From: Isurus oxyrinchus
Lineage: Eukaryota
Assembly: GCA_026770705.1 (NCBI GenBank)
Contig: JANJGN010000052.1
Location: 3,906,001-3,970,000 of the forward strand
Length of the DNA: 64,000 bases
Reading direction: 5' to 3'
The notes under the pieces were generated by a model. It worked only from the letters and a program-made list of their open reading frames with translations. It made no database searches and had not been told where the DNA came from. A program made the position numbers and the translations under genes. Below, one piece after another: positions 1 to 64,000 of this stretch. How positions within the stretch are numbered: the first letter of the stretch is position 1; the number at the start of each line of letters is the position of its first letter.

Positions 1-597
1 GCATTTCCAGGTACCTTCCCTCAGGATAAGAACTTATTTCACATTTACAACGGGCACTGCCTATGTAAACTGTCACACTGCAGTTACATTCTCCCACCAG
101 TGGAGGGGTCTATCTAGAATGCAGGAAACTCCCTTTCAGATCCTCAGGATGTCCCCAAGGGCTTCAAAGGCAATGAATTGTATTTGATCGATGGAGAACT
201 GAGGGGTAAATCTACAATTCACTGTTCAGGAGGTTGCTCATCCAGTTCAGGGTCTTGTTGATCTGGAGTTTACCTTCCATCAACAAAGAATCGGAGCTGA
301 TACCGAGACTCCAGTGCAGCACTGAGAGAGGAGAGGGTACCCACACGTTTTTGTGTGTGAATGTGTGTGTTGGCTTGTGTGTGTGTATGTTTCTGCACAA
401 CAAGGATCTGTGTGTGCACGCACGCATGTGTGTTTGTGTGTGTGCGCACGTGTGTCTGTCTGTGCGTGTGTGTGTGTGTGAGTTAAGGTTGTGTGTCCTT
501 CTGCATGTGTGTCTGTTTGTGTGTGTGTGTGTGTGTGAGTGTGTGTGTGTATGTGTGTGTGTGTGTGTGAGTGATGTTGAAGTTTGCAGTAACTCAC

Positions 598-879
598 GTT
601 CCACAGTGATGGTTATGAACCCCTCCACTGCTCCATGTTCATTCTCTGCCACACACTGATAGTCTCCAGTGTCCCTGGATGTAACGTGAGGAATCACCAA
701 CCACAGCTCATTGTTGGAACTTGTTCTGTTCATTTGGACATTAAGATGTCGCCACGTCAGGTTAGAAGCTGGGAAGCTCTCGACAGAGCAGATTATCACT
801 GCAGAATTCCCCTCAATTATGTTGATCGATGAAGCGTTAATCATATCAAGAGAATTAATTGAGAGATTCTGTGGTGCAT
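598..879 (-). CDS. Siglec-like gene A: Ig domain 3 exon (C2/I-set stalk); gene continues beyond the left end
   Basis: ttttag|ATGCACC acceptor and GAAC|gtgagt donor; 282 nt, phase 1-1; encodes ..VIICSVESFPASNLTW..DTGDYQCVAENEHG.. Confidence 0.92.
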
Positions 880-1009
880 CTAAAAACAAATAAACATCAA
901 TTAACTTAAACTGACTGTGAAGCACTTTGAAATACACTGAGAATGTGAAAGGTTTGATATCAATGCAGGTTCTTTCACCACAAAGCCCGTAATCCAGGCA
1001 GACAAATCA

Positions 1010-1440
1010 GTTCAGTATTGAGGGAGTGCTGCAATGACAGAGGGTCAGTACTGAGGGAGTGCTGCACTGTCAGTGTGTCAGTACTGAGGGAGTGCTGTAG
1101 TGTCAGACGGTCAGTACTGAGGGAGTGCTGCATTGTCAGTGTGTCAGTACTGAGGGAATGCTGCACTGTCAGAGGGTCAGTACTGAGGGAGTGCTGCACT
1201 GTCAGTGGGTCAGTACTGAGGGAGTGCTGCACTGTCAGATGGTCAGTAAAGAGGGGGTGCTGCACTGTTTGACGGTCAGAACTGAGGGGGTGCTGCACTC
1301 TCAGAGGGTCAGTACTGAGGGAGTGCTGCACTGCGAAGATTCAGTACTGAGGGGGTGCTGCACTGTCGAAGGGTCAGTAGTGAGGGAATGCTGCAGTGTT
1401 GGAGAGTCAGTATTCAGGGACTGCTGCAGTGTCAGAGGTG
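1010..1440. repeat. 33-bp SINE-derived minisatellite (cagtactgagggagtgctgcactgtcagagggt)n
   Basis: Tandem units visible; 11-aa periodicity in the ORF track. Confidence 0.9.
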
Positions 1441-1557
1441 AATTTGTATCAATTAAAGACTATTGATTTGTTGCTAAACACAATGCAGTTGTGGGATCTT
1501 GCAGTGTACTATGTGGAGCTTTCTAGCTAATGTAGATGGAAGGGAGTCGGTACTTAC

Positions 1558-1854
1558 CTTGCACAGTTAGTACGAGGGTCCGCTCCGATGAAACAGATGG
1601 ATATCTCACTCTGCAGCTGAGAGTGTGTCCGTGGTGTTTGAGTGATGGGATCAGGGTCAGAACAGAAGTATAGGTCAGAGTGACACCATGCTGAGTTACA
1701 GTGTTTGAGACTGATCCAGGTACGTCAGTGGGAGTGTCCCTGGTTAAGACAGGTGCTGCTGTTCCATTGCACGTTGTGTTGAAGGTGCAGCTTACATCCA
1801 CACGCTTTCCTGCAATAATTTCAGCAGGGAATATCGTGGGTTTATCTGTGAAAT
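1558..1854 (-). CDS. Siglec-like gene A: C2-set domain 2 exon
   Basis: tgttag| acceptor, CAAG|gtaagt donor; 297 nt; SCTFNTTCNG (includes the Siglec interdomain Cys)..HHGHTLSCRV; the core Trp is Arg here (LTRDT). Confidence 0.9.
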
Positions 1855-2225
1855 CTAACAGACAGAGAATGGATCCTTTTAGAGAAATATAACGTGAAGC
1901 ATCAGTTCAAATAGAAATCACAGTCCCACAAGAGAAAGCACTTTTACAAGGATGATATCAGAACTGAGTTGTTTTAACTATCCTGATAGACTGTTAGACA
2001 CGATTAGAGAGATCGATGGGAGTAGAATACATTTAATCATTGATATTAAAGTGAGTATTAAAGGTTACGTTAGGACTGAACTGGAAGCTATCACCAGGTT
2101 ATTGAGAATCAGACAGTGTGTTATAATAAGCTGTGTTTTGTGTTAATATGTAAACGTCACAGTTTGTGTTGTTTCCCATTGAGTGTTGAATGTGAATTGT
2201 TGAGTAATTATAACACAGCACTTAC

Positions 2226-2591
2226 CAGAAACGTGAAGCTGGGTTACAGGATAGTAGCTATATCTATTCCTGCTGTCAAATTCTATTCTGAAATAATAAG
2301 GTCCTGCATCTTCCCGTCTGATGTTGTTTATAATCAGGGAACAGTCGCCATCTTTCAGGTCTCCAGACAGCCGGGTCCGATGGCGGAACCGTGGTAACTC
2401 ATGATTGTGATCCTTGGAGTGAAAGGCTATAGACGATCTTCCCCGTTCCTCATTATTAAACCAGACTCCACCTCGTTGTTGGTTTTCCAAATTTGAAGGA
2501 TAACTGTAATGACACGGAATCTGTACACACGAACCTTTCTGTGCTGTCATCTCTCGTGGAGTGTCACCTTTCCACTCTTGTGACCATCCAA
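2226..2591 (-). CDS. Siglec-like gene A: V-set sialic-acid-binding domain exon
   Basis: ccccag| and TCTG|gtaagt; 366 nt; GSCVQIPC, GDCSL (Siglec B-E intrasheet Cys pattern), DAGPYYFRIE with the essential Arg. Confidence 0.95.
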
Positions 2592-4444
2592 CTGGGGAGA
2601 GAAATATCAATATTTAATTCTGGACGGTTTGTAGTTCCATTAGACTTGATATCCACTCCCTCCATCATTGGGGCACAGTGGCTGCAGTGTGGACCATCTA
2701 CAGGACACACAAGGAACTCCCCAAGGTTTCACAATGGTTGGAAGAGAATCCTGGACACAGGAGTGGACAAGTTCATTCTACATTGGCTCATGGTCCTCAG
2801 GACCCTGTTTAGTTTTTTCGAATTATTCATTCATGGGATTTATTACCCATCCCATGTCCAGCAGAGGCATTTAAGAGTCAACCACATTGCTTTGGGTTTG
2901 GAGTGACATGTAGGCCAGACTGGGTAAGGGTGGCAGATTTCCTTCCCTATAGGTGATCAGTGAACCAGGCTTTTTAATTCCATTCATCAGCTGTGATGGG
3001 ATTCACACCCAGGGCCCCAGAGCATCACCCGGGGCCTCTGGAATACTAGCCCAGTGACAATACCTCTCTGCTACCGCTTCCCCTTAGTGAAGCCAGTCTT
3101 CCACTCAGAACCCCCCCCATTATCACCGTCATGAATCACTAATTAGCCTAACATTCCTGTCTGCTCTTCAACACAGCTGATTGGCTAATCTGATTCAATC
3201 TGATTGGTGTTCATTCCCTCTTCAATGTTTAAGGAATCACCAATCACTCATCCTCTAGTTATTCTCCTGCCCACAAGAGGGAACATTCTCTGTCTACCCA
3301 GTCAATCAAAACCTTTCATCTAAACCTAGTGGTGCTTGAGTATATAGTCGGGAATCCAGGGCAATGGAGCCTCAGGAGAAGAGATGGAAACCCTGTGAGG
3401 TGGAACGTCACTGAGGCCATCCGAGTTGAAGCGACTTTTGGAGAGAATTCCAAGGCAAGATCTTCGAAGTTGAAGATTGGAATCCCTCATGAGAGAAACA
3501 GAGTTTCAGTGAGATTGGTTGACTGACAGTGTTCACTGATGTCCGGGTGGGTTGTTGTGAAATCCATGGGCTCTATCTTGGTCGCGTTTACAATTTAATG
3601 AGTAATGTGGCTGTGAGACCACAGTTTGCCTGTTAATTCACATGAGCTCATATTAATCCAGAATGTTAGGGTATAAGGTGGATATTGTGAATTATTTTAT
3701 CTTTCTGAGCTGGTGCAGTAAAGTTTATTTTTGTTTGTTTAAAAGCCATGGAATCTTGTAGCTCTATTCTCTTTGCAAGCGTCTTAAATCTCAAACCTCG
3801 TCTACTTGAAACAAAATATTATTGGTTCCTAACTGTAAATTACGAAAAAAATTGGGTGCCTGTTCCTCCATCAGCAACTCTTTAACCCTTTTATCCCTCC
3901 AAGTAATAAGATTTTGTAAATGTATTCATTCATGGGATGTGGGCATCGCTGCCAAGGCCAGCATTTGCTGCCCATCTCTAATGTCCCGTGACATAATCTC
4001 TGTAGCAGAGTAGAGACAATCATGATCACTCAGGATATTTGACATCTATCCACATGAGCAGCTTTACCTTCCTTCTCTCTTTCAGTTATCTTACTCCCTT
4101 ATTGAAGTTTCTAGCATGGTGAGAACTGGATGGTTTGCTCGGACATTTCAGAGGAACCACGTTGCTATGAGTCTGGAGTCACATGTAGGCCAGACCAGAT
4201 ATAGACGGCAGATTTCCTTCCCTAAAGGCCATTAGTGAACCAGATGGGTGTGTATGACAATCGATGATAGTTTCATGGTCTCCATTACTGAGACTAACTC
4301 CCATTAGTGTAAACAGAGTGAACAGTTTTCCATTGATCCCACCTTTCCCGTTCTCTCCGGTATTTTACACACTATTGCTCGATAATTTGATTCTGCCAAG
4401 GACCCCTTGGAAAATCATGGACCCCAGTTAGACAACCAATGGAA

Positions 4445-4535
4445 TAAGGAGTCTCTTTGGATTCTCATTGTCTAAGGAATCTCTTTGGATCCTCATTGTC
4501 GAAGGAATCTCTTTGGATCCTCATTGTCTAATGGA
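4445..4535. repeat. About 3 copies of a 28-bp tandem repeat (ctctttggatcctcattgtctaaggaat)
   Basis: Direct inspection. Confidence 0.8.
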
Positions 4536-5722
4536 TTATTTCTGATCCAAACCCCATATTGTTGTATTGTTGATTCCGATGCAGCATTGTAGACTGACTT
4601 GTCCCCAAGCTCAGCACTGACCCTACTCCAGCAGACACTGTGAAACACACTAACAAAGTGCCTCTAGCCTGAGCTCTGCATGTGTCGGAGTTGCCGTTGT
4701 GGTGGGTTCATGACTTTCAAAGATGCTGTTGTCATTTTTTTTGTTCAAACTGAACTGGGCCCCACATGAAGTGTTGATACCAGAAACCTCTTGTTCCCTG
4801 TCCTTCTGAAACATCTGTGATTCAACAGGATTCTGAAGATTTGCTGATAAGGGTCTTAAATTGTCTGATTGTTGATTGATACAACACAGGAGGAGCTCAT
4901 GTGACCCATCGTGCATGTGCTGACTCTTTCCCAATTCCTCTCCAAAACCTTTCGCACATTCCTGCAAATTTCCCTTCAAGTATTTATCCAGTTCCCCTTC
5001 TGAAAGTTCCTGTTGAATCTGCTTCCACCGCTCTTTCAGGCAGTGAGGCAATGGTCTCTCTCTGAGCTGCAAAGTGCCCAGATTCCGTGAAATTTAAACT
5101 ATGCAGCAGATCAGAGACACTCATCAGATAACTCAGAATATTTGACACCTTTACACCCAGTCAGCTTTGCCTTTCTTCTCTCTTTCAGTTATCTTGCTCT
5201 CTTATTGAAGTATCTAGCAAGGTGAGAATGGACAGGAAGTGTGACACTGAACAACCTGTCTATTCTAGGAGCTGCTGTGTTGTCTTCATGGGAAGTTTTG
5301 AATAAAGGCAGCAAAGGACACAAATTTCAGGTCATTGCTATCGGAGACCTAACATTAGGATAGGCTTCATCCCCCAGTTTTTATCCCTGCTTCTCTACTC
5401 AACACATCAATCCCCATCGCTCACTGACCAACGTCCGACAGCACCTGAATTTCAAGATTCTGCTCTAGCTGCTACAAACCTGCCTATCCCTGTAAACTCC
5501 TCCAGCCCCTACAACCCTTCAAGACCACTGGTCTACTCCAATTCTGCTGTCAGACAGGGAGTCAGTGTATATCAGTGAGCACAGGGGTGATGGGTGAATG
5601 GGACTTGGTGTGAGTTTGTACACTGGATCACTGCTGAATCAGTTCCCTATCAGAGCTCAATAAGAATGATCTTTAACAAAGACTATTAACCATAAATCTG
5701 TCCGAGCTGACAATGGTATTAC

Positions 5723-5762
5723 CTTGCAGAAGTGACAGGAGGAAGTAAGATTTCCCGATCAT
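5723..5762 (-). CDS. Siglec-like gene A: leader (signal peptide) coding part, MIGKSYFLLSLLQ(V)
   Basis: ATG at 5762, CAAG|gtaata donor, phase 1, joins the V exon in frame; exon acceptor ctttcag| at 5804; same peptide in gene B. Confidence 0.88.
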
Positions 5763-6194
5763 TGTCCACTCCCAGATATTTCCTCAGCTTCTAACTCTGA
5801 AGTTCTGAAAGAGAAAGGAGTTAATGAGACTTCACCTCTTGTCCGACAGCTCTTGAGAGATCAGAACTGCTTTTAGACAATATCTTCACAGACTAATTTG
5901 ATTCTCTGTGGGATGATAGGTGCTCTACAGAGAGTTACAAGGCTTTCAGAAAGAAAAACAATGAAGGTCTTGCATTTCTATAGCACCTTTCACCACCTTG
6001 GATGTCCCCAAGCTCATGTCCCTTGAGCTAGAAAGATGTTCTGTACAACAGACTTGAGCCTCACACCCAGATCTCAATAATCAGTAGAAATCTTTCAAAG
6101 GCATCGATCATTGGAATCTGTCTTTATAAAGTCACAACATCAACAAAGGACGGTGTTGGTGGTGGAAGTGAATTCCAATCGTTCCGCTACTTAC

Positions 6195-6340
6195 CCAGGA
6201 CCTGTCCGACTGCTCGCCTGGGGAGGAACTGCCCACACGCTCTGCTTGGGCTGAATGACCTCTTCCTGTGCTGATCCATCTGTGTATTAAATTAGAAAAG
6301 GCTGATGCGTCACTGTGAGCCAAAATGAGGAAGTTGGAAC
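6195..6340 (-). promoter_or_regulatory. Gene A putative promoter and non-coding first exon
   Basis: CCTGG|gtaagt donor after 6195; AT-rich TATA-like stretch ~6286-6296; PU.1/ETS-like AAAATGAGGAAGT at 6322-6334; conserved in gene B. Confidence 0.55.
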
Positions 6341-6389
6341 AAAGTGAGAGAACAGCACTTTGCTGTGCACTGTCAGCAAACCCTGTGTC

Positions 6390-9345
6390 TGTATAAGAAT
6401 ATAAGAACAGAACAAGTAGGATCAGCTGGACACCCTGACATTTTCATTCCTTGTATTCCATCCACTCATTTTTTTATCTACTCACTGAAACTATTTATCT
6501 CCCTCTGCAGCCTCTTTGTGCCCTCCTCACAGCTTGCTTTCCTGCCCAGCTTATATATTTCCTACCTATCTTCACCATACAGTCAGAAAATCTGCCTACA
6601 GTACAGTCAGTCCCTTCATCCAAGTCACTAATGTAGATTGTGAATAGTTGAGGCCTCAGCACTGATCCCTGTGGCTCTCCACTAGTTACAGTTTACCAAG
6701 CTGAAAATCACCCATTTATCCTGGCTCTCTGTTTCCTGTCAGTTAGCCAGTGCTCTATCCATATTAATATATCACCCCCAACACCATCCAATTTCACCCT
6801 GTGCAGTATCCTTTGATGTGGCACCTTATCGAATGCCTTTTGGAAATCCAATGTCATGAAGAGATATTTGTGTGTAAAATGTGCTTGGAAATTATTATTT
6901 AAAATAGAATTCTAGTGGTGGTCCATGTATAGGTGTGAGTCTGGGTGTGTCTTAATTGGATTAAAGCCAGCTGGTCTGTGTGCTTTGATGTTTAGTAGTT
7001 TTGAGATGTTAATTAGGTGAATTGTGAGGAGAACAGTAAAGTGTTCATTTGCAATTGTTGAATAAACCATTCCAGACTGGGGGTAAAATCTTGCACCTAG
7101 TTAGAAGGAGCCAAAAGATGTGTTTTTTCTTGAACTTACTAATGAAATTGGTGCTATGAAAGGGGGTTTTATTGTTCGACGAGCTGGAGTTCAGAAGTCC
7201 GAGTGATACAATGGAAAATTTACATTCAAAGGGAAAGCTAGTTATATAAAGGAAGGAGTTTGTGTGTGTGAGGCAGGAGCATTTCAGACCTAACCAGCCT
7301 GTAGCCTCCAACCAACTTGCAAAGGAACCTCATTCGGAATTCGTAATGTCAAATGTGCTTTGCCTGGTGTCTATATTATGTCAATGGTTCATTGTTGCCT
7401 TAGTAGAGATTTTCATGGGGGTGATTAATTGGGGGATTTGTTAAAAAGTTATTATAGTAGTTATTTGTAGCCAATGTGTATGTGTTAAATTAATAAATGG
7501 TTTATTTAGTTTTATATAAAAAACCCACAATCCTCGGTGGTCTTATTCCTACTGAATTCAAAGTCTTCATCTCAAAATTACAAACAGCAAAATTGGGTTA
7601 TGACAGTTGTTTCAATTTTCCCTCTGGGATTTGAACAACTCAGCCTTTACCCTTGGCTGTGTCATAGTCCCTAATACACCACATCTACAGGTTCCACTTT
7701 ATCCAATCCACTTGTTACATCCTCGAGGAAATCTAATTATTTTTTCAAACATGATATCCCTTTCACAAACCCATGTTGACTCTGTCTGATTGAATTATGG
7801 TTTTCTAAATGTCCTGCTGCTCCCTCCTTCATAATGAATTCTGGTATTTTCCCAATGACAGATATTAGACTAACTGACCTGTAGTTTCTTGCTTTCTGCC
7901 TCCTCCCTTTATTGAACAGAAATGTTTCATTTATGTTTTTCCAATCCGCTGGGACCTTCCCATAATCTAAGGAATTCTGGAAGATTACAACCAATGCATC
8001 CACCGTCTCTGCAGCCATTTCCTTTCAGACCCTCACATTCAGGCCGTCTGCTCCATGGGACTTGTCAGCATTTGTCTCATTAGTTTTCTTAATACTTTTT
8101 CTCTGGTGATAGTGATTGTTTTATGTTCCTCCCTCCTTGTTGCACCGTGACTTTCTCCTGCTATTGGGATGGTTTTAGAGATTTTTACTGTGAAGACAGA
8201 CACAAAATTCTTGTTGAAAGTCTCTGTCATTTCCTTGTTTCCCATTATTAATTCCCCAGTCTGATTTTCTATGTGTCCCATTATTACTGGAGCTTCTCTC
8301 TTATTTTAATGTACAACATCTCACTGTCATTGTTTATGGTTCTTGCTAGTTTACTCTCATATCATCATTTCTGCCTCCTTATATTTCTCCCCTCACTTTT
8401 CTGGTTTCTCAAATATTCCCAATCTCCAGCCTATCACTAAGCATCCCAACATTGCCGGCTTTATCTCACAATTGGATACCGTCCTTAGCTTCCTGAGTTA
8501 GCCGCCAATGCTCCATCCTTTTTATAGATTCTTTCTTTCTTACTGGAAAATATCTTCATTGGCATTTATGAAACATCTCTTTAGACACCTGTTACTCCTC
8601 ATCTACACACCCCCCCCCCTTTAACCTGCTGTCCCACTCTACTTGGGCCGACTCTACTTTTAACCCTTGTAATTGCCTTTAGTTAAGTTTATGACACTAG
8701 CTTCAGACACAAGTTTCCAAATTGAATATTAAATTTCAACACCGTATGATTACTCTTCCCTTGAGGATCCTTTACAATGAGATGTTAATTAGTCTTGTCT
8801 CATTAAACATTGCCAGGACTAAAACAGCCTCTACCCTGGTTGGTTCCATGTTGCATTGTTCTAAAATACTGTCCTGAATACAATCTGTATAACCTCGCTG
8901 AAAGCTACATTTGCTAATCTGATTTGTCTAATCCATATGACGATTGAAAACTCCCATGATTAATGTGGTGCCTTTCTCACAGACCTCCTCATGTATTGAT
9001 TTATAATCTACCCCTGCAGTGTAACTACTGTCAGGGGGGAGTATAAACCAACCCACCAGTGATTTCTTTCCCTTGCAATTCCTTATGTTCACCCAAACTG
9101 ACTGTGCATCTTGACATCTGAGCCAAAATCATTTCTCACTACTTTACAGGTCTCATCTTTTATTAAGAGAGCTACCCCACCTCCTTTTCATTTTTCCTAT
9201 CCTTTCAAAGATTCCAAATATTCTTCAATTTTCAATTTCCAACCTTGGTCACCTTGCAACCAACTCTCTGCAGTGTCCATCTTATCGTACCCATTAATCT
9301 CTATTTGTGCTATAACTTCATTCATTTTGTTCCAACTTTATGTTT
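6390..9345 (-). mobile_element. Degenerate CR1-clade LINE (ORF2 endonuclease/RT fragments), interrupted by an LTR-like insert
   Basis: ORF pieces DALVVIFQNSLDYGKVPADWK..NYRSVSLISVIGK..SQHGFVKG; CR1-type short-repeat tail near 6395. Confidence 0.85.
6852..7667 (+). mobile_element. Solo LTR-like element
   Basis: TGTCATGA..GTGTCATA termini; splits the CR1 phrase ggaaatccaa/aatacaccacatc; similar to 11286-12043. Confidence 0.7.
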
Positions 9346-10482
9346 TATATATTCATTCTTCCATGGGAAGTGGGCATCACTGGCTAGGCCAGCATTTATG
9401 GCCCATCCTTAATTACCTTGAGAAGGTGGTGGTGAGCTGCCTTCCTGAACCTCTGCACTCCATGTGGTGTAGGTACACCCACAATGCTGTTAGAGAAGGA
9501 AGTCCAAGATTTTGACCCTAGTGGCAGTGAAGGAATGGCGATATATTTCAAAATCAGGATGATGTGTGGCTTGGAGGCGAACTTCCAGGTGGTGGTGTCT
9601 GGGCATTTCAATCCCTTGTGACAATAAATGTAATATTATAGAAAATGCAAAGGCTTCTTGTAATCTATCACAGAATAAACAAGTTGCAGAATTCAGAAAG
9701 CACTTTCTGAAATGTCAACAAAGTTCAGTGACGTCACATTTCTGCTAATTACTATTCGGCCATGTTGGCTGCTTGCAGTCAGGCAGTCCCTCGGTTGTGA
9801 TGTGTCCACACAGCAGTACTGGGATGCATCAGCATCAAAGGACATGCTTAGTTGTTGCCGTGCAATGCATTTATTGCGAGGCTGTTGCACACACGCCCTG
9901 TCGATGGACCCTCTGAATTACCATTCTGAATCGAGGCAGATCAACTTTCCTGCAACAACTTGCATTTATATGGCACACTTAATGTAACAAACTGTCCCAA
10001 ATCTCTTCAGGGGATTGTTACCTACATATAAATCCATCTCTGAGACACATAATGAGGTATTAGGGACAGGTGACAAAAAGCTGATTTCACAAAGCCAGTT
10101 AATNNNNNNNNNNNNNNNNNNNNNNNNNNNNNNNNNNNNNNNNNNNNNNNNNNNNNNNNNNNNNNNNNNNNNNNNNNNNNNNNNNNNNNNNNNNNNNNNN
10201 NNNNNNNNNNNNNNNNNNNNNNNNNNNNNNNNNNNNNNNNNNNNNNNNNNNNNNNNNNNNNNNNNNNNNNNNNNNNNNNNNNNACTGAATCTCTGTCCCC
10301 AATGACTCAGCATCAAGTCGTCACTGGGGAAACATTTCATTCCAAACCACACCAACCACAGACCCATTCAGTCCCTTCCTCCCTCTCTCCCCCTCTCCCC
10401 CAGTGGGTTGTCTCATGTTCCCAAGAATCTTCATCCCTGCCACCATCCACAAACCTCCTGACCCCCTCTCCCTTTTTCACGC

Positions 10483-10731
10483 TCAGTTTCTCTTGAATCT
10501 GATCTGTGCGTATTCCGTCTGCTCTTCCCTGTGGACAGACCCATCACCACTGGGCACCCTGAAGACTTGGGGATTGGTGTAGAGAAGGTCGTTGGGATTG
10601 TCGGGGTTCCCATGTCCAGCATCGCCTCCCACTGGACCTTCAGAGAGACCCCGGGGAGCTGGGGTCTCCCCCTCACTAGTTGTATCTCTGGTTGTGTTCC
10701 GGGGCTCAGTAATCAGCACGTTCTGTTTACC
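10483..10731 (-). pseudogene. Orphan Siglec terminal cytoplasmic exon (LLYTNP degenerate ITIM; TEYAQI ITSM-like)
   Basis: ctgtag| acceptor, 249 nt, open to stop; paralog of 53453-53701; no TM exon found upstream. Confidence 0.85.
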
Positions 10732-10874
10732 CTACAGAGAAACGGAAACAGAAGGCATCCTCACATCATTTACTGGCACTGATAGGGTTAAATTATTCTG
10801 CAGCCTCGTTAGTATCAGTCGTGGGTCAGTGGGTTTAACCCTCTCTCACATGTTTTATGAAAGAAAACACCTAT

Positions 10875-11155
10875 GGCAGTGCAGTGCTCCCTCAGTACTG
10901 ACCCTTCGATAGTGCAGCACTTCCTCAATGCTGACCATCCAACAGTGCAGCACTCCCTCAGTACTGACCCTCCGACAGTGCAGCGCTCCCTCAGTACTGA
11001 CCCTCCAACAGTGCAGCGCTCCCTCAGTACTGACCCTCCGACAGTACAGGTCTTCCTCAGTACTGACCCTCTGACAGTGCAGCACTCCCTCAGTACTGAC
11101 CCTCTGACAGTGCAGCACTCCCTCAGTACTGACCCTCTGTCAGTCTCGCACTCCC
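10875..11155. repeat. 33-bp SINE-derived minisatellite
   Basis: Tandem units. Confidence 0.9.
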
Positions 11156-11285
11156 TCGGTAAGGCTCTGGCGAGTGTCGGCTTGGATTCTGCACTCAGGT
11201 GCCTGGTTTGAGGCTCAATAACATGAATCTTGTAATCAGAGAGAGGATGAGAGAGAGAGAGAGAGATGAAGGGTCAGAGACAGAG

Positions 11286-12043
11286 CGTTATGAATCTATT
11301 AATGTATGTATTGTAATTGGAAATTGTCTTTTTAAACAGAGGTTTAGTCTGTGGGTGTGTGTGTGTGTGTTTTAATTGGATTAAAGCCAGCCGGTCTGGG
11401 GACTTTGATGTATAGTAGTTTTGAGATGTAAACAAAGAGGTAAAGAGGCATATTGCATTTTTAAAAGGAGGATTCAAAGCCTGGGAGTGAATTCTTAAAC
11501 CAATCAATGTTGATATTACTAATAAAATTGATACTATGAAACGGGATTTATAGTTAGAAGAGATGGAGTTCAAAGGTCCTGATGATACAATGAGAATTTA
11601 CATTCAAAGAGAAGCACTGGGTATAACTTGAGCAGTTTTGTGTGTGCAGAGCAGAGGCTTGTAACATCAAAGCAGCTGTAAGCCTGCACATGTCTGCAAT
11701 GGAACCAAAGTGAAAGGAACCTCATTTGGAATTTGTGAGGTGAAAATGCTTCGCTTGGAATCTGCTTAAAGTCTATGGGTTGTCTTAGAGGACGTTAGTT
11801 TGGGAATTTGTTAAAAAGTTATGATAGTACTAGTTTGTAGCGATGTGCATATGATTAACTTGTGAAAATTAATAAATGTCTCATGTAGTTTGATATAAAA
11901 CCATCTCAAGAACTGGTGGTCTTATTCCTGAATTTAGAGCTGCATCTCAAACATTCCACTGGGAAATATAGGTTATGACAGTTGTTTAAAGTTTCCCTCT
12001 GGGATTTTAAACAACAGCCTTTACCAGTTGCTGTGTCATAACA
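11286..12043 (+). mobile_element. Solo LTR-like element
   Basis: (T>C)GTTATGA..TCATAACA inverted termini; internal AATAAA; same family as 6852-7667. Confidence 0.7.
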
Positions 12044-12178
12044 GAGAGACAGCATGATATTGAACCATTGCTGACTCCACAGGTACAAATCAGTGGGTAA
12101 CTGGGCAGGGAATCTGTGACATGTGTTGTCTACACACTGAGATTGAAGCTTTGGAGTGAGTGTAAACAGTTCCTGTAC

Positions 12179-12260
12179 CTGGTGTTTCACAGAGAGTGGA
12201 CTGGGGGTCAATGCAATGTCTCTGGTCCCTGAAACTCTCTCCTCCATCGCTGTCTTTCTC
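12179..12260 (-). pseudogene. Orphan juxtamembrane cytoplasmic exon (RKTAMEERVSGTRDIALTPSPLSVKHQ)
   Basis: ttgcag| and CAG|gtacag; 82 nt; paralog of 52264-52345. Confidence 0.85.
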
Positions 12261-12394
12261 CTGCAATAACACAATATTACACTGTGGTTATCATATAGCA
12301 GAGAGTCAGTGCAGCACAGACACAGAGCCCACTGTAATCTTAGACCAACGACTGGGACTGTCTCTTTAAATCAGTTCTATACAAAGCACAGAAT

Positions 12395-12860
12395 CAAGAA
12401 GCTTGACACCATCCAGGACAAAGCAGCCCGATTGATCTACACCCCATCCCCCACATTAAACATTCACTCCCTCCACAACGAACACACAGTGGAAGCAGTG
12501 TGTGTACCATCTACAAGATGCACTGCAGCAACTCAGCAGGGCTCCTTCAACAGCACCTTCCAAACCCACGACCTCTACCATCTAGAAGGACAAGGGCAGC
12601 AGACACATGGGAACACCACCACCTGGAAGTTCCCCTCCAAGTCACTCACCATCCTGACTTGGAAATATATCATCGTTCCTTCACTGTCACTGGGTCAAAA
12701 TCCCGGAACTCCCTCCCTAACAGCACTGTGGGTGTACCTACACCACATGGACTGCAGCGGGTCAAGAAGGCTGATCACCACCACCTTCTCAAGTGCAATT
12801 AGGGATGGGCATTAATGCTGGCTTCACCAGTGACAGCCACATTCGATGTAAGAATTAAAA
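12395..12860 (+). mobile_element. LINE 3' fragment
   Basis: KKLDTIQDKAARLI..; same 3' end as the 55.5-55.96 kb copy. Confidence 0.8.
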
Positions 12861-13433
12861 ATCTCACAGCTCAATGTATTTATTGGGATCCTCCTGCACA
12901 CACGCCCTGTCGAAGGAGCCTTTGTGGTTCCATTGTTAATCAAAGCAGATCAGACTTACTGCAACTACTTGCATTTATATAGCACCTTTAATGTAGCAAA
13001 ATGTCCCAAGGCTCATCCGGGAATTGTTAGTCACATCTTCACCTGACTCTGAGGCACATGAGGAGATATAAGGGACAGGAGACCAACAGCTGCGTCAACA
13101 AAGTCAGTTATTAACGGGCATCTTAAAGGAGGAGCTGGAGATAGAGAATGAGTGACAGACACAGAAAGAAAGACAGAGAGAGGGAGAGAGAGAACAAGAG
13201 AGCGAGAGAGAGAGAGAGAGAGACAGAGAGAGACAGTGAATCTCTATCCCCAGTGGCTCAGCATCCAGTCCTCTCTGGAGAAGCATTTCATTCCAAACCA
13301 CACCAACCGCAGCCCAATCCCATCCCTTCCTCCCTCTCTCCCCCTCTCCCCCAGTGGGTTGTTTCCCGTTCCCAGGAATCTCAATCACTACCCCCACCCC
13401 CATACCTCCTCACTCCCTCTCCCCATTTTTCAT

Positions 13434-13682
13434 TCAGTTATGCTCGAACCTGATCTGTGCGTATTCCGTCTCCTGATCCCTGTGGACAGACCCATCATCA
13501 CTGGACATCCTCAATACTTGGGGATTGGCGTAGAGAAGGTCGTTGGGATTGTCGATGTGCCAATGTCCAGCATCGCCTCCCAATGCACCTTCAGAGAGAC
13601 CCCGGGGAGCTGGGGTCTCCCCCTTACTAGTTGTGTCTCTGGTTGTGTTCCGGGGCTCAGTAATCAGCACGTTCTGTTTACC
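13434..13682 (-). pseudogene. Second orphan Siglec terminal cytoplasmic exon (LLYANP; TEYAQI)
   Basis: ctgtag| acceptor, 249 nt, open; upstream lies minisatellite, then the gene B promoter on the opposite strand. Confidence 0.85.
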
Positions 13683-13824
13683 CTACAGAGAAATGGAAAC
13701 AGAAGACATCCTCACATCAATTACTGGCACTGATAGGGTTAAATTATTGTGCAGCCTCGTTAGTGTCAGTCGTGTCTCAGTGGGTTTAACCCTCTCTCTC
13801 ATGTCATCTGAAAGAAACCACCTA

Positions 13825-14400
13825 TGGCAGTGCAGTGCTCCCTCAGTACTGACCCCCCCGACTGTGCAGAACATCCTCAATAGTGACCCTCTGTCAGTCT
13901 CGCACTCCCTCTGTACAGTGCAGCACTTCCTTAGCACTGACCCTCTGACAGTGCAGCACTCCCTCGGAACTGACCCTCCATCAGTGCAGCGCTCACTCAG
14001 TACTGACCCTCCAACAGTGCAGCACTCCCTTAGCACTGACCCTCTGACAGTGCAGCACTCACTCAGTACTGACCCTCCATCAGTGCAGCACTCCCTTAGC
14101 CCTGACCCTCTGACAGTGCAGCACTCCCTCACTACTGACCCTCCAACAATGCAGCACTGCCTTAGCACTGACCCTCTGACAGTGCAGCACTCACTCAGTA
14201 CTGACCCTCCAACAGTGCAGCACTCCCTTAGCCCTGACCCTCTGACAGTGCAGCACTTCCTTAGCACTGACCCTCTGATGGTGCAGTACTCCCACATTAC
14301 TGACCCTCTGACAGTGCAGCACTCACTCAGTACTGACCCCTCCAACATTGCAGCATTCCCTCTGCACTGACCCTCTGACAGTGCAGCACTCCCTCAGTAA
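13825..14400. repeat. 33-bp SINE-derived minisatellite
   Basis: About 16 tandem units. Confidence 0.9.
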
Positions 14401-14619
14401 TGATACCACAGATTGTCGACATGGACCATATGGCCAGAGACCTGTATTGGGAACTCTTATCGCCTGAGTTTCAGCCTCCGAGGTGAGGGGAAGGGGTTTA
14501 ATCCCACGGAGCCATTGGAGAAGCTTCATGACTACAGCTGCCCAAATATGAGCTGACAGATCATCACATGGTAAACGTTTTGCTGAGAGCACAAAACATC
14601 CTCAATCTTCTCACTGATT

Positions 14620-14763
14620 ACCCACTTCCACATTTTGTCTCACAGTGACACATCAACCCTTTCTAATTAAATACACAGAGGGAGCAGCACAGGAAGAGGT
14701 CATTCTGCCCAAGCAGAGCGGGTGGGCAGTTCCTCCCCAGGCAAGCAGTCGGACAGGTCCTGG
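14620..14763 (+). promoter_or_regulatory. Gene B putative promoter and non-coding first exon
   Basis: Inverted homolog of 6195-6340; CACTTCC ETS site, TAATTAAATA, CCTGG|gtaagt donor at 14764. Confidence 0.55.
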
Positions 14764-15213
14764 GTAAGTAACGGAACGATTGGAATTCACTTCCACCACC
14801 AACACTGTCCTTTGTTGATGTTGTGACTTTATAAAGACAGATTCCAATGATTGATGCCTTTGAAAGATTTCTACTGATTATTGAGATCTGGGTGTGAGGC
14901 TCAAGTCTGTTGTACAGAACATCTTTCTAGCTCAAGGGATGAGGGAAGAGCAGAGACATGAGCTTTGGGACATCTTGAGGTGGTGCAAGGTGCTATAGAA
15001 ATGCAAACCCTTCATTGTTTTTCTTTGTTAAAGTCTTGTGACTCTCTGCAGAGCACCTATCATCCCACAGATAATCAAATTAGTCTGAGAAAACATTGCC
15101 TAAAAGCAGTTCTGATCTCTCGAGAGCTGTCGGACAATAGGTGAGGTCTCATTATCTCCTTTCTCTTTCATAGCTTGAGAGTCAGAAGTGGATGGAATAT
15201 CTGGCAGTGGACA

Positions 15214-15253
15214 ATGATCGGGAAATCTTACTTCCTCCTGTCACTTCTCCAAG
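15214..15253 (+). CDS. Siglec-like gene B: leader coding part, MIGKSYFLLSLLQ
   Basis: ATG at 15214, CAAG|gtaata donor, phase 1. Confidence 0.88.
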
Positions 15254-16500
15254 GTAATATCATCGTCAGCTCAGACAGATTTATGGCTAATAGTCTTTGT
15301 AAAAGATCATTCTTATTGAGCTGTGATTGGGAACCGATTCAGCAGTGAGCCAGTGTACAACCTCACACCAAGTCCCATTCACCCATCACCCCTGTGCTCA
15401 CTGATATACACTGACTCCATGTCTGACAGCAGAATTGGAGGAGAATAGAGATCTCAGAGGGTTGTAAGAACTGGAGGAGGTTACAGAGATAGGGAGGGGA
15501 GAGGGTGGATTGCGGGTAAGAAATCAATGATGAGAATTTGAAATTTGAGTCATTGCTGGACTGGGAGCCAATGTAGGTCAGTGAGTGACAGGGGAGCGAT
15601 CGGCTGAATAGAGAAACAGGGATAAAAACTGGGGAATGAGGTCTATCCTGATGCTAGGACTCGGATAACAATGCCCTGAAATTTTGTGTCATTTGCTGAT
15701 TTTAGTCAGAATTTCCCATGAAGACAACACAGCAGCTCCTAGAATAGACAGGCTGTTCAGTGTCACACTTCCTGTCCATTCTCACCATGCTAGATACTTC
15801 AATAAGGGAGCAAGATAACTGAAAGAGAGAAGGAAGGTAAAGCTGTCTGTGTGTAAAACTGTCAAATATTCTGAGTTATCATGAGTGTCTCTGACCTGCT
15901 GCAGAGTTTAAATTTCACAGAATCTGAGCACTTTGCAGCTCAGAGAGAGACCATTGACTCACTGCCTGAAAGGGCGGTGGAAGCAGATTCAACAGGAACT
16001 TTCAGAAGGGGAACTGGATAAATACTTGAAGGGGACATTTTGCAGGGCTGTGGAGGAGAGAGCAGAGGTTAGAGTGGGACTTATTGGACAGAACTTTCAA
16101 AGGCCCAGCACAGGCTCGATGGGCCAAATGGCTTCCTTCTCTTCCAGATCATTCTGCAATCTGATAAATTAAGCCCCACATCAATAACTCTTAAGGCTCC
16201 TGCTGCAGGGATGGATCTTTGAGAAGGACAGAGAATAAGAGGTTTCTGGTATCATTTTCATATTGTACTGAATCTTGCTGCCAGAATGTTTGGTCACCGC
16301 TGATCACCATGTTGTGTTTTTATAATGATATAAAGGCACCAGCCACTGATACGGAATTGGGTAAATACATTGTGGGTTCAGTTATTTTGAATAGGGACAT
16401 GAGAACAGATGTACAAGGATAGAAAGCTGGGAGACACCTGCAGCCAAACTGTGTGAGCTGTGTTCTGCTCACAGACAAAAGTGAAACTTGGACTGGATGG

Positions 16501-18900
16501 TGTTATCATCCCAGCTGATGTTACTACTGGGCAAGTCAGATCCCAGGGTGGAACTCAGCTTGATAGGTCCTAACTTATATTTTTTATTTAGGAATGTGGA
16601 GTGCGGCTACTAAACAGAGTCACAGGAGTCATCTGATGAACTTCTAACAAAAGAATAAAACATTTATTAAACTAGGAAAGACAAACTATATGACATTACT
16701 CCTTCACCCAGACCTATACATTTACAGTTTCATAAGGATAACACAATTACAATAACTAACTTATACTCTCATGTTCACACTAAGTACACAGTCGATGTAA
16801 AACAGTAGACGACCTGGGGTCAGGGACACCACATTCTGAAACCAAGTGACAGAACCCACTTGGAACAAATGCTCCGGGTCCCTCCTCAACTGACTCTAGA
16901 CGCTTGTTACACCGTGAGGCAACTGGTCTAACGAAACTGCTTCTTTCATATGAGGGTTTCCAATCTCTACTCACCAAGTGCTCTCTTTGGAATCTTCTCC
17001 AACATGACACTTTCACTCAGACACCTTCCACAAGGGTCCACTTTCACTATTTCAAACTCTCCTTCCCATGTTCCTGCCCCCTGGATCGCCACGTGCATTC
17101 AGCCTTCCTTCCACGCCCTGTCTCTCCAATGCTCAGCCGTGTCAATGGAACACCATGGCTTCACTTGGCCGTAGTAATGAGTCACCAACCTGTGGTGTCT
17201 CCTAGGATCTTCTGGCTTCTCACAAGCCTTTTTTGCTTTGGGTCTGTGTCCTTTTGCCCATTCTCTTTTAGCTTGGATCCCTCCTCTGAACCTCAACCTT
17301 AACTTGACTTAACAGGACCTTGTCCAGATTCCTGATCTTCCTTGGACTAGAGGGTCTTCTTGGCCCTTTCTCCTGTTCCACTCGATAGTTTTGGCTTCTT
17401 CTTTACTTTGGGACTGACTATCTGTCCCGCTCCTTTGCTGCTTCTCCTGGCAACTCCTTTCAACAGAACTGAAAGTACTTTTCTGTTTTTCTCTGTCTCT
17501 GTGGGACCTTCCCTCTGGATCACTGTTGCCAGGCAACAGCACAGTTTCTTACACATTGTATTTGTTTTGACTTTCCTTCAACAGTCACCAAACCTCATTA
17601 GATTTCTGGCTTCTATAAAAATGAAACTAAAAGTCAAGTTTCCCCCTTTCTTAACACACAAATACAGAAATCAAACTAAACTTGAACTTAAAGATAGACC
17701 TTATGCCTAACACACACAAATACACATAGAACTTACTTAACCTATCCCCAGTTCCTAAAAATCACATGACACACTTCCCCTCGAGTGATGTCATGCTGCT
17801 GTCCCTGAAAGGCATATTACAGCAGTGTTATCACTTGGCAGGTGATGTGTGCCAGGCAGACCAAGTCCATGAGAGAAAGGTGGTCACACGATCATAATGA
17901 TTTTGCAATTTGTATTTATTATGAGATGTGTGCACTGAATTCAGAAGCAATAATTACTCTAGGAACTTTAGAGATTTGAAAATTAAATTAAAATACTTGC
18001 TCTCAGAAGAAATGATATCATGCATGTACATGACACTACAATTACCATTTTAATAATAATTCTTAAAATTCCGAAATAACCTGACTCCCAGTTACACTCC
18101 CTTTAAGGCAACGGTCCAAAAATAGAGTTTATATTTAAAACAAACTCAGCAAGTTAACACAATATAAAAGCAATACCCTGCACAGAGGAATTCCAAGTGG
18201 CTTTTCCCCAACTTCAGTTCTGTTGGATAGCAGGCTTGTGCACAAATGCTAGTGGTTTCATTAAGACTATATCACACACTCGTGTTAGATCTTACATGGC
18301 ATTCTGACACATAGCCTTTCATTCTCCCTGATAGATATATATTTCTCTCTTTGTAACATGAAAATTCTATTGTTCCAAATGTTTTTGAAACTGTATCTTC
18401 CTCATAACAAATTCTTTTGTGGTGCCCATATTGCCAAGAGCCTTTGAGAAAAATAAGCACATTCCTTAGTCTTGCTTATCTGGCTATTTGTAAACAAACT
18501 AAGATTCCTTTGAAATCCAACAACCCCTTCATTGAAATAAAAATGCAAATTCTCTTCATACCTTCCATGCTAAGCAGCATCCATGTTTACTCAATAGCAT
18601 GTCAAGCACCTAGCTCCTTTTGATCATTTTAAACTTCCAATCTAATTAACTCCAAATGTACTTAAATCACATGCAGACCCATCATGCGTACCCCCATAAA
18701 CCTACTTCACAATATACTATAAAATTTTATGAAAATTATTATACTTTCATCACAATAGGAACCACTGCCTTAGACACTGAGGATCTAGGACAGCTAGGCC
18801 AATTCATGATTCATGATGGTGATAATGGGGGAATTCTGAAGGCTCCTAATCCATTGTCCTAGTTTGTAAATCAGCAGTGAACTCACTTCAATTAGTGTGT
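16501..18900 (-). mobile_element. Two adjacent LTR-like repeats in the leader-V intron of gene B
   Basis: TGTTA/TGTCATG starts at ~16501 and ~17789; the second resembles the reverse complement of the other LTR-like elements; absent from the gene A intron. Confidence 0.5.
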
Positions 18901-19145
18901 CTTGTAGACACTGTGTTGGGTGGAAGACTGGCTTCACTAAGCAGGTTCCTGAGGGCCACGAGCCAATGTAGAATGAACTTGTCCACTCCTGTATCCAGGA
19001 TTCTCTTCAATGTGTTGTGAAACATTGGGGCATTCATTGTGAGTCCAGACTGCAGCCACTGTGCCCCAGTGATGGAGGGGGTGGATTTTGAGTCTAGTGG
19101 ATTGACAAAACATTCAGAGTTAAATATTGATATTTCTCCCCCTAG

Positions 19146-19511
19146 CTGGACTACCACAAGTGTGGAAAGGTGACACTCCAGGAGAGGTGACAGCGCAGGA
19201 AGGTTCGTGTGTACAGATTCCGTGTCATTACAGCTACCCATCATATTTAGTACCGAGATCACCTGTTGGAATCTGGTATATGAGAAGGAATTGGGAAACA
19301 TGGTCTATAGCCTTTCACTCCAAGGATCACAGTCGCGAGTTACCACGGTTCCACCATCGGACCCGGCTTTCTGGAGACCTGAAAGATGGTGACTGTTCCC
19401 TGATTATAAACAACATCAGACGGGAAGATGCAGGATATTATTTATTCAGAACAGATTTTGACAGCAGGAATAGATACAACGACCGTCCTGAAACCCAGCT
19501 TCATGTTTCTG
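19146..19511 (+). CDS. Siglec-like gene B: V-set exon V1
   Basis: ccctag| and TCTG|gtaagt; 366 nt; SCVQIPC, GDCSL, DAGYYLFRTD with the essential Arg. Confidence 0.93.
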
Positions 19512-20384
19512 GTAAGTGCTGTGTTATAATTACTCAACAATTCACATCCAACACTCAATGGGAAATAATAGTGTTTGATTTGCTTGTTTTTTGGCCGTGT
19601 TAACCAGCGTCACTATTTTTAATGATTTGTCTATTTCTGCTCCCAGATCCATGAGCTTATTGTGTGTGATTGAATCCACATCATAGCTGTAACGTAAACC
19701 GAGCTGAGGGGTGATGACACCTCCCCCCTGAGTGAAGTGTCTCCTCCCCACTACACCTTCCACCCCTCACACTGTCTGTGTAATCTCCCGTCCCATCCCC
19801 AGCCTCTCTTTCCCCTCCAAAGTCCTGCAACGTGTTTCCATCTCCCGAATCCGTTCCCATCTTTCCCGGAACTCCATGTTTGAATCCCTTCAATCAGGTT
19901 CCCACCCCAGCCACTGTGCTGAAACAGCTCTTATTTTTATTGAGCCAATGCCAAGCCCCGATACCGAGCGAGAGCCTCCTCATTTGCTGAGTTTAAGGTG
20001 ATGAGTCAGCCCCTTAGTCCGTAGAGGGGATTCTCCTCGGTAATGTGCAGCCTTGTTTGTGTCTCTCCACAAGTGCATGAGGGGTTTGTACAGAGGCTGC
20101 AGCGCTGGAGGGGGTCTGCACAGGGGTCCTGGCCTGTCCTGAGCCAGTTTTAGCAAGGACAACTCTGGCCTTGGCAGCTGAAAGCCAGCCATTGGACAGA
20201 CGGGGCCTGTCACAAGGAGCCTGTTAGTCCCTCCCCCCCGTGTCTCCTGTGCTCAGATCCAGACCATGTTGGCTGGTGGATCTGGCTCAGGAAGGGTCCT
20301 CCCCATGGGACCCCCAGATGGAAGGTGGGTCGAGCGGGTCAGTCACTTGCATGTTTATTCTGCAGCTTTAATATTTTAGGAAGG

Positions 20385-21120
20385 TAAGAATGTAGGAACA
20401 TAAGAAATAGGGACAGGAGCAGGCCATTCGGTCCCTCCAGCCTGCTCTCACTGATCTGGTTGCGGCCTTAACTCCATTTTCCTGCTTGTCCCCCAAACCC
20501 TTGACTCCCTTGTCGATCAAAAACCTGCCTCACTCAGCCTTGAGTCTATTCAATGGCCCAGCCTCCACTGCTCTCTGGGGAAGAGAATTCCACAGGCTAG
20601 CGCCCCTCTGAGAGAGGAAATTCCTCCTCATCTCAGTCTTAAATGGGAGAGCCCTCATTCCGAAACTGTGCTCCCTGGTTCTAGATTCCCCCACGAGGGG
20701 GAAACATCCTCCCAGCATCCACCCTGTCAAGCCCCCTCGGAATCGGATATGTTTCAATAAGGTCACCCCTCATTCTTCTAAACTCCAATGGATACAGGCC
20801 CAACCTGCTCAACATTTCCTCACAGGACAAACCCTTTAATCCTAGGAATCAGCCCAGTGAAGCTTCTCTGAACTGCCTGTACACAATGATCCTGTTACAA
20901 TCTCACTAACACCCTGTGCAGCTGTTGCAAAACTTCCCTCCTTTTATACTCCATCCCTTTGCAATAAAGGCCAACATTCCACTTGCCTTCCTCATTCCGT
21001 GGTGTTCCTGAATGCTGACTTTCTGTGATTCATGTACCAGGACACCCAGATCCCTCTGTACTGCATTCTGCAGCCTGTCTCCATTTAAATTATATCCTGT
21101 TTTTCTATTCTTCCTGACAA
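20385..21120 (-). mobile_element. CR1-clade LINE 3' fragment
   Basis: QRDLGVLVHESQKVS.., FKTEMRRNFLSQR..LWNSLPQRAVEA; CR1-type tail. Confidence 0.85.
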
Positions 21121-21241
21121 TATAATTTGTTGCCATTCTCCTCAGTATTGACCATCCCCCCAATTCAGCCTCATCTGTAAATATTGGGTTCAGTGGATCC
21201 ACAAACCATCCAGAGATAAATATTGAGATTTCTCTCCCCAG

Positions 21242-21607
21242 CTGAACCCTCGCAAGAGTGGAAAGGTGACAATCCACGAGAGGTGACAGTGCAGGAAGGT
21301 TCGTGTGTACAGATTCCATGTCATTACAGTTATCCATCGTGTCTGGAAAACCAACCGCGAGGTGGAGTCTGGTTTAATAATGAGGAATGGAGAACATCGT
21401 CTATAGCCTTTCACTCCAAGGATCACAGTCACGAGTTACCACGGTTCCACCATTGCACCTGGCTGTCTGGAGACCTGAAAGATGGCGACTGTTCCCTGAT
21501 TATAAACAACATCAGACGGGAAGATGCGGGTCCTTGTTTTTTCAGAATAGAATTTGACAATGGTCCGAGGCATAACTATTACCCTGTAACCCAGCTTCAC
21601 ATTTCTG
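21242..21607 (+). CDS. Siglec-like gene B: second V-set exon V2 (open frame, possibly impaired)
   Basis: ccccag| and TCTG|gtaagt; 366 nt; Arg kept (FFRIE); three extra Cys, one replacing the tyrosine-corner Tyr (DAGPC). Confidence 0.85.
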
Positions 21608-22335
21608 GTAAGTGCTGTGTTATAATTACTCAACAATTCACATCCAACACTCAATGGGAAATAACACAAACTGTGACGTTTACGTATTAACACAAAACAC
21701 AGCTTATTATAACACGCTGTCTGATTCTCAATAACCTGGTGATCGCTTCCAATTCACTCCTAAAGCAACCTCTAATACTCACTTTAATATCAATGATTAA
21801 ATGTATTGACTGTGTCCATCAATGTTATCAGGTTATCCACTCCTATCGATCTCTCTAATCCTGTCTCGAAGTCTGACTTAGCGACAGAAGAAAGATTCAC
21901 ATTTCTGTAGCACCTTTCACCACCTCAGCATGGACCAAATCACTTCACAGCCAATGAGCTGATTCCTGATTTGTAGTTACTATTGTAATGTGGGAAACAC
22001 AGCAACCAATTTGCACACAGCAAGCTCCCACAAATTGCAAAGTAAAAAATGGCCCAGATCGCTGAGGGACTGATGGGTTAGTGCACTCCAAACTCTGGTC
22101 TGCTCCACCACCCTCACCCACTATTATCAGTTCAAGTGTCTCGGAGTGAACGTGTATTAAGCTGAGAGACAGAAACACCAAAGTCTCAAAGCAGGAAATT
22201 CTCTCCTAATCATTGTAACCTCTCAGATCTGATATCATCCTTGTAAAAGTGCTTTTTCTTGTGGGACTGTGATTTCTATTTGAACTGATGCTTCACGTTA
22301 TATTTCTCTAAAAGGATCCATTCTCTGTCTGTTAG

Positions 22336-22632
22336 ATTTCACAGATAAACCCACGATATTCCCTGCTGAAATTATTGCAGGAAAGCCTGTGGATGTAAGC
22401 TGCACCTTCAACACAACGTGCAATGGAACAGCAGCACCTGTCTTAACCTGGGACACTCCCACTGACGTACCTGGATCAGTCTCAAACACTGTAACTCAGC
22501 ATGATGTCACTCTGACCTATACTTCTGTTCTGACCCTGATCCCATCACTCAAACACCACGGACACACTCTCAGCTGCAGAGTGAGATATCCATCTGTTTC
22601 ATCGGAGCGGACCCTCGTACTAACTGTGCAAG
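22336..22632 (+). CDS. Siglec-like gene B: C2-set exon
   Basis: tgttag| and CAAG|gtaagt; 297 nt; almost identical to the gene A C2 exon, Trp intact (LTWDT). Confidence 0.93.
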
Positions 22633-22954
22633 GTAAGTACAGACACCCTTCATTCTACATCAGCACTCCCTCAGCGCTGACCCTCTGACAGTGCAGCCTG
22701 TTCTCAGTATCCACATTCTCAGACCTCTCAAAGTGCTTCACAGTCGATAGAAGTTAACTGATCTTTATTTGATTGTTGCTGAATGAAGAGACAAGCTGTC
22801 TAAACTTTACATCTCACACACATTATTTTCCATGGCAACACCTCCTCCAATCAGAGACCACTTGCTGATTAACCAGCACTCTCTTCCCTTTAAATATAAA
22901 TTGTTGTTCACTTTCTGTTGGTAAACCTGCAATCTGTCTTGTTGAGTCCGGTCC

Positions 22955-23108
22955 TGACATCTGAATATCACAATGAACAGAACAAGTTCCAACAATGAGC
23001 TGTGGTTGGTGATTCCTCACGTTACATCCAGGGACACTGGAGACTATCAGTGTGCTCAGAGAATGAACATGGAGCAGTGGAGGGGTTCATAACCATCACT
23101 GTGGAACG
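22955..23108 (+). pseudogene. Gene B: disrupted Ig3 exon (3' half only)
   Basis: 5' half and acceptor replaced by unrelated sequence; begins TGA; 1-nt deletion (tgtgctcagag vs tgtgtggcagag); donor gttagt. Confidence 0.88.
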
Positions 23109-24221
23109 TTAGTTAAGACAAACTTCAACATCTCTCTCAGATTGAAACACTACAGAAACACACATAAATATCCAGCCTTAAATAGACACCTGCAGACACA
23201 CAATCCCACATCTATGAGCACACACAAAGACACACTCACAAACAAACACACTAGCACATACTCCCCTGTGGATTACCTGACCTCCCTCAGTGCTGCACCG
23301 GAGAGTTGACCTGGATTCTGGGATTTGTGTTCCCTTTCATATTTATGGAAGAATATGGAAATTGCAAAGTCTATTACAGACACTCAGATGCACAGAGATA
23401 CTCACAGATACTCTCTGCCTCTCCAACTCTCTATCCTACTTTAAGAACCTTCCTGAAATCTAACTCTTTGACCAGTCACCTGTCCCAATTCCTCCTTACG
23501 TGATTTTGTGTGAAATTTTGTTTGAGTATCTGAGAGTAAGAGGGAAGTGGAGAGGTTTAGGAAGGGAATTCCTGTTGGTGAAAAGCTTACATCATGTTCT
23601 CAGCTTTCCAGTGCCCATTTTTCACATGATGTCCATGTTCATAATGGGGATTGCCTATGTAAACATCACGCTGTAGTTACACTCTCCCACCAGTGGTAGC
23701 ACGGTAACACTTAACCCTTGCATCTCCAAGCTTTTCAAGCAATTTCACTTCCTAATTTCCTACTATTCACCTCAACCATTCCCTGTGGGAGCGAGTTCCA
23801 TATTCTCCCCTCTCTCTGGGTAAAGATTGGAACTGTTTATTAAGCGGGGGGTGTAAGTCCGTGGGGGAGTCCATCCCGATACTGCCCGATTCGCACACAC
23901 GGCTGAGATGGATTTTCACCCGGCACTAAAGGTTTCCAGAATTTTCTACAGAACAATCCTGTACACAGCGATGGAGAGAAACATTGGACAGGGAGTCCAA
24001 CAGCACAATGATCCATTCTCACCAATGTTCCACGCTAAGGAGAAAGTTCCGATTGTCCACTCTTAGAGTGTTTACAATGAAAACATTCCTTCCACATTGA
24101 ATCCCAGTGGATGGGTCAATATTACAGCAAATGTTGCAGTGATATGAAGCTTGATTGTTCAGCCAGAGTGAGAGATTGAAAGCGGAGAGTCAGTGATGAT
24201 TTCTTTCTGTGTGTTCTCTAG

Positions 24222-24361
24222 ACAGTGGAGGAGAGATTCTGCACGTGATCCTGATCCTGGGAATACGAGCTGTGATATTCCTTGTGGCTGTGGTTATCAC
24301 TATCACTGGAGTCTGTGTCTGGGAGAGACAAACAGTGAAAGGAAGTCGACAGACTGTTTGA
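24222..24361 (+). CDS. Gene B: terminal exon, activating-type TM with Arg and a short tail (DSGGEILHVILILGIRAVIFLVAVVITITGVCVWERQTVKGSRQTV*)
   Basis: ctctag| acceptor, phase 1, in frame with C2; hydrophobic helix with one Arg; no Tyr motifs; TGA at 24359-24361. This frame is not in the ORF track. Confidence 0.85.
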
Positions 24362-24745
24362 AGCTTTGTACAGCAACAATCTGGTCAGTCAGTGCGGACA
24401 AATAACGTGTGATGTTGTGTTAAGTTGTAATGAAACTGGTCAGTGTCCTGGTTATAATCATCTCCGTATCATCGAGTCATTCCAGCAATGGAGGAGGACA
24501 TTTGGCCCATTGAGTCTATGCTGTCTCTCTGTAAAGCAATCCACTCAGTCCCATCCCCTGCTCTATCCCCGTATCCCTGCAAATTTATTTCCAAATGTCC
24601 GTCCAATTTCCTTTTGAAATTGTTCATCGAATAGGAATGAACAGAAATGTGACGTTGCTAAACTCTGTTCTCTGATTGGAATGTGCTTTCTGAATGCTGC
24701 ACCTTTTTCATGCTGCGATAGATTGTAAGAAGCATTTGGCTTATG

Positions 24746-24751
24746 AATAAA
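24746..24751 (+). terminator. Putative polyadenylation signal for the activating terminal exon
   Basis: AATAAA about 385 nt after the stop codon. Confidence 0.5.
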
Positions 24752-25094
24752 ATTACATTGATTAACTCAAGTGATTAAAATGCTCAGCCTGTTCTGTAGA
24801 TATTTAAAGATTAAAATTCTTGTTTTGCTGCAAAATACTTGGCTCAAAGACATAGCTTCCTGTTGTCACGTTTTCCAATCAGATGAATTCCTCTGTCCAT
24901 CTTTATAATAGAAATTTCCAATGTAAACATGTCACATTGTAACTGCACACTCTTGCCAGTGGGTGGTGTGATACCAAAGCTGTCTTGCTGCAGAGAAACA
25001 GCGAGAAATATTCCTGTTGTGTGCATGAACTTCATGTTAGCATGAGACACAGGCATCAGATGAAATTTTGTGCAATTTGTACAATGTTCTTTAG

Positions 25095-25578
25095 ACAGTG
25101 CAGCACTCCCTCAGATCAGACCCTCCGACAATGCAGCACTCCCTCAGTTCAAACCCTCCGACAGTGCAGCACTCCCTCAGTTCAGACCCTCCGACTGTGC
25201 AGCACTCCCTCAGTTCAAACCCTCCGACAGTGCAGCACTCTCTCAGTTCAGACCCTCCGACAGTGCAGCACTCCCTCAGTTCAAACCCTCAGACAGTGCA
25301 GCACTTTCTCAGTTCAGACCCTCTGACAGTGCAGCACTCCCTCATTTCAGACCCTCCGACAGTGCAGCACTCCCTCAGTTCAGACCCTCCGACAGTGCAG
25401 CACTCCTTCAGTTCAGACCCTCCGACAGTGCAGCACTCCCTCAGTTCAAACCATCCGACAGTGCAGCACTCCCTCAGTTCATACCCTCCGACAGTGCAGC
25501 ACTCCCTCAGTTCAGACCCTCCGACAGTGCAGCTCTCCCTCAGTTCAGACCCTCCGACAGTGCCGCACTACCTCAGTT
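25095..25578. repeat. 33-bp minisatellite, locally homogenised variant (cagttcaga instead of cagtactga)
   Basis: About 14 units. Confidence 0.9.
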
Positions 25579-26924
25579 CTTCTCTGCCGATGCTGCCAGA
25601 CCTGCTGAGTTTTTCCACGTATTTCTGTTTCTGTTTCTGTTTTGAATTTCCAGCATCTGCAGTTTTTTTGCTTTTAGTGCTGGGCAGTTCCTCAGCAAGG
25701 ATTCGGGCCACAGAACATTGCGAGTGCTGTGGGTCTGCGCCACGATTTAGAGAGCTGTGCTTGGCACGCCTATTCTAGTCCCAGTCCAGTGTGGTGGGGA
25801 CAGCCTGGCAGTCCTGGGTTGGTCGTGCCCAGCATGGTGTGAGTGACGTGGTCAGTCCCTCACACACGTCGGTCCTGGGGGTGGGTGGCTTGATACTAGG
25901 CCGCAGGTGGCACAATCCCAGTCAGGGGAGGCATCTGCAGCCTGTCAGTGGGGAGCAGGTAATATAGAGAGTAGGGGTGGGGGTGGGAATCGAGGGGGGC
26001 CGGTGGTCTCTGTAAGTCACAGTACAATGGGCCTCTAGTTGGAGAGAGGTCAGGTCTACATGGGGCATTGGGATGTCAACATCAGACAGTCTAGGGAGGA
26101 GGACTGGGATGTCAACCCCGAACACAATAAGATCAAGGATTAGAGAGGAAGGGAGGAGACTGATTGGAAGGCGGGGAATGTGCACATTATGCTCCTCCAG
26201 CACGATGGGAGGGACTGTGACGGTTACAGGAGTGGGGGGGTGAAGTGTGAGGGGATAGACGCTTACCTGGTGGTATTGCCTCAGCCTCACCCTTTTTCAA
26301 GCTGATCCAATGTCGCAGTTGAAGAATAAGCTACAAAACAAATTGGCAGGGGAGGTCTCCCAGGGCCTGTGGGAGACATCACCCACTGCACTCGTAGGCC
26401 TGTTTGAAGGGGCACCCGAACAATTCCGGCTTTTCCAAATGATGAGGAAGACACAGCTGCACCCCGAGTCCCCTACTGGGGATCCAGACGGTTGCAATAG
26501 CGCTGCGAGGGACTCATGGGCTCCACAGTGACTCCCTAATTAGCGACTGGAAGGTTTATGTTCATTTATCTTTATTATCCGTTCATATTGAGCAATGGAG
26601 CTCCTGATTTGTCACCTTTCTGTACCTCGTCCAATGCTTCTGTTATCAGGACTTCCACATCGATGTGAAAGAGCCATGATGATAGCAGACAGTCGCACAA
26701 TGGGAATGGCACTAGGCCAGTGATCCAGAGGCCCAGGTAAATACTTTGAAGGCACGGGTTCAAATCCCACCACGGCAGCTGGAGGAATTTCGATTCGATT
26801 AATCAATAAATTTAATTGATTGATACATTTTTTTCTTATTCATTTCAGGGATGTTGGTGTCACTGGCTAGGCCAGTATTTGTTGCCCATCCCCAATTGCC
26901 TTTGAGAACATCTGGATATCTGAG

Positions 26925-27850
26925 TTACGATCAGGAGTAGGTCACTCAGTCCCTCGAACCTGCTCCGCCATTCAGTAAGATCATGGCTGATCTGATTGTC
27001 ACCTCAACCTCACATTCCTGTCTACCCCCAATGACCTTTCACCCCCTTGTTAATCAAGAATCTATCTAGCTCTGCCTTAAAAATATTCAAAGACCCAGTT
27101 TCCACTGCCTTTTGAGGCAGAGTGTTCCAAAGACTTACTACCCTCTGAGAGAAAACATTTCGCCTCATCTCTATCTTAAATGAGCGACCCCTTATTTTTA
27201 AACCATGACCCCCTAGTTCTAGATTCTCACACAAGAGGGAACATCCTCTCCATATCCACCCTGTCAAGACTCCCCTGGATCTTAAAGGTTTTAATTAAGT
27301 TGCCTCTTACTCTTCTAAACTCCAGTGGATACAAGCCTAACCTGTCCAACCTGACCTCATAAGACAACCCGCCCAATCCTGGTATTAGTCTAGTAAACCT
27401 TCTCTGAACTGCTTCTAATGCATTTACATCTTTCTTTAAGTAAGGTGACCTTACTGTACAGAGTACTCCAGATGTGGTCTCACCAGTGCCCTGTACAACT
27501 GAACGTAACCTCCCTACTTTTCTATTCAATTCCCCCACAGTAAATTATAACATCCCATTAGCTTTCCTCATGACCTGCTGTATCTACAAACCAGCCTTTT
27601 GTGATTCATGCACGAGGACACCCAGATCCCTCTGCATCTCAGAGCTCTGCAATCTCTCACCTTTTAGATAATAATCTTCCTTCTTGTTCTTTCTGACAAA
27701 ATGAACAATTTCACATGCGCCCACATTATACACCATTTGTCAGATCTTTGCCCACTCACTTAACCTATCGATGTCACTTTCTAACCACTTTACATCCTCT
27801 TCACAATTTACTTTCCAACCTATCTTTGTGTCAGCAGCTCATTTAGCCGC
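26925..27850 (-). mobile_element. CR1-clade LINE 3' fragment
   Basis: SPYLKKDVNALEAVQRRFTRLIPG..LEFRRVRGNLI. Confidence 0.88.
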
Positions 27851-28334
27851 CATTCCTGGGCAGTCCAGGTGCTTCTCCACCGAGGTTCAAATGAGCACAG
27901 TTTATATATTTTTTACTCTCAGTTACAAGGTAATGGTATTAGTTAGACAAAGGCCACAGCACAATGACCCTCCGGTGGGTTGATAATTGTGTTCTTGTAC
28001 AGTAATTACAGGGCAGAGACTGGCTATTGTCCTTTTGAGACAGCAAAGAATCTATGTTTGTTCGCTACAAAAGGTTTCCGGAGGCTGACTGGATGTGGTT
28101 CAAGGCCAATGGACGGTGTGAAATAACCTTCCCCATTTCTTGATTGAGTCACCCTGTGTCCTTGTGTGTGTGTCTCCCATTTCCTCATTGCAAATTTACA
28201 GCTGAACCCTTTGTACAGGTTTTTAGCTTTCACGTAAGGATGTGATTGTCTGTGTACGCTTTGTCACCCTAGCTGCTGGTCCTGGCTGGCTCTTTAAAAT
28301 AAATCCAAATTTTCTGCACCTTCAGTGAGATTCT

Positions 28335-29400
28335 CTCTTGTTGGAGCTGGTCATTGCCTGGCACTTGTGTGGCATGAATGTTACTTATCACCTGTCAGCC
28401 CAAGCCTGGATGTTGTCCAGGTCTTGCTGCATTTGGACATAACTTGCTTCAGTATCTGAGGAGCCATGAATGATGCTGAACATTGTGCAAACATCAGCAA
28501 ACATCCCCACTTCTGACCTTATGATGGAAGGAAGGACATTGATGAAGCAGTTGAAGATGTTTGAGCCTAGGACACTACCCTGAGCAACTCCTGCAGTGAT
28601 GTCCTGGAACTGAGATGATTGACCCCCAATAATCACAACCATCGTCCTTTGTGCTGGGTATGACTCCAAGCAGCGGAGAGTTTTCCCCCGATTCCCATTG
28701 ACTCCAGTTTTGCTCGGGCTCCTTGATTTGCCACACTCAGTCAAATGCTGCCTTGATGTCAAGGACAGTCACTCTCACCTCTGGAGTTCAGCTCATTTGT
28801 GCATGTTTGAACCAAGGCTGTAATGAGGCCAGGAGCTGAATGATCCTGGTGGAACACAAACTGAGCGTCAGTGAGCAGGTTCTTGGTAAGCAGGTGCTGC
28901 TTGCAAGCGCTGTTGATGACCCCTTCCATCACTTTAGTAATGATCAAGAATAGACTGCTGGGGAATTGGCTGGGTTGGATTTGTCCTGCTTTTTGTGTAC
29001 AGGACGAACCCCATAGCCGGGTAGTTGCCAGTGTTGCAGCTGTACTAGAAAATTCCAGAAAAGCTTGGCTAGGGGCGCAGCAAGTTCTGGAGCACAAGTC
29101 TTCAGTACTATTGCCAGAATATTTTCAGGGCCTGGAGCATTTACAATATCCAGTGCCTTCAGCCCTTTCTTGATATCACGTGGAATTAATCGAATTGGCT
29201 AAAGATTGGCATCTTTGATGCTGGGGACCTCCGGAGGAGGCCGAGATGGATCAGCCACTCAGCACTTCTGGCTGAAGATTGTTGCGCATGCTTCAGTCTT
29301 GTCTTTTGCACTGGCGTGCTGGGCTCCTCCATCATTGAGGATGGGGATATTTGTGGAGACTCCTCCTCCAGTGAGTTGTTTAATTGTCCATGACTGGATG
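28335..29400 (-). mobile_element. LINE RT fragment (second family)
   Basis: DITAGVAQGSVLGSNIFNCFIN..VGMFAD..MQQDLDNIQAWAD. Confidence 0.88.
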
Positions 29401-32084
29401 TGACATCTGGAATGCGAAGCTAGTCTCAGTAATGGTGACCATGAAACTAAGGCCAATTGTTGCAAAAACCCATCTGGGTCACTAATGCCCTTTGGGGAAG
29501 GAAACCTGCCGTCCTTACCCATTCTGGCCTACGTGTGACTCCTGACCCACAGCAATGTGGTTGACTCTTTACTGGCCCCTGAAATGGCCGAGCAAGCCAC
29601 TGAGTTATATCAAAACCCGCCACAGACCAGTCAAACCAGGTGAACTGCAGCACTTCGAAAAGGCAGCTCAGCACCCCCTTCTCAAGGGGTCAGTCAGAAA
29701 CAGGTAACAAACGCTGTCCACATCCCGTGAAAGAATTTTGGTAAAAAGGTAGCCGTGTATCACCACCCACGGCCAGCGCCAACCCCCCCACCCCTACCTG
29801 ATTGCACCAGTTTCAGATGACACCAGGTCAATGAACGGATAGAAACCCAAACCAATGAGATGAGCACAGAGAAGGATCAAGCCAGAGAGAGTTGGTGGGA
29901 AGAATTGGGAAAGCAACAAAAAAGGCAGAGCGGACACTAACACTATAACAAAGTAAAGACCAGAGGAGGAAGGAAGCAAGTGTGAAGAGGAATTGAGAGC
30001 AGAGCTGGTAGGCTGCTTGTCGAAGCCAAGGAACCTCCATAGGTCACACCCACAGTGCTGTTGGGGAGGGTGATACATGATTTTGACCCAGGATCATCAA
30101 GTGTTGCACTGGCAGAGCCTTTAAAGTAAAGGGACCTTTACTACCCATGCACCCCCCCCGCCCTACAAAGCTGTTGACCTGCTGAGTCCACCTGTACAGG
30201 CAACCTCCAGACAGTTGGCTACAGAGGCCATTGCAGCTGCTGAATATGACTTCCAGTTTCAAACCCTTCATGAATGCAAGGATGGAGAATTCAGCAGGAA
30301 TATTCCTGCACATCCTGTGGCAGATCCTGTAAATAAAAGGGACCTTCACTCACTCCCCAAAGCTGCTGACCTGCTGATTCACATCTACAGGCAACCTCCA
30401 AATAGTCAACTAGAGAAGACAACGCAGCTGCTGAATGTGACTCCTAGTTTTAAACCCTTCACTCTGGAAAGAAGGAATCCAGAGCAATGGCCTCAGTATG
30501 ATTCTTCACAGAAACTGATTTTAAATCTCATGTCTAAGTATTATTTTTCCTTTGCTTACATTTTAATCCCTGCACCTGATGGCTTTATCGCTTCAACTTA
30601 AATAACTTTCAGCAGGAGCCAGGTTCAAATTGAATGGACAAGCTGGCTTGGGGGGCCAAAAGGCCTACTCCTGCTTCTGTTTATTTATGTTGGTGTTGTT
30701 ATGTAGTGGAACTAGAGAGGTTATAGCAGTTATGAGAACATTAAGCAAACAGCAGCAAGAATTGAACACCTACGTTGTGGTTTATGAAAAGGTTTTCAAC
30801 CTGGTCAACTGGTAAAATCTGTTGAAAGTGGGCTATCATGGCGTGTGCCCTTTGTGAGATATTTGTAACAACGTTCTCGATGTCGGAACAGCTTGCATTG
30901 AACAAAGCTGATCTTTACCCAGAACTTCAGAGGAAGGGGGGACAATTGTTCCCTGGTGTGGGGGGCATGGTGGGGGGGGAGGGTGAGGGAGAGACAAGTA
31001 GCCTGAAATACCAAGCCAGACACTTTGTGAAGACACAAGTTGTTTATTCATTTTTTTTCACAAATCATAATCTTTACAATTAAAGTCCCGACAAGATGAT
31101 GGTGAATCATGAACACATTGTCGGGGTCAATCTGTGCCCGGGAGCATAAAGCAGCAAAATCAGGAGCCCGCTTTACATCACTCTGAATTTTAACTATCAT
31201 TAACCCCAGTAACATCCATTCAAATGACTTAGTCATAAGATTCCTCACACATTCACTTGCACACTCACACACCCACACCCACACAGACACACTGACACAC
31301 TCACTCATTCACATTGACACACACTGACACAGTCACACACACCCACACAGACACACTGACACACTCACTCATTCACATTGACACACACTGACACAGTCAC
31401 ACACACACACACACACACACATGCTGACACAATCACACACATTCACATTGACACGCACTAACAGTCACACATACACACACACACGCTGACACAATCACAC
31501 ACATTCACATTGACACACACATATTGACAGTCACACACACACACACACACACACGCTCATAAAGACAGACACAAACACAGTCACGTGAGGTGAATAGTGT
31601 CGATGTATTTAAGGGGAAGCTGGATAAACACATGAGGGAGAAATGAATAGAAGGATATGGTGATGGGGTGAGATGGAGAAGGGGTGGGCGGAGACTCGTG
31701 TGGAGCAGAAACTCCAGCATGGAACAGATGGGCCGAATGGCTCCTTTCCCTGCTGTAAAACGCAGGTAAAGTTTCAGTTGGAATTAATGAACAGGGCCTG
31801 TGTGAAATAGATTGCTAAGCAGTAGATAAGGAGGGGAGAGGCTGTGGCATGGTGCAGGATGACCTTGCGTGAATGAGGCCAGGGTCTAATATCTACAGCA
31901 GAGACCACAAGTCTCATTTGGTTCTCTCCAATTACAGCAGCTACAGCAGAATATGCAGAGCTGCTGTCTGTCCATTCTCTTCTGGCGCTGCAGCAAGGAG
32001 CCCTGGAAAAGCAGGAGGACAATAGGTGAGAACATTCCGGAAAGAAAGAAGGCATCATTTCAATCAGGCGCGTCATTGGAAGGA

Positions 32085-32700
32085 GGATGGCGCATTTCTA
32101 TAGCGCCTTTCCCCTCCTCGGGATGGCCCAAAGTGTTCCACAGCTGAAGGAAGGACTTTTTCTGAAGTGAGCTCACCGCTGTAATGTAGGAAACGCAGCA
32201 GGCAATTCACGCACAGCAAGATCCCACAAACAGAAATGTGATAATGGCCCCGATTTTCAGTTTTTAACCAATGTCAGTTGAGGGATAAATGTTTGCCCCA
32301 GGAAAGCAGACATAACTGCATCCCATCCACCCCCCACCACCCCCTCCACACATACCCCCAACTCCTGACGCACTTCATTTAAATTGTGGCCATGGAATCC
32401 TCTACATCCATCTGAGAGGGCAGATGTTGTCTCAGTTTAACATCTCATCTGAAAGACAGCGCATTCAACAGTGCAGCACCCCCTCAGTACTGACCCTCCG
32501 ACTGTGCAGCACTCCCTCAGTACTGACCGTCTGACAATGCAGCACCCCCTCAGTACTGACCCTCCGACTGTGCAGTCCCCCGCCGGTACTGACCTTCTGA
32601 CAATGCAGCACTCCAAGACTGACTGTCTGACAATGCAGCACCCCCTCAGTACTGACCCTCCGACTCTCCTGCCCCCCCGCTGGTACTGACCCTCCGACAA
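32085..32700 (-). mobile_element. SacSINE1/DeuSINE-like SINE with an expanded 33-bp internal repeat
   Basis: L2-type tail (gcatttctatagcgcctttc), gcacagcaagatcccacaaacag core, tandem 33-mers. Confidence 0.7.
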
Positions 32701-32977
32701 ATCGGTAATTTCTCAATTATGCCTGGTGGTCCTTTTAACTCAGAGCTGAGAGTTGCAGAGAATCGAGCAGACACCCTGAACTGACACTTGCAGTGCAAGT
32801 ACTGGGAGCGCGCTGGTCATTATCATGCTGCTGTCTGTGGGATCTTACTGTGCGCCAATGGCTGATTCTTTTCCCACAGTACATCAGTGACCTCACATGA
32901 AAGAAAAAAAGCACTTGATTGTCTGCGAAACAGTTTGGGACGTCCTGATGTGTTGGAAGGCGCTAGAGAAATGCAAG

Positions 32978-33126
32978 AGTTGACGTTTCGAGTCCTCATG
33001 ACCCTTCTGAGGACTCGAAACGTCAACTCTTTTCTTCTCCGCCGATGCTGCCAGACCTGCTGAGTTTTTTCAGGTAATTCTGTTTTTGTTTTGGCTTTCC
33101 AGCATCTGCAGTTTTCTTTGTTTTTA
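32978..33126 (-). mobile_element. Short Penelope-like element end with an inverted segment and a 14-bp target-site duplication
   Basis: TAGAGAAATGCAAG at 32964-32977 and 33127-33140; 24-bp perfect inverted repeat; related ends at ~25580 and ~40680. Confidence 0.7.
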
Positions 33127-34549
33127 TAGAGAAATGCAAGTCCTCTTTGTCTTTCACTCGATCCTCTAAGGTGTCTGTTGATTAACCAGCCTCTCGGTGT
33201 TTGATGTAGGCCTGGTTATAAACAGGTAGAAGGATCAAATATCAAAAATGCTTTGGCTGACAGTCAAACCGATTGTGCATTCGGAGAGATTAGATACGGT
33301 CTGCACACAATGACTCCAGTCTCTGGCACTGACTGCCGCCTGGGGTCTCCCTTCCACATAACACTCACAACTTGCATTTACACAGCGCCTCTGACATTGC
33401 AAAATGTCCCAGCCCACATTACCGGAGCGTAAATCAGAGAGAAGTCTAACACTGAGTCACATATGGAGATATTAGGGATAGGTGACCAAAAGCTTGGTCA
33501 AAGATGTCAGTTTTTAAGGAGCGTCTTAAAGGAGAGAGAGAGAGAGAGGCAGAGAGGTTAAGGGAGGGTATTCCGGAGCTCAGGGCCCCAGGCAGCTGAA
33601 GGCACGGCCACCAATGGTGGAGCGTTGGGAATCAGGGGGACCCGGGAGATGCAGGAATTTCAGAGATTTTGGAGGAACATCGGGACCGGAGGAGGTGTTC
33701 TCCTGCTCCATATCTCTCTCTCTCTTCCTCTCTTCCACTCCTCCTCTCCCTGTCTCTCTCTCTCCTACTCTTCCGCTCAATTGCCCTCTCTCCCAATCTT
33801 TCTCTCCTCTCTCCCTTTTCCTGTCTCTCTCCCTCTCTCTCCCTGTCTCCTTCTCCCACTCTGTATCTCTCCCTCTCTCTCACACTATTTTTGTAACTTT
33901 CGCTCACTCTGTAACTCTCCCTTTCCTGTTAATTTCTCTCTCTTGGACAATCTCTCTTCTCTTTTCACTTTCCCTCACTCTGCATCTCTTTAATTTCTCC
34001 CTCTGTCACTCTCTCCCACCTATGTTCTTTCCCTTTCACCCCTCCCCGTCCCACTCTCTGTCTCTCTCTTCCAATCCCTCCCTCCCCCATTCCATCCCTC
34101 TCTCCGACTCTCGACTCCCAGCCTCTCTTTAACCCACTCCCAGGCTGGATCAGTCTCCCTCTCACTATTCCCGGCGTGGGTTACATTTAAAATTCCTGTG
34201 GGGATATGTTCACTTCCTTGGAATTGCCTCTTCCCAGCTTTGCAAAAAAATTGAGGGGGGGCTCGATTTCAAACATGCCTCCTGAGTATAACCGAGACAG
34301 ACTGCCACTGAAATCAGCTTGAAATCAGAAAACTTTCTGTGGAAGAAACGAGCAGGGAGAAACCTTAAAATAAGGAATGAATTTCCACCTACCGTGTCCG
34401 GGGAATCCACAGATTTCTCAATCGTCGAAGAACCTAAAGCAGTGTCAACCTGCAAAAAGAAAGAATTTATCAGGGAGAAAGTGAGAGGAGGATTGAGGGA
34501 GAGGGAGAGAGAGAGAGAGAGGTACAGGAGAGAGAGGGGGAGGAGGACA

Positions 34550-35130
34550 GACTTGCATTTCTCTAACGCCTTTCACCACATCCCAAAGCATTTCACAGCC
34601 ACTGAAGGATGTTTTTGAAGTGCACTCACACTGTAGGAAATGTGGCAGCTGATTTGTGCACAGCAAGATCCCACAAATAGCAATGTGATCATGGCCTAGA
34701 TCATCTGTTTTTGGTGATGTTGGGTGAGGGATAAATATTGGTGCCAGGACACCGGGGAGAACACCCCCTGCTCTTCCTCCAAATAGTGGCTGTGGGATCT
34801 TTCACACCCGCCTGAGAGGGCAGACGGGGGACTCAGTTTAATGTCTCATTCAACATTGTTGTGCTCCCTCAGTACTAACCCTTTGACACTGCAGCACTCC
34901 CTCAGTACTAACCCTTCGATAGTGCTGCACTCCCACAGTACTGACCCTGTAACAATGCAGCACTTCCTCAGTACTGACCTCCGACAGTATAGCACTCCCT
35001 CAGCGCTGTCCCTCCAATAGTGCAACACTTCCACACTACTGACCCTCTGACAGTGCAGCACTCCCTCAGCACGGAGTGTTGACCGACGTTATGGGACTGA
35101 ATTCCCTGGAGTGAGACTCAGACCAGAGAT
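34550..35130 (-). mobile_element. SacSINE1/DeuSINE-like SINE with an expanded 33-bp internal repeat
   Basis: Same core and tail as 32085-32700 and 63085-63345. Confidence 0.75.
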
Positions 35131-35145
35131 TTAGGTAGGGTTGTT

Positions 35146-36800
35146 CCGGCTGGAGGAGGTTACAGAGATAGGGAGGGTTGTAGAGGCTGTAGGAGGTAAC
35201 AGAGATAGGGAGGATTCTAGAGGCTGTAGGAGGTTACAGAGATAGGGAGGGTTGTAGGGGCTGTAGGAGGTTACAGAGATAGGGAGGTGAGTAGGGGCTG
35301 TAGGAGGTTAAAGAGATGGGGGGGTTGTGGGGGCTGGAGGAGGTTACAGAGGTAGGGAGGGTTGTAGAGGCTGGAGGAGGTTACCAAAATAGATACTGTT
35401 GTAGGGGCCACAGTAGGTTACAGAGATAGGGAGAGTTATAGTGTGGAGAGGACGTTATAGAGTTCATGAGCATTGTAGGGGCTGGAGGAGGTTACAGTGA
35501 TTCTGAGGGTCGTGGGGCCTGGAGGAGGTTACAGAGATAGGGAGGGTTGTAGGGTCTGGAGGAGGTTACAGAGATAGGGAGGGTTGTAGGGTCTGGAGCA
35601 GGTTACAGAGATAGGGAGGGTTGTAGGGTCTAGAGGAGGTTACAGTGATCATGAGGGTTGTGGGGCCTGGGGGAGGTTACAGAGATAGGTAGGGTTGTAG
35701 GGGCTGGAGGAGGTTACAGAGATAGGGAGGTTTATAGGGGCTGGAGGAGGTTACAGAGATAGGGAGGGTTGTAGGGGCTGGAGGAGGTTACGGAGATAGG
35801 GAGTGTTGTAGGGGCTGGAGGAGGTAACAGAGATAGGGACAGTTGTAGGGGCTGGAGGAAGTTACAGAGATAGGGAGGGTTGTAGGGGCTGGAGGAGGTT
35901 ACAGATATAGGGAGGGTTGTAGCGGCTGGAGAAGGTTACAGAGATAGGGAGGGGTGTAGGAGCTGGAGGAGGTTACAGAGATAGGGAGGGTTGTAAGGCC
36001 TGGTGGAGGTTACAGAGATAGGGAGGGGTGTAGGGGCTGGAGGAGGTTACAGAGATAGGGAGGGTTGTAGGGGCTGGAGGAGGTTACAGATATAGGGAGG
36101 GTTGTAGAGGCTGTAGGAGGTAACAGAGATAGGGAGGATTCTAGAGGCTGTAGGAGGTTACAGAGATAGGGAGGGTTGTAGGGGCTGTAGGAGGTTACAG
36201 AGATAGGGAGGTGAGTAGGGGCTGTAGGAGGTTAATGAGATGGGGGGGTTGTGGGGGCTGGAGGAGGTTACAGAGGTAGGGAGGGTTGTAGAGGCTGGAG
36301 GAGGTTACCAAAATAGATACTGTTGTAGGGGCCACAGTAGGTTACAGAGATAGGGAGAGTTATAGTGTGGAGAGGACGTTATAGAGTTCATGAGCATTGT
36401 AGGGGCTGGAGGAGGTTACAGTGATTCTGAGGGTCGTGGGGCCTGGAGGAGGTTACAGAGATAGGGAGGGTTGTAGGGTCTGGAGGAGGTTACAGAGATA
36501 GGGAGGGTTGTAGGGGCTGGAGCAGGTTACAGAGATAGGGAGGGTTGTAGGGTCTAGAGGAGGTTACAGTGATCATGAGGGTTGTGGGGCCTGGGGGAGG
36601 TTACAGAGATAGGTAGGGTTGTAGGGGCTGGAGGAGGTAACAGAGATAGGGACAGTTGTAGGGGCTGGAGGAAGTTACAGAGATAGGGAAGGTTGTAGGG
36701 GCTGGAGGAGGTTACAGAGATAGGGAGGGTTGTAGGGGCTGGAGGAGTTTACAGAGATAGGGAGGGTTGTACGGGCTGGAGGAGGTTACAGAGATAGGGA
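35146..36800 (+). repeat. 37-bp G-rich minisatellite (ggggctggaggaggttacagagatagggagggttgta)n with higher-order structure
   Basis: About 44 units; the variant block at ~35184 recurs at ~36109. Confidence 0.92.
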
Positions 36801-37544
36801 GTCGCTGAGGAGGGATTGAAAACAAGAATGAGAATTTCAGGGGAAACGACAGAAGGAAATGATGTTAAATTCATAGAGGGCGACAATATTAAAGGCACGA
36901 ACATAATAATATCAACCTGCAGAAGAGACCAGTCTATCTGGGTGATAGACGTAGAGTCATGTGCAAGAAACACCTCACCCAGAAGGACATCTCTTAGCTT
37001 ACCCTCGACAAGGAGAAGAAGTGACTCAGCTGCAGGGAGAGCAGCAAAGTCAGAGTGAACAAGACAAGTCGCCATTTCATCTGGGAGCTTCCCATCTCTG
37101 CCTGTCTCTTCTGATCTTCTGGCTCTGCTTTGATGCTTTGGTTTGTAACTAGAGGAGCTTCCTGCTCTTATACCTGAAACACTTGAAGGGGACAGCCGGG
37201 GGCGGGTAGCTGTGTGGTATCACACCCATTTCTGGATATTGCAGTGTCGATGTTCCCTGTCCCACTGGCCTGGGACCAGCAGTAAGGTCACTGGGACATT
37301 GACTGTCTGGCGCCGAGAACTATCAGTCCCTCCGCAACGCCCTTCACCTTGTGCAAATATGTGTTCATATTGATGCAACACAACATAGCAAAAACATAGG
37401 GGCTGGTTCTTATGTCGGCAAATCAGGTGAAGCGCACGCCCCCTAACCCCTTACTCCTCTCATTGCTACACTTACTATTTTACAAATTGTGTGCGTTGCT
37501 TTTATTTTGGACAAGGGGCCTCGAGGGGGAACTGATTTACAATT

Positions 37545-37770
37545 TGTAACCTCCTCCAGCCCCTACAACCCTCCCTATACCTGTAACCTCCTCCAGCCCC
37601 TACAACCCTCCCTATCTCTGGAACAGCTTCCAGCACCTACAACCCTCCCTATCTCTGTAACCTCCTCCAGCCCCTACAACACTCCTTATCTCTGTAACCT
37701 CCTCCAGCCCCTACAACCCTCCCTATCTCTGTAACCTCCTCCAGCCCCTGTAACCCTCCCCATCTCTTGA
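37545..37770 (-). repeat. Inverted array of the same 37-bp minisatellite
   Basis: (cctccagcccctacaaccctccctatctctgtaacct)n. Confidence 0.9.
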
Positions 37771-38149
37771 AGGGTTCTCAAAATTTCCAACTGTCAAGGA
37801 ACCCTGGGTTGGTGAGCGTGACCCCTGACCTCTCCTAGTGCAATTTAGTTAGGGTTTGGGGGTGGGACAAGGGTAAGGGCATTAGTAGCGTGATTCTCCC
37901 TCGTTATGCCGTGTGTTCCCCATTCTTAACTCAGTGTACTTTGTAAGTCTGTATAATCTCAGTGTCATCCTAATGTTAGAAGTTCATTTGTGACTTCAGT
38001 AAACTCAGTTTTTGTCTTGCACCAAAACCAGTTGTCTGCTGCACTTTGTGACAAGCCCCGAATAAGTCCAAGGTCTAGAACCCAGGGAGTGGGAGCGATT
38101 CAGACGGCTCAGAAGTCGCAGGTGAAGCTGACACACACCACCACACCCT

Positions 38150-38435
38150 ACAAGGGGCTGAATGGCCTCCTCCTGTTCCTGTGTAATGGGCTTCAGTGGC
38201 TGAATGGCCTCCTCCTGTTCCTGTATAACGGACATAAGTGGCAGAATGGCCTCCTCTTGTTCCTGTGTAACGGACATAAGTGGCAGAATGGCCTCCTCCT
38301 GTTTCTGTGTAACAGTCTTGAGGGGGCTGAATGGCCTCCTCCTGTTCCTGTGTAACAGGCTTGAGGGGGCTGAATGGCCTCCTCCTGTTCCTGTGTAACA
38401 GGCTCGACGGGCTGAATGGCCTCCTTCTGCTCTGT
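38150..38435 (+). repeat. ~39-bp tandem repeat derived from a CR1/HE1-type 3' tail (gctgaatggcctcctcctgttcctgtgtaac..)
   Basis: About 7 units. Confidence 0.85.
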
Positions 38436-38689
38436 AAAATTGTTGTGATACTGTAACTGCCTCTTTGGTTTCATTCAGCTGAATCTTCAGCTCTTCAGTC
38501 TCTTCCTTGTATCTCTTGCCTTCCTCCTGGAACATTGGACATGGTTGGGTCTTCCCTGCCAACTGTTTCTTCAGTTTGCTCAGAGCGGCACAGAATTCGC
38601 TTTCTTTCTCTTCAGGATTTTCCAGTGGAACCAACTCTGACCTGAGGGACACTTGCAGCCTGTGAGGATGCTTCAATTCTTCAAACTCA

Positions 38690-39370
38690 TTCCGAGATAC
38701 ACTCTCATATTCCCCCAGCAACTCAGCAACTCCTCCAGTGAAACATTTCAGAGCAGCTGAGCTTGGTTTTCTGGAACCAGTCTCGGCCCAGAAGACTAGG
38801 GCCCTCACCTGTCGCTATGATCACTGGAAGCTGGGCTGTCTGCTGCCTGTAGGACACAGGTACTGGGACCAGGTCCTTTCCCTGTATGGATTCTCCAGTG
38901 TGTGTCTTCAGCTGATCCATTGTTGGCTCTAAATTCAGCGTCTGGTTTCCTTCATTTAGCTGTTTAAATGTGGGCTCTTCCACCACTGTGTCTGAGGCTC
39001 CCATATCTGCCCCATTACTAGTGGCTGCCCATTCACTTGGGTTGTGATGGTTATAGGTTCAGTTTTTACCACTGTGACATTGGACAGGGAATAGACATCG
39101 GTATCAGCAGCTTCAGGCTCTGTGATATTATTCACTTCCATCATGTTGGTGCACTGTCTGATGGGCTGTCTCGATTTCACCCTGCATTGCTTTATTTCCC
39201 GCCCCTTTCTTGTGGCAGTGATGGCATTCTGCCCCCTTGAACCTGCAGGTGTCCAGTACGTGCTCAATGCCCCCCACATCGAGAACAGGCCAACTTCGGA
39301 GTTGCTGCTGAAATACTCCCACGAAGCCTTTTAGTTTCTGGAGCGGCAGAGACTGTCTCTCGCTTGGCGG

Positions 39371-39403
<33 letters not shown>

Positions 39404-39803
39404 GTTTGAGCCTCACGCCCGGTGGTTGGTTCCTGTCCCAGCTGAGGACTGGTGCCATGTTGTACATCCTGTAAATCCCGCCAGTCTCTCCCAGCACTTT
39501 CCATGCCTGGCGCTATTTCCATGGTGCGCTTCAAATCGATGTCGGCTTCTGCGAGTAAACGGCTCTGAATGGCGTTGGGGTGAACGACACAAACCAATCG
39601 GCCCCGCAACATGTCATTGAGTGTGTCTCCGAGGTCCCAGTGCTCAGTCACCTGCTTCCACTTCACTGTATAGGTTGCGATGGACTCTCCCTGGGCCCTT
39701 ACTCTGGAGTTAAACTTAAACCTTTTCATTATTACCCACGGCTTCAGCTGAAAATACATCTTCATGAGGTCGACTAATTGGTGAAAAGATTTAGAATTGG
39801 GTG
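38690..39803 (-). mobile_element. Degenerate Gypsy/Ty3 gag-protease fragment
   Basis: RFKFNSRVRAQGESIA..LNDMLRGRLVC (gag); CSRCGGH and CHHCHKKG zinc knuckles; VNGQPLVM/DMGAS and GEGPSLLGRDW (aspartic protease); frameshifted. Confidence 0.88.
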
Positions 39804-40092
39804 TAATACACGTCACTGTCTTCAGCTCTGAGACTGTCAATCCTCACCAAACAATTCTTCCCTTCCAAGTCGCCGATTATTTTAGCACGTCCCACGAATG
39901 TGGCCATCGCATAATTGGGATCTTTGGTGTATGTGATGGTATATTTCCATCTATACCAATATTTATACCAAGCTCCGTGCAGTGCTGTGTAAGAGTGGGA
40001 AGGCAGGTCAAAGCTACACGGAATAACCACACAAGAGCTGCTGATAGCCCTCCGAGGTAGCGCCTTCATAGACCATCCCTCTGACGTCACTC
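39804..40092 (-). pseudogene. Gene D: divergent MAG/Siglec-like V-set exon truncated at DSDVYY
   Basis: tttcag| acceptor; W..SSCVVIPCSF..HGAWY..FVGRAKIIGDLEGKNC..DSDVYY, then gag sequence and a stop at 39791-39793. Confidence 0.85.
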
Positions 40093-40124
40093 CTGAAAGG
40101 CAACAAGGGAGGGGACTGAACATC

Positions 40125-40600
40125 AAAAAGCAGAATATTACTTCAATGGAGAGAGTCTACAGAATGCGGTACAGAGGGATCTGGGTGTCCTTGTACATGA
40201 ATCACAGAAAGTCAGCATTCAGGAACACCACGGAATGAGGAAGGCAAGTGGAATGTTGGCCTTTATTGCAAAGGGGTGGAGTATAAAAGGAGGGAAGTCT
40301 TGCTACAACTGTACAGGGCGTTGGTGAGATTGTATCAGGAGCAGTGTGTACAGTTCTGGTCTCCTTACTTAGGGAGGGATAGACTCTGCATTGGAGGCAG
40401 TTCAGAGGAGGTTCACTGGGCTGATTCCTGGGATGAAGGGGGTTTGTCTTATGAGGAAATGTTGAGCAGGTTGGGCCCTGTATCCATTGGAGTTTAGAAG
40501 AATGAGAGGTGATCTTATTGAAACATATAAGATTCTGAGGTGGTGGGGGGTTTGACAGGGTGGATGCTGAGGGGATGTTACCCCTTGTGGGGGAATCCTG
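40125..40600 (+). mobile_element. CR1-clade LINE fragment in the gene D intron
   Basis: EYKRREVLLQLYRALVR..CVQFWSPY. Confidence 0.85.
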
Positions 40601-40912
40601 TGAAGCAATAAGGATGTTTTACTGCATTAAAGGTGCTATATAAATGCACTGTCATTCCTATTGAAACAAGCTCTCTGATGCACAAACAGAAAATGCTGGA
40701 AAAACTCAGCAGGTCTGACAGCATCTGTGGAGAGAGAAACAGAGTTGGTGTTTCGAGTCCGTATGAGGCTTTTTCTTTTGCTATATTCTCTGACTCGCTA
40801 TTCACTCAATCTCTGTGTGATCACTAACCCTGTTCTCTAAAATTAAATGTTCACTTCCTCACTCCAGGAAAGAATCCAATTCCCTGAGTTCCGATCAGTA
40901 ATGAATTTGTAC

Positions 40913-40958
40913 CTTGCAGCAAGCTGATGAAGATCAATATCAGACCGACCTCTCCCAT
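40913..40958 (-). pseudogene. Gene D: leader coding part, MGEVGLILIFISLLQ(G)
   Basis: ATG at 40958, CAAG|gtacaa donor, phase 1, in frame with the V exon. Confidence 0.8.
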
Positions 40959-41224
40959 CTTCAGTTCCTCATCTAAATGGAAATGATAAAGACAGAGACT
41001 TTTTCAGAAATTGTCCCCAGTGTTTCTTCCTCAAACAACAACTTGTGTTTAAATGGCACCTTTCAGGGAATTAAACAGCCCCAGGGAATTATCTAATGTC
41101 AAGACAAGGAAGGAGAGATTGAGAAGGGACATCGCAAACCGATTCACCAAACACAGCAAAAATTCATTGTTCCCTCACTCCCTCTGCTCGGTGTCCAGCT
41201 TTTTCTCTTAGTGAGTTAAGCCCT

Positions 41225-43335
41225 CACAATCTCTATCACACTCTTCTGCTCTATCTCTCTCTCTCACACACACACATTCTCTCTCTAACACTCACAATCT
41301 CTCTCTATCACACTCTTCTGCTCTATCTCTCTCTCTCACACACAGACACGTTCTCTCTCTAACACTCACAATCTCTCTCTATCACACTCTTCTGCTCTAT
41401 CTCTCTCTCTCTCTCACACACACATTCTCGCTCTTATACTCACAAAATTTTTCTCTATCACACTCTTCTGCTCTATCTCTCTCTCTCTCTCACACACACA
41501 TTCTCTCTCTAACACTCACAATCTCTCTCTATCGCACTCTTCTGCTCTATCTCTCTCTCTCTCACACACACACATTCTCTCTCTAACAATCACAATCTCT
41601 CTCTATCACACTCTTCTGCTCTATCTCTCTCACACACACACACAATCTCTCTCTAACACTCACAATCTCTCTCTCTATCACACTCTTCTGCTCTATCTCT
41701 CTCACACACACACATTCTCTCTCTAACACTCACAATCTCTCTCTCTATCACACTCTTCTGCTCTATCTCTCTATCACACACACACCTTCTCTCTCTAACA
41801 CTCACAATCTCTCTCTATCACACTCTTCTGCTCTATCTCTCTCTCTCACACACACACATTCTCTCTCTAACACTCACAATCTCTCTCTATCACACTCTTC
41901 TGCTCTATCTCTCTCTCTCACACACACACACATTCTCTCTCTAACACTCACAATCTCTCTCTATCACACTCTTCTGCTCTATCTCTCTCTCTCACACACA
42001 CACATTCTCTCTCTAACACTCACAATCTCTCTCTATCACACTCTTCTGCTCTATCTCTCTCTCTCACACACACACACATTCTCTCTCTAACACTCACAAT
42101 CTCTCTCTATCACACTCTTCTGCTCTATCTCTCTCTCTCACACACAGACACGTTCTCTCTCTAACACTCACAATCTCTCTCTATCACACTCTTCTGCTCT
42201 ATCTCTCTCACTCTCACACACATTCTCTCTGTCAGCACTCACAATCTCTCTCTATCGCACTCTTCTGCTCTATCTCTCTCTCTCTCTCACACACACATTC
42301 TCGCTCTTATACTCACAAAATTTTTCTCTATCACACTCTTCTGCTCTATCTCTCTCTCTCTCTCACACACACATTCTCTCTCTAACACTCACAATCTCTC
42401 TCTATCGCACTCTTCTGCTCTATCTCTCTCTCTCTCTCTCACACACACATTCTCTCTCTAACAATCACAATCTCTCTCTATCACACTCTTCTGCTCTATC
42501 TCTCTCTCTCACACACACATTCTCTCTCTAACACTCACAATCTCTCTCTCTATCACACTCTTCTGCTCTATCTCTCTCACACACACACACATTCTCTCTC
42601 TAACACTCACAATCTCTCTCTCTATCACACTCTTCTGCTCTATCTCTCTCACACACACACACATTCTCTCTCTAACACTCACAATCTCTCTCTATCGCAC
42701 TCTTCTGCTCTATCTCTCTCACACACACACACATTCTCTCTCTCACACTCACAATCTCTCTCTCTATCACACTCTTCTGCTCTATCTCTCTCTCACACAC
42801 ACACACATTCTCTCTCTAACACTCACAATCTCTCTCTATCGCACTCTTCTGCTCTATCTCTCTCACACACACACACATTCTCTCTCTCACACTCACAATC
42901 TCTCTCTCTATCACACTCTTCTGCTCTATCTCTCTCTCACACACACACACATTCTCTCTCTAACACTCACAATCTCTCTCTATCGCACTCTTCTGCTCTA
43001 TCTCTCTCTCTATCACACACACACCTTCTCTCTCTAACACTCACAATCTCTCTCTATCACACTCTTCTGCTCTATCTCTCTCTCTCTCACACACACATTC
43101 TCTCTCTAACACTCACAATCTCTCTCTATCACACTCTTCTGCTCTATCTCTCTCTCACACACACACATTCTCTCTCTAACACTCACAATCTCTCTCTATC
43201 ACACTCTTCTGCTCTATCTCTCTCTCTCACACACACACACATTCTCTCTCTAAAACTCACAATCTCTCTCTATCACACTCTTCTGCTCTATCTCTCTCTC
43301 TCACACACACACACATTCTCTCTCTCTCAAACATT
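41225..43335. repeat. ~60-bp CT/CA-rich satellite (ctctaacactcacaatctctctctatcacactcttctgctctatctctc..cacacatt)n
   Basis: More than 30 units; followed by a related CT/CA array and N-gaps. Confidence 0.92.
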
Positions 43336-44394
43336 TACCATCTCTCTCTATCTTTCTCTTCTGCTGTCTCCTTCTTTCGCACTCTCATGCACTCTCTCCC
43401 TCACACACACAGAATCTCCCTCACACACACACCCTCCCTCACACACACACGCACTCTCTCTGATACGCACAATCTCTCCCTCACACACACACACACTCTC
43501 TCTCACACACAGAATCTCTCTCACACACACACACTCTCCCTCACACACACATCCTCCCTCACACACGCACACACTCTCTCTGATACGCACAATCTCTCCC
43601 TCACACACACATACTCTCCCTCACACACACACACTCTCTCCCTCACACACAGAATCTCTCTCACACACACACACTCTCCCTCACACACACATCCTCCCTC
43701 ACACACACACACACTCTCTCTGATACGCACAATCTCTCCCTCACACACACAGAATCTCTCTCACACACGCACACTCTCCCTCANNNNNNNNNNNNNNNNN
43801 NNNNNNNNNNNNNNNNNNNNNNNNNNNNNNNNNNNNNNNNNNNNNNNNNNNNNNNNNNNNNNNNNNNNNNNNNNNNNNNNNNNNNNNNNNNNNNNNNNNN
43901 NNNNNNNNNNNNNNNNNNNNNNNNNNNNNNNNNNNNNNNNNNNNNNNNNNNNNNNNNNNNNNNNNNNNNNNNNNNNNNNNNNNNNNNNNNNNNNNNNNNN
44001 NNNNNNNNNNNNNNNNNNNNNNNNNNNNNNNNNNNNNNNNNNNNNNNNNNNNNNNNNNNNNNNNNNNNNNNNNNNNNNNNNNNNNNNNNNNNNNNNACAC
44101 ACTCTCTCCCNNNNNNNNNNNNNNNNNNNNNNNNNNNNNNNNNNNNNNNNNNNNNNNNNNNNNNNNNNNNNNNNNNNNNNNNNNNNNNNNNNNNNNNNNN
44201 NNNNNNNNNNNNNNNNNNNNNNNNNNNNNNNNNNNNNNNNGTACACACTCTTTCTAATTCTTTTTCTCTCTCACAGACTCTCTCTGTCTCTCTCGCTCTC
44301 TCTCTCTCTCACACACACTCTCTCTAATACGGAAGGTTGTGGTTTTAAGACGTGCTCATGATTTCTGCTCAAAACCCAGGCAGATTCTCCCCAG

Positions 44395-44790
44395 TGAGGG
44401 AGTACTGAGGGTGTGCTGCACTGTCAGAGGGTCAGTACTGAGGGAGTGCTGCACTGTCAGAGGGTCAGTACTGAGGTAGTGCTGCGCTGTCAGAGGGTCA
44501 GTAGTGAGGGAGTGCTGCACTGTCAGAGGGTCAGTACTGAGGGAGTGCTGCACTGTCAGAGGGTCAGTACTGAGGGAGTGCTGCACTGTCAGAGGGTCAG
44601 TACTGAGGTAGTGCTGCACTGTCAGAGGGTCAGTACTGAGGGAGTGCTGCACTGTCAGAGGGTCAGTAGTGAGGGAGTGCTGCACTGTCAGAGGGTCAGT
44701 ACTGAGGGAGTGCTGCACTGTCAGAGGGTCAGTACTGAGGGAGTGCTGCACTGTCAGAGGGTCAGTACTGAGGGAGTGCTGCACTGTCAG
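44395..44790. repeat. 33-bp minisatellite, very homogeneous
   Basis: About 12 units. Confidence 0.9.
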
Positions 44791-44902
44791 AACTGTCGTA
44801 ATTCAGATGATGTTTGAAATTAGCAACATGCCTCGTGTAAAATTCTATATCATCAGCTCAATATAAATAGATTAGTCCTGTACGTTTCACTTCACTGCAA
44901 AT

Positions 44903-46748
44903 TGTTCATGGTTTCATTTCCTTGTTAACCAGGCTCATGTGATGACTATTTTTAAATAATGTTTGTTATTTGGAACAAGGGGCCATGCCTGAACAGATAA
45001 CTGTCGGATCAAGCAGCTGGGATTTTTCTTGAACCTGGCTTCATTCAGATGTTTGCTGCTGGACATGAGATCATTAATGTGTGAATGTAGAATCGGAGTC
45101 ACCTCAGTGAACAGCAGCATTGGTTGAACAGCCTGATCTGCAATAAGAACTGCTGAACACAATGTCCGTTCAGAACAGCTCGGTCCCCGATCAGAGAAAC
45201 AGCCTCAGACAGAACCAACTGACGCTGGAATCCATACAATTCATCAACGTGTTGGGAGTTAGTTTGATGTCGGAGTTGGAGTGTTCCTGGGAAGGAGGGA
45301 ACCCGTCAGGATGAACAGCTCGATGTACGACAAGGAAAGGATGAGCTAAGAGGGGTTGGTCACGGACAGACGGAGCGTGTGAAGACTCAACAAGCTAATG
45401 GCAGGTGAAGAGCTGGAAAGGTGTCTTTTCAACACAAGGTTTAGACACAGAACTCGATGTTTGATCAGGTATTTCAAACCAGAGAAACTCTTTACAGGGT
45501 GAATGGACCTTGTCAATAATCCTTCCAGCCAACCTCGCCTGGAGATTAGTCCAATATTAGACACTAAACCGAGACCCCCGTCTGCCCTCTCGGGCGGGTG
45601 TGAAAGATCCCACAGCCACTATTTGGAGGAAGAGCAGGGGGGAGATCTCACACGCAGACACACACACACACACACACACATTTTCTCTTGTTCATTCTTT
45701 TAAACACACACACTCCCTCTCAAATACACACACCCTCTCTCGCACACTCCTTCTCTCAAACACATACACCCTCTCTCTCAAACACACACACACACACGCT
45801 CTCACGCACACGCTCTCTCACATACACGCTCTCTCTTTCACACACACACTATCTAACACCCACAGATTCTCTCTCTTTCTTTCTCTCTCACACATAAGCT
45901 CTCTCTCTAACACAGACATTCCCTTTCTCTCACACACACTCTCTCTCTCACACAATTCAGCTACCTCACTCTCTCATGCGTACACACTCTACCTCTCTTT
46001 TGCTCTCTCACACATTTTCTCTTTCTCTCTATCCTTCTCTCTCGCACACATACGCACTGTCACTCTCTCACACACACATTGTCTCTCTTTCTCACACACG
46101 CACTCACTCTCTCTCTCTCTCCAAGACAGCAGGTTGGGGTTTTCAAACCGTCTCAAGGTTTCAGCTCAAAACACAGATGGACTCTCCCCAGTGAGGGAGT
46201 GCTGAGGGAGTGCTGCACTGTTGGAGGGTCAATATTGAGGGAGTGCTGCACTGTCAGAGGGTGAGTACTGAGGGAGTGCTGCACTGTCAGGAGGTCAGTA
46301 CTGAGGGAAACCCTGCTCTATCAAAGGGTCAGTACTGAGGCAGTGCTGAACTGTCAGAGGGTCAGTACTTAGGGAGTGCTGCACTGTCAGAGTGTCAGTA
46401 CTGAGGGAGTGCTGCACTGTTGGAGGGTTAGCACTGAGGGAGTGCTGCACTTCCAGAGGGTCAATACTGAAGGAGTGCTGCACTCTCAAAGCGTCAATGC
46501 TGAGGGAGTGCTGCACTGTCAGAGGGTGGACACTGAGGGAATGCTGCTCTGTCAGACCTGCCATATTTCAGATGATGTTTAAAATTAGCAACATGCCTCA
46601 TGTATAATTATATATCATCAACTCAAATTAAATAGATTATTCCTGTACATTTCACTTTACTGTAAATTGTTTGCAGTTTCATCTCCTTAGAAGCCAGGTT
46701 TGTGTGATCACTATTTTTAAATAACGTTAATAATAAAGATGCGACAAT
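44903..46748 (+). repeat. Segmental duplication arm; inverted copy at 61488-64000
   Basis: Identical ORF-track peptides on opposite strands (44935..45162 minus equals 63741..63968 plus). Confidence 0.92.
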
Positions 46749-46762
46749 CCACATGCACACAT

Positions 46763-46798
<36 letters not shown>

Positions 46799-47501
46799 AT
46801 GTGTAGGCACATACATGCACATTTACACACAGTCATACACATGCAAAAACCTACACAGAAACATACACACACTCAACTCACACACACACACTCACACGTG
46901 CACACACATACACATACACATGTACACACATTCATTTATGCACAGAAATATACACAAAGACACACGCACATTTGCGCAAACACATACACACATGCACACA
47001 CAGACACATGCATGCATACTCACACAAACATACTCACATATGTAGAAACACAAACACATACACATAAACACGCGTGAGGTCCCTCTTCTCTCTCAGGGCT
47101 GCACTGGAGTCTCGGTGTCAGCTCCGATTCTGTGTTGAAGGAAGGTAAACTCCAGATCAGCAAGACCCTGAATTGGATGAGCAACCTCCTGAACAGAGAA
47201 TTGTAGATTTACCCCTCAGTGCTCCATCAATCAAATACAATTCATTCCCGTAAATCCCTTGGCAAAATCCTGAGGATGTGAAAGTTTCTTTCATTCTAGG
47301 TGAACAGCACATCTACTGGTGGGAGAATGTAACTCCAGTTTGACTGTTTACATAGGCAGTGCCCATTATAAATTTGACAGTGGAAGTTATATGGAGGGAA
47401 GGTATCTGGAAATGTATACAGACATCAGATACAGAGAGATGATGCATGGAGTCTTGCTGTGCACTATGCTTGCTCACATTAAAATCTTTATTTATTTTTA
47501 G

Positions 47502-47783
47502 ACGCACCACGGAATCTCTTAATTACTTCTCTGGATATGATTAACGTTTCATCGATCAATATAATTGAGGGGAATTCTGCAGTGATAATCTGCTCTGTCG
47601 AGAGCTTCCCAGCTTCTAACCTGACGTGGCAACATCTTAATGTCCAAATGAACAGATCAAGTTCCAACAATGAGCTGTGGTTGGTGATTCCTCACGTTAC
47701 ATCCAGGGACACTGGAGACTATCAGTGTGTGGCAGAGAATGAACATGGAGCAGTGGAGGGATTCATAACCATCACTGTGGAAT
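47502..47783 (+). CDS. Tail C: Ig3 repeat exon 1
   Basis: ttttag| and GAAT|gtgagt; 282 nt. Confidence 0.9.
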
Positions 47784-48537
47784 GTGAGTGTACACAGACT
47801 TCAACATCTCTCACACACACACTCACACATGCAAAAACACTCATGTGTAGACACAAACATGCACGCTTACACACAAACATACCTTCAAACACATACACAG
47901 AAACACACACAAACTCAACTCACACATACAAACATTCATGCGCACACAAAGACACACACATGCACACACACTCCCTCAAGCACAGACATACAGACATACA
48001 CACACAGACACACACACACACACACACACACACGCGTCCACACATGTGCTGACAGACACGCGCATACACACAAATACAAACTCACGTGCAGAAGTACACA
48101 CACAAGTGTGAGCTCCCTCTCCTCTCTCAGTTCTGCACTGGAGTCATGGTATCAGCTCCCATTCTGTGCTGAAGGAAGGTAAACTCCAGATCAGCAAGAC
48201 CCTGAATTGGATGAGCAACCTCCTGAACAGAGAAATGTAGATTTAGCCCTCAGTGCTCCATCGATCAAATACAATTCATTGCCTATCAAGCCCTTGGGGA
48301 CATCTTGAGAGTGTTAAAGGATGTTTCTTTCATTCTAGAGGGTTAGCAACTCTACTGGTGGGAGGAAGCAACTGCAGTGTGACAGTTTACATAGGAAGTG
48401 TCCATTATAAATATGACAGTAATTTTTCATGAGGGAAGGTACCTGGAAAAGCATTCCAACATCAGATACAGAGAGATGATGCATGGAGTCTTGCTGTGCA
48501 CTATGCTTGCTCACATTAAAATCTTTATTTCTTTTAG

Positions 48538-48818
48538 ACGCACCCAGAATCTCTCAATTAATTCTCTTGATATGATTAACGCTTCATCGATCAATATAAT
48601 TGAGGGGAATTCTGCAGTGATAATCTGCTCTGTCGAGAGCTTCCCAGCTTCTAACCTGACGTGGCGACATCTTAATGTCCCAGTGAACAGAACAAGTTCC
48701 AACAATGAGCTGTGGTTGGTGATTCCTCACGTTACATCCAGGGACACTGGAGACTATCAGTGTGTGGCAGAGAATGAACATGGAGCAGTGGAGGGGTTCA
48801 TAACCATCACTGTGGAAC
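48538..48818 (+). pseudogene. Tail C: Ig3 repeat exon 2, frameshifted
   Basis: 281 nt; acgcacccagaat vs atgcaccacagaat (1-nt deletion); reads APRISQLILLI* if spliced normally. Confidence 0.8.
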
Positions 48819-48844
48819 GTGAGTTACTGCAAACTCCAACATCA

Positions 48845-48885
<41 letters not shown>

Positions 48886-49623
48886 ACACACACACACACA
48901 CGCACACACACACAGACACACACACACACAGACAGAAACCTGTAGGCATACACATGCATAATTATCCACACACAGTCATACACATACAAGCACATACACA
49001 GGAAAATACACACCCATCTCAAACACACACACACATTCATGCCCACACATAGACACACACATACACATACTCTCACTCATGGACAGACCTAGACACACAG
49101 ACACATGCGCATGCGCACACACAGACACATGTGTGCATACACACACAAACACACTCACATGTGCAGAAACACAAACACACAGATACACACACATGAGGTC
49201 CCTCTCCTCTCTCAGTGCCGCACTGGAGTCTTGGTATCAGCTCCGATTCTGTGTTGAAGGAAGGTAAACTCCAGATCAACAAGACCCTGAATTGGATGAG
49301 CAACCTCCTGAACAGAGAATGGTAGATTTACCCCTCAGTGCTCCATCAATCAAATACAATTCAATGGCTTTCAATCCCTTGGGGGCATCTTGAGAGTGTT
49401 AAAGGATGTTTCTTTCATTCTAGATGGACAGCAACTCTACTGGTGGGAGAATGCAACTGCAGTGTGACAGTTTACATAGGAAATGCCCATTATAAATGTG
49501 ACAGTATTTTTTCCTGAGGGAAGGTACCTGGAAATGCATTCCAATATCAGATACAGAGAGATGATGCATGGAGTCTTGCTGTGCACTATGCTTGCTCACA
49601 TTAAAATCTTTATTTATTTTTAG

Positions 49624-49905
49624 ACACACCACGGAATCTCTTAATTACTTCTCTGGATATGATTAACGTTTCATCGATCAATATAATTGAGGGGAATTCT
49701 GCAGTGATAATCTGCTCTGTCGAGAGCTTCCCAGCTTCTAACCTGACGTGGCAACATCTTAATGTCCAAATGAACAGAACAAGTTCCAACAATGAGCTGT
49801 GGTTGGTGATTCCTCACGTTACATCCAGGGACACTGGAGACTATCAGTGTGTGGCAGAGAATGAACATGGAGCAGTGGAGGGATTCATAACCATCACTGT
49901 GGAAT
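49624..49905 (+). CDS. Tail C: Ig3 repeat exon 3
   Basis: ttttag| and |gtgagt; 282 nt. Confidence 0.9.
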
Positions 49906-50396
49906 GTGAGTGTACACAGAATTCAACATCTCTCTCAGATTTGAACACATATACACAAATGCACACCCACATGCACACACAAGCACTCACTGCACTGGAG
50001 TCTCGGTATCAGCTCCAATTCTGGATGGAACGAAGGTAAACTACAGATCAACAAGTCCCTGAATTGGATGAGCAACCTTCTGAACAGAGAATTGTATATT
50101 TACCCCTCAGTGCTCCATCGATCAAATACAATCATTGCCTGTCAAGCCCTTGGGGACATCCTGAGGATGTGAAAGCAAATTCCTTTCATTCTAGGTGGAC
50201 AGCGCCTCTACTGGTGGGAGAATGTAACTGCAGTTTGACTGTTTACATAGGCAGTGCCCATTATAAATTTGACAGTGGAAGTTATATGGAGTGGAGGGAC
50301 CTGGCTATGCATACAGACATCAGATACAGAGAGATGATGCATGGAGTCTTGCTGTAAACTGTGCTTGCTCACATTAAACACTTGATTTGTTCTTAG

Positions 50397-50678
50397 ATGC
50401 TCCACAGAATCTCTTATTTACTTCTCTTGATATGATTAACGCTTCATCGATCAATATAATTGAGGGGAATTCTACAGTGATAATCTGCTCTGTCGAGAGC
50501 TTCCCAGCTTCTAACCTGACGTGGCGACATCTTAATGTCCCAATGAACAGAACAAGTTCCAACAATGAGCTGTGGTTGGTGATTCCTCACGTTACATCCA
50601 GGGACACTGGAGACTATCAGTGTGTGGCAGAGAATGAACATGGAGCAGTGGAGGGATTCATAACCATCACTGTGGAAT
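50397..50678 (+). CDS. Tail C: Ig3 repeat exon 4
   Basis: tcttag| and |gtgagt; 282 nt. Confidence 0.9.
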
Positions 50679-51494
50679 GTGAGTGTGGAGATACATTTGT
50701 TTGTTTGTTGTCTCCGTGGTCTCCGTGGAGCCATTGGGATCGTGTTGTTTTTAATCCAGTTTTCTTCAATCCTCGCTCAGTCCACGTTATCCACACATCC
50801 AATTTTTCCTCTCCCTTTCTGTTTTTGCTCTCAGTTTCTCCTTCAATGGTTGTGAGGACAAGGCTGTCAGGTCTTCGTTTCCAATCTCCATACTTGACGA
50901 CCTTTCTCTCTCTAACTGTCCTGAACAACCCTTTTAATCGCTGAACTTCTCATTCTTTAATTGAAAAATATTATATATAAACGTTACATGGATTACTTTG
51001 AAATGCAACACTTCTATTCATAAATTGCTTAGAAATTACTAAACATTCAACAGACAATGAAGCAATAGCGAAGTGAGCTCACTGTTGAAATGTAGGAAAC
51101 ACAGGTACTGATTTGTGCACAGCAAGATCCCGCATACATCGTGTGATAATGACCTGATAGTCGACTATTTTAGTGAGGTTGGTTGTTACATGTGTAGAGA
51201 CTACATACCCTTTAGGGAGGTAAGCATGTCTCGATGTGGATGTGACTCCAGTCTCAGACACCAGCATGGTTAACTCTTACCTGCCCTCTGAACTGGTCTC
51301 CCAGTTTGGGACAAACCAGTGGTTCAGGAACAAGACTCCCCACCACCATCTCAAGGGGAAACTAGTGATGGACAATAAATGTCAGCATTGCCCGAGAATG
51401 AGTATTTAAACATTGAGTGAGTGTATCGCTTCTCGAGATACATCGGAGCATCATTGTAAACCTGTAGTGCAGTAATTAATGGCTGTTTTTACAG

Positions 51495-51591
51495 GTAGAG
51501 ACTCCAGTAAATGGACAGTAGGATTGTTCACGGCTGGGATCATGTTGAGTGTTTTCCTGGCTGGAATCTTCATCTTCATCTGTGTGAGAAA
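51495..51591 (+). CDS. Tail C: neutral TM exon (RDSSKWTVGLFTAGIMLSVFLAGIFIFICVR)
   Basis: ttacag| and GAAA|gtaagt; 97 nt, phase 1-2. Confidence 0.88.
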
Positions 51592-52263
51592 GTAAGTCTG
51601 AAGATTTAACTTGATTTTAATATAAACATTTGCTTCAATGTTCTTTCCTTAAGTCGGTGATTGTTTCCCTTGGGATCAGCACCAGGTCCCTCTCTGTAAG
51701 TGATCCCTGTGTCCACTCTGATCCGGAGAGAACCTTTCATTGTCCTGTATCCAGGTAAACGATCACGAGACTCAGAGATTCCTCACTCTGCACGATTACT
51801 CCTGGATAAATATTTGCTTCAATGTTCTTTCCTTAAGTCGGTGATTGTTTCCCTTGTGTTAAGCGCCAGATGCCTCTCCGTAACTGGTCTCTTTATCCGT
51901 TATGATCCAGAGAGTGTTTTTCATTGCCCGTTATCCAGATGAATAATAATCAGTTGCTGTGATCTGGAAGGTGCTGCCTGAAAGGGCGGTGGAAGCAGAT
52001 TCAATAGGAACTTTCAAAAGGGGAATTGGATAAATACTTGAAGGGGGAAAATTTGAAGGGCTACGGGGGGAAGAGCAGGGATGGAGGGGTCAGACAAAAT
52101 TGAATCACATGACACACTTCCATTATAGTGATATCACGCTGATATCCCTTATTGCAACTGGAGACAGTCCAGTCGTTTGTGTAAGGTTACAGTGGGCTCT
52201 GTGTCTGTGCTGCACTGACTCTCTGCTATATGATAACCACAGTGTGATATTGTGTTATTGCAG

Positions 52264-52345
52264 GAGAAAGACAACGATGGAGGAGAGAGTTTCAGGGACC
52301 AGTGACGTTGCATTGAGCCCCAGTCCACTCTCTGTGAAGCACCAG
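52264..52345 (+). CDS. Tail C: juxtamembrane cytoplasmic exon
   Basis: ttgcag| and CAG|gtacag; 82 nt, phase 2-0; (K)RKTTMEERVSGTSDVALSPSPLSVKHQ. Confidence 0.88.
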
Positions 52346-52559
52346 GTACAGGAGCTGTTTACACTAACTCCAAAGCTTCAATATCAGTGTGTAGACAACA
52401 CGTGTCCCAGATTCCCAACCCAGTTACCCACAGATATCTACCTGTGGAGTCAGCAATGGCTCAGTAGGTAATATTGACTTTCGGTCCCTTCCCCCTCTCT
52501 CCCTCCATCACTCGCTCTTTGTCCAGAGACCTGAACACAATAATCATAAGGCACCTGAT

Positions 52560-53090
52560 GTCACTACTGAGGGAGTGCTGCACTGTCGGAGGGTAGGTAC
52601 TGAGGGAGTGCTGCACTGTCGGAGTGTCAGTACTGAGGCAGTGCTGCACTGTCGGAGGGTCATTACTGAGGGAGTGCTGAACTGTCGGAGGGTAGGTACT
52701 GAGGGAGTGCTGCACTGTCGGAGTGTCAGTACTGAGGCAGTGCTGCACTGTCGGAGGGTCAGTACTGAGGGAGTGCTGCACTGTCGGAGGGTCAGTACTG
52801 AGGGAGTGCTGCACTGTCGGAGGGTAGGTACTGAGGGAGTGCTGCACTTTCGGAGGGTCACTACTGAGGGAGTGCTGCACTGTCGGAGGGTAGGTACTGA
52901 GGGAGTGTTGCACTGTCGGAGTGTCAGTACTGAGGCAGTGCTGCACTGTCGGAGGGTCAGTAGTGAGGGAGTGCTGCACTGTCGGAGGGTCAGTACTGAG
53001 GGAGCGCTGCACTGTTGGAGTGTCAGTACTGAGGGAGTGCTGCACTGTGCGAGGGTCAGTACTGAGGGGGTGCTGCACTGTCGAATAGTC
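52560..53090. repeat. 33-bp minisatellite within a SINE remnant
   Basis: About 16 units. Confidence 0.9.
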
Positions 53091-53452
53091 AATATTCAAG
53101 TGGTGCTGCCTTCTCGAAGAGGCAGTTGTGAGGGAGTGCCGCACTGTCAGAAGCCAGCACTGAGAGTACATTGTAGTGTTCAAGGTGCTGTCTTTCAGAA
53201 CAGTTGTATAATGCTGACCATGTTTACCCTCTCAGGTGGTCGTATAAGATCCCATGGCCACATTTCCAACACTATAGCAGTGACACCCTTCAACAAAAAT
53301 TTCTTCATTTGCGTGAGGTTCTTTGGATGTCTTTGAAAAAAAGGGTTAAACGCTCTGAGCCACGACTGACACTAGCGAGGCTGCACAATAATTTAACCCT
53401 ATCAGTGCCAGTAAATGATGTGAGGATGTCTTCTGTTTCCATTTCTCTGTAG

Positions 53453-53701
53453 GGTAAACAGAACGTGCTGATTACTGAGCCCCGGAACACAACCAGAGAC
53501 ACAACTAGTGAGGGGGAGACCCCAGCTCCCCGGGATCTCTCTGAAGGTCCAGTGGGAGGCGATGTTGGACATGGGAACCCCGACAATCCCGTCGAGCTTC
53601 TCTACGCCAACATCAACTTTTCAAAGCTGCCCAGCGGTGACAGGACTGTGCACAGGAGCGAGGACACGGAATACGCACAGATCAGGTTCCAGAAAAACTG
53701 A
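53453..53701 (+). CDS. Tail C: terminal exon with ITIM (LLYANI) and ITSM/ITIM-like motif (TEYAQI)
   Basis: ctgtag| acceptor, phase 0; motif pair typical of inhibitory CD33-related Siglecs. Confidence 0.92.
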   Translation, partial: GKQNVLITEPRNTTRDTTSEGETPAPRDLSEGPVGGDVGHGNPDNPVELLYANINFSKLPSGDRTVHRSEDTEYAQIRFQKN

Positions 53702-53894
53702 GTGTGAAACAGGGAGCGGGGCTGTGGGGTGTGTGCAGCCAACATGGCCTAATAGTAATGAACAGAAATATGATGTTGCTCAACTTTTTTTTATTGTTTC
53801 TGAGTGAGCTTTCTGAATGCTGCACCTTTTTCCATGCTGTAAAAGATTGTGAGAAGCTTATGAATTATCTATAATTTTACATCTGTTAATACAA

Positions 53895-55965
53895 GGTGAG
53901 GTGAGAGTGACTGCCTTTGACATCAAGTCTGCATTTGACCGAGTGTGGCATCTAGGAGCCCGAGCAAAACTGGAGTCAATGTGAATCAGGGGTGGTACGA
54001 AAGTATAATAATTTGCATACTATTTTCCTGGTTTGTTGTAAACTAGGTTTATGGGTGTGAGTGTAGATGGGTCTGTCTGTGTAGTTTAATTACATCTGGA
54101 GACAGGTACACTGCAAGTTTGAGATTATCAAAAGAAGCTAGATGTAGAAATGTACTTCAAATGCTAATGAGAACACATGGAGGCTGTGTTAGCATGTAAG
54201 GTGTGAAGGGGTTGTTTAGATTTCAAAGGGATGTCGGTCTGTTTAGGACAAGCCCAATAAGCAAAGCTAAGGAGTTTTTTTTTAATTTTACCCAAACTTC
54301 ATTGACAATATTGGCAACATGAAAGTTTATATTATGGGAAAGGTACAGTTCCAAAGAATTTACACATCAAAGAGAGAGAAACATGTATAAAGGAGAATGA
54401 AAGGCTATGTTGGGGGCCATGTAAGATCTAACAGGAGTGTGTGAAACAGGCTTGAAGAAGCCTCTAGGCATTTGTGCATAAGTCTGTTATGTTCAGTAAA
54501 TAAAGTTGGAGAAACCCGTTTAGATTTCCAGTGTCAAGTGTGTGCTGTGTTAACTCGCTGGATTTGTTTTTAATCTAAAATCTTATTTTGGACTGTTGCC
54601 TTAAACGGGCTCTGTAACTGGGAGTCAGGTTAATTAGGAATTTGAGAATTTATTTTAGCTGTAACTAACCGTGGTATCATGTCTGTGCTTGAAATCTTTT
54701 ATTTTGTTAATAAATATCTTAATCCAATTTTTAAAATCTCTAAAGGTTGTGGTCAACTCATTACTCCTGAATTCAGTGCACAATTCTTGTAATAAATACA
54801 AATTGCAAAACTATTGTTATAGAATGACAATTTTCCCTTGTGGATTTGGAGCACCAAGCACACATCATCTGCCATGTCATGTCACAGGGAAAACTCTCCA
54901 CTCGTTGGATTCATACCAAGTACAAAGGAAGGTGGTTGTGGTTGTTGGAGGTCAGTCATCTCAGTTCCAGGATATCACTGCAGGAGTTGCTCAGGGTAGT
55001 GTCCTAGGCCCAACCATCTTCAGCTGCTTCATCAATGACATTCATTCTATCAGATGGTCAGAATTATGGATGGTCGCTGATGATTGCACAACTTTCAACA
55101 TCATTCATGACTCATCAGATGCTGAAGCAGTCCATGTCCAAATGCAGCAAGACCTGGACAATATCCAGGCTTGGGCTGACAAGTGGCAAGTAACATTCAT
55201 GTCACTCAAGTGCCAGGCAATGAACATCTCCAACCAGAGAGATTATATCCATCTCCCCTTAATGTCCAATGGCATTACCATTGCTGAATCCCCCACTATC
55301 AACACGCTGGGAGTTAACATTGACTAGAAACTGAACTGGACTAGACATATAAATACTGTGACTACAAGAGCAGGCCAGAGGCTGGGAATCCTGTGGTGAG
55401 TAACTCACCTCCTGACTCCCTAAAGCCTGTCCACCAACCTTAAGGCACAGGTCAGGAGTGTGATGGAATACTCTCCACCTGCCTAGATGAGTCCAGCTCC
55501 AACAACACTCAAGATGCTCGACACCGTCCAGGACAAAGCAGGCCTGCTTGATTTGCACCCCATCCACAAACATTCTCTCCCTCTACAACTGACGCACAGT
55601 GGCAGCAGTGTGTGTACCATCTACAAGATGCAACGCAGCGATTCACCAAGCCTCCTTAGACAGCACCTTCCAAACACATGACCACTAACATCTAGAAGGA
55701 CAAGGGCAGCAGACACATGGGAACACCACCACCTGGAAGTTCCCCTCCAAGTCACTCACCATCCTGACTTGGAAATATATCACCGTTCCTTCACTGTCGC
55801 TGGGACAGAATCCTGCAACACCCTCCCAAACAGTTCTGTGGGTGTACATACACCACAGGGACTGCAGCAGCTCAAGAAGGCAGCTCACCCCCATATTCTC
55901 AAGGACAATTAGGGATGGGCAATAAATTCTGGCCTAGCCAGTGTCAGTGAATGAACAAAAAAAAG
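53895..55965 (+). mobile_element. 5'-truncated LINE in the tail C 3' UTR, with a nested solo LTR-like insert (~53993-54886)
   Basis: RT motifs DITAGVAQGSVLGPTIFSCFIND..ADD; A-rich tail; a TG..CA insert splits gaatcagggg/gggaaaactc, which is contiguous in the 28.7 kb copy. Confidence 0.85.
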
Positions 55966-57699
55966 AAGCAATTAAAATGTCCTGACATTTCTGTACATTT
56001 TTATCAAATTAAATACGTACTCTAGTGAATAATTTCATTCTCCAAGGCACCACTTCCTGTTGTCACATGCCCTTCTGATTATTTAAATTCCTGTGTCATT
56101 GGTAATGGAACATTCCCATGTAAACATGTCACACTGTAATTACAGCCTCCTGCCAGTGGTGGTGCTCTAGTGTCATAATTTTGCTTCTCAGAGACTGGAG
56201 GAGCTGTATACTTTGTGTTTACAATATGAGTAACACTCAGGGGTGACCAGGGAGATTCTTTTGGCCAAGTTTACGATGTTGCTAAGATACAATGGCCCCG
56301 TGGGATTTTTCCTACTGCGTTTACAAGGTTGAATTGAAGAGATTTTTGAAGTGTCTGGCACAGTTTTATTAAGGTCCCTGCACACCCAATCTGGTGTCAC
56401 TGGGTTCAGTTCTGGGTCCAGCAGCTTAGGAAGGATATATTGTCCTTGGAGGGGGTGCTGTGCAGTGTCACCAGGATGATCCCGGAGCTGAAAGGGTTAA
56501 ATCCCGAGGACAGGTTGCACAGACCAGGCTTGTGTTCCCTCGAGTCTCAAAGATTAAGGGGTGATCTAATCGAGGGGTTTAAGAAGAGTCGTCTCTGTGA
56601 CCTTCTTCAACCCTGTGAGTCAGCAATGACAACATGAGTTGATGTTAGCCTGATATGTAGTGCATGGAGGGATATTACTCTCCAGGGTGTGTGTGCATCA
56701 CAGTGCTCATTCACATGTGTTCCATGTGCACCTACATCAGCTGTGTAGACATACAAGCCTCAATGCTGCATCCGGGGAATGTGCCATGTCTCACACCTTA
56801 GCTGCAGCACGACCCTTCCCTTGGAGCTCTGTGGGCTCGAGACATATTTTGTTATTTTTTCCTGCCGTCTCTGTGTCCCCCGACCCGGGAGTGAAAATCC
56901 GGCCTTAACTTCCACTTTCTAGTGTCTGAGACAAGAGGCAATGAGTGAGTGGGCTGACGGTCAGGATTAATGCTGTTAATCTGTGTTTGAGGGGCTGTGA
57001 ATTCTCGGGGGACTAGTTACTCTCTGAGCAGCAGCTTCCAAATTCTTATTTGATGCCGTGCATATGGGGTTGGAAGATTCTTTTTAAAACCACAGGCAGT
57101 TCACAGAAACCCACAGGAAACCCACAGAGAGACAGTCACTGGAATACACACTCACTCCTTGTGGTTTCACCTTTTAACCACATCCTGTCTGTGTGGCTTA
57201 AATGTTAAACACAGCGGCCATACGCAGGGAGGTTTCACTCTGTGAAGCACTTGCTCTCTCTCTCTCACAAACACACACACAGACACACACACATAGACAC
57301 ATACACAGACACACCCATACACACATACTCACATACAGAGACACACACACTCACTCACACACACACAGACACGCACACACACATACACAAACAGACATAC
57401 ACATGCTCACACACATACACAAACACACATACACACGCTCACACACTTACAGACAGACACACACATACACACATACTCACACACACAGACACACACACAC
57501 ACACACGGACACACACACACAAACACAGACAAGCACACACACTCTCACTCACACACTCACGGACACGCACATGCACACACACAAGCACACATACACATGA
57601 TTACATACTTACAGACAGACACAAACACACTCACATTCTCACACACACACAGACACTCACTTACACACACCCAAACACACACCCAAAGACAATATCCTG

Positions 57700-58558
57700 A
57701 CAGCAAACTGTGATTTAGAGCTTCCTACAACTTCACTAACTGACCAAAGATGTATTGAACTGTCTAAAAGTGACCTGTTTTGCAAAGAAATACAAGATTG
57801 TACACAGATCAAAAATGGCTGACACAAGTCATCTGATTGCTGATACTGTGAAGTTGATCACTTCTCTGGAAAAGTTCAAATGAATTGCAATGCAGACCTG
57901 TTGCATGGAAGGTCACGCCTGGGGTGTGTCAGGGTTCACTGCAAACAGGGACACTCTTAAAAGGAAGGCATTAAAATGCAAAGTGCTGGACTTTGAGCAG
58001 CTGTAGTTCTATCAAAACAGTGGGAACTGCTCACCAAGCGGATAATCATCAGCCATTCAAAACCCCCTGTGGAGGATGCAATATCCCCATCTCTTGTTGA
58101 TTTATATCTTGAAATGCATCAAATGTTTTGGAGATGCAAAGATAAAAAACGTGAATACTTGGCCTTTAACAATGAATGCAAAACATGCTGATTGAATTCC
58201 CTTCAGGAAGATACAGACAGGAGTTTAACAAATGGTTCTGCCAAGCAGATATAAGAGAAAGGAGGAGGAAAAAGAAATATGGCAGTCATCTAAAAACCCT
58301 GCTAGAAAAGAACAGAAATGATTTCTCCCTCTCTCCCTGTCTCTCTCTCTCTCTCTCTCTCCCCCCTTCTTTCTCTCTCTCTGTCTGAAGCTAACAGAGT
58401 GTCTTCAATCATGTGCAAGTCTGAGCCAGATGAAATACAGGATTCTACAGCAAACCAACTAATTTAAAACAGCTTCAAACTTCACAAACTATGCTGCAGT
58501 ATAATAACTCTTTGATTTTTTTTTAATTGGGCTCCATAATTATTTTACCTCTGATATC

Positions 58559-58607
<49 letters not shown>

Positions 58608-61320
58608 CTTCCTGTGTGAGCGTGTGTGTGTGTCTGTGCCTGTCTGTGTGTGGGTGTCAGTGTGGTGTGTGTCTGTGCTTGTCTGTGTTTGTGTGTGTCT
58701 GTGTGTGTGGGCCTGCGTGCGAGTGTGTGTATGTGTGCCTGTGTGTGAGCGTGTGTATGTGTGCCTGTGTGTGAGCGAGTGTATGTGTGCCTGTGTGTGA
58801 GCGTGTGTATGACTTGTTATGGAAATTGCATTTGGGGGAAACTATATTTTAAACCCTTTTTGCAACCAACCATGGGGGTTGAATAGAAAGGGAGCCAGTT
58901 CACTGCCCGTCACCCAGTTGTAACAACATTCACACACACACACACTCTCACACACACACATTCACACACACCCACATCCACTTACCCACACACAAACACA
59001 CACAAACAAAGATAATGTCCCACTGACAGGAAACTGCGACTGAGTGATAGCATGTCAGGAATATATAATAATCTCCATAATGTTATTGGAATTTATTGTA
59101 AAATAGAGTCCATGTGTCTGTGTCCACATGTGTCTGTGATGTGTTTGTGTGAGACTTATTGGAATTAGAGGAAGCTGGTCTGGGTGTTTTGATGGAAGAA
59201 GAGAAGTTTGGTTTGAACTGTTTATTAGGTAAACATGGGGAAGTTTTAGAATGTGAAGTGTAAAGGGGGCAATTTGCATTTTAAGTTAAACCAAACGAGA
59301 TTGTTTTCAAAGAAGGAGAGAAATGTGTCACTGAGCCAGGTGAAGATAAGAAACAGTGTGTTTATTTTTGCCAAAGATTACTGGTAAAACTTAGGGCTAT
59401 GAGAGATTTGTATTATTACAAAAATAAAGTCCAAAGACATAGTGAAACAATGGGAATTTGCATTCAAAGGGGAAAATATGTATCAAGGAGTGAAGGCTGT
59501 GTGTAAGGGTTGGTGATTTTAAGATCTTACAATGATGAAAAGCCTTCAGCCTGCATGTACCAAGCTGCTGCCTCCAGGGACTGAAGTTAAGAGAATTCAC
59601 TTTGAACTCAACTGTTCAGCGTATCGTTTACTGTTCCTGGGACATTTAAAATCTCTGTCTTTTACTGTTGCCTTAACAGAGATAACAGAGCGTCTTCAAC
59701 AAAATGCAAATCTGAATCAAATAACCACCAGGATGCCACAGGTAACCAATTAACTTTGAACAGCTGCAAACTTCAGCAATCTACGCCTCAAAGACAAGCA
59801 AAGGTATTAATCATATATTCTTTCAAATTTTTGTCGGACTCTAACTTTTTAATTCTGACGTGTGTAAATGGAAGTTAAATTAATTAAGGGATTTAGAAGT
59901 TATTATAGTAGTAATTTATAGACAGATGTGTATGCTTAAAAATCATTTTTTCTTGTTAATCAATGTTTAATTTAGTTTTATAAAATCCTCTTACACTGAA
60001 AAAAGGGTGAACTCTATTGTAAAGTGTTCTGGGACATCCAGAGACCATGCTGTACAGAAGAGATTTGACAGGAGCAGCAAGTGTTTTACTTACAGGAGAA
60101 TGAGTCCCCAGGGTTGTAGAGTCAATCCTGTCAGATGAATGTCTAACTGGAGACACTTCAGGGAGTTGATCTAATTCTGGAAATGTTCAGTTTACCAGGA
60201 TCGGAAGAGAGATGATCTTCCTCTCCTGACTGTATCAGACAAGTGGTGAACCTGTTGAGGTGAACAGAATTACCTGTTAAACCTCTTAACCTCATTACTA
60301 CTGAATTCAAAGCCCACATCTCAAAACATACAAGTTGGAAATTAGTTGTGACAGTTGTTTCAAGTTTCCCTCCAGGATTTGAACAGCTCAGCATTTACCA
60401 TCTGTTATGTCATAACAGAGCTTCCTTCAACTTAACCTACAAGCCAAAAATGTATTGAACTGTTTAACAGAGACCTGTTTTTCAAAAGTACAAGATTAGG
60501 CTCTGATCAAAAATGGCTGTCACGAGTCACCTGATTGCTGATACTGCAAACTTGATCACTTCTCTGGAAAGCTTCAAATGAATTGCACTACAGACATGTT
60601 GCATGAAAGTTCTCACTGAGGTGTGTCAGGGTCCACCTGAAACAGGGGCTCCCTTAAAAATGCAAAGCGCTGGACTCTGATCACTGTAGGTCTATCAAGG
60701 TAATGGGAACTGCTCACCATGCAGATATTCATCAACCATTCAAAACCCCTTGTGGAGGATGAAATGTCTCCATCTCCTGTTGATTTATATCTTGAAATGC
60801 ATCAAATGTTTCAGAGATGCAAAGATCAAAAAATGGGATTACTTGGCCTATAACAATGAATGCAAGACATGCTGATCGAATTTCCTTTGGGAATATACAG
60901 ACAGGAGTTTAGCAACAGGTTCTGTCAAGCAGATATAAGAGAAAGTAGGAGGAAAAGGAAAGATGGCAGTCACCCAAAAACACTGCTGGAAAAGAGCAGA
61001 AATTCTCTCTCTCTCTCTCTCTCTCTTTCTGAAGCTAACAGAGCATCTTCAACAAGTCCAAATCTGAATCAAATCACCACAAGGATGCCACAGGAAACCA
61101 ATCAACTTTGCAAACTTCAACAATCTAGACCTCGAAGACAAGCAAAGCTATCAAGCATATATTCATTTAAATTTTTATTGGACTCTAACTTTTTATTTCT
61201 GACATGTGTGTGTGTGTGTGGCTGTCTCTCTGCCTGTCTGTGTGAGCATGAGTGTGTCTGCCTGCGCGAGCGTGTGTCAGTGTGAACATATGTGAGTGTG
61301 TGTGTGTGTCTGAGTGAGTC
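57700..61320 (+). mobile_element. Nested LTR-like repeats (related copies at ~57.7-58.9 kb and ~60.4-61.3 kb; LTR-like element ~59053-60417)
   Basis: Paralogous text and ORFs (58176 vs 60860); TGTCA..TCATAACA and ..TGTAACA ends. Confidence 0.6.
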
Positions 61321-61487
61321 TATNNNNNNNNNNNNNNNNNNNNNNNNNNNNNNNNNNNNNNNNNNNNNNNNNNNNNNNNNNNNNNNNNNNNNNNNNNNNN
61401 NNNNNNNNNNNNNNNNNNNNNNNNNNNNNNNNNNNNNNNNNNNNNNNNNNNNNNNNNNNNNNNNNNNNNNNNNNNNNNNNNNNNNNT

Positions 61488-64000
61488 ATTGTTGCATCTT
61501 AATTATTAACGTTATTTAAAAATAGTGATCACACAAGCCTGGTTTCTAAGGAAATGAAACTGCCAACAATTTACAGTAAAGTGAAATGTACAGGAATAAT
61601 CTATTTATTTTGAGCTGATGATATATAATTATACATGAGGCATGTTGTTAATTTCAAACATCATCTGAAATATGGCAGGTCTGACAGAGCAGCTTTCCCT
61701 CAGCGCTCACCCTCCGACAGTGCAGCACTCCCTCAGCACTGAGCCTCTGACAGTGCAGCACTCCCTCAGTACTGACCCTCTGACAGTGCAGCACTGCCTC
61801 AGTACTGACCCTTTGATCGAGCAGGGTCTCCCTCAGTACTGACCCTTTGATCGAGCAGGGTCTCCCTCAGTACTGACCTCCTGACAGTGCAGCACTCCCT
61901 CAGTACTCACCCTCTGACAGTGCAGCACTCCCTCAATATTGATCTTCCAACAGTGCAGCACTCCCTCAGCACTCCCTCACTGGGGAGAGTCCATCTGGTT
62001 TTGAGCTGTAACCTTGAGATGGTTTGAAAACCCCAACCTGCTGTCTTGGAGAGAGAGAGAGAGAGAGTGAGTGCGTGTGTGAGAAAGAGAGACAATGTGT
62101 GTGTGAGAGAGTGACAGTGCGTATGTGTGCGAGAGAGAAGGATAGAGAGAAAGAGAAAATGTGTGAGAGAGCAAAAGAGAGGTAGAGTGTGTGTGCATGA
62201 GAGAGGGAGGTAGCTTAATTGTGGAGAGAGAGAGTGTGTGTGAGAGAAAGGGAATGTTTGTGTTAGAGAGAGAGCTTACGTGTGAGAGAGAAAGATAGAG
62301 TGAGAATCTGTGTGTGTTAGATAGTGTGTGTGTGAAAGAGAGAGTGTGTATGTGAGAGAGCGTGTGCATGAGAGCGTGTGTGTGTGTGTGTTTGAGAGAG
62401 AGGGTGTATGTGTTTGAGAGAAGGAGTGTGCGAGAGAGGGTGTGCGTGTTTGAGAGGGAGTGTGAGTGTTTAAGAGAANNNNNNNNNNNNNNNNNNNNNN
62501 NNNNNNNNNNNNNNNNNNNNNNNNNNNNNNNNNNNNNNNNNNNNNNNNNNNNNNNNNNNNNNNNNNNNNNNNNNNNNNNNNNNNNNNNNNNNNNNNNNNN
62601 NNNNNNNNNNNACAGTTTCACACGTTGCTAGGGACCACTTTTCCGCCTCTCTGTCAGACTGTGTGTATCTGACAGCAGGTCAGGCAGAAATAGTCCAGAA
62701 TGTGCTGTGGTTTTGTAGCATTGAAACAACGACATGAACTAAATGCGAGCTGCACCAAATAAAGACATGGAGTTACCACACCAAAAAACCACGTGACTTC
62801 CCCAGTTTCACATCTCCCTCAAACACAGAAAAACTGGAGTAACACTGACCCTCCTCCCAGAGCCAGTTCACCTCGTGTCCGATGCAGTCAGGAGAGGAAG
62901 ATCATCTCTCCTCCGATCCTGGTAAACTGAACATTTCCAGAATTAGATCAGCTCCCTGAAGTGTCTCCAGTTAGACATTCATCTGACAGGATTGACTCTA
63001 CAACCCTGGGGACTCATTCTCCTGTAAGTAAAACACTTGCTGCTCCTGTCAAATCTCTTCAGTACAGCATGGTCTCTGGATGTCCCAGAACACTTTACAT
63101 TTGAGTTCACCCTTTTTTCGAAGTGTGGTTACTGTTGTAATGTAGGAAACGCAGCAGCCAATTAGCGCACAGCAAGCTCCCACAAACAGCAATGTGATCA
63201 TCTGTTTTTGGTGATGTTGGTTGAGGGATAAATATTGGTGCCAGGACACCGGGGAGATCTCCCCCCTGCTCTTCCTCCAAATAGTGGCTGTGGGATCTTT
63301 CACACCCGCCCGAGAGGGCAGACGGGGGACTCGGTTTAGTGTCTAATATTGGACTAATCTCCAGGCGAGGTTGGCTGGATGGTTTATTGACAAGGTCCAT
63401 TCACCCTGTAAAGAGTTTCTCTGGTTTGAAATACCCAATCAAACATCGAGTTCTGTGTCTAAACCTTGTGTTGAAAAGACACCTTTCCAGCTCTTCACCT
63501 GCCATTAGCTTGTTGAGTCTTCACACGCTCCGTCTGTCCGTGACCAACCCCTCTTAGCTCATCCTTTCCTTGTCGTACATCGAGCTGTTCATCCTGACGG
63601 GTTCCATCCTTCCCAGTAACACTCCATCTCTGACATCAAACTCACTCCCAACACGTTGATGAATTGTATGGATTCCAGCGTCAGTTGGTTCTGTCTGAGG
63701 CTGTTTCTCTGATCGGGGACCGAGCTGTTCTGAATGGACATTGTGTTCAGCAGTTCTTATTGCAGATCAGGCTGTTCAACCAATGCTGCTGTTCACTGAG
63801 GTGACTCCGATTCTACATTCACACATTAATGATCTCATGTCCAGCAGCAAACATCTGAATGAAGCCAGGTTCAAGAAAAATCCCAGCTGCTTGATCCGAC
63901 AGTTATCTGTTCAGGCATGGCCCCTTGTTCCAAATAACAAACATTATTTAAAAATAGTCATCACATGAGCCTGGTTAACAAGGAAATGAAACCATGAACA
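61488..64000 (-). repeat. Inverted segmental duplication arm (copy of 44903-46748 plus extra internal sequence); continues past the window
   Basis: Reverse-complement identity. Confidence 0.92.

Follow-up and report, generated by a model that had tools for sequence, protein, structure and literature searches.

Genes A and B, which stand head to head in the 64-kb window (the whole stretch of Isurus oxyrinchus DNA analyzed), are probably mirror-image Siglec-type paralogs of a large shark gene cluster that arose by inverted duplication, rather than parts of a DNA-flipping switch. The ~46-kb segment probably represents the space between the bodies of these two mirror-image genes. Gene A is encoded on the minus and gene B on the plus strand, with start codons 9.45 kb apart, and the segment contains two divergent heads and is bounded by inverted homology, as described in the initial annotation.

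Gene A, gene B and tail C

Gene A extends beyond the left window edge after its first Ig3 exon, and its own tail is located outside the window. Its features are:

1-597, minus strand: intron after the first Ig3 exon (conserved block ~1-340, TG/CA tract ~340-597), left arm of the inverted homology; matches 46853-47414, 48096-48449, 49093-49537 and 49990-50272 at 80-88%
598-879, minus strand: Ig3 (I-set/Ig_3) stalk exon, 282 nt, phase 1-1 (Ig_3, 8.9e-13)
880-1557, minus strand: C2-to-Ig3 intron, with a 33-bp satellite at 1012-1438
1558-1854, minus strand: C2-set exon, 297 nt, 3 differences from the gene B C2 exon (99.0%)
2226-2591, minus strand: V-set exon of Siglec type with the YYFRIEF arginine, 366 nt (V-set, 8e-13; Ig_CD22, 7e-10)
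5723-5762, minus strand: leader exon, MIGKSYFLLSLLQ, with GT donor; N-terminus common to great white shark P0152 and others

Gene B comprises:

15214-15253, plus strand: leader exon, its ATG head to head with that of gene A at a distance of 9452 bp
19146-19511, plus strand: V-set exon 1, 366 nt, intact
21242-21607, plus strand: V-set exon 2, 366 nt, intact, closest counterpart of the gene A V exon (87.7%)
22336-22632, plus strand: C2-set exon, within a block 98-100% identical to gene A, flanking intron included
22956-23303, plus strand: broken Ig3 exon (exon part 22956-23139, 5' part missing, frameshift) and start of the Ig3-intron CA tract
24222-24361, plus strand: last coding exon, transmembrane (TM) segment with arginine (ILHVILILGIRAVIFLVAVV...), 13-residue tail and stop; great white shark P0223 and P0222 have this C-terminus at 93.5% identity
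24628-24968, plus strand: 3' flank, with homology to the corresponding flanks of tail C and an orphan tail; hexamers (AATAAA or ATTAAA) at 24746, 24774 and 24810

With a TM(Arg) exon, a stop and a family-type 3' flank of its own, gene B is a complete activating-type gene. The Arg-TM exon is found in frame ~1.1 kb beyond the broken Ig3 exon, after which the first 140-165 bp of the CA tract are retained before homology to the Ig3 unit stops. Great white shark P0223 and P0222 display the same V-V-C2-TM(Arg) layout, including the TM exon matched at 93.5%. Gene B had been described as a head to be turned toward another tail; this view is not sustained, as its own Arg-bearing TM exon ends the gene, like in the great white shark relatives, and head B is neither free nor awaiting a tail.

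The third element, tail C, is located further downstream on the plus strand:

46750-47501, plus strand: truncated first Ig3-intron unit (CA tract, conserved block, acceptor), right arm of the inverted homology
47502-50678, plus strand: four tandem Ig3 exons (47502-47783, 48538-48818, 49624-49905, 50397-50678), identified by domain search and exon comparison
51495-51591, plus strand: TM exon, RDSSKWTVGLFTAGIMLSVFLAGIFIFICVR, span without charged residue; 97% identity to great white shark P0178
52264-52345, plus strand: cytoplasmic exon 1, RKTTMEERVSGTSDVALSPSPLSVKHQ; same exon in P0167, P0187 and P0197
53453-53701, plus strand: last exon with ITIM LLYANI and ITSM-like TEYAQI, then stop; 90% identity to basking shark P0167

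Tail C is an intact inhibitory back half without a head of its own, composed of four Ig3 exons, a TM and two cytoplasmic exons; great white shark P0187 and basking shark P0167 are likewise Ig3-TM-ITIM models that lack a head. Splice sites and frame of its TM and cytoplasmic exons are intact and the tail matches those of P0167, P0178 and P0181, with a frameshift by 1 missing nt in the second Ig3 exon (48538-48818). As noted earlier, tail C starts abruptly inside a CA tract: from 46750 on, this tract is in register with the inter-Ig3 introns of tail C, and left of 46749 unrelated sequence is found, an inverted copy of 61488-64000. This edge is a putative non-homologous breakpoint and argues against a homologous flip, which would not make such an edge.

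Other parts of the window include two orphan minus-strand inhibitory tail fragments located between heads A and B, whose exons follow the order seen in the tandem tail of P0197 from great white shark (87% and 74-76%), and two inverted repeats, X and X', located on either side of tail C:

9628-13682, minus strand: orphan inhibitory tail without same-strand head (3' flank 9628-9772, cyt2 10486-10731, cyt1 ~12155-12280, second cyt2 13437-13682, 33-bp satellites)
39803-40129, minus strand: V-set pseudo-exon of a different subfamily, cut by a retroelement; matches great white shark P0259 in the V domain at 86%
44903-46748, plus strand: repeat X, rich in transposons and satellites, terminating precisely at the start of the tail C CA tract; inverted copy of 61488-64000 (87-98.5%, longest exact match 265 bp)
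61488-64000, minus strand: repeat X', inverted copy of repeat X, adjoining a TG tract (61210-61323) across a gap (61324-61486)

Inverted homology and a proposed duplication of the whole gene

The first 897 bp of the window, containing the first Ig3 stalk exon of gene A and the intron that follows, correspond in reverse complement to a tandem array of four 1.05-kb units (46750-50686), with ~80-88% identity in the intron and 96-98.6% in the exon. Self-BLAST bore out the inverted Ig3-intron homology previously assigned to positions 1-590 and the tail C side, with matches of 2-562 to 47414-46853 (79.6%), 1-439 to 49537-49093 (83.6%), 4-358 to 48449-48096 (85.5%) and 39-319 to 50272-49990 (87.7%), and exon-bearing parts (490-897, 524-897, 536-897 and 592-894) align with the four units at 91-96%. 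All of these matches are inverted and far above chance (E < 1e-20). The Ig3 exons, described before as near-identical, share 96.1-98.6% identity between gene A (598-879) and the four tail C exons by exact exon comparison, and the longest exact match between gene A and tail C spans 152 bp. Since all Ig exons are phase 1-1, the product of a crossover between inverted units would be an in-frame fusion of head A and tail C; the geometry proposed in the initial annotation is therefore correct.

Homology between genes A and B is arranged in collinear inverted blocks (6349-4961, 2813-2026 and 1968-1526 in A; 14609-16046, 18936-21807 and 22222-22664 in B) and runs on through the Ig3 remnant and CA tract of gene B (22712-22783 to 947-875; 22956-23261 to 750-458). 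The block around C2, flanking intron included, is 99% identical, compared with 84-90% elsewhere; 5 mismatches were counted over 400 bp around C2 and 50 over 500 bp around V (p = 6e-9 by Fisher's test), an unevenness that may reflect gene conversion. Non-coding identity is similar for heads (87.7%, upstream blocks) and tails (80-88%, A intron compared with tail C introns), which fits a single whole-gene duplication.

Together, these data suggest a duplication that would have spanned the whole gene, so that gene B and tail C once formed one gene mirroring gene A. A later non-homologous event in the CA tract of the first Ig3 intron of gene B could then have placed ~23.5 kb between B and tail C, comprising the Arg-TM exon, a 3' end, transposons and satellites, and could thereby have turned B into an activating partner and stranded tail C. 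In gene B, the opening 116-146 bp of a CA tract of the Ig3-intron type are preserved, and tail C sets in 21-71 bp after the beginning of a tract of this kind; judged from these sequences, tail C would most simply be the stranded far half of the gene B ancestor. Mirror-image duplication of a gene with a tandem-exon stalk would yield inverted Ig3-intron homology as an expected by-product. Such homology could serve as a substrate for gene conversion and, perhaps, for an infrequent inversion in the germline, but is not a dedicated invertible element.

Several observations fit this scenario less well. The split-intron alignments in the low-complexity CA sequence overlap by 50-125 bp instead of abutting cleanly, and sequence may be hidden in the gap at 43784-44240. 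Neither the orphan minus-strand tails near the gene B promoter nor the inverted repeats X/X' around tail C are explained by it, and tail C is largely intact, as would be expected of a tail still in use or maintained by gene conversion rather than of one abandoned long ago.

Possible alternative tail use, inversion or assembly artifact

In one alternative, gene B would still employ tail C as a distal alternative 3' end, with its C2 exon spliced past the Arg-TM exon to the first Ig3 exon ~24 kb downstream. We consider this unlikely, albeit compatible with the duplication model, and a single promoter would then give rise to both an activating and an inhibitory receptor. Upstream of tail C, no head other than that of gene B is encoded on the same strand, every exon is phase 1-1, and tail C retains intact TM and cytoplasmic exons and three of four intact Ig3 exons. 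Moreover, the Mustelus asterias model P0004 combines a double-V head with an Ig3 exon and a LLYANINF-type tail. However, gene B has a stop and polyadenylation hexamers of its own, B-type models of great white shark end at the Arg-TM exon, and similar tails are annotated as headless, not head-joined, in great white and basking shark.

A germline inversion by homologous recombination between the gene A Ig3 array and tail C, either a past fixed flip or one still polymorphic, appears quite improbable. The assembled state would then be one of two, the other supplying head A with the inhibitory end of tail C, namely an intact TM and ITIM tail. Inverted units of ~1 kb, 46 kb apart, are present, and an exon identity of 96-98.6% implies exchange between the arms. 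Exact matches between the arms, on the other hand, do not exceed 152 bp, a short length for homologous crossover to proceed efficiently in mammals, and a homologous flip gives seamless junctions, leaving the tail C edge at 46750 and the truncated CA tract of gene B unexplained.

An assembly artifact (a wrong join at 46749/46750, a wrong unit count or a wrong relative orientation of three contigs) is very unlikely. Five N gaps interrupt the 64 kb, all within satellites or microsatellites, head A, head B and tail C are located on three separate contigs, CA tracts and tandem 1-kb units are difficult to assemble, and a sequencing error could explain the 1-nt deletion in the second Ig3 exon of tail C. 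The relevant gaps are:

10104-10283: assembly gap, non-coding, inside a direct 3-kb duplication; no exon affected, frame not at issue
43784-44240: two assembly gaps (43784-44096 and 44111-44240) with a 14-base island between, inside a CT/CA satellite

The 46750 junction and the flip boundaries are nevertheless internal to contigs and away from gaps. The sequences on either side of the first gap (9863-10101; 10286-11157) have collinear counterparts at 12872-13110 and 13237-14130, with a GA repeat of ~126 bp occupying the place of the gap in this second copy, and both additionally align, inverted and in matching order, to the tail C 3' end; two independent paralogous copies hence support the order and orientation of the sequence across this gap. 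Satellite strand polarity is equal on both sides of the second pair of gaps, making continuity there plausible, and the junction of repeat X and CA tract recurs as a mirror image at 61.2-61.5 kb.

A programmed or somatic inversion re-pairing ligand-binding heads with signaling tails in leukocytes, a true shufflon analog of the kind raised speculatively in the initial annotation, can practically be dismissed: the locus offers only its geometry, in a host that generally has RAG-based recombination, but the arms are diverged paralogous whole gene units without discrete short crossover sites, RAG-type heptamer-nonamer signals were absent at or near the edges of the homology (the 64-kb window contains a single weak match, 0.75 being expected), the 11 non-receptor ORFs scanned contained reverse-transcriptase fragments only and no recombinase or transposase domain, and such a mechanism is not known for any vertebrate innate receptor family.

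Comparison with known systems

The shufflon comparison is apt in that inversion between inverted repeats would swap the C-terminal part of a surface protein, as in pilV of plasmid R64 (Rci). Shufflons depend on a dedicated tyrosine recombinase acting at short (~19-bp) specific crossover sites and flip at high frequency. In contrast, the ORFs scanned in the shark locus include no recombinase, discrete sites are lacking, and the repeats are whole diverged gene units.

The closest precedent is the human/primate pair SIGLEC11/SIGLEC16, arranged head to head ~9 kb apart, similar to the 9.45 kb between the start codons of A and B, with V and C2 exons homogenized by gene conversion (PMC5701461). Genes A and B follow this pattern, with a C2 block of 99% identity over a background of 84-90%, and share with the primate pair one partner with a charged TM residue and no signaling motif, next to ITIM-bearing tails in the family. 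They differ in belonging to an independent expansion to dozens of genes in the shark lineage, in a stalk of many tandem near-identical Ig3 exons, in the two V exons of gene B and a gene A tail located outside the window, and in an intact inhibitory tail detached downstream of the activating gene B.

The paired receptors of the KIR, LILR and CEACAM families form multigene Ig-receptor clusters under birth-and-death evolution, in which tail replacement turns inhibitory members into activating ones. Hybrid genes and orphan fragments are further features of these clusters in mammals (see also PMC2832619, PMC5112662). The shark cluster resembles these systems, shaped by non-allelic homologous recombination and gene conversion, in its orphan fragments and proposed tail replacement, whereas exchange at the shark locus would proceed through CA tracts of introns and through tandem stalk exons.

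Automatically annotated elasmobranch Siglec-like proteins, which are not encoded in the window and whose orthology is uncertain among many paralogs, are built from an exon set shared with the window, their exons being 87-99% identical to those found here. These include great white shark XP_041037231, a V-V-C2-TM(Arg) protein, and two headless models, XP_041037176 of great white shark (four Ig3 exons, TM and ITIM) and the 'ICAM5-like' P0167 of basking shark (Ig3-TM-ITIM).

Two facing Siglec-like genes and a headless inhibitory tail

Gene A on the minus strand (head A) and gene B on the plus strand (head B) are two Siglec-like genes arranged head to head, with start codons at 5762 and 15214, 9452 bp apart. 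Gene A extends leftward beyond the window, so that its tail lies outside it. Further right on the plus strand, four Ig3 exons, a TM exon and two cytoplasmic exons (cyt1 and cyt2) form tail C, which starts at 46750.

Exons of gene A, gene B and tail C
5723-5762, minus, gene A leader, MIGKSYFLLSLLQ
2226-2591, minus, gene A V exon
1558-1854, minus, gene A C2 exon
598-879, minus, gene A Ig3 exon
15214-15253, plus, gene B leader
19146-19511 and 21242-21607, plus, gene B V exons 1 and 2, 366 nt each, intact
22336-22632, plus, gene B C2 exon
22956-23139, plus, gene B damaged Ig3 exon, 5' part absent, frameshift
24222-24361, plus, gene B last exon, in phase, D-SGGEILHVILILGIRAVIFLVAVVITITGVCVWERQTVKGSRQTV-stop
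51495-51591, plus, tail C TM exon, without charged residue
52264-52345, plus, tail C cyt1
53453-53701, plus, tail C last exon, LLYANI (ITIM) and TEYAQI

Database comparison was carried out exon by exon. V exons of both genes match Pfam V-set (down to 2e-13) and Ig_CD22 (down to 7e-10), and all three display the FR(I/T)(E/D)F motif with the conserved Siglec/CD22-type ligand-binding arginine. C2 exons match C2-set_2 and stalk exons Ig_3/I-set, and tail C combines a TM exon with the ITIM LLYANI and the ITIM-like TEYAQI, as expected of a Siglec tail. The closest database proteins are NCBI models called Siglec-10, -12, -13, CD33-like or MAG-like from great white shark, basking shark and other elasmobranchs, none of which has its coding sequence within the window; conserved exons are 93-99% identical to lamniform proteins. 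The window holds part of a large shark Siglec-type receptor cluster, in which sialic-acid binding is putative. Automatic annotation has already predicted these shark proteins, and a literature search found no paper on Siglec clusters of sharks.

Gene B contains an Arg in its TM segment, followed by a 13-residue tail and a stop. Its 3' flank carries polyadenylation hexamers and shares homology with the corresponding flanks of tail C and an orphan tail located between the two heads. The V-V-C2-TM(Arg) layout is exactly that of two great white shark proteins, P0223 and P0222, whose last exon is 93.5% identical. By this ending and the shared layout, gene B is a self-contained gene of putative activating type, and not a free head of the kind that, in the initial annotation, a flip would turn toward A's tail. 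The two symmetric 366-nt V-set exons of gene B share one leader and are 80% alike; both are present in P0223 and P0222, and other shark models reach up to five V domains.

In tail C, the three exons following the Ig3 array have canonical splice sites and an unbroken frame, and the exon chain is common to shark proteins P0167, P0178, P0181 and P0187. Ig3 exon 2 (48538-48818) lacks one base near its 5' end (ACGCACC-CAGAAT), shifting the frame unless the exon is skipped, which may reflect decay or an error in sequencing. Between gene B and tail C, the plus strand showed no leader, V or C2 exon, and the ITIM end of tail C is intact but headless. Tail C may be out of use, may serve gene B as an alternative end far downstream, or may be transcribed from a start of its own. 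The sole other V-like piece is a V-set exon on the minus strand (39803-40129), cut by a retroelement. It is of a different Siglec subfamily, matches great white shark P0259 at 86% and breaks off after DSDVYY; the neighboring ORFs (38008-39843) gave no Pfam match and were taken for putative gag-like retroelement sequence. Great white shark and basking shark likewise have headless Ig3-TM-ITIM models (P0187 and P0167, respectively), which means that tails are often detached or else often wrongly annotated as such. No counterpart of the first exon of P0187, which encodes its N-terminus, was found in the window.

Inverted homology and probable history of the A/B pair

The stalk of gene A is mirrored in tail C. 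Self-BLAST confirmed the inverted Ig3/intron homology described in the initial annotation: 1-897 is the reverse complement of four ~1.05-kb tandem units (46750-50686), with 80-88% identity in intronic and 91-96% in exon-bearing parts. Near-identity of the Ig3 exons likewise holds, A's exon being 96.1-98.6% identical to the four tail-C exons at exact exon borders. Tail C also starts as abruptly within a CA tract as had been stated, from 46750 and in register with the inter-Ig3 introns; the sequence before it, ending at 46749, duplicates 61488-64000 in inverted orientation. In the two arms, exons (about 96-99%) are more alike than introns, with few synonymous differences, indicating that the arms exchange sequence.

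Inverted homology of the heads runs from upstream blocks (6349-4961 versus 14609-16046, 87.7%) via V and C2 into the Ig3 remnant and CA tract of gene B. Identity is uneven along this path, with 395/400 around C2 (including 100 bp of intron) versus 450/500 around V (p = 6e-9). The V exons themselves (2226-2591 versus 21242-21607) are 87.7% identical compared with 96% in the intron behind, and differ by 23 non-synonymous and 11 synonymous codon changes, a pattern suggestive of patchwork conversion within the binding domain or of diversifying selection on it. The second V domain of gene B shares 87-88% amino-acid identity with great white shark proteins versus about 81% with that of A. By contrast, C2 is 99% identical between the two genes, from which it follows that the duplication is old and that C2 was homogenised later. 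Judged from these alignments, the uneven identity is probably a signature of gene conversion together with binding-domain diversification. SIGLEC11 and SIGLEC16, which lie head to head about 9 kb apart, show a pattern of conversion and binding-domain diversification (PMC5701461). A and B resemble this pair in being adjacent and head to head within a few kb, in their near-identical ectodomain exons and in their uneven identity. With respect to the pairing of a charged TM with an ITIM, gene B has the charged TM and short tail, whereas A's tail lies outside the window and tail C is headless.

The simplest history would make gene B and tail C the two parts of one split gene. One inverted duplication would have copied a whole gene, B and tail C once being a single gene that mirrored A. 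A non-homologous event in the Ig3-intron CA tract of that gene would then have set about 23.5 kb between them, bringing in the Arg-TM exon, a 3' end, LINE fragments, satellites and the dead V exon, and thereby creating an activating partner and stranding inhibitory tail C. Non-coding identity is alike for heads (87.7% upstream) and tails (A's intron versus tail-C introns, 80-88%) and thus fits a single inverted duplication of the whole gene. The Ig3 remnant of gene B is followed by 140-165 bp of intron-type CA tract and then by unrelated sequence; aligned to three introns, 116-146 bp of this correspond to the start of an Ig3-intron CA tract, and tail C begins 21-71 bp into a tract of that kind. 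As these CA alignments lie in low-complexity sequence and overlap by 50-125 bp, the split-intron history is consistent with the data, rather than proven. The orphan minus-strand tail could be given B as its inverted head, but this simple model was rejected, since an Arg-TM exon and 3' flank follow B where the model predicts TM and cyt1. At 23638-23696, 3' of the broken Ig3 exon of gene B, 60 bp of the conserved Ig3-intron block stand in reverse orientation; this piece was considered as an inversion footprint and set aside as too short and isolated.

The locus appears to be a shark counterpart of head-to-head paired Siglec genes plus a stranded inhibitory tail. If so, the known paired-Siglec design, kept alike by gene conversion, would be found once more, in a lineage separated from mammals by about 450 million years. 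Tail replacement would have made the activating partner, with the former inhibitory tail left over, and tandem stalk exons with CA-rich introns would act as breakpoints for remodelling.

A possible but unlikely inversion between the mirrored arms

The geometric argument of the initial annotation is right: with every Ig exon in phase 1-1, a crossover between the inverted units would fuse head A and tail C without a break in frame. Inversion of the segment in the germline, as a rare event or as a polymorphism, is unlikely, although the sequence exchange implied by the high exon identity of the arms favors it; a homologous flip leaves seamless junctions, however, and the abrupt edges are unexplained by a flip alone. 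In mammalian systems, NAHR-prone inverted duplications contain perfect-identity tracts of several hundred bp. Exact matches here extend to 152 bp between A's unit and tail C and to 265 bp between X (44903-46748) and X' (61488-64000), two inverted repeats that flank tail C, are 87-98.5% identical and each adjoin a CA/TG tract, all of which falls short of such tracts. By this comparison, X and X' would be a better substrate than the Ig3 units for inverting tail C.

Also unlikely is a wider scheme in which recurrent germline inversions or insertions in stalk-intron CA tracts re-pair heads with activating, inhibitory or null tails, and both orientations of the 46-kb (or the X/X'-bracketed tail-C) segment still segregate, so that some individuals would have an ITIM tail on head A and others would not. 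A shufflon-like flip of the ~46-kb segment, or the somatic flip raised as a speculation in the initial annotation, is unsupported: no recombinase turned up in the ORFs scanned, discrete sites and RSS at the arms are lacking, and the longest exact A-C match is 152 bp. Pfam scanning covered 20 translated stretches, of which nine were Siglec exon ORFs; the other 11 gave only reverse-transcriptase fragments. Short crossover sites were absent from the segment borders, the arms consisting of ~1-kb paralogous exon-intron units with 80-98% identity, and an RSS-type scan of the 64 kb returned one weak site versus 0.75 expected, located away from the arms. Nothing supports a programmed or somatic inversion. 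The locus would be remarkable only given a demonstrated orientation polymorphism or somatic flip, and is otherwise of modest interest.

Orphan exons, assembly gaps and satellites

An orphan inhibitory tail (9628-13682, minus strand: cyt2, cyt1, cyt2, 3' flank) lies between the two heads, with same-strand TM exon and head missing. Great white shark P0197 has a double tail in tandem with matching exon order, and both orphan cyt2 copies read LLY(T/A)NP at the ITIM position.

Exons of the orphan tail
10486-10731, minus, orphan cyt2
about 12155-12280, minus, orphan cyt1
13437-13682, minus, orphan cyt2, second copy

A gap at 10104-10283, touching no exon, falls between the contigs of head A and head B. 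On either side of it, 9863-10101 and 10286-11157 line up with 12872-13110 and 13237-14130, a direct paralogous copy that has a ~126 bp GA repeat in place of the gap. Sequence around the gap also matches the end of tail C, inverted and with its order kept (9628-9772 with 53882-53735; 10463-10842 with 53721-53342). Order and orientation across this gap are therefore supported. Two gaps between the contigs of head B and tail C (43784-44096 and 44111-44240) sit in CT/CA satellite of equal polarity on either side, which is consistent with the assembled orientation. The satellite array reaching the gap at 43784 (41230-43783) spans 2.5 kb and has a 74-bp CT/CA-rich unit. Within X', the gap at 62479-62611 corresponds to ~45 bp in the other repeat copy.

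Cytoplasmic-exon remnants of a third tail type (GRGHSAQAERVGSS..GEQSDRSW; compare great white shark P0259) lie immediately upstream of each leader, at 6159-6272 (minus) and 14671-14763 (plus), and the duplicated unit therefore began within the tail of the preceding gene. A 33-bp satellite with the consensus TCAGTACTGAGGGAGTGCTGCACTGTCAGAGGG was found in both orientations.

Copies of the 33-bp satellite
1012-1438
10877-11161
13907-14403
25094-25579
44401-44791
46198-46556
52560-53148
61680-61973

This satellite resides within the C2-Ig3 intron of gene A and in the cyt1-cyt2 introns of every tail copy.

Follow-up and report, generated by a model that had tools for sequence, protein, structure and literature searches.

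The closest described systems are the paired Siglecs of primates (Siglec-5/14 and Siglec-11/16), in which inhibitory and charged-anchor receptors are reported to have ectodomains made alike by repeated gene conversion (PMC5701461, PMC6288428, PMC13358205); there the converted tract takes in the binding exon, and its effect is that the two partners stay similar. Siglecs number 15 in humans; for bony fish the reported number is four, none of them CD33-related (PMC7226832). The CC′ loop has been linked to specificity in the CD33-related Siglecs (PMC10477811), and primate Siglec-12 (Siglec-XII), one receptor with two V-set domains, is described as an exception (PMC6829431). The shark family analysed here resembles the primate paired Siglecs in having conversion-type exchange together with inhibitory and charged-anchor forms, but it comprises hundreds of genes, the tracts are sometimes loop-sized, and the loops have remained old and distinct on otherwise young sequence. 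Like the mammalian CD33-related Siglecs, it evolves rapidly, has lost the essential Arg in some members and combines an Arg-bearing V-set domain with C2 domains and a tail carrying two tyrosine motifs; it differs in having hundreds of genes compared with the human total. Genes with tandem V exons form a regular class in the shark, reaching seven V exons per leader and having a position-specific Cys, unlike the exceptional Siglec-12. Fish NITR and chicken CHIR are likewise large clusters of paired receptors with divergent V domains, but they are not Siglecs.

The window (i.e. the whole stretch of DNA analysed, 64,000 nt) is from Isurus oxyrinchus (GCA_026770705.1, JANJGN010000052.1, positions 3,906,001-3,970,000, forward strand). 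It contains the V exon A of gene A and the V exons V1 and V2 of gene B (Table 1). The last two are consecutive exons within one gene, which was overlooked in the earlier note on this DNA. Gene A continues to the left of the window with its remaining C2b exons and a neutral transmembrane exon; ITIM exons were looked for downstream of the latter and none were found. V2 carries three rare changes, one of which converts Tyr to Cys within the DxGxY motif. The Arg-containing transmembrane exon is probably of the activating type, and the exon set with the tyrosine motifs has no leader or V exon of its own in between. We think it probable that A, V1 and V2 belong to a germline cluster containing hundreds of Siglec-like genes, where the two predicted ligand-binding loops come in a small number of old versions that recombination has reassorted among near-identical copies, likely as short gene-conversion tracts, and that this is likely to generate combinatorial inhibitory and activating receptors. 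The data show directly the copy number, the old loop versions, the recombination, the loop-sized patches between sister copies and the splicing of family members.

Table 1. Features of the window, with positions numbered from its first nucleotide.
Feature	Position	Strand	Remarks
Gene A leader exon (MIGKSYFLLSLLQ, phase 1)	5723..5762	-	
Gene A sole V-set exon (A)	2226..2591	-	FNN-type window 1, SRN-type F-G, F-strand Arg, without BC-loop Cys
A window 1 (BC loop, C strand, CC′ loop)	2434..2493	-	
A F-G window, SRN version	2251..2280	-	
Gene A first C2 exon (C2a)	1558..1854	-	C-strand Trp replaced by Arg in the gene A copy
Gene A C2b exon no. 1 of 9	600..880	-	
Orphan tail exons	10481..13651	-	Two ITIM-type and one short cytoplasmic
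Gene B leader exon	15214..15253	+	Sole leader upstream of V1 and V2
V1 (gene B)	19146..19511	+	First-of-tandem class; basic YMRR-type window 1 at 19244-19303
V1 F-G window, SRN type	19457-19486	+	
V2 (gene B)	21242..21607	+	Internal class; FNN-type window 1 at 21340-21399
V2 position-specific BC-loop Cys codon	21340..21342	+	Predicted partner in a putative V1-V2 disulfide
V2 F-G window, NGP type	21553-21582	+	
Gene B C2a exon	22336..22632	+	BC-loop Cys aligns to the corresponding Cys in MAG domain 2
C2b exon, partial and broken	22956..23105	+	Bypassed by splicing in some run contigs
Transmembrane exon	24222..24361	+	Intramembrane Arg and short tail
Four C2b exons, neutral transmembrane exon and tail exons	47501..53702	+	Transmembrane exon at 51495-51591; tail with LLYANI and TEYAQI

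The best matches of the V exons in the PDB are sialoadhesin (E = 1e-15) and MAG (E = 1e-13), followed by Siglec-5, Siglec-8 and CD33, and the Pfam domains V-set and Ig_CD22 are found in A, V1 and V2. All three have an F-strand Arg aligned to the FRFE motif of sialoadhesin. This is present in 180 of 208 unique intact exons, being absent from 25 of the 56 YM-type and 3 of the 151 FNN-type exons. Columns 21, 26 and 93 are Cys in 96-99% of V exons, so that the Siglec pattern is seen, with cysteines in the B and E strands, none in the F strand, and an extra Cys that we take to be linked to that of C2a in a V-C2 disulfide. On V-set homology, the Arg and the cysteine pattern, the V exons are Siglec-like; sialic acid binding is putative. 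As in CD33-related Siglecs there is a tail with LLYANI and TEYAQI (presumably an ITIM and an ITIM-like motif) and elsewhere a charged Arg anchor, but not a single V-set domain throughout, since gene B contains a pair of V exons and a different gene contains seven.

The assembly contains at least 634 exact matches to the V motif, 257 exact leader matches, and transmembrane matches of which 217 have the Arg anchor and 188 are neutral; reversed patterns used as controls gave none. Broken V exons account for 37 of 304. The 302 loci reduce to 280 distinct 1.18-kb sequences, and copy number may be inflated by the assembly. Mis-joined repeats or uncollapsed haplotypes might create both the patchwork and the copy number, and identical 1.18-kb copies do recur while the cluster is scattered across many small contigs. 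Yet contig C52 by itself has 143 distinct exons in 176 sampled, gene models from other sharks show these loop versions and the tandem arrangement too, and several window-1 types are present in run contigs (i.e. contigs assembled from runs unmatched to the genome's individual). Moreover, patches of 15-45 nt between sister copies have near-identical flanks on both sides. Such chimerism is thus the most improbable of the explanations considered.

Synonymous divergence is 0.021 in the transmembrane exons, 0.025 in C2a and 0.051 in C2b. Within V it is 0.08 in the framework, 0.44 in window 1 and 0.77 in the F-G core. In the 208 distinct intact V exons analysed, a sample skewed toward A, V1 and V2, column entropy reaches 2.6 bits at columns 33-63 and 1.7 bits at columns 107-125, and is below 0.9 at columns 64-106. 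The sharp divergence of two windows noted earlier from three exons is therefore a property of the family, with entropy there well above that of the framework. Their assignment to BC-C-CC′ and F-G agrees with the sialoadhesin and MAG alignments, and with an AlphaFold prediction for P0012, a relative that naturally has tandem V domains (pLDDT 67.6, pTM 0.46), which provides strand boundaries and has structural matches to CD33, MAG and Siglec-10.

In the F-G core pS is 0.037 within versions and 0.998 between them (0.066 and 0.086 for the framework), so this loop is old and not a mutation hot spot. For the CC′ loop the within-version value is 0.081 compared with 0.055 for framework, only a slight excess. 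Local hypermutability was thus rejected as the source of the high loop dS. Of 16 other species groups, 8 have the xGP[S/R]H type of F-G and 9 have the PWAP type of CC′; judged from these sequences, the same loop versions occur in other shark orders. Either main F-G type is found with either main window-1 type, and single-V genes have several loop combinations.

Recombination among the V exons is strongly supported. The PHI test gives p<1e-4, and the conflict between segment trees is 602 lnL units, compared with 100±18 (maximum 159) in 40 single-tree simulations; simulation was used instead of AU tests, which are biased to each segment's own tree. Linkage between the windows (0.046) was not separable from a no-recombination null (mean 0.058, minimum 0.042). 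At two sister loci, 13 of the 25 differences in 1220 nt compared are concentrated in 44 nt at the F-G end. The same F-G-end swap is seen in a frameshifted sister pair, so not every swap requires selection. Both flanks are ≥0.95 in only 6 of 55 candidate patch pairs, and among these six two are a 9-nt slippage and two have one partner in common. The segmental exchange proposed in the earlier note is thus upheld across the family by the PHI test, tree conflict and sister-copy patches. Gene conversion and double crossover fit the loop swaps alike.

These data also bear on classical birth-and-death evolution, with strong selection on point mutations in the loops, convergence and no copy-to-copy exchange. 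It has in its favour that model M2a is better than M1a for each of the two windows, whereas neither the framework nor the N-terminus gives this result. But silent sites move together with the loop versions, the tree conflict is far above that of the simulations, and patch pairs are present; this explanation is already largely refuted, and we give it very little weight.

For A, V1 and V2 themselves, the eight peptides previously quoted are all where they had been placed, SIAFHSKDH and LSGDLKDGDCSLIINNIRREDAG being the same in all three. The two C2a exons have the expected three differences (R/P, R/W and G/D), with 97.7% nucleotide identity across 443 nt. A near-invariant framework holds for the quoted peptides but not in the DNA, where each pair has 3-4.5 synonymous and 3-4.5 replacement differences over 43 codons. 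As described, the exon that A matches is V2 in window 1 but V1 in the F-G core, the latter match covering nine successive informative sites (alignment nt 346-357). A mosaicism test of the triplet alone gave p=0.04, uncorrected, too weak to be sole proof. A, V1 and V2 are of the single, first-of-tandem and internal positional classes respectively, which the earlier note also overlooked; this explains much of the pattern, and A need not be a recent V1/V2 hybrid.

Among V exons that follow another V exon, 96 of 101 have the BC-loop Cys, compared with 1 of 34 that follow a leader; for other elasmobranchs the corresponding counts, taken from gene models, are 34 of 46 and 4 of 105. Of the 29 V exons in three contiguous blocks, 17 stand alone and 10 form tandem pairs, and it is the tandem-V genes that account for the excess of V over leader matches (634 compared with 257). 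It might be argued that loop versions represent structural roles set by position, and that shuffling is mostly neutral, arising as a by-product of recombination among repeated genes and unselected for new specificities. The 92 intact V exons in internal position are without exception FNN type, 85 of them have NGP F-G and YM types are never internal. Column 33, among the top site-model columns, is the positional Cys. Swapping between frameshifted copies and the frequency of broken exons are consistent with neutrality, and dN/dS in the C2 exons (0.68-0.77) suggests weak constraint. Positional roles are at odds, however, with the several loop combinations of single-V genes, and neutrality with loop versions that last across shark orders in young surroundings. 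There is also a within-version excess of replacements, greater in window 2 than in framework (31 replacement and 5 silent variants in the NGP class, compared with 53 and 25). Overall we consider this account unlikely, though the strongest of the alternatives.

Evidence for positive selection on the loops is modest. Site models give omega of ~2.2 in the two windows (p=0.002 and 0.013), in accord with the diversifying selection suggested earlier, but mean pairwise dN/dS is 0.82 in window 1 and 0.66 in the F-G window, neither above 1, and segment-wide omega (1.22 and 1.33) does not significantly exceed it. The site tests used our own code and nucleotide trees on windows picked because they were variable, and recombination within a segment inflates their signal. 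Of the two outcomes that the earlier note had set against its interpretation, dN/dS ≤1 was found as a pairwise mean whereas absence of recombination was not; as a whole that interpretation is partly supported.

The run contigs show leader-V, V-C2a and C2a-transmembrane joints. No V-to-V joint was present among those listed (15 of 340 joints, and 2 joints with 18 of 19 loose ends in a second set) in these contigs, which lose rare forms. Chicken immunoglobulin genes have patchwork V regions like those of the shark family, but there the conversion is somatic and AID-dependent. Hundreds of V exons with a shared framework and loop-sized patches do look like a donor library on which individual immune cells might draw for conversion, rearrangement or hypermutation, and V exons outnumber leaders. 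However, each V exon lies inside a complete gene and is equipped with splice sites of its own, and the surplus is accounted for by tandem-V genes. No RSS was found at V coding ends in 302 loci, 33 of 34 RSS-like matches being one poor intronic site ~90 nt beyond the donor, and rare germline changes had no WRC bias (2.38 compared with 2.48 per 1000). There is thus no sign of somatic diversification, which seems hardly credible here. The description 'CDR-like' was an overstatement, since the differences mostly separate a small number of old loop versions and a somatic mechanism was not seen.

Returning to germline reassortment of loop versions, frequent duplication and exchange would keep the C2, transmembrane and framework sequences young, while selection may maintain several loop versions and add moderate replacement change within them. 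Tandem V exons would encode multi-V ectodomains held together by a predicted V-V disulfide, and versions of the predicted binding loops probably differ in the ligands bound. More tentatively, and somewhat short of an even chance, this could be an undescribed inherited repertoire of shark glycan receptors: hundreds of activating and inhibitory Siglec-like genes with ancient loop cassettes, loop-sized conversion, disulfide-linked tandem V domains and a basic, often Arg-less outer domain reading ligands other than sialic acid.

Relatives in many sharks already carry names in automatic NCBI models. No description of a shark Siglec expansion was found in the literature searched (mainly the main texts of non-subscription papers; tables of genome papers may mention it), nor any prior account of Siglec conversion on the scale of hundreds of genes or of loop-sized swapping. 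The available text of the whale shark genome paper has one mention of Siglecs (PMC8455134).

Large, fast-evolving Siglec clusters have been regarded as mammalian, and the shark cluster bears on when paired glycan receptors originated. Natural pairs of domains differing in one loop version make the role of CC′ and F-G in glycan specificity testable. The cluster represents a germline route to receptor diversity, with a uniform scaffold and old loops, and through swapped loop versions the shark is likely to own a large inherited set of mix-and-match receptors.

The earlier note had described hypervariable loops in three V exons (A, V1 and V2), and all the peptides that it quoted are found in the window. 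A is the sole V exon of gene A on the minus strand, and in gene B on the plus strand one leader serves the consecutive exons V1 and V2. The C2 exons had been put about three residues apart; the two C2a exons (C2-type Ig exons) indeed differ at 3 residues. The solved structures best matching the V exons are sialoadhesin, MAG, Siglec-5, Siglec-8 and CD33. Judged from this alignment and from a predicted model of a relative, window 1 corresponds to the BC loop, the C strand and the CC′ loop, and the F-G region falls in window 2. All 104 protein matches are of shark or ray origin, the closest named proteins being automatic models from white and basking shark (identity up to 89-90%). Genes A and B possibly show signs of decay (i.e. 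rare changes in V2, substitution of Trp by Arg in the gene A C2a, and a search for gene A tail exons that found none).

Exact matches in the single assembly, which may include uncollapsed copies, number 634 for a 27-nt V framework motif, 257 for a leader motif, 217 for the Arg-containing transmembrane exon and 188 for the neutral one. Among 302 sampled loci there are 280 distinct 1.18-kb sequences, and a nearest neighbour on another contig is as close as one on the same contig. We analysed 304 of 312 V hits, the remaining 8 lying at segment edges. Intact V exons number 267/304, and 208 are distinct in DNA and 193 in protein, in a set that over-represents relatives of A, V1 and V2. Of the 29 V exons in three contiguous blocks of ~200 kb, 24 are intact; by arrangement, 17 are single, 10 lie in tandem pairs and 2 are unplaced.

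Column entropy across the family V exons peaks in windows 1 and 2, just where the variability had been placed. Exon length varies between 363 and 396 nt; the gaps fall in the CC′ loop, where 9-nt slippage accounts for part of the length variation. Silent sites vary together with the loops. The dS is 0.021 for the transmembrane exon, 0.025 for C2a and 0.051 for C2b, and within the V exon the framework is at 0.08, window 1 at 0.44 and the F-G core at 0.77. This high silent divergence arises because the loops are split into versions: pS is 0.998 between versions vs 0.037 within them in the F-G core, and 0.725 vs 0.081 in the CC′ loop. The loops are therefore a handful of old versions on a young surrounding frame. 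The same versions are present, in a comparison at the protein level, in gene models of other orders.

A mosaicism test on A, V1 and V2 alone gave p=0.04. Segmental exchange is well supported at the level of the family, in which both main window-1 types combine with both main F-G versions. The PHI test was significant (p<1e-4) both in a set of 71 representatives and in the full set of 208 distinct V exons. Separate segment trees gained 602 lnL units over one tree; in 40 simulations with segment-specific rates the gain averaged 100 and never exceeded 159. Linkage between windows 1 and 2 was no lower than in those simulations. In 6 of 55 candidate pairs the 400-nt flanks are near-identical on both sides. 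In one pair 44 nt at the F-G end hold 13 of the 25 differences over 1220 nt, and the tract of one partner recurs exactly in 5 copies that are otherwise different; a frameshifted pair has the same F-G swap. Patches of ~17 nt occur in the CC′ loop in pairs whose flanks match somewhat less. The patch pairs fit short gene-conversion tracts, although double crossover could have made them instead.

A BC-loop Cys is present in 96/101 intact V exons lying behind another V vs 1/34 behind a leader (a further 130 had no upstream feature in the retrieved DNA, and 2 follow other exons); in other elasmobranch models the counts are 34/46 vs 4/105. Its position is that of the C2a Cys aligning with MAG domain 2, which makes it the predicted acceptor of an inter-domain disulfide that would bond an internal V to the V in front. 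Internal V exons are of the FNN window-1 type in 92/92 cases and carry the NGP F-G version in 85/92, and YM types are absent from them. The mean net charge of YM-type window 1 is +4.2, and the essential Arg is lost in 25/56 YM-type exons. A (single), V1 (first of a tandem) and V2 (internal) each have a common combination for their class, and thus the patchwork seen in the three need not reflect a recent event among them.

The proposal of diversifying selection is borne out in part. Mean pairwise dN/dS is below 1 (0.82 in window 1, 0.66 in window 2 and 0.42 in the framework), and omega on segment trees (1.22 and 1.33 in the windows) is not significantly >1. M2a was favoured over M1a in both windows, with omega 2.25 at 27% of sites in window 1 (p=0.002) and omega 2.19 in window 2 (p=0.013). 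It was not favoured in the N-terminus or in the framework (p=0.12 for the latter). These are our own implementations, and within-segment recombination inflates the results. Replacement/silent variants are 31/5 in window 2 vs 53/25 in the framework for NGP, and 30/8 vs 34/22 for the SRN/SSN versions. Selection of moderate strength is likely to act on the loops, and 'CDR-like' holds only as a loose analogy. As to a somatic mechanism, no usable recombination signals were found at the V loci, and a WRC bias was looked for and was absent. Contigs from runs presumed to be RNA contain leader-V joints as well as V-C2a and C2a-transmembrane joints that have GT..AG ends, and they represent several window-1 types; at 80-85% likeness they are evidence for the family rather than for genes A and B themselves. 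No V-to-V joint was among the matches listed.

Other features are tabulated. One gene might splice either to the Arg anchor (a transmembrane exon with an intramembrane Arg) or to the inhibitory back end downstream of gene B, or this back end might be an orphan block. The divergent V-set-like frame may represent a separate gene of the Ig superfamily, or a remnant, within the cluster, and the C34 group is a possible anchor for synteny.

Features of the window and of contigs C52 and C34 of the assembly
Location	Strand	Feature
5723-15253		Genes A and B divergently oriented; orphan tail exons in between
4775-6349 / 14609-16254		Inverted 1.6-kb block upstream of genes A and B, 84% identical
39791-40156	-	V-set-like frame; Pfam V-set E 3e-4, under curated cut-off; ~30% identical to Siglec-like family
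47501-53702	+	Inhibitory back end made up of four C2b exons, a neutral anchor and a tail; own leader and V absent; 23 kb downstream of gene B Arg anchor
35124-36801; 1012-1438; 10870-11161; 13804-14406; 25091-25580; 44392-44791; 52559-53164		Minisatellite of ~37-nt period and many 33-nt-repeat arrays
44903-46748 and 61488-64000		Inverted duplication; identity reaches 98.5% over 747 nt
C52:1861976-1893647		One gene with seven tandem V exons, mostly 2.3-kb spacing, then C2a, C2b, Arg anchor; two leader copies upstream
C52:2921923-2951996		Layout similar to gene B plus downstream inhibitory back end
C52:3875626, C52:461878, C52:2950945 and others		LKGID-type V class, widely copied, mostly frameshifted or stopped; at least 3 intact
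C34:15138083-15189555		V exons (three) with three leaders, away from main cluster contigs (contig at least 15 Mb); one closely matched in white shark model P0070

For mammals, the available text of PMC5701461, PMC10477811, PMC6288428, PMC13358205 and PMC6829431 describes conversion between paired Siglecs, loss of Arg and control of specificity by the CC′ loop; that of PMC7226832 reports four Siglecs in bony fish, with CD33-related ones absent. Our literature searches, whose coverage mostly excluded subscription journals, found no description of a shark Siglec expansion or of loop-version shuffling. Sequence features class the family as Siglec, an assignment distinct from sialic-acid binding and from CD33-related orthology. 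The observation in the shark is real, and the family exceeds what the earlier note described.

Follow-up and report, generated by a model that had tools for sequence, protein, structure and literature searches.

An activating-type Siglec-like gene and a headless-looking inhibitory tail downstream of it in Isurus oxyrinchus: one gene or two?

Introduction

Can one Siglec-like gene of the shark Isurus oxyrinchus end in either of two ways, one activating and one inhibitory, or does the same stretch of DNA hold parts of two genes? A sequence-only reading of a 64-kb stretch (64,000 nucleotides, here called the window) had suggested the former. In that model, a single transcription unit with one V1-V2-C2 head (gene B) uses alternative last exons. 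Transcripts would either stop at a proximal exon with an arginine-containing transmembrane segment (Arg-TM), giving an activating receptor with a short stalk, or skip this exon and its poly(A) site and splice, 23 kb further on, from C2 to the Ig3a/c/d, TM, and ITIM exons of tail C, giving an inhibitory receptor with a long stalk.

Switches of this kind exist in other gene families. In the secreted/membrane switch of immunoglobulin mu, the ending is set by splicing or by the poly(A) site, and the junctions were shown by cDNA. In horse CEACAM1 paralogues, alternative 3' ends alter receptor signaling, and the junctions are backed by cDNA as well (PMC5856374). Both systems have one promoter and one ligand-binding part, as in the model, whereas the B-to-tail-C junction is a proposal from genomic sequence. 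An activating/inhibitory ending switch inside a single Siglec gene was not found in full-text literature searches. In the human pairs SIGLEC5/SIGLEC14 and SIGLEC11/SIGLEC16, an activating member with a basic TM residue and a short tail stands beside ITIM members (PMC4042635, PMC5701461), and gene conversion keeps the extracellular exons alike (PMC4042635, PMC5701461).

Results

The exons of gene B and tail C (Table 1) match annotated shark Siglec-like proteins with E values of 1e-40 to 1e-110 and contain the Pfam domains V-set/Ig_CD22, C2-set_2, and Ig_3, and they are therefore far beyond chance.

Table 1. Features of the window, with positions counted from its first nucleotide
Feature	Position	Strand	Description
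Gene A	598-5763	-	Head to head with gene B; runs off the window
Gene A parts	leader ~5763-5724; single V 2591-2226; C2 1854-1558; first Ig3 879-598	-	
Gene B leader exon	15214-15253	+	MIGKSYFLLSLLQ + 1 base; ATG at 15214; phase-1 donor after 15253
Gene B V1 exon	19146-19511	+	366 nt, phase 1-1, V-set with YYLFR
Gene B V2 exon	21242-21607	+	366 nt, phase 1-1, V-set with CFFR
Gene B C2 exon	22336-22632	+	297 nt, donor AAG/GTAAGT after 22632, phase 1
Gene B dead Ig3 remnant	22958-23106	+	Between C2 and Arg-TM exon; alignment, tblastn
Gene B terminal coding exon	24222-24361	+	Arg-containing TM, 12-residue tail, stop at 24359-24361
Broken head of other Siglec type	39803-40958	-	leader' 40958-40913 (MGEVGLILIFISLLQ); V' 40092-39803
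CT/CA-rich satellite	41230-44325		74-nt and 20-nt periods (Tandem Repeats Finder); contains N runs
Inverted repeat, left arm	44265-46748		Two copies of 33-nt minisatellite; inner end abuts truncated Ig3 array
Tail C Ig3a exon	47502-47783	+	282 nt, intact, phase 1-1; Pfam Ig_3 8.8e-13
Tail C Ig3b exon	48538-48818	+	281 nt, one-base deletion
Tail C Ig3c exon	49624-49905	+	282 nt, intact, phase 1-1; 2 nt differ from Ig3a
Tail C Ig3d exon	50397-50678	+	282 nt, intact, phase 1-1
Tail C TM exon	51495-51591	+	Neutral TM, phase-2 donor
Tail C first cytoplasmic exon	52264-52345	+	
Tail C last coding exon	53453-53701	+	ITIM LLYANI, ITSM-like TEYAQI, stop
Inverted repeat, right arm	61488-64000		Continues past window end

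Gene B was checked exon by exon for splice sites, phase, and open frame. Its head had been described as a leader, one V, and one C2 exon; the leader and C2 are present, but there are two V exons. Both are intact, with 72% protein likeness to each other. V1 matches the Pfam V-set (1.1e-13) and Ig_CD22 (2.3e-9) profiles, and its closest match is the V1 of a Carcharodon carcharias protein, P0266 (XP_041037141.1, 406 residues, "sialic acid-binding Ig-like lectin 12 isoform X1"). The changes R>C, R>W, and Y>C in V2 affect sites otherwise conserved in the family, and C2 matches C2-set_2 (6.9e-9). The leader sequence also opens many annotated shark Siglec-like proteins; on reading the sequence, an upstream ATG is seen at 15192, out of frame with the leader. 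The dead Ig3 exon is preserved in its 3' half only and has a one-base deletion, with tblastn matches in two frames.

The proximal terminal exon on the same strand was found as the sequence-only reading had described it. The acceptor ag/AC at 24222 leads into DSGGE, followed by a hydrophobic stretch of 29 residues that contains a single Arg (..ILGIRAVIF..) and a cytoplasmic tail without Tyr. The exon is 93.5% identical to the C-terminal 46 residues of nine or more Carcharodon proteins, and the 3' untranslated region (3'UTR) continues to an AATAAA at 24746-24751. Within it, 24630-24771 is 77% like the 3'UTR found behind the ITIM exon; the AATAAA is absent from the other two copies of this homologous ITIM-exon 3'UTR.

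P0266 has the same domain order as gene B and shares its C2>DSGGEIL junction, with identities of 97% for C2, 93.5% for the TM exon, and 87% for V2. It differs in V1 (just 75%) and is an automatic gene model from a different species. The leader-V1-V2-C2-DSGGEIL..ILGIR..QTV build is also annotated in Carcharodon P0262, so that the short activating-type receptor that had been predicted from head B and the Arg-TM exon has annotated counterparts. The exon lengths of gene B total 402 codons. Carcharodon has at least 12 distinct proteins of the Arg-TM type, and further ones come from Scyliorhinus and Chiloscyllium. Judged by the exon-by-exon check, the P0266-like order, ending, and length, its own 3'UTR with AATAAA, and these Arg-TM relatives, gene B is a complete, self-contained activating-type Siglec-like receptor gene, as predicted from its sequence. 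By analogy with similarly built receptors, the buried TM arginine would recruit an ITAM adaptor, a separate protein through which gene B would signal.

Gene B also has a candidate partner on its other side. The gene A leader is a 91% copy of the gene B leader, and the C2 exons of the two genes are 99.0% identical in nucleotides, with 98.2% in the intron before C2. Directly past the C2 donor the identity falls to 84%, and the V exon of gene A is 87.7% identical to the V2 of gene B, which together argue for pairing B with A. Domain-restricted homogenization has been described for paired receptors (PMC3210942, PMC5701461), and the A/B C2 block fits it. On sequence grounds, this near-identical block is the classical paired-receptor pattern and would have been converted recently. 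The signaling end of gene A lies beyond the window edge.

Tail C had been read as four Ig3 exons, a neutral TM, and ITIM plus ITSM. All these exons were found, and the second motif is ITSM-like, but Ig3b is frameshifted: if it were spliced in, a stop would follow 12 codons on, which leaves three of the four Ig3 exons usable. The other exons show no damage, their splice sites are good, and the ITIM/ITSM motifs are preserved. Ig3d is 98.9% identical to the last Ig3 of P0155 from Cetorhinus maximus, the TM exon is 97% identical to Carcharodon P0252/P0278, and the last exon is 90% identical to Cetorhinus P0155 and Carcharodon P0196. At 12176-12259, the minus strand carries an 86% protein copy of the first cytoplasmic exon. 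No canonical AATAAA occurs downstream of the last exon before 54499. The Ig3 exons are 96 to 99% alike and the adjoining intron about 89%, a difference consistent with ongoing use of the exons or with their conversion by paralogues in use.

The 5' end of tail C appears cut. The intron upstream of Ig3a (46750-47501) is of the inter-Ig3 type, and hence the array originally began with a unit other than Ig3a; an internal-type intron precedes each of the four Ig3 exons. The inter-Ig3 homology ends at 46750, which is the end of the inverted-repeat arm, and the first Ig3 exon, which in gene A is flanked by the minisatellite and the CA-rich intron, is missing. No plus-strand V or C2 homologue (tblastn) and no leader-like DNA (blastn) was found between 24.7 and 47.5 kb, as the sequence-only reading had stated. 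It was silent on the minus-strand leader' and truncated V' in between, which match Carcharodon P0205 at 92% and 89% (tblastn). V' is broken off after ..DVYY, where unrelated sequence with retroelement-like open reading frames (ORFs) follows, and the remaining V', C2', and Ig' are absent from the 64-kb window. Taken together, the internal-type introns, the cut array, the Ig3b frameshift, the lack of a plus-strand head, and the truncated minus-strand leader' and V' make tail C look like the beheaded remnant of another, inhibitory gene.

An ordinary head of tail C concealed by the assembly, either inside N runs or elsewhere (for instance, past 64 kb) with 46.75-61.5 kb misplaced or misoriented, is very unlikely. 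N runs do lie close to both arms of the inverted repeat (43.8-44.2, 61.3-61.5, and 62.5-62.6 kb), and 2.5-kb inverted repeats can mislead assemblers, although they also mediate real inversions. However, the N-run lengths are odd (313, 130, 163, and 133), and the pair at 43784-44096 and 44111-44240 sits within one satellite, with the CT/CA motif in both flanks and in the 14-base island between. This pair therefore looks like a masked or unread simple repeat without room for 7 kb of exons. Assembly continuity across it is plausible, and since it lies in noncoding DNA, no reading frame is at issue. By self-BLAST, the arms match at 98.5% (44903-45649 versus 64000-63254), 92.9% (45695-46488 versus 62478-61682), and 86.9% (46263-46748 versus 61974-61488); with 1.5 to 13% divergence they are real copies and not a duplicated read.

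Headless tails also occur in two other lamniform sharks, where they are annotated as separate genes. P0155 (basking shark, XP_078389617.1; Ig3 x5-TM-ITIM/ITSM) and P0158 (great white shark, XP_041037176.1; Ig3 x4-TM-ITIM/ITSM) have the exon set of tail C and no V/C2 head, and in contrast to tail C, neither has a frameshifted Ig3 unit. The P0155 model sits on a 13.7-Mb contig of a high-contiguity assembly, which also speaks against a concealed head in our window. Further headless models are Cetorhinus P0280, P0282, and P0290 and Carcharodon P0278. Such models suggest that tail C could be transcribed alone from an unrecognized upstream first exon or cryptic promoter; P0158 opens with a short non-Ig exon that is spliced to Ig3 x4-TM-ITIM. 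This exon has no homologue within the window, however, the headless models may have been built from protein homology only, and a product without a signal peptide would miss the membrane. We consider such a headless and probably nonfunctional transcript quite unlikely. The accessions of Cetorhinus P0275, P0155, and P0280 follow one another (616, 617, and 619), and the order of head, proximal end, and headless Ig3-array tail may recur in this species.

The lack of a plus-strand head for tail C favors the one-gene model, and the reading frames agree with it. The C2 donor at 22632 is in frame with both 24222 and 47502, as had been stated, and also with 49624 and 50397; yet all Ig exons in the shark Siglec-like family are phase 1-1, so phase compatibility is not evidence for the splice. 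The predicted long product has an ordinary build for the family (e.g., P0309 residues 1-790, P0152, and P0163). A Cetorhinus locus (XP_078389732-740; isoforms X1 to X6, named Siglec-13/Siglec-12) has its parts in the order of the window, namely, a B-like V1-V2-C2 head, a leader'-V' head, and a TM-ITIM(..FQKN) tail. Its accessions and isoform numbers run on as for one locus. Isoform X3 (P0004) joins the B-like V1-V2 to the TM-ITIM tail, and X6 keeps the post-C2 intron, reading KYRHPSFYIS as past 22632 in the window. Unlike in the window, V' is intact there, on the same strand, and the owner of the tail, which is 100% identical in the V'-headed isoform X1 (P0283). X3 is a gene model and skips C2, unlike the proposed B-to-tail-C product. 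By the P0266 and X3 models, B-like heads go with Arg-TM in Carcharodon and with ITIM in Cetorhinus, but no Arg-TM isoform is among those retrieved for the Cetorhinus locus, and thus a two-ended gene is not established there either.

Other observations also count against this model. Among 18 retrieved Arg-TM proteins, not one has a head in common (at least 97%) with an ITIM-tailed protein. Gene B owns a terminal exon, 3'UTR, and AATAAA, and a long transcript would have to cross 23 kb that contain reverse-transcriptase and retroelement-like fragments, a satellite of 2.5 kb, and part of an antisense gene, skip Ig3b, and use a truncated array; the equivalent tails P0155 and P0158 are annotated as separate genes. 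Alternative last exons of a single transcription unit are thus an unlikely explanation.

Discussion

To the reading that the stretch holds two separate things, activating gene B and the beheaded tail C of a different inhibitory gene, we give about an even chance. Gene B would comprise a leader, two V-set exons, one C2-set exon, a decayed Ig3 exon, and a terminal exon with its own poly(A) signal. The head of the inhibitory gene would have been lost in a rearrangement that left its 3' part as tail C, with the array cut at 46.75 kb against the inverted-repeat arm, the first Ig3 unit gone, and a truncated head of the other Siglec type inverted at 40-41 kb. Tail C would then not be a regular second end of gene B; occasional read-through splicing may occur but would not be the reason for its presence. 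The sequence-only reading is thus partly confirmed in what it observed and partly supported in how it interpreted this.

Several points run against two separate things: the intact tail C exons (Ig3b aside), the closer likeness among its Ig3 exons than in the adjoining intron, the Cetorhinus X3 model, and the possible recurrence of the order in Cetorhinus. Sharks mutate slowly, and the intact exons therefore say little either way.

Gene B resembles the activating members of human paired Siglecs, as the A/B C2 block is 99% identical versus 88% for V. Unlike the human pairs, the shark locus has no orthology to mammalian CD33-related genes, the gene B head has two V domains, partner A leaves the window before its signaling end, and the shark receptors are known here from sequence only. 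If alternative last exons were used after all, the locus would make a short activating and a long-stalk inhibitory receptor with an identical V1-V2-C2 head. Most likely, however, the paired-receptor partner of gene B is a separate gene, for example, its head-to-head neighbor A.

Layout of the receptor cluster

A map drawn from self-BLAST, open frames, and tblastn queries taken from exons of the window showed part of a Siglec-like receptor cluster. A minus-strand gene (gene A) stands head-to-head with a plus-strand gene (gene B); further on lie a broken minus-strand head (leader' and V') and a plus-strand array of Ig3 exons followed by transmembrane (TM) and ITIM/ITSM exons (tail C). Exons were searched singly, and frames were followed through exon length and phase.

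Features of the Siglec-like cluster, in window coordinates
Feature	Position	Strand	Remarks
Gene A leader	~5763-5724	minus	
Gene A V	2591-2226	minus	single V
Gene A C2	1854-1558	minus	
Gene A first Ig3	879-598	minus	rest of gene beyond left edge
Second-type cytoplasmic-exon fragments	6195-6272; 14671-14763	minus; plus	
Tail fragments	10.4-13.7 kb	minus	two ITIM-exon copies, one cytoplasmic-exon copy
ITIM exon copies	10486-10731; 13437-13682	minus	
Cytoplasmic exon copy	12176-12259	minus	
Gene B	15.2-24.8 kb	plus	
Upstream ATG	15192	plus	
Gene B leader	ATG 15214, donor after 15253	plus	phase-1 donor
V1	19146-19511	plus	366 nt, phase 1-1
V2	21242-21607	plus	366 nt, phase 1-1
C2	22336-22632	plus	donor AAG/GTAAGT
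Partial Ig3	22958-23106	plus	dead exon
Arg-TM terminal exon	acceptor 24222, stop 24359-24361	plus	
3'UTR homology of gene B	24630-24771	plus	AATAAA at 24746
Repeat-rich stretch	25-44 kb		reverse-transcriptase and retroelement-like fragments, long satellite, truncated leader' and V' (minus, 40-41 kb)
ORFs beside V'	38.0-39.8 kb		
V'	40092-39803	minus	
Leader'	40958-40913	minus	
74-nt satellite	41230-43365		29 copies, 92% identity
N runs	10104-10283; 43784-44096; 44111-44240; 61324-61486; 62479-62611		
Inverted-repeat arm, left	44265-46748		44.3-46.75 kb
Tail C	47.5-53.7 kb	plus	
Ig3a	47502-47783	plus	282 nt, open
Ig3b	48538-48818	plus	281 nt
Ig3c	49624-49905	plus	282 nt, open
Ig3d	50397-50678	plus	282 nt, open
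Neutral TM exon	51495-51591	plus	
Exon after TM	52264-52345	plus	
Last exon	53453-53701	plus	LLYANI and TEYAQI
Inverted-repeat arm, right	61488-64000		61.5 kb to window end
33-nt minisatellite	1012-1438; 10870-11161; 13821-14403; 25089-25580; 32381-32699; 44396-44791; 46193-46556; 52559-53164; 61680-61978		nine places

The minus-strand tail fragments form a double tail without a head, with the cytoplasmic exon standing between two ITIM exons, and both ITIM copies carry the altered motif LLY(T/A)NP. The same double-tail order is seen in the protein models P0196 and P0278 of Carcharodon carcharias and P0280 and P0282 of Cetorhinus maximus. Directly upstream of the A and B leaders stand mirror-image pieces of a cytoplasmic exon of a second type (..STGRGHSAQAERVGSS..), so the duplicated unit took in the tail of the preceding gene; P0196 begins inside a fragment of this exon type. 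The 33-nt minisatellite sits mostly at fixed intron sites of the Siglec unit (the C2>Ig3 intron and the intron preceding the ITIM exon) and is a likely substrate for unequal exchange within the cluster.

Gene B has the features of an activating Siglec

Gene B is intact and has a 3' end of its own, and its exon lengths sum to 402 codons. The sequence-only reading had described its head as leader-V-C2; the leader and C2 exons were recovered as described, and the single V proved to be two exons, V1 and V2, with good splice sites. An upstream ATG, 22 nt before the leader ATG and out of frame with it, is open through to the leader donor, and the equivalent ATG is the start of the Carcharodon model P0017.

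Both V exons scored above the Pfam cutoffs for V-set and Ig_CD22 and are V-set domains of the Siglec/CD22 type. The C2 exon that follows them matched C2-set_2, and the Ig3 exons matched Ig_3/I-set. In Siglecs, an arginine of strand F binds the carboxylate of sialic acid. With its position taken from an alignment to family members and not from a structure, this arginine (Y-x-F-R) is present in V1 (YYLFR), V2 (CFFR), and the V of gene A (YYFR) and is missing from V', which reads YYTQ at its break. The same three V exons keep the Siglec cysteine pattern, with SCVxIPC in strands A'/B, DCSL in strand E, and a strand F without cysteine. V2 has two additional cysteines (HHCTW and GPCFF). They arise from substitutions in two motifs: HRTRLSG, otherwise invariant, has undergone R>C and R>W and reads HHCTWLSG, and GPYFFR has undergone Y>C and reads GPCFFR. 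Both arginine substitutions resemble CpG transitions, and the V2 changes may mean either decay or altered function. Gene B has the V-set, strand-F arginine, cysteine pattern, and C2-set of the Siglec family and is a putative binder of sialylated glycans.

The proximal Arg-TM end proposed for gene B was confirmed. Behind a pyrimidine-rich acceptor, the terminal exon reads DSGGE and then a 29-residue hydrophobic stretch with a single arginine (ILHVILILGIRAVIFLVAVVITITGVCVW), a 12-residue tail without tyrosine (ERQTVKGSRQTV), and a stop codon, with AATAAA downstream. A basic TM residue and a short tyrosine-free tail are also found in activating receptors of the Siglec-14/-16 type. The DNA about 270 nt past the stop resembles, at 77% identity, the 3'UTR that follows the ITIM exons in tail C and in the minus-strand tail, and among these three homologous copies AATAAA is present in gene B alone. 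Between the C2 and terminal exons, an Ig3 exon survives as its 3' half, with one base deleted. Gene B would encode an activating receptor whose TM arginine recruits an ITAM adaptor; by analogy to the Siglec-14/-16 type, an adaptor of the DAP12 or FcR gamma type is a candidate.

Genes A and B share a recently converted C2 block

The C2 exons of A and B are 99.0% identical, with three differences, every one of which changes an amino acid; B has Pro, Trp, and Asp at these sites. The intron before C2 is 98.2% identical over 114 nt, and identity is 84% in the 32 nt past the C2 donor, 87.7% in the V exon, 95% in the intron following V, and 91% in the leader region. To judge from these identities, the C2 block (21608-22640 versus 1550-2225) is a recent gene-conversion tract confined to part of the extracellular region. 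Conversion of the extracellular part has been described both among paired opposing receptors and in SIGLEC11/16 (PMC3210942, PMC5701461), and the A/B tract agrees with this pattern. Gene A, seen here up to its first Ig3 exon, with its signaling end beyond the window, would be the inhibitory partner of B.

Tail C is headless and truncated

Tail C is intact except for Ig3b, yet headless and 5' truncated. It had been described as four Ig3 exons, a neutral TM, and an ITIM plus ITSM; the TM, the motifs, and three Ig3 exons held, and Ig3b turned out to be frameshifted and, if included, leads to a stop after 12 codons. The last exon encodes a membrane-proximal ITIM (LLYANI) and a distal ITIM-like/ITSM motif (TEYAQI) within 53453-53698, the arrangement of CD33-related inhibitory tails, and the nearest AATAAA lies 800 nt beyond the stop. 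The intron upstream of each of the four Ig3 exons is of the internal type, in contrast to that of the first Ig3 in gene A, and in self-BLAST the homology of the inter-Ig3 introns ends at 46750, the exact end of the inverted-repeat arm. Gene A has the order C2, 33-nt minisatellite, first Ig3, CA-rich intron; tail C retains the minisatellite (46189-46557) and the CA-rich intron, and by comparison with this layout the first Ig3 exon and any C2-like sequence are missing. The Ig3 exons of tail C differ pairwise at 2 to 10 of 279 nt, and the neighboring intron is about 89% alike; that the exons are more alike than the intron would fit selection or conversion from paralogues. The dN/dS between Ig3 copies was 0.5 to 1.2 on just 2 to 10 differences per pair, too few changes to inform.

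With moderate confidence, we read gene B as an activating gene with an adaptor-recruiting arginine and tail C as the remnant of a separate inhibitory gene. The parent gene would have been either the V' gene or a long form resembling A, and a rearrangement would have parted its tail from the head, with the inverted repeat and the inverted V' fragment as its traces.

The claim that no plus-strand leader, V, or C2 exon lies between B and C stood, since tblastn found no V or C2 there and blastn no leader-like DNA. On the minus strand, leader' and V' are 89 to 92% identical to the head of the Carcharodon model P0205. V' is broken off after ..DVYY and is followed by unrelated sequence with ORFs that we take to be retroelement-like from recognized gag-like, zinc knuckle, and protease-like motifs; these ORFs had no Pfam match at an E value of 0.01 or better. 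Nothing in the window matched the rest of this gene, namely the lost end of V' together with C2' and Ig'. The nearby 74-nt satellite has no evident function.

It is very improbable that an assembly problem hides a head of tail C. Two N runs (43784 to 44240) do interrupt the region upstream of tail C, where a 2.5-kb CT/CA satellite ends; they lie in noncoding DNA, so no reading frame is at issue. The satellite motif is also present in the 14 bases that separate the two runs and in the 85 bases that follow them, and the sequence is likely continuous. The five N runs of the window all have odd lengths and, where the flanks were read, sit among simple repeats of CA/CT type. They have the look of masked or unread simple sequence and not of fixed-size scaffold joins. 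The inverted-repeat arms are alike at 98.5%, 92.9%, and 86.9% in three blocks (self-BLAST), a divergence that marks them as real copies and not as an assembler duplicate. The arms enclose tail C and 7.6 kb of repeat-rich DNA, and an exchange between them would invert tail C onto the opposite strand.

Relatives in other sharks and the one-gene reading

Three word-indexed searches, together with a full HMMER scan that used V2 as query, matched hundreds of shark and ray proteins, named Siglec, CD33-like, MAG-like, or CD22-like by NCBI, of which 307 were retrieved. No Isurus oxyrinchus protein was among the relatives found by these searches. The closest were lamniform, with single exons up to 98.9% identical in Cetorhinus and 93 to 98% in Carcharodon. 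The Carcharodon protein P0266 (XP_041037141.1) has the build of gene B, leader-V1-V2-C2-Arg-TM, with 97% identity on C2 and 93.5% on the TM exon. There are at least 12 distinct Arg-TM proteins in Carcharodon and more in Scyliorhinus and Chiloscyllium, some with Ig3 domains ahead of the Arg-TM exon.

The sequence-only reading had proposed that one transcription unit could make two receptors with identical ligand-binding domains, a short activating one and a long-stalk inhibitory one. With the corrected exons, the B promoter would drive both with one V1-V2-C2 head, ending transcripts either in the nearby Arg-TM exon and its poly(A) site or in a tail captured from a neighbor that has lost its head. 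We consider this unlikely. The phase-1 C2 donor is in frame with both the terminal exon of B and Ig3a, as had been claimed, and no plus-strand head stands between, but phase 1-1 is universal in the Siglec-like family and lends the proposal no support, Ig3b is frameshifted, and the array is truncated. In favor of the proposal, a product joining the B head to tail C would look ordinary, and a Cetorhinus locus offers a partial parallel. Accessions XP_078389732 to 740 carry isoform numbers X1 to X6 in a single run: X1 and X2 read leader'-V'-C2'-Ig'-TM-ITIM, and X3 (P0004) joins a B-like leader-V1-V2 directly to a TM-ITIM tail with 100% identity to the X1 tail. The X3 model favors the proposal, showing the joining of a head to a foreign tail only. 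X6 (P0273) has V1-V2-C2 and a retained intron reading KYRHPSFYIS, as after the C2 donor in the window. Against the proposal stand B's own poly(A) signal, the marks of decay in tail C, and the want of a shared-head pair: among the 307 proteins, none of the 18 with an Arg-TM had a head in common with an ITIM-tailed protein (at least 97% over at least 100 residues), and no two-ended gene of a related species turned up among them.

The remnant reading accords with headless models annotated as separate genes with the exon set of tail C, namely P0155 of Cetorhinus (XP_078389617.1, five Ig3) and P0158 of Carcharodon (XP_041037176.1, four Ig3). P0158 has a short foreign first exon that tail C does not have, and no such exon was found upstream of Ig3a in the window; that a cryptic promoter drives tail C is distinctly improbable. 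The Cetorhinus model P0309 is an ordinary long form, multi-V-C2-Ig3-Ig3-TM-ITIM(..FQKN), with a V' gene immediately after it. Judged from accession order alone, as was all gene order in Carcharodon and Cetorhinus, the Cetorhinus locus and the window have a B-like head, a V' head, and an ITIM tail in the same order, V' being inverted and broken in the latter. On the one-gene reading, more broadly, shark Siglec-like clusters may consist of heads followed by a proximal and then a distal signaling cassette, a layout that may recur in the consecutive Cetorhinus accessions P0275, P0155, and P0280.

Implications

The origin of paired activating and inhibitory receptors is attributed to the exploitation of inhibitory receptors by pathogens, and in mammals the partners are separate genes whose likeness is maintained by gene conversion. 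Automatic annotations of several sharks hold many Arg-TM Siglec-like genes; a full-text literature search found no papers describing such genes in sharks or shark or elasmobranch Siglec pairs. If a C2-to-tail C splice were real, a single gene would give opposite signals through identical binding domains, a simpler answer to the coevolution problem than gene conversion, and alternative last exons would be a route to paired receptors besides gene pairs. The locus is a paired-receptor cluster, an already known kind, and it is mainly a clear example of how Siglec-like clusters shed and orphan gene parts. With an Arg-TM gene of activating type beside a relative carrying what reads as a freshly converted C2 block, it shows mammal-like paired-receptor logic in a lamniform-type shark and would place the paired-receptor design, by descent or convergence, in the cartilaginous fishes.

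Follow-up and report, generated by a model that had tools for sequence, protein, structure and literature searches.

The 64,000-nucleotide window of Isurus oxyrinchus DNA analysed here, at G000:C52:3906001-3970000, carries, on the forward strand, a Siglec-like gene in which a leader exon is followed by two tandem V-set exons (V1 and V2), a C2-set exon (C1), and a terminal exon encoding an Arg-bearing transmembrane (TM) span (Table 1). The N-terminus of the leader is also found in database homologues. V1 and V2 are each 366 nucleotides long (122 codons), lie in phase 1-1, and are open in the phase-1 frame; their acceptors end in AG (CCCCCTAG and CTCCCCAG, respectively), their donors are identical (TTTCTG/GTAAGTGCT; GTAAGT), and their translations start with GLPQVW (V1) and EPSQEW (V2). 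The intron between them has GT–AG ends and spans 1,730 nucleotides. Both exons match the Pfam V-set (51.8 bits for V1 and 34.2 bits for V2) and Ig_CD22 families, and all near-invariant positions are unchanged in V1 in comparison with homologous domains. The two copies are 83% alike across 485 nucleotides, comprising the exon and about 60 nucleotides of each flank, with the homology confined to this segment; at the protein level, 83 of 121 residues are identical, and the differences are concentrated in residues 33–52 and 97–115. The joined leader–V1–V2–C1–TM frame has 402 codons, and a single-V form would, by arithmetic, have 280. The tandem V exons are a real feature of the locus: the sequence-only reading had described two 366-nucleotide exons of phase 1-1 with intact splice sites, and the coordinates, AG acceptors, GT donors, and open frames all agree with it, as does the start of C1 at 22336. 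A second leader was looked for ahead of V2 and none was found, so that the two V exons share a sole leader, as had been claimed. The earlier reading also took both starts for the end of the signal peptide, so that either V exon could follow the leader; the two exons are not interchangeable, V2 being of an internal type (Cys33 and the EPSQ start).

Table 1. Features of the Siglec-like gene and of the downstream module (positions in the window)
Feature	Position	Strand	Description
Leader exon, coding part	15214–15253	+	MIGKSYFLLSLLQ plus 1 nucleotide; donor GTAATA
V1	19146–19511	+	First-type Siglec V-set exon; Cys21, Cys26, and Cys83; essential Arg101
V2	21242–21607	+	Internal-type V-set exon; extra BC-loop Cys33; Arg101; R71C, Y98C, and R73W
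C1	22336–22632	+	First C2-set exon (PF08205); Cys22, Cys28, and Cys80; Cys28 aligned with MAG Cys165
Second C2 exon remnant	22956–23108	+	Dead (5' half missing, frameshift); skipped
Terminal TM exon	24222–24361	+	Arg in membrane span; short tail without tyrosine motif; stop at 24359–24361
Headless inhibitory 3' module	47502–53701	+	Four C2 exons, uncharged TM, cytoplasmic exon, and tyrosine-motif tail

By all sequence tests applied, the gene belongs to the Siglec family, and its product may bind sialic acid. The best PDB sequence matches of V1 are sialoadhesin and MAG (E values, 2e-14 to 1e-13), the F-strand Arg101 is kept in both V exons, and that of V1 is aligned with Arg97 of sialoadhesin. 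The Siglec cysteine pattern is present as judged by alignment only (Cys21, Cys26, and Cys83 in the V domain; Cys22, Cys28, and Cys80 in C1), and a C2-set domain (PF08205 match) is combined with a single TM span. The closest database proteins come from the white shark and the basking shark. White-shark P0124 (XP_041037141.1) is modelled as leader–V1 type–V2 type–C1–TM and is 87/87/97/93% identical part by part; the TM exon is 93% identical to both P0124 and another white-shark model, P0024. The inter-domain Cys pair between the V and C2 domains was seen by aligning P0124 to MAG and CD33, and the AlphaFold model of P0124, which has a helix at 363–397 (mean pLDDT, 75), matches CD33, MAG, and Siglec-10 among many generic Ig matches. 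Since the Arg sits close to the outer edge of the membrane, the predicted adaptor would be FcR-gamma rather than DAP12; Siglec-14, Siglec-15, and Siglec-16 are activating Siglecs with a charged TM. The positive charge in the membrane span and the short tail are common to the shark gene and the activating charged-TM Siglecs, which are described together with the essential Arg in PMC8161119. MAG, sialoadhesin, and the CD33-related Siglecs also have a V-set and a C2-set domain, the F-strand Arg, and the inter-domain Cys pair, known as the disulfide C37–C165 in MAG (PMC5150538) and as the same bond in Siglec-6 (PMC10122656); these proteins have one V domain and the acceptor Cys in C2, whereas the shark V2 also carries an acceptor-like Cys.

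Proteins of this kind are already modelled in databases. For the white shark, basking shark, catsharks, and rays, RefSeq has automatic models under the name 'sialic acid-binding Ig-like lectin 12'; they have the same leader, V, C1, and TM parts and are annotation only. Among 100 shark and ray homologues, 33 have 2–7 V domains, three of these being V–C1–V fusions. The isoforms of basking-shark P0001 were considered as evidence of V skipping and rejected: the 15 listed out of 20 all have the same seven V domains. Our literature search, which left most subscription journals outside, found, among the papers listed under shark, elasmobranch, or cartilaginous-fish Siglecs, none on these genes; the whale-shark genome paper, in the text available, names Siglecs once, without detail.

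The extra Cys of V2 lies seven residues past the B-strand Cys, and its counterpart in C1 six residues past. In a contiguous 470-kb tile of the genome, it is present in 15 of 15 later V exons vs none of 15 first or single V exons, and the EPSQ start likewise occurs in none of the latter 15. In stretches picked for arrays of V exons, 23 of 25 later V exons have it (the remaining two are one frameshifted exon and one without the Cys), as do two of 11 first or single V exons (three unparsed); one of these two is truly a later exon whose partner lies outside the stretch, and the other has a stop. In the 100 database proteins, it is found in 38 of 49 later domains, leaving 11 exceptions, vs three of 92 domains that come first or stand alone, 14 unparsed domains being excluded. 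The Fisher value of 6e-21 overstates the case, since these counts share ancestry and are not phylogenetically independent. Three near-identical copies of the locus (L009, L010, and L014) have a second V exon without the extra Cys; a deletion (L010:4199-5750) has put a first-type V exon directly behind V1, and the exception is probably one deletion event. The MAG residues aligned with V Cys21 and C1 Cys28 are separated by 128 positions, the spacing of C37–C165. From such alignments, Cys33 of V2 likely accepts the free cysteine of V1; a V1-only form would pair its cysteines normally, and a V2-only form would leave Cys33 unpaired.

No run among those listed for Isurus oxyrinchus is on record as RNA, which says nothing about expression, and no run among those listed holds half of the words of V1. 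Contigs of six runs guessed to be RNA, from three related organisms, were compared with the window and with L010. On the window, the V-to-C1 join and the C1-to-TM join, the latter crossing the dead C2 remnant, were seen with GT–AG ends in four of four runs each, and the leader-to-V join in run X3. Contigs read on beyond the stop of the terminal TM exon, and the relatives' contigs support the Arg-TM end. In run X1, a V–V join (19511>21243) was found with one changed letter, exact exon borders, and an EPSQ-type V start; it was seen in one of the six runs, on a single contig whose shorter side has 23–31 letters. L010 is free of the intron-2 repeat, and compared with it this contig shows the end of a V exon running into a start of the EPSQ type. 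Run X7 is from the same sample as X1, and the V–V join is absent among its matches listed. Since the upstream part of the contig has V2-like letters at two sites, the join stems from a paralogue in the relative. The V-to-C1 join also occurs on L010, in a stretch outside which its leader lies: runs X1, X3, and X4 show it, and X9 has a variant of it. The 11 joints listed for four runs include none from V1 to C1, which is weak evidence, the cover of V1-type sequence being low. The depths of the X1 contigs (94.5 for V–V and 732.1 for V–C1) are unusable as expression ratios. Of the junctions that the sequence-only reading proposed to count, the V–V one was seen in a relative (as 19511>21243), and leader-to-V2 (15253>21242) and V1-to-C1 (19511>22336) were absent among the window joints listed. 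The V–V join shows that tandem V exons of this family can be spliced together; for the gene itself, such splicing is predicted.

We consider it probable that V1 and V2 of this gene are spliced together, giving a predicted 402-residue V1–V2–C2-set receptor with an Arg-bearing span that likely engages an activating adaptor. Joint inclusion, the double-V branch of the earlier reading, is favoured because of the V–V join in X1, the distribution of the extra Cys that makes V2 an internal-type domain, the lack of an exclusion mechanism, and the joined P0124 model. The tandem duplication of a V exon, evident from homology, would be followed by default splicing in the order leader–V1–V2–C1–TM, for which the V–V, V–C1, and C1–TM joins are taken from the relatives' runs. 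In the product, judging from alignment and position, Cys21 of V1 would bond with Cys33 of V2, and Cys21 of V2 with Cys28 of C1, so that the domains would be chained as by C37–C165 in MAG. With the sialic-acid Arg in both heads, a second V domain would add reach and valence instead of acting as a switch.

The state of V2 has to be weighed against this reading. V1 has 16 matches at 97–100% identity, and since six of these lie on contig C52, assembly duplication is unlikely as the sole source of the copies, while some copies on other contigs may be alleles. Among the other 15 matches, all fetched, 12 share the V1–V2–C1–TM layout (including L005, which has no leader), and L009, L010, and L014, having a different second V exon, were excluded from the 13-copy comparison. 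V1 is open in 12 of the 13 copies, one having a stop, whereas V2 has a stop in four, two of which have also lost the V2 donor (GT to AT), with V1, C1, and TM still open. V2 has a stop or an altered conserved residue (G19, R71, D82, or Y98) in 13 of 13 copies vs three of 13 for V1, and the distinct variants across the copies number 29 in V2 vs 15 in V1. In the present copy, V2 has Cys at position 71, where 151 of 154 homologous domains have Arg, and at position 98, where 153 of 154 have Tyr; R71C and Y98C, and R73W as well, likely destabilise the domain. The two changes occur together in two copies (including L013), and a new intra-domain bond is conceivable.

V2 could accordingly be read as a decaying, skippable cassette, with leader–V1–C1–TM (280 residues) as the working product and V2-containing transcripts as waste. 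The accumulation of damage in V2 and the cysteine-compatible single-V layout of V1–C1 speak for this, but the V2 splice sites of this copy are intact and equal in strength to those of V1, a V1-to-C1 join was not seen among the joints listed, and later V exons are open in 14 of 15 cases in the tile and in 24 of 25 in the arrays. We regard the cassette as unlikely. Within the favoured reading of joint inclusion, V2 of the subfamily, which has multiplied recently, is drifting toward loss, and because of this drift the joined product of the present copy is likely impaired; the design is double-V, and the subfamily may be reverting to V1 only or dying.

The damage might reach further, in that this copy, or even all 13 copies of the subfamily, would be non-functional debris of a birth-and-death cluster. 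The pN/pS ratios among the copies are near 1 in all exons (1.11, 0.80, 1.32, and 0.58, exon by exon; p, 0.41–0.74), and purifying selection was seen in no exon of the 13 copies, a comparison of low power at about 1% divergence. The missing leader of L005, the one V1 stop, Cys changes in C1, each in a single copy of the subfamily, and the many broken neighbouring genes point the same way. Copies only about 1% apart, however, make the selection test weak, and the frame, splice sites, leader, and TM exon of this copy are intact; relatives splice V–C1–TM, and the V1 type is kept in the white shark. We think it improbable that the copy is debris.

That V1 and V2 form a mutually exclusive cassette, with one V domain per transcript and two specificities from one gene, was the other branch of the sequence-only reading, and we find it very improbable, no positive support having emerged for it. 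The equal length and phase and the location of most differences in residues 33–52 and 97–115 would suit such a switch, but joint inclusion stays in frame, both introns are GT–AG, the intron between the exons is 1,730 nucleotides long, and a V–V join exists in a relative. In Dscam-type clusters, which likewise consist of tandem, similar, equal-phase duplicated exons, exclusion is attributed, in the portion of the source available, to spatial constraint, a U2/U12 mix, nonsense-mediated decay, or competing pairings (PMC6071210). At V1–V2, a steric block, a U2/U12 mix, and a frame shift on double inclusion were checked and none was found. Within intron 1, 19 nucleotides in a row can base-pair with either donor, but this pairing was equalled in seven of 30 shuffles and is also present in single-V genes; a 21-nucleotide inverted repeat flanks V1, but was equalled in two of 30 and seven of 40 shuffles, and its variants break pairs rather than compensate. 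The docker–selector candidates (two kinds among 17 inverted repeats) were rejected as lying within or near the range of the shuffles and lacking compensatory change; the inverted-repeat search would miss short or protein-mediated elements. White-shark isoform P0119, an automatic model that skips V1 (leader–V2–C1), can come from mis-mapping, because V1 and V2 of its gene do not differ over their first 33 residues. A mutually exclusive cluster never places two of its exons in one transcript, and the paralogue join in X1 does place two there. In contrast to Dscam, no steric, spliceosome-type, frame, or above-chance pairing basis for exclusion was found at the shark exons, and a Dscam-like V switch is unlikely.

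With V1 and V2 joined as predicted, the gene would act as a double-V Siglec whose predicted end is activating, and would resemble primate SIGLEC12, which has two N-terminal V-set domains. In the sections of a Siglec review that concern it (PMC7876704), the two V-set domains of Siglec-XII are termed unique among Siglecs, an alternatively spliced truncated form is mentioned, and the protein is described as recruiting Shp2 and, in its human form, as being without the essential Arg; a literature search for wording on SIGLEC12 isoforms gave no match. Unlike SIGLEC12, the shark gene has the Arg in both V exons, a charged TM span, and a short terminal tail without Tyr in place of a tyrosine-motif inhibitory tail, and its family carries 1–10 V exons. 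The two-V layout of the shark gene likely originated independently of SIGLEC12.

A headless 3' module of the inhibitory type lies 23 kb downstream of the gene on the same strand (Table 1), and is possibly the putative second tail of the gene in the earlier reading; from its sequence, it could serve as an alternative 3' end or be a relic. The L005 copy, too, has such a module behind it. Two headless-module copies, in the window and at G000:C52:3587003-3592770 (−), each lie downstream of an Arg-TM gene on the same strand. Segment 31940–32030 was weighed as a second tail and rejected: the five paralogous segments of the tile have Ser in place of its Tyr, and no match to it was found among the fetched homologues. 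The expectation of four receptors, from two V choices and two tails, is unsupported.

The window contains further members of the family. A divergently oriented single-V neighbour runs from about 5800 down to 590 (−) and into L016, with nine near-identical C2 exons and an uncharged TM; the conserved Trp of its C1 is replaced by Arg (VLTRD), and the flanks of its V exon match the upstream flank of V1 and the downstream flank of V2. Between these two divergent genes lie orphan cytoplasmic and tyrosine-motif tail exons (10486–13721, −; 14671–14802, +), a leftover tail exon being found directly upstream of each leader. At about 39790–40960 (−) lie a leader and a V exon of a divergent Siglec-like kind, with 32% identity to V1 and a stop ahead of the F-strand Arg; the sequence after them looks, by eye, like the remnant of a retroelement. 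This leader and V element has five further occurrences in the tile.

The gene is one of several hundred related copies carrying 1–10 V exons. Exact-pattern searches of the genome gave 674 V-framework, 467 C1, 260 leader, 214 Arg-TM, and 234 Cys-type V matches; each count is a minimum for its pattern, and alleles and broken copies may be among the matches. The 214 Arg-TM exon matches, on C52, C71, C121, C150, C189, and other contigs, suggest a large activating share. In the 470-kb tile, whose genes have 1, 2, 5, or 7 V exons each, the patterns match 30 V exons, 14 C1 exons, and 14 leaders, and the stretches picked for arrays contain genes with 5, 6, 7, and 10 V exons. The gene with 10 V exons (G000:C52:2280265-2299969, −; L062–L064) has them spaced by about 2 kb; its second exon is frameshifted and its first lacks the B-strand Cys, so that a full product would arise only via skipping. 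Arrays of 5, 6, 7, and 10 V exons contain identical V repeats, which under either/or splicing would add no choice; such copies fit unequal crossing-over and concatenation, like those of the neighbouring C2 arrays.

We tentatively propose, as a reading that may well not hold, that sharks and rays possess a V-exon accordion, in which 1–10 V domains are linked head to tail by V-to-V disulfides, and change in copy number together with regulated skipping of internal V exons sets the number of sialic-acid sites per receptor. If so, several hundred activating and inhibitory genes would constitute a glycan-reading innate repertoire far exceeding the mammalian Siglec family. The two-V layout of SIGLEC12 is handled as a one-off oddity in those sections of the Siglec review (PMC7876704), whereas multi-V heads are a regular layout in this shark cluster of hundreds of V exons, where internal V domains carry a position-specific cysteine and arrays reach 10 V exons. 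The present copy is a poor example of such a head, its V2 being probably damaged. Provided that the proteins are produced, the family would offer a natural setting in which to learn whether sialic acid is bound by internal V domains and how valence tunes activating vs inhibitory signalling.
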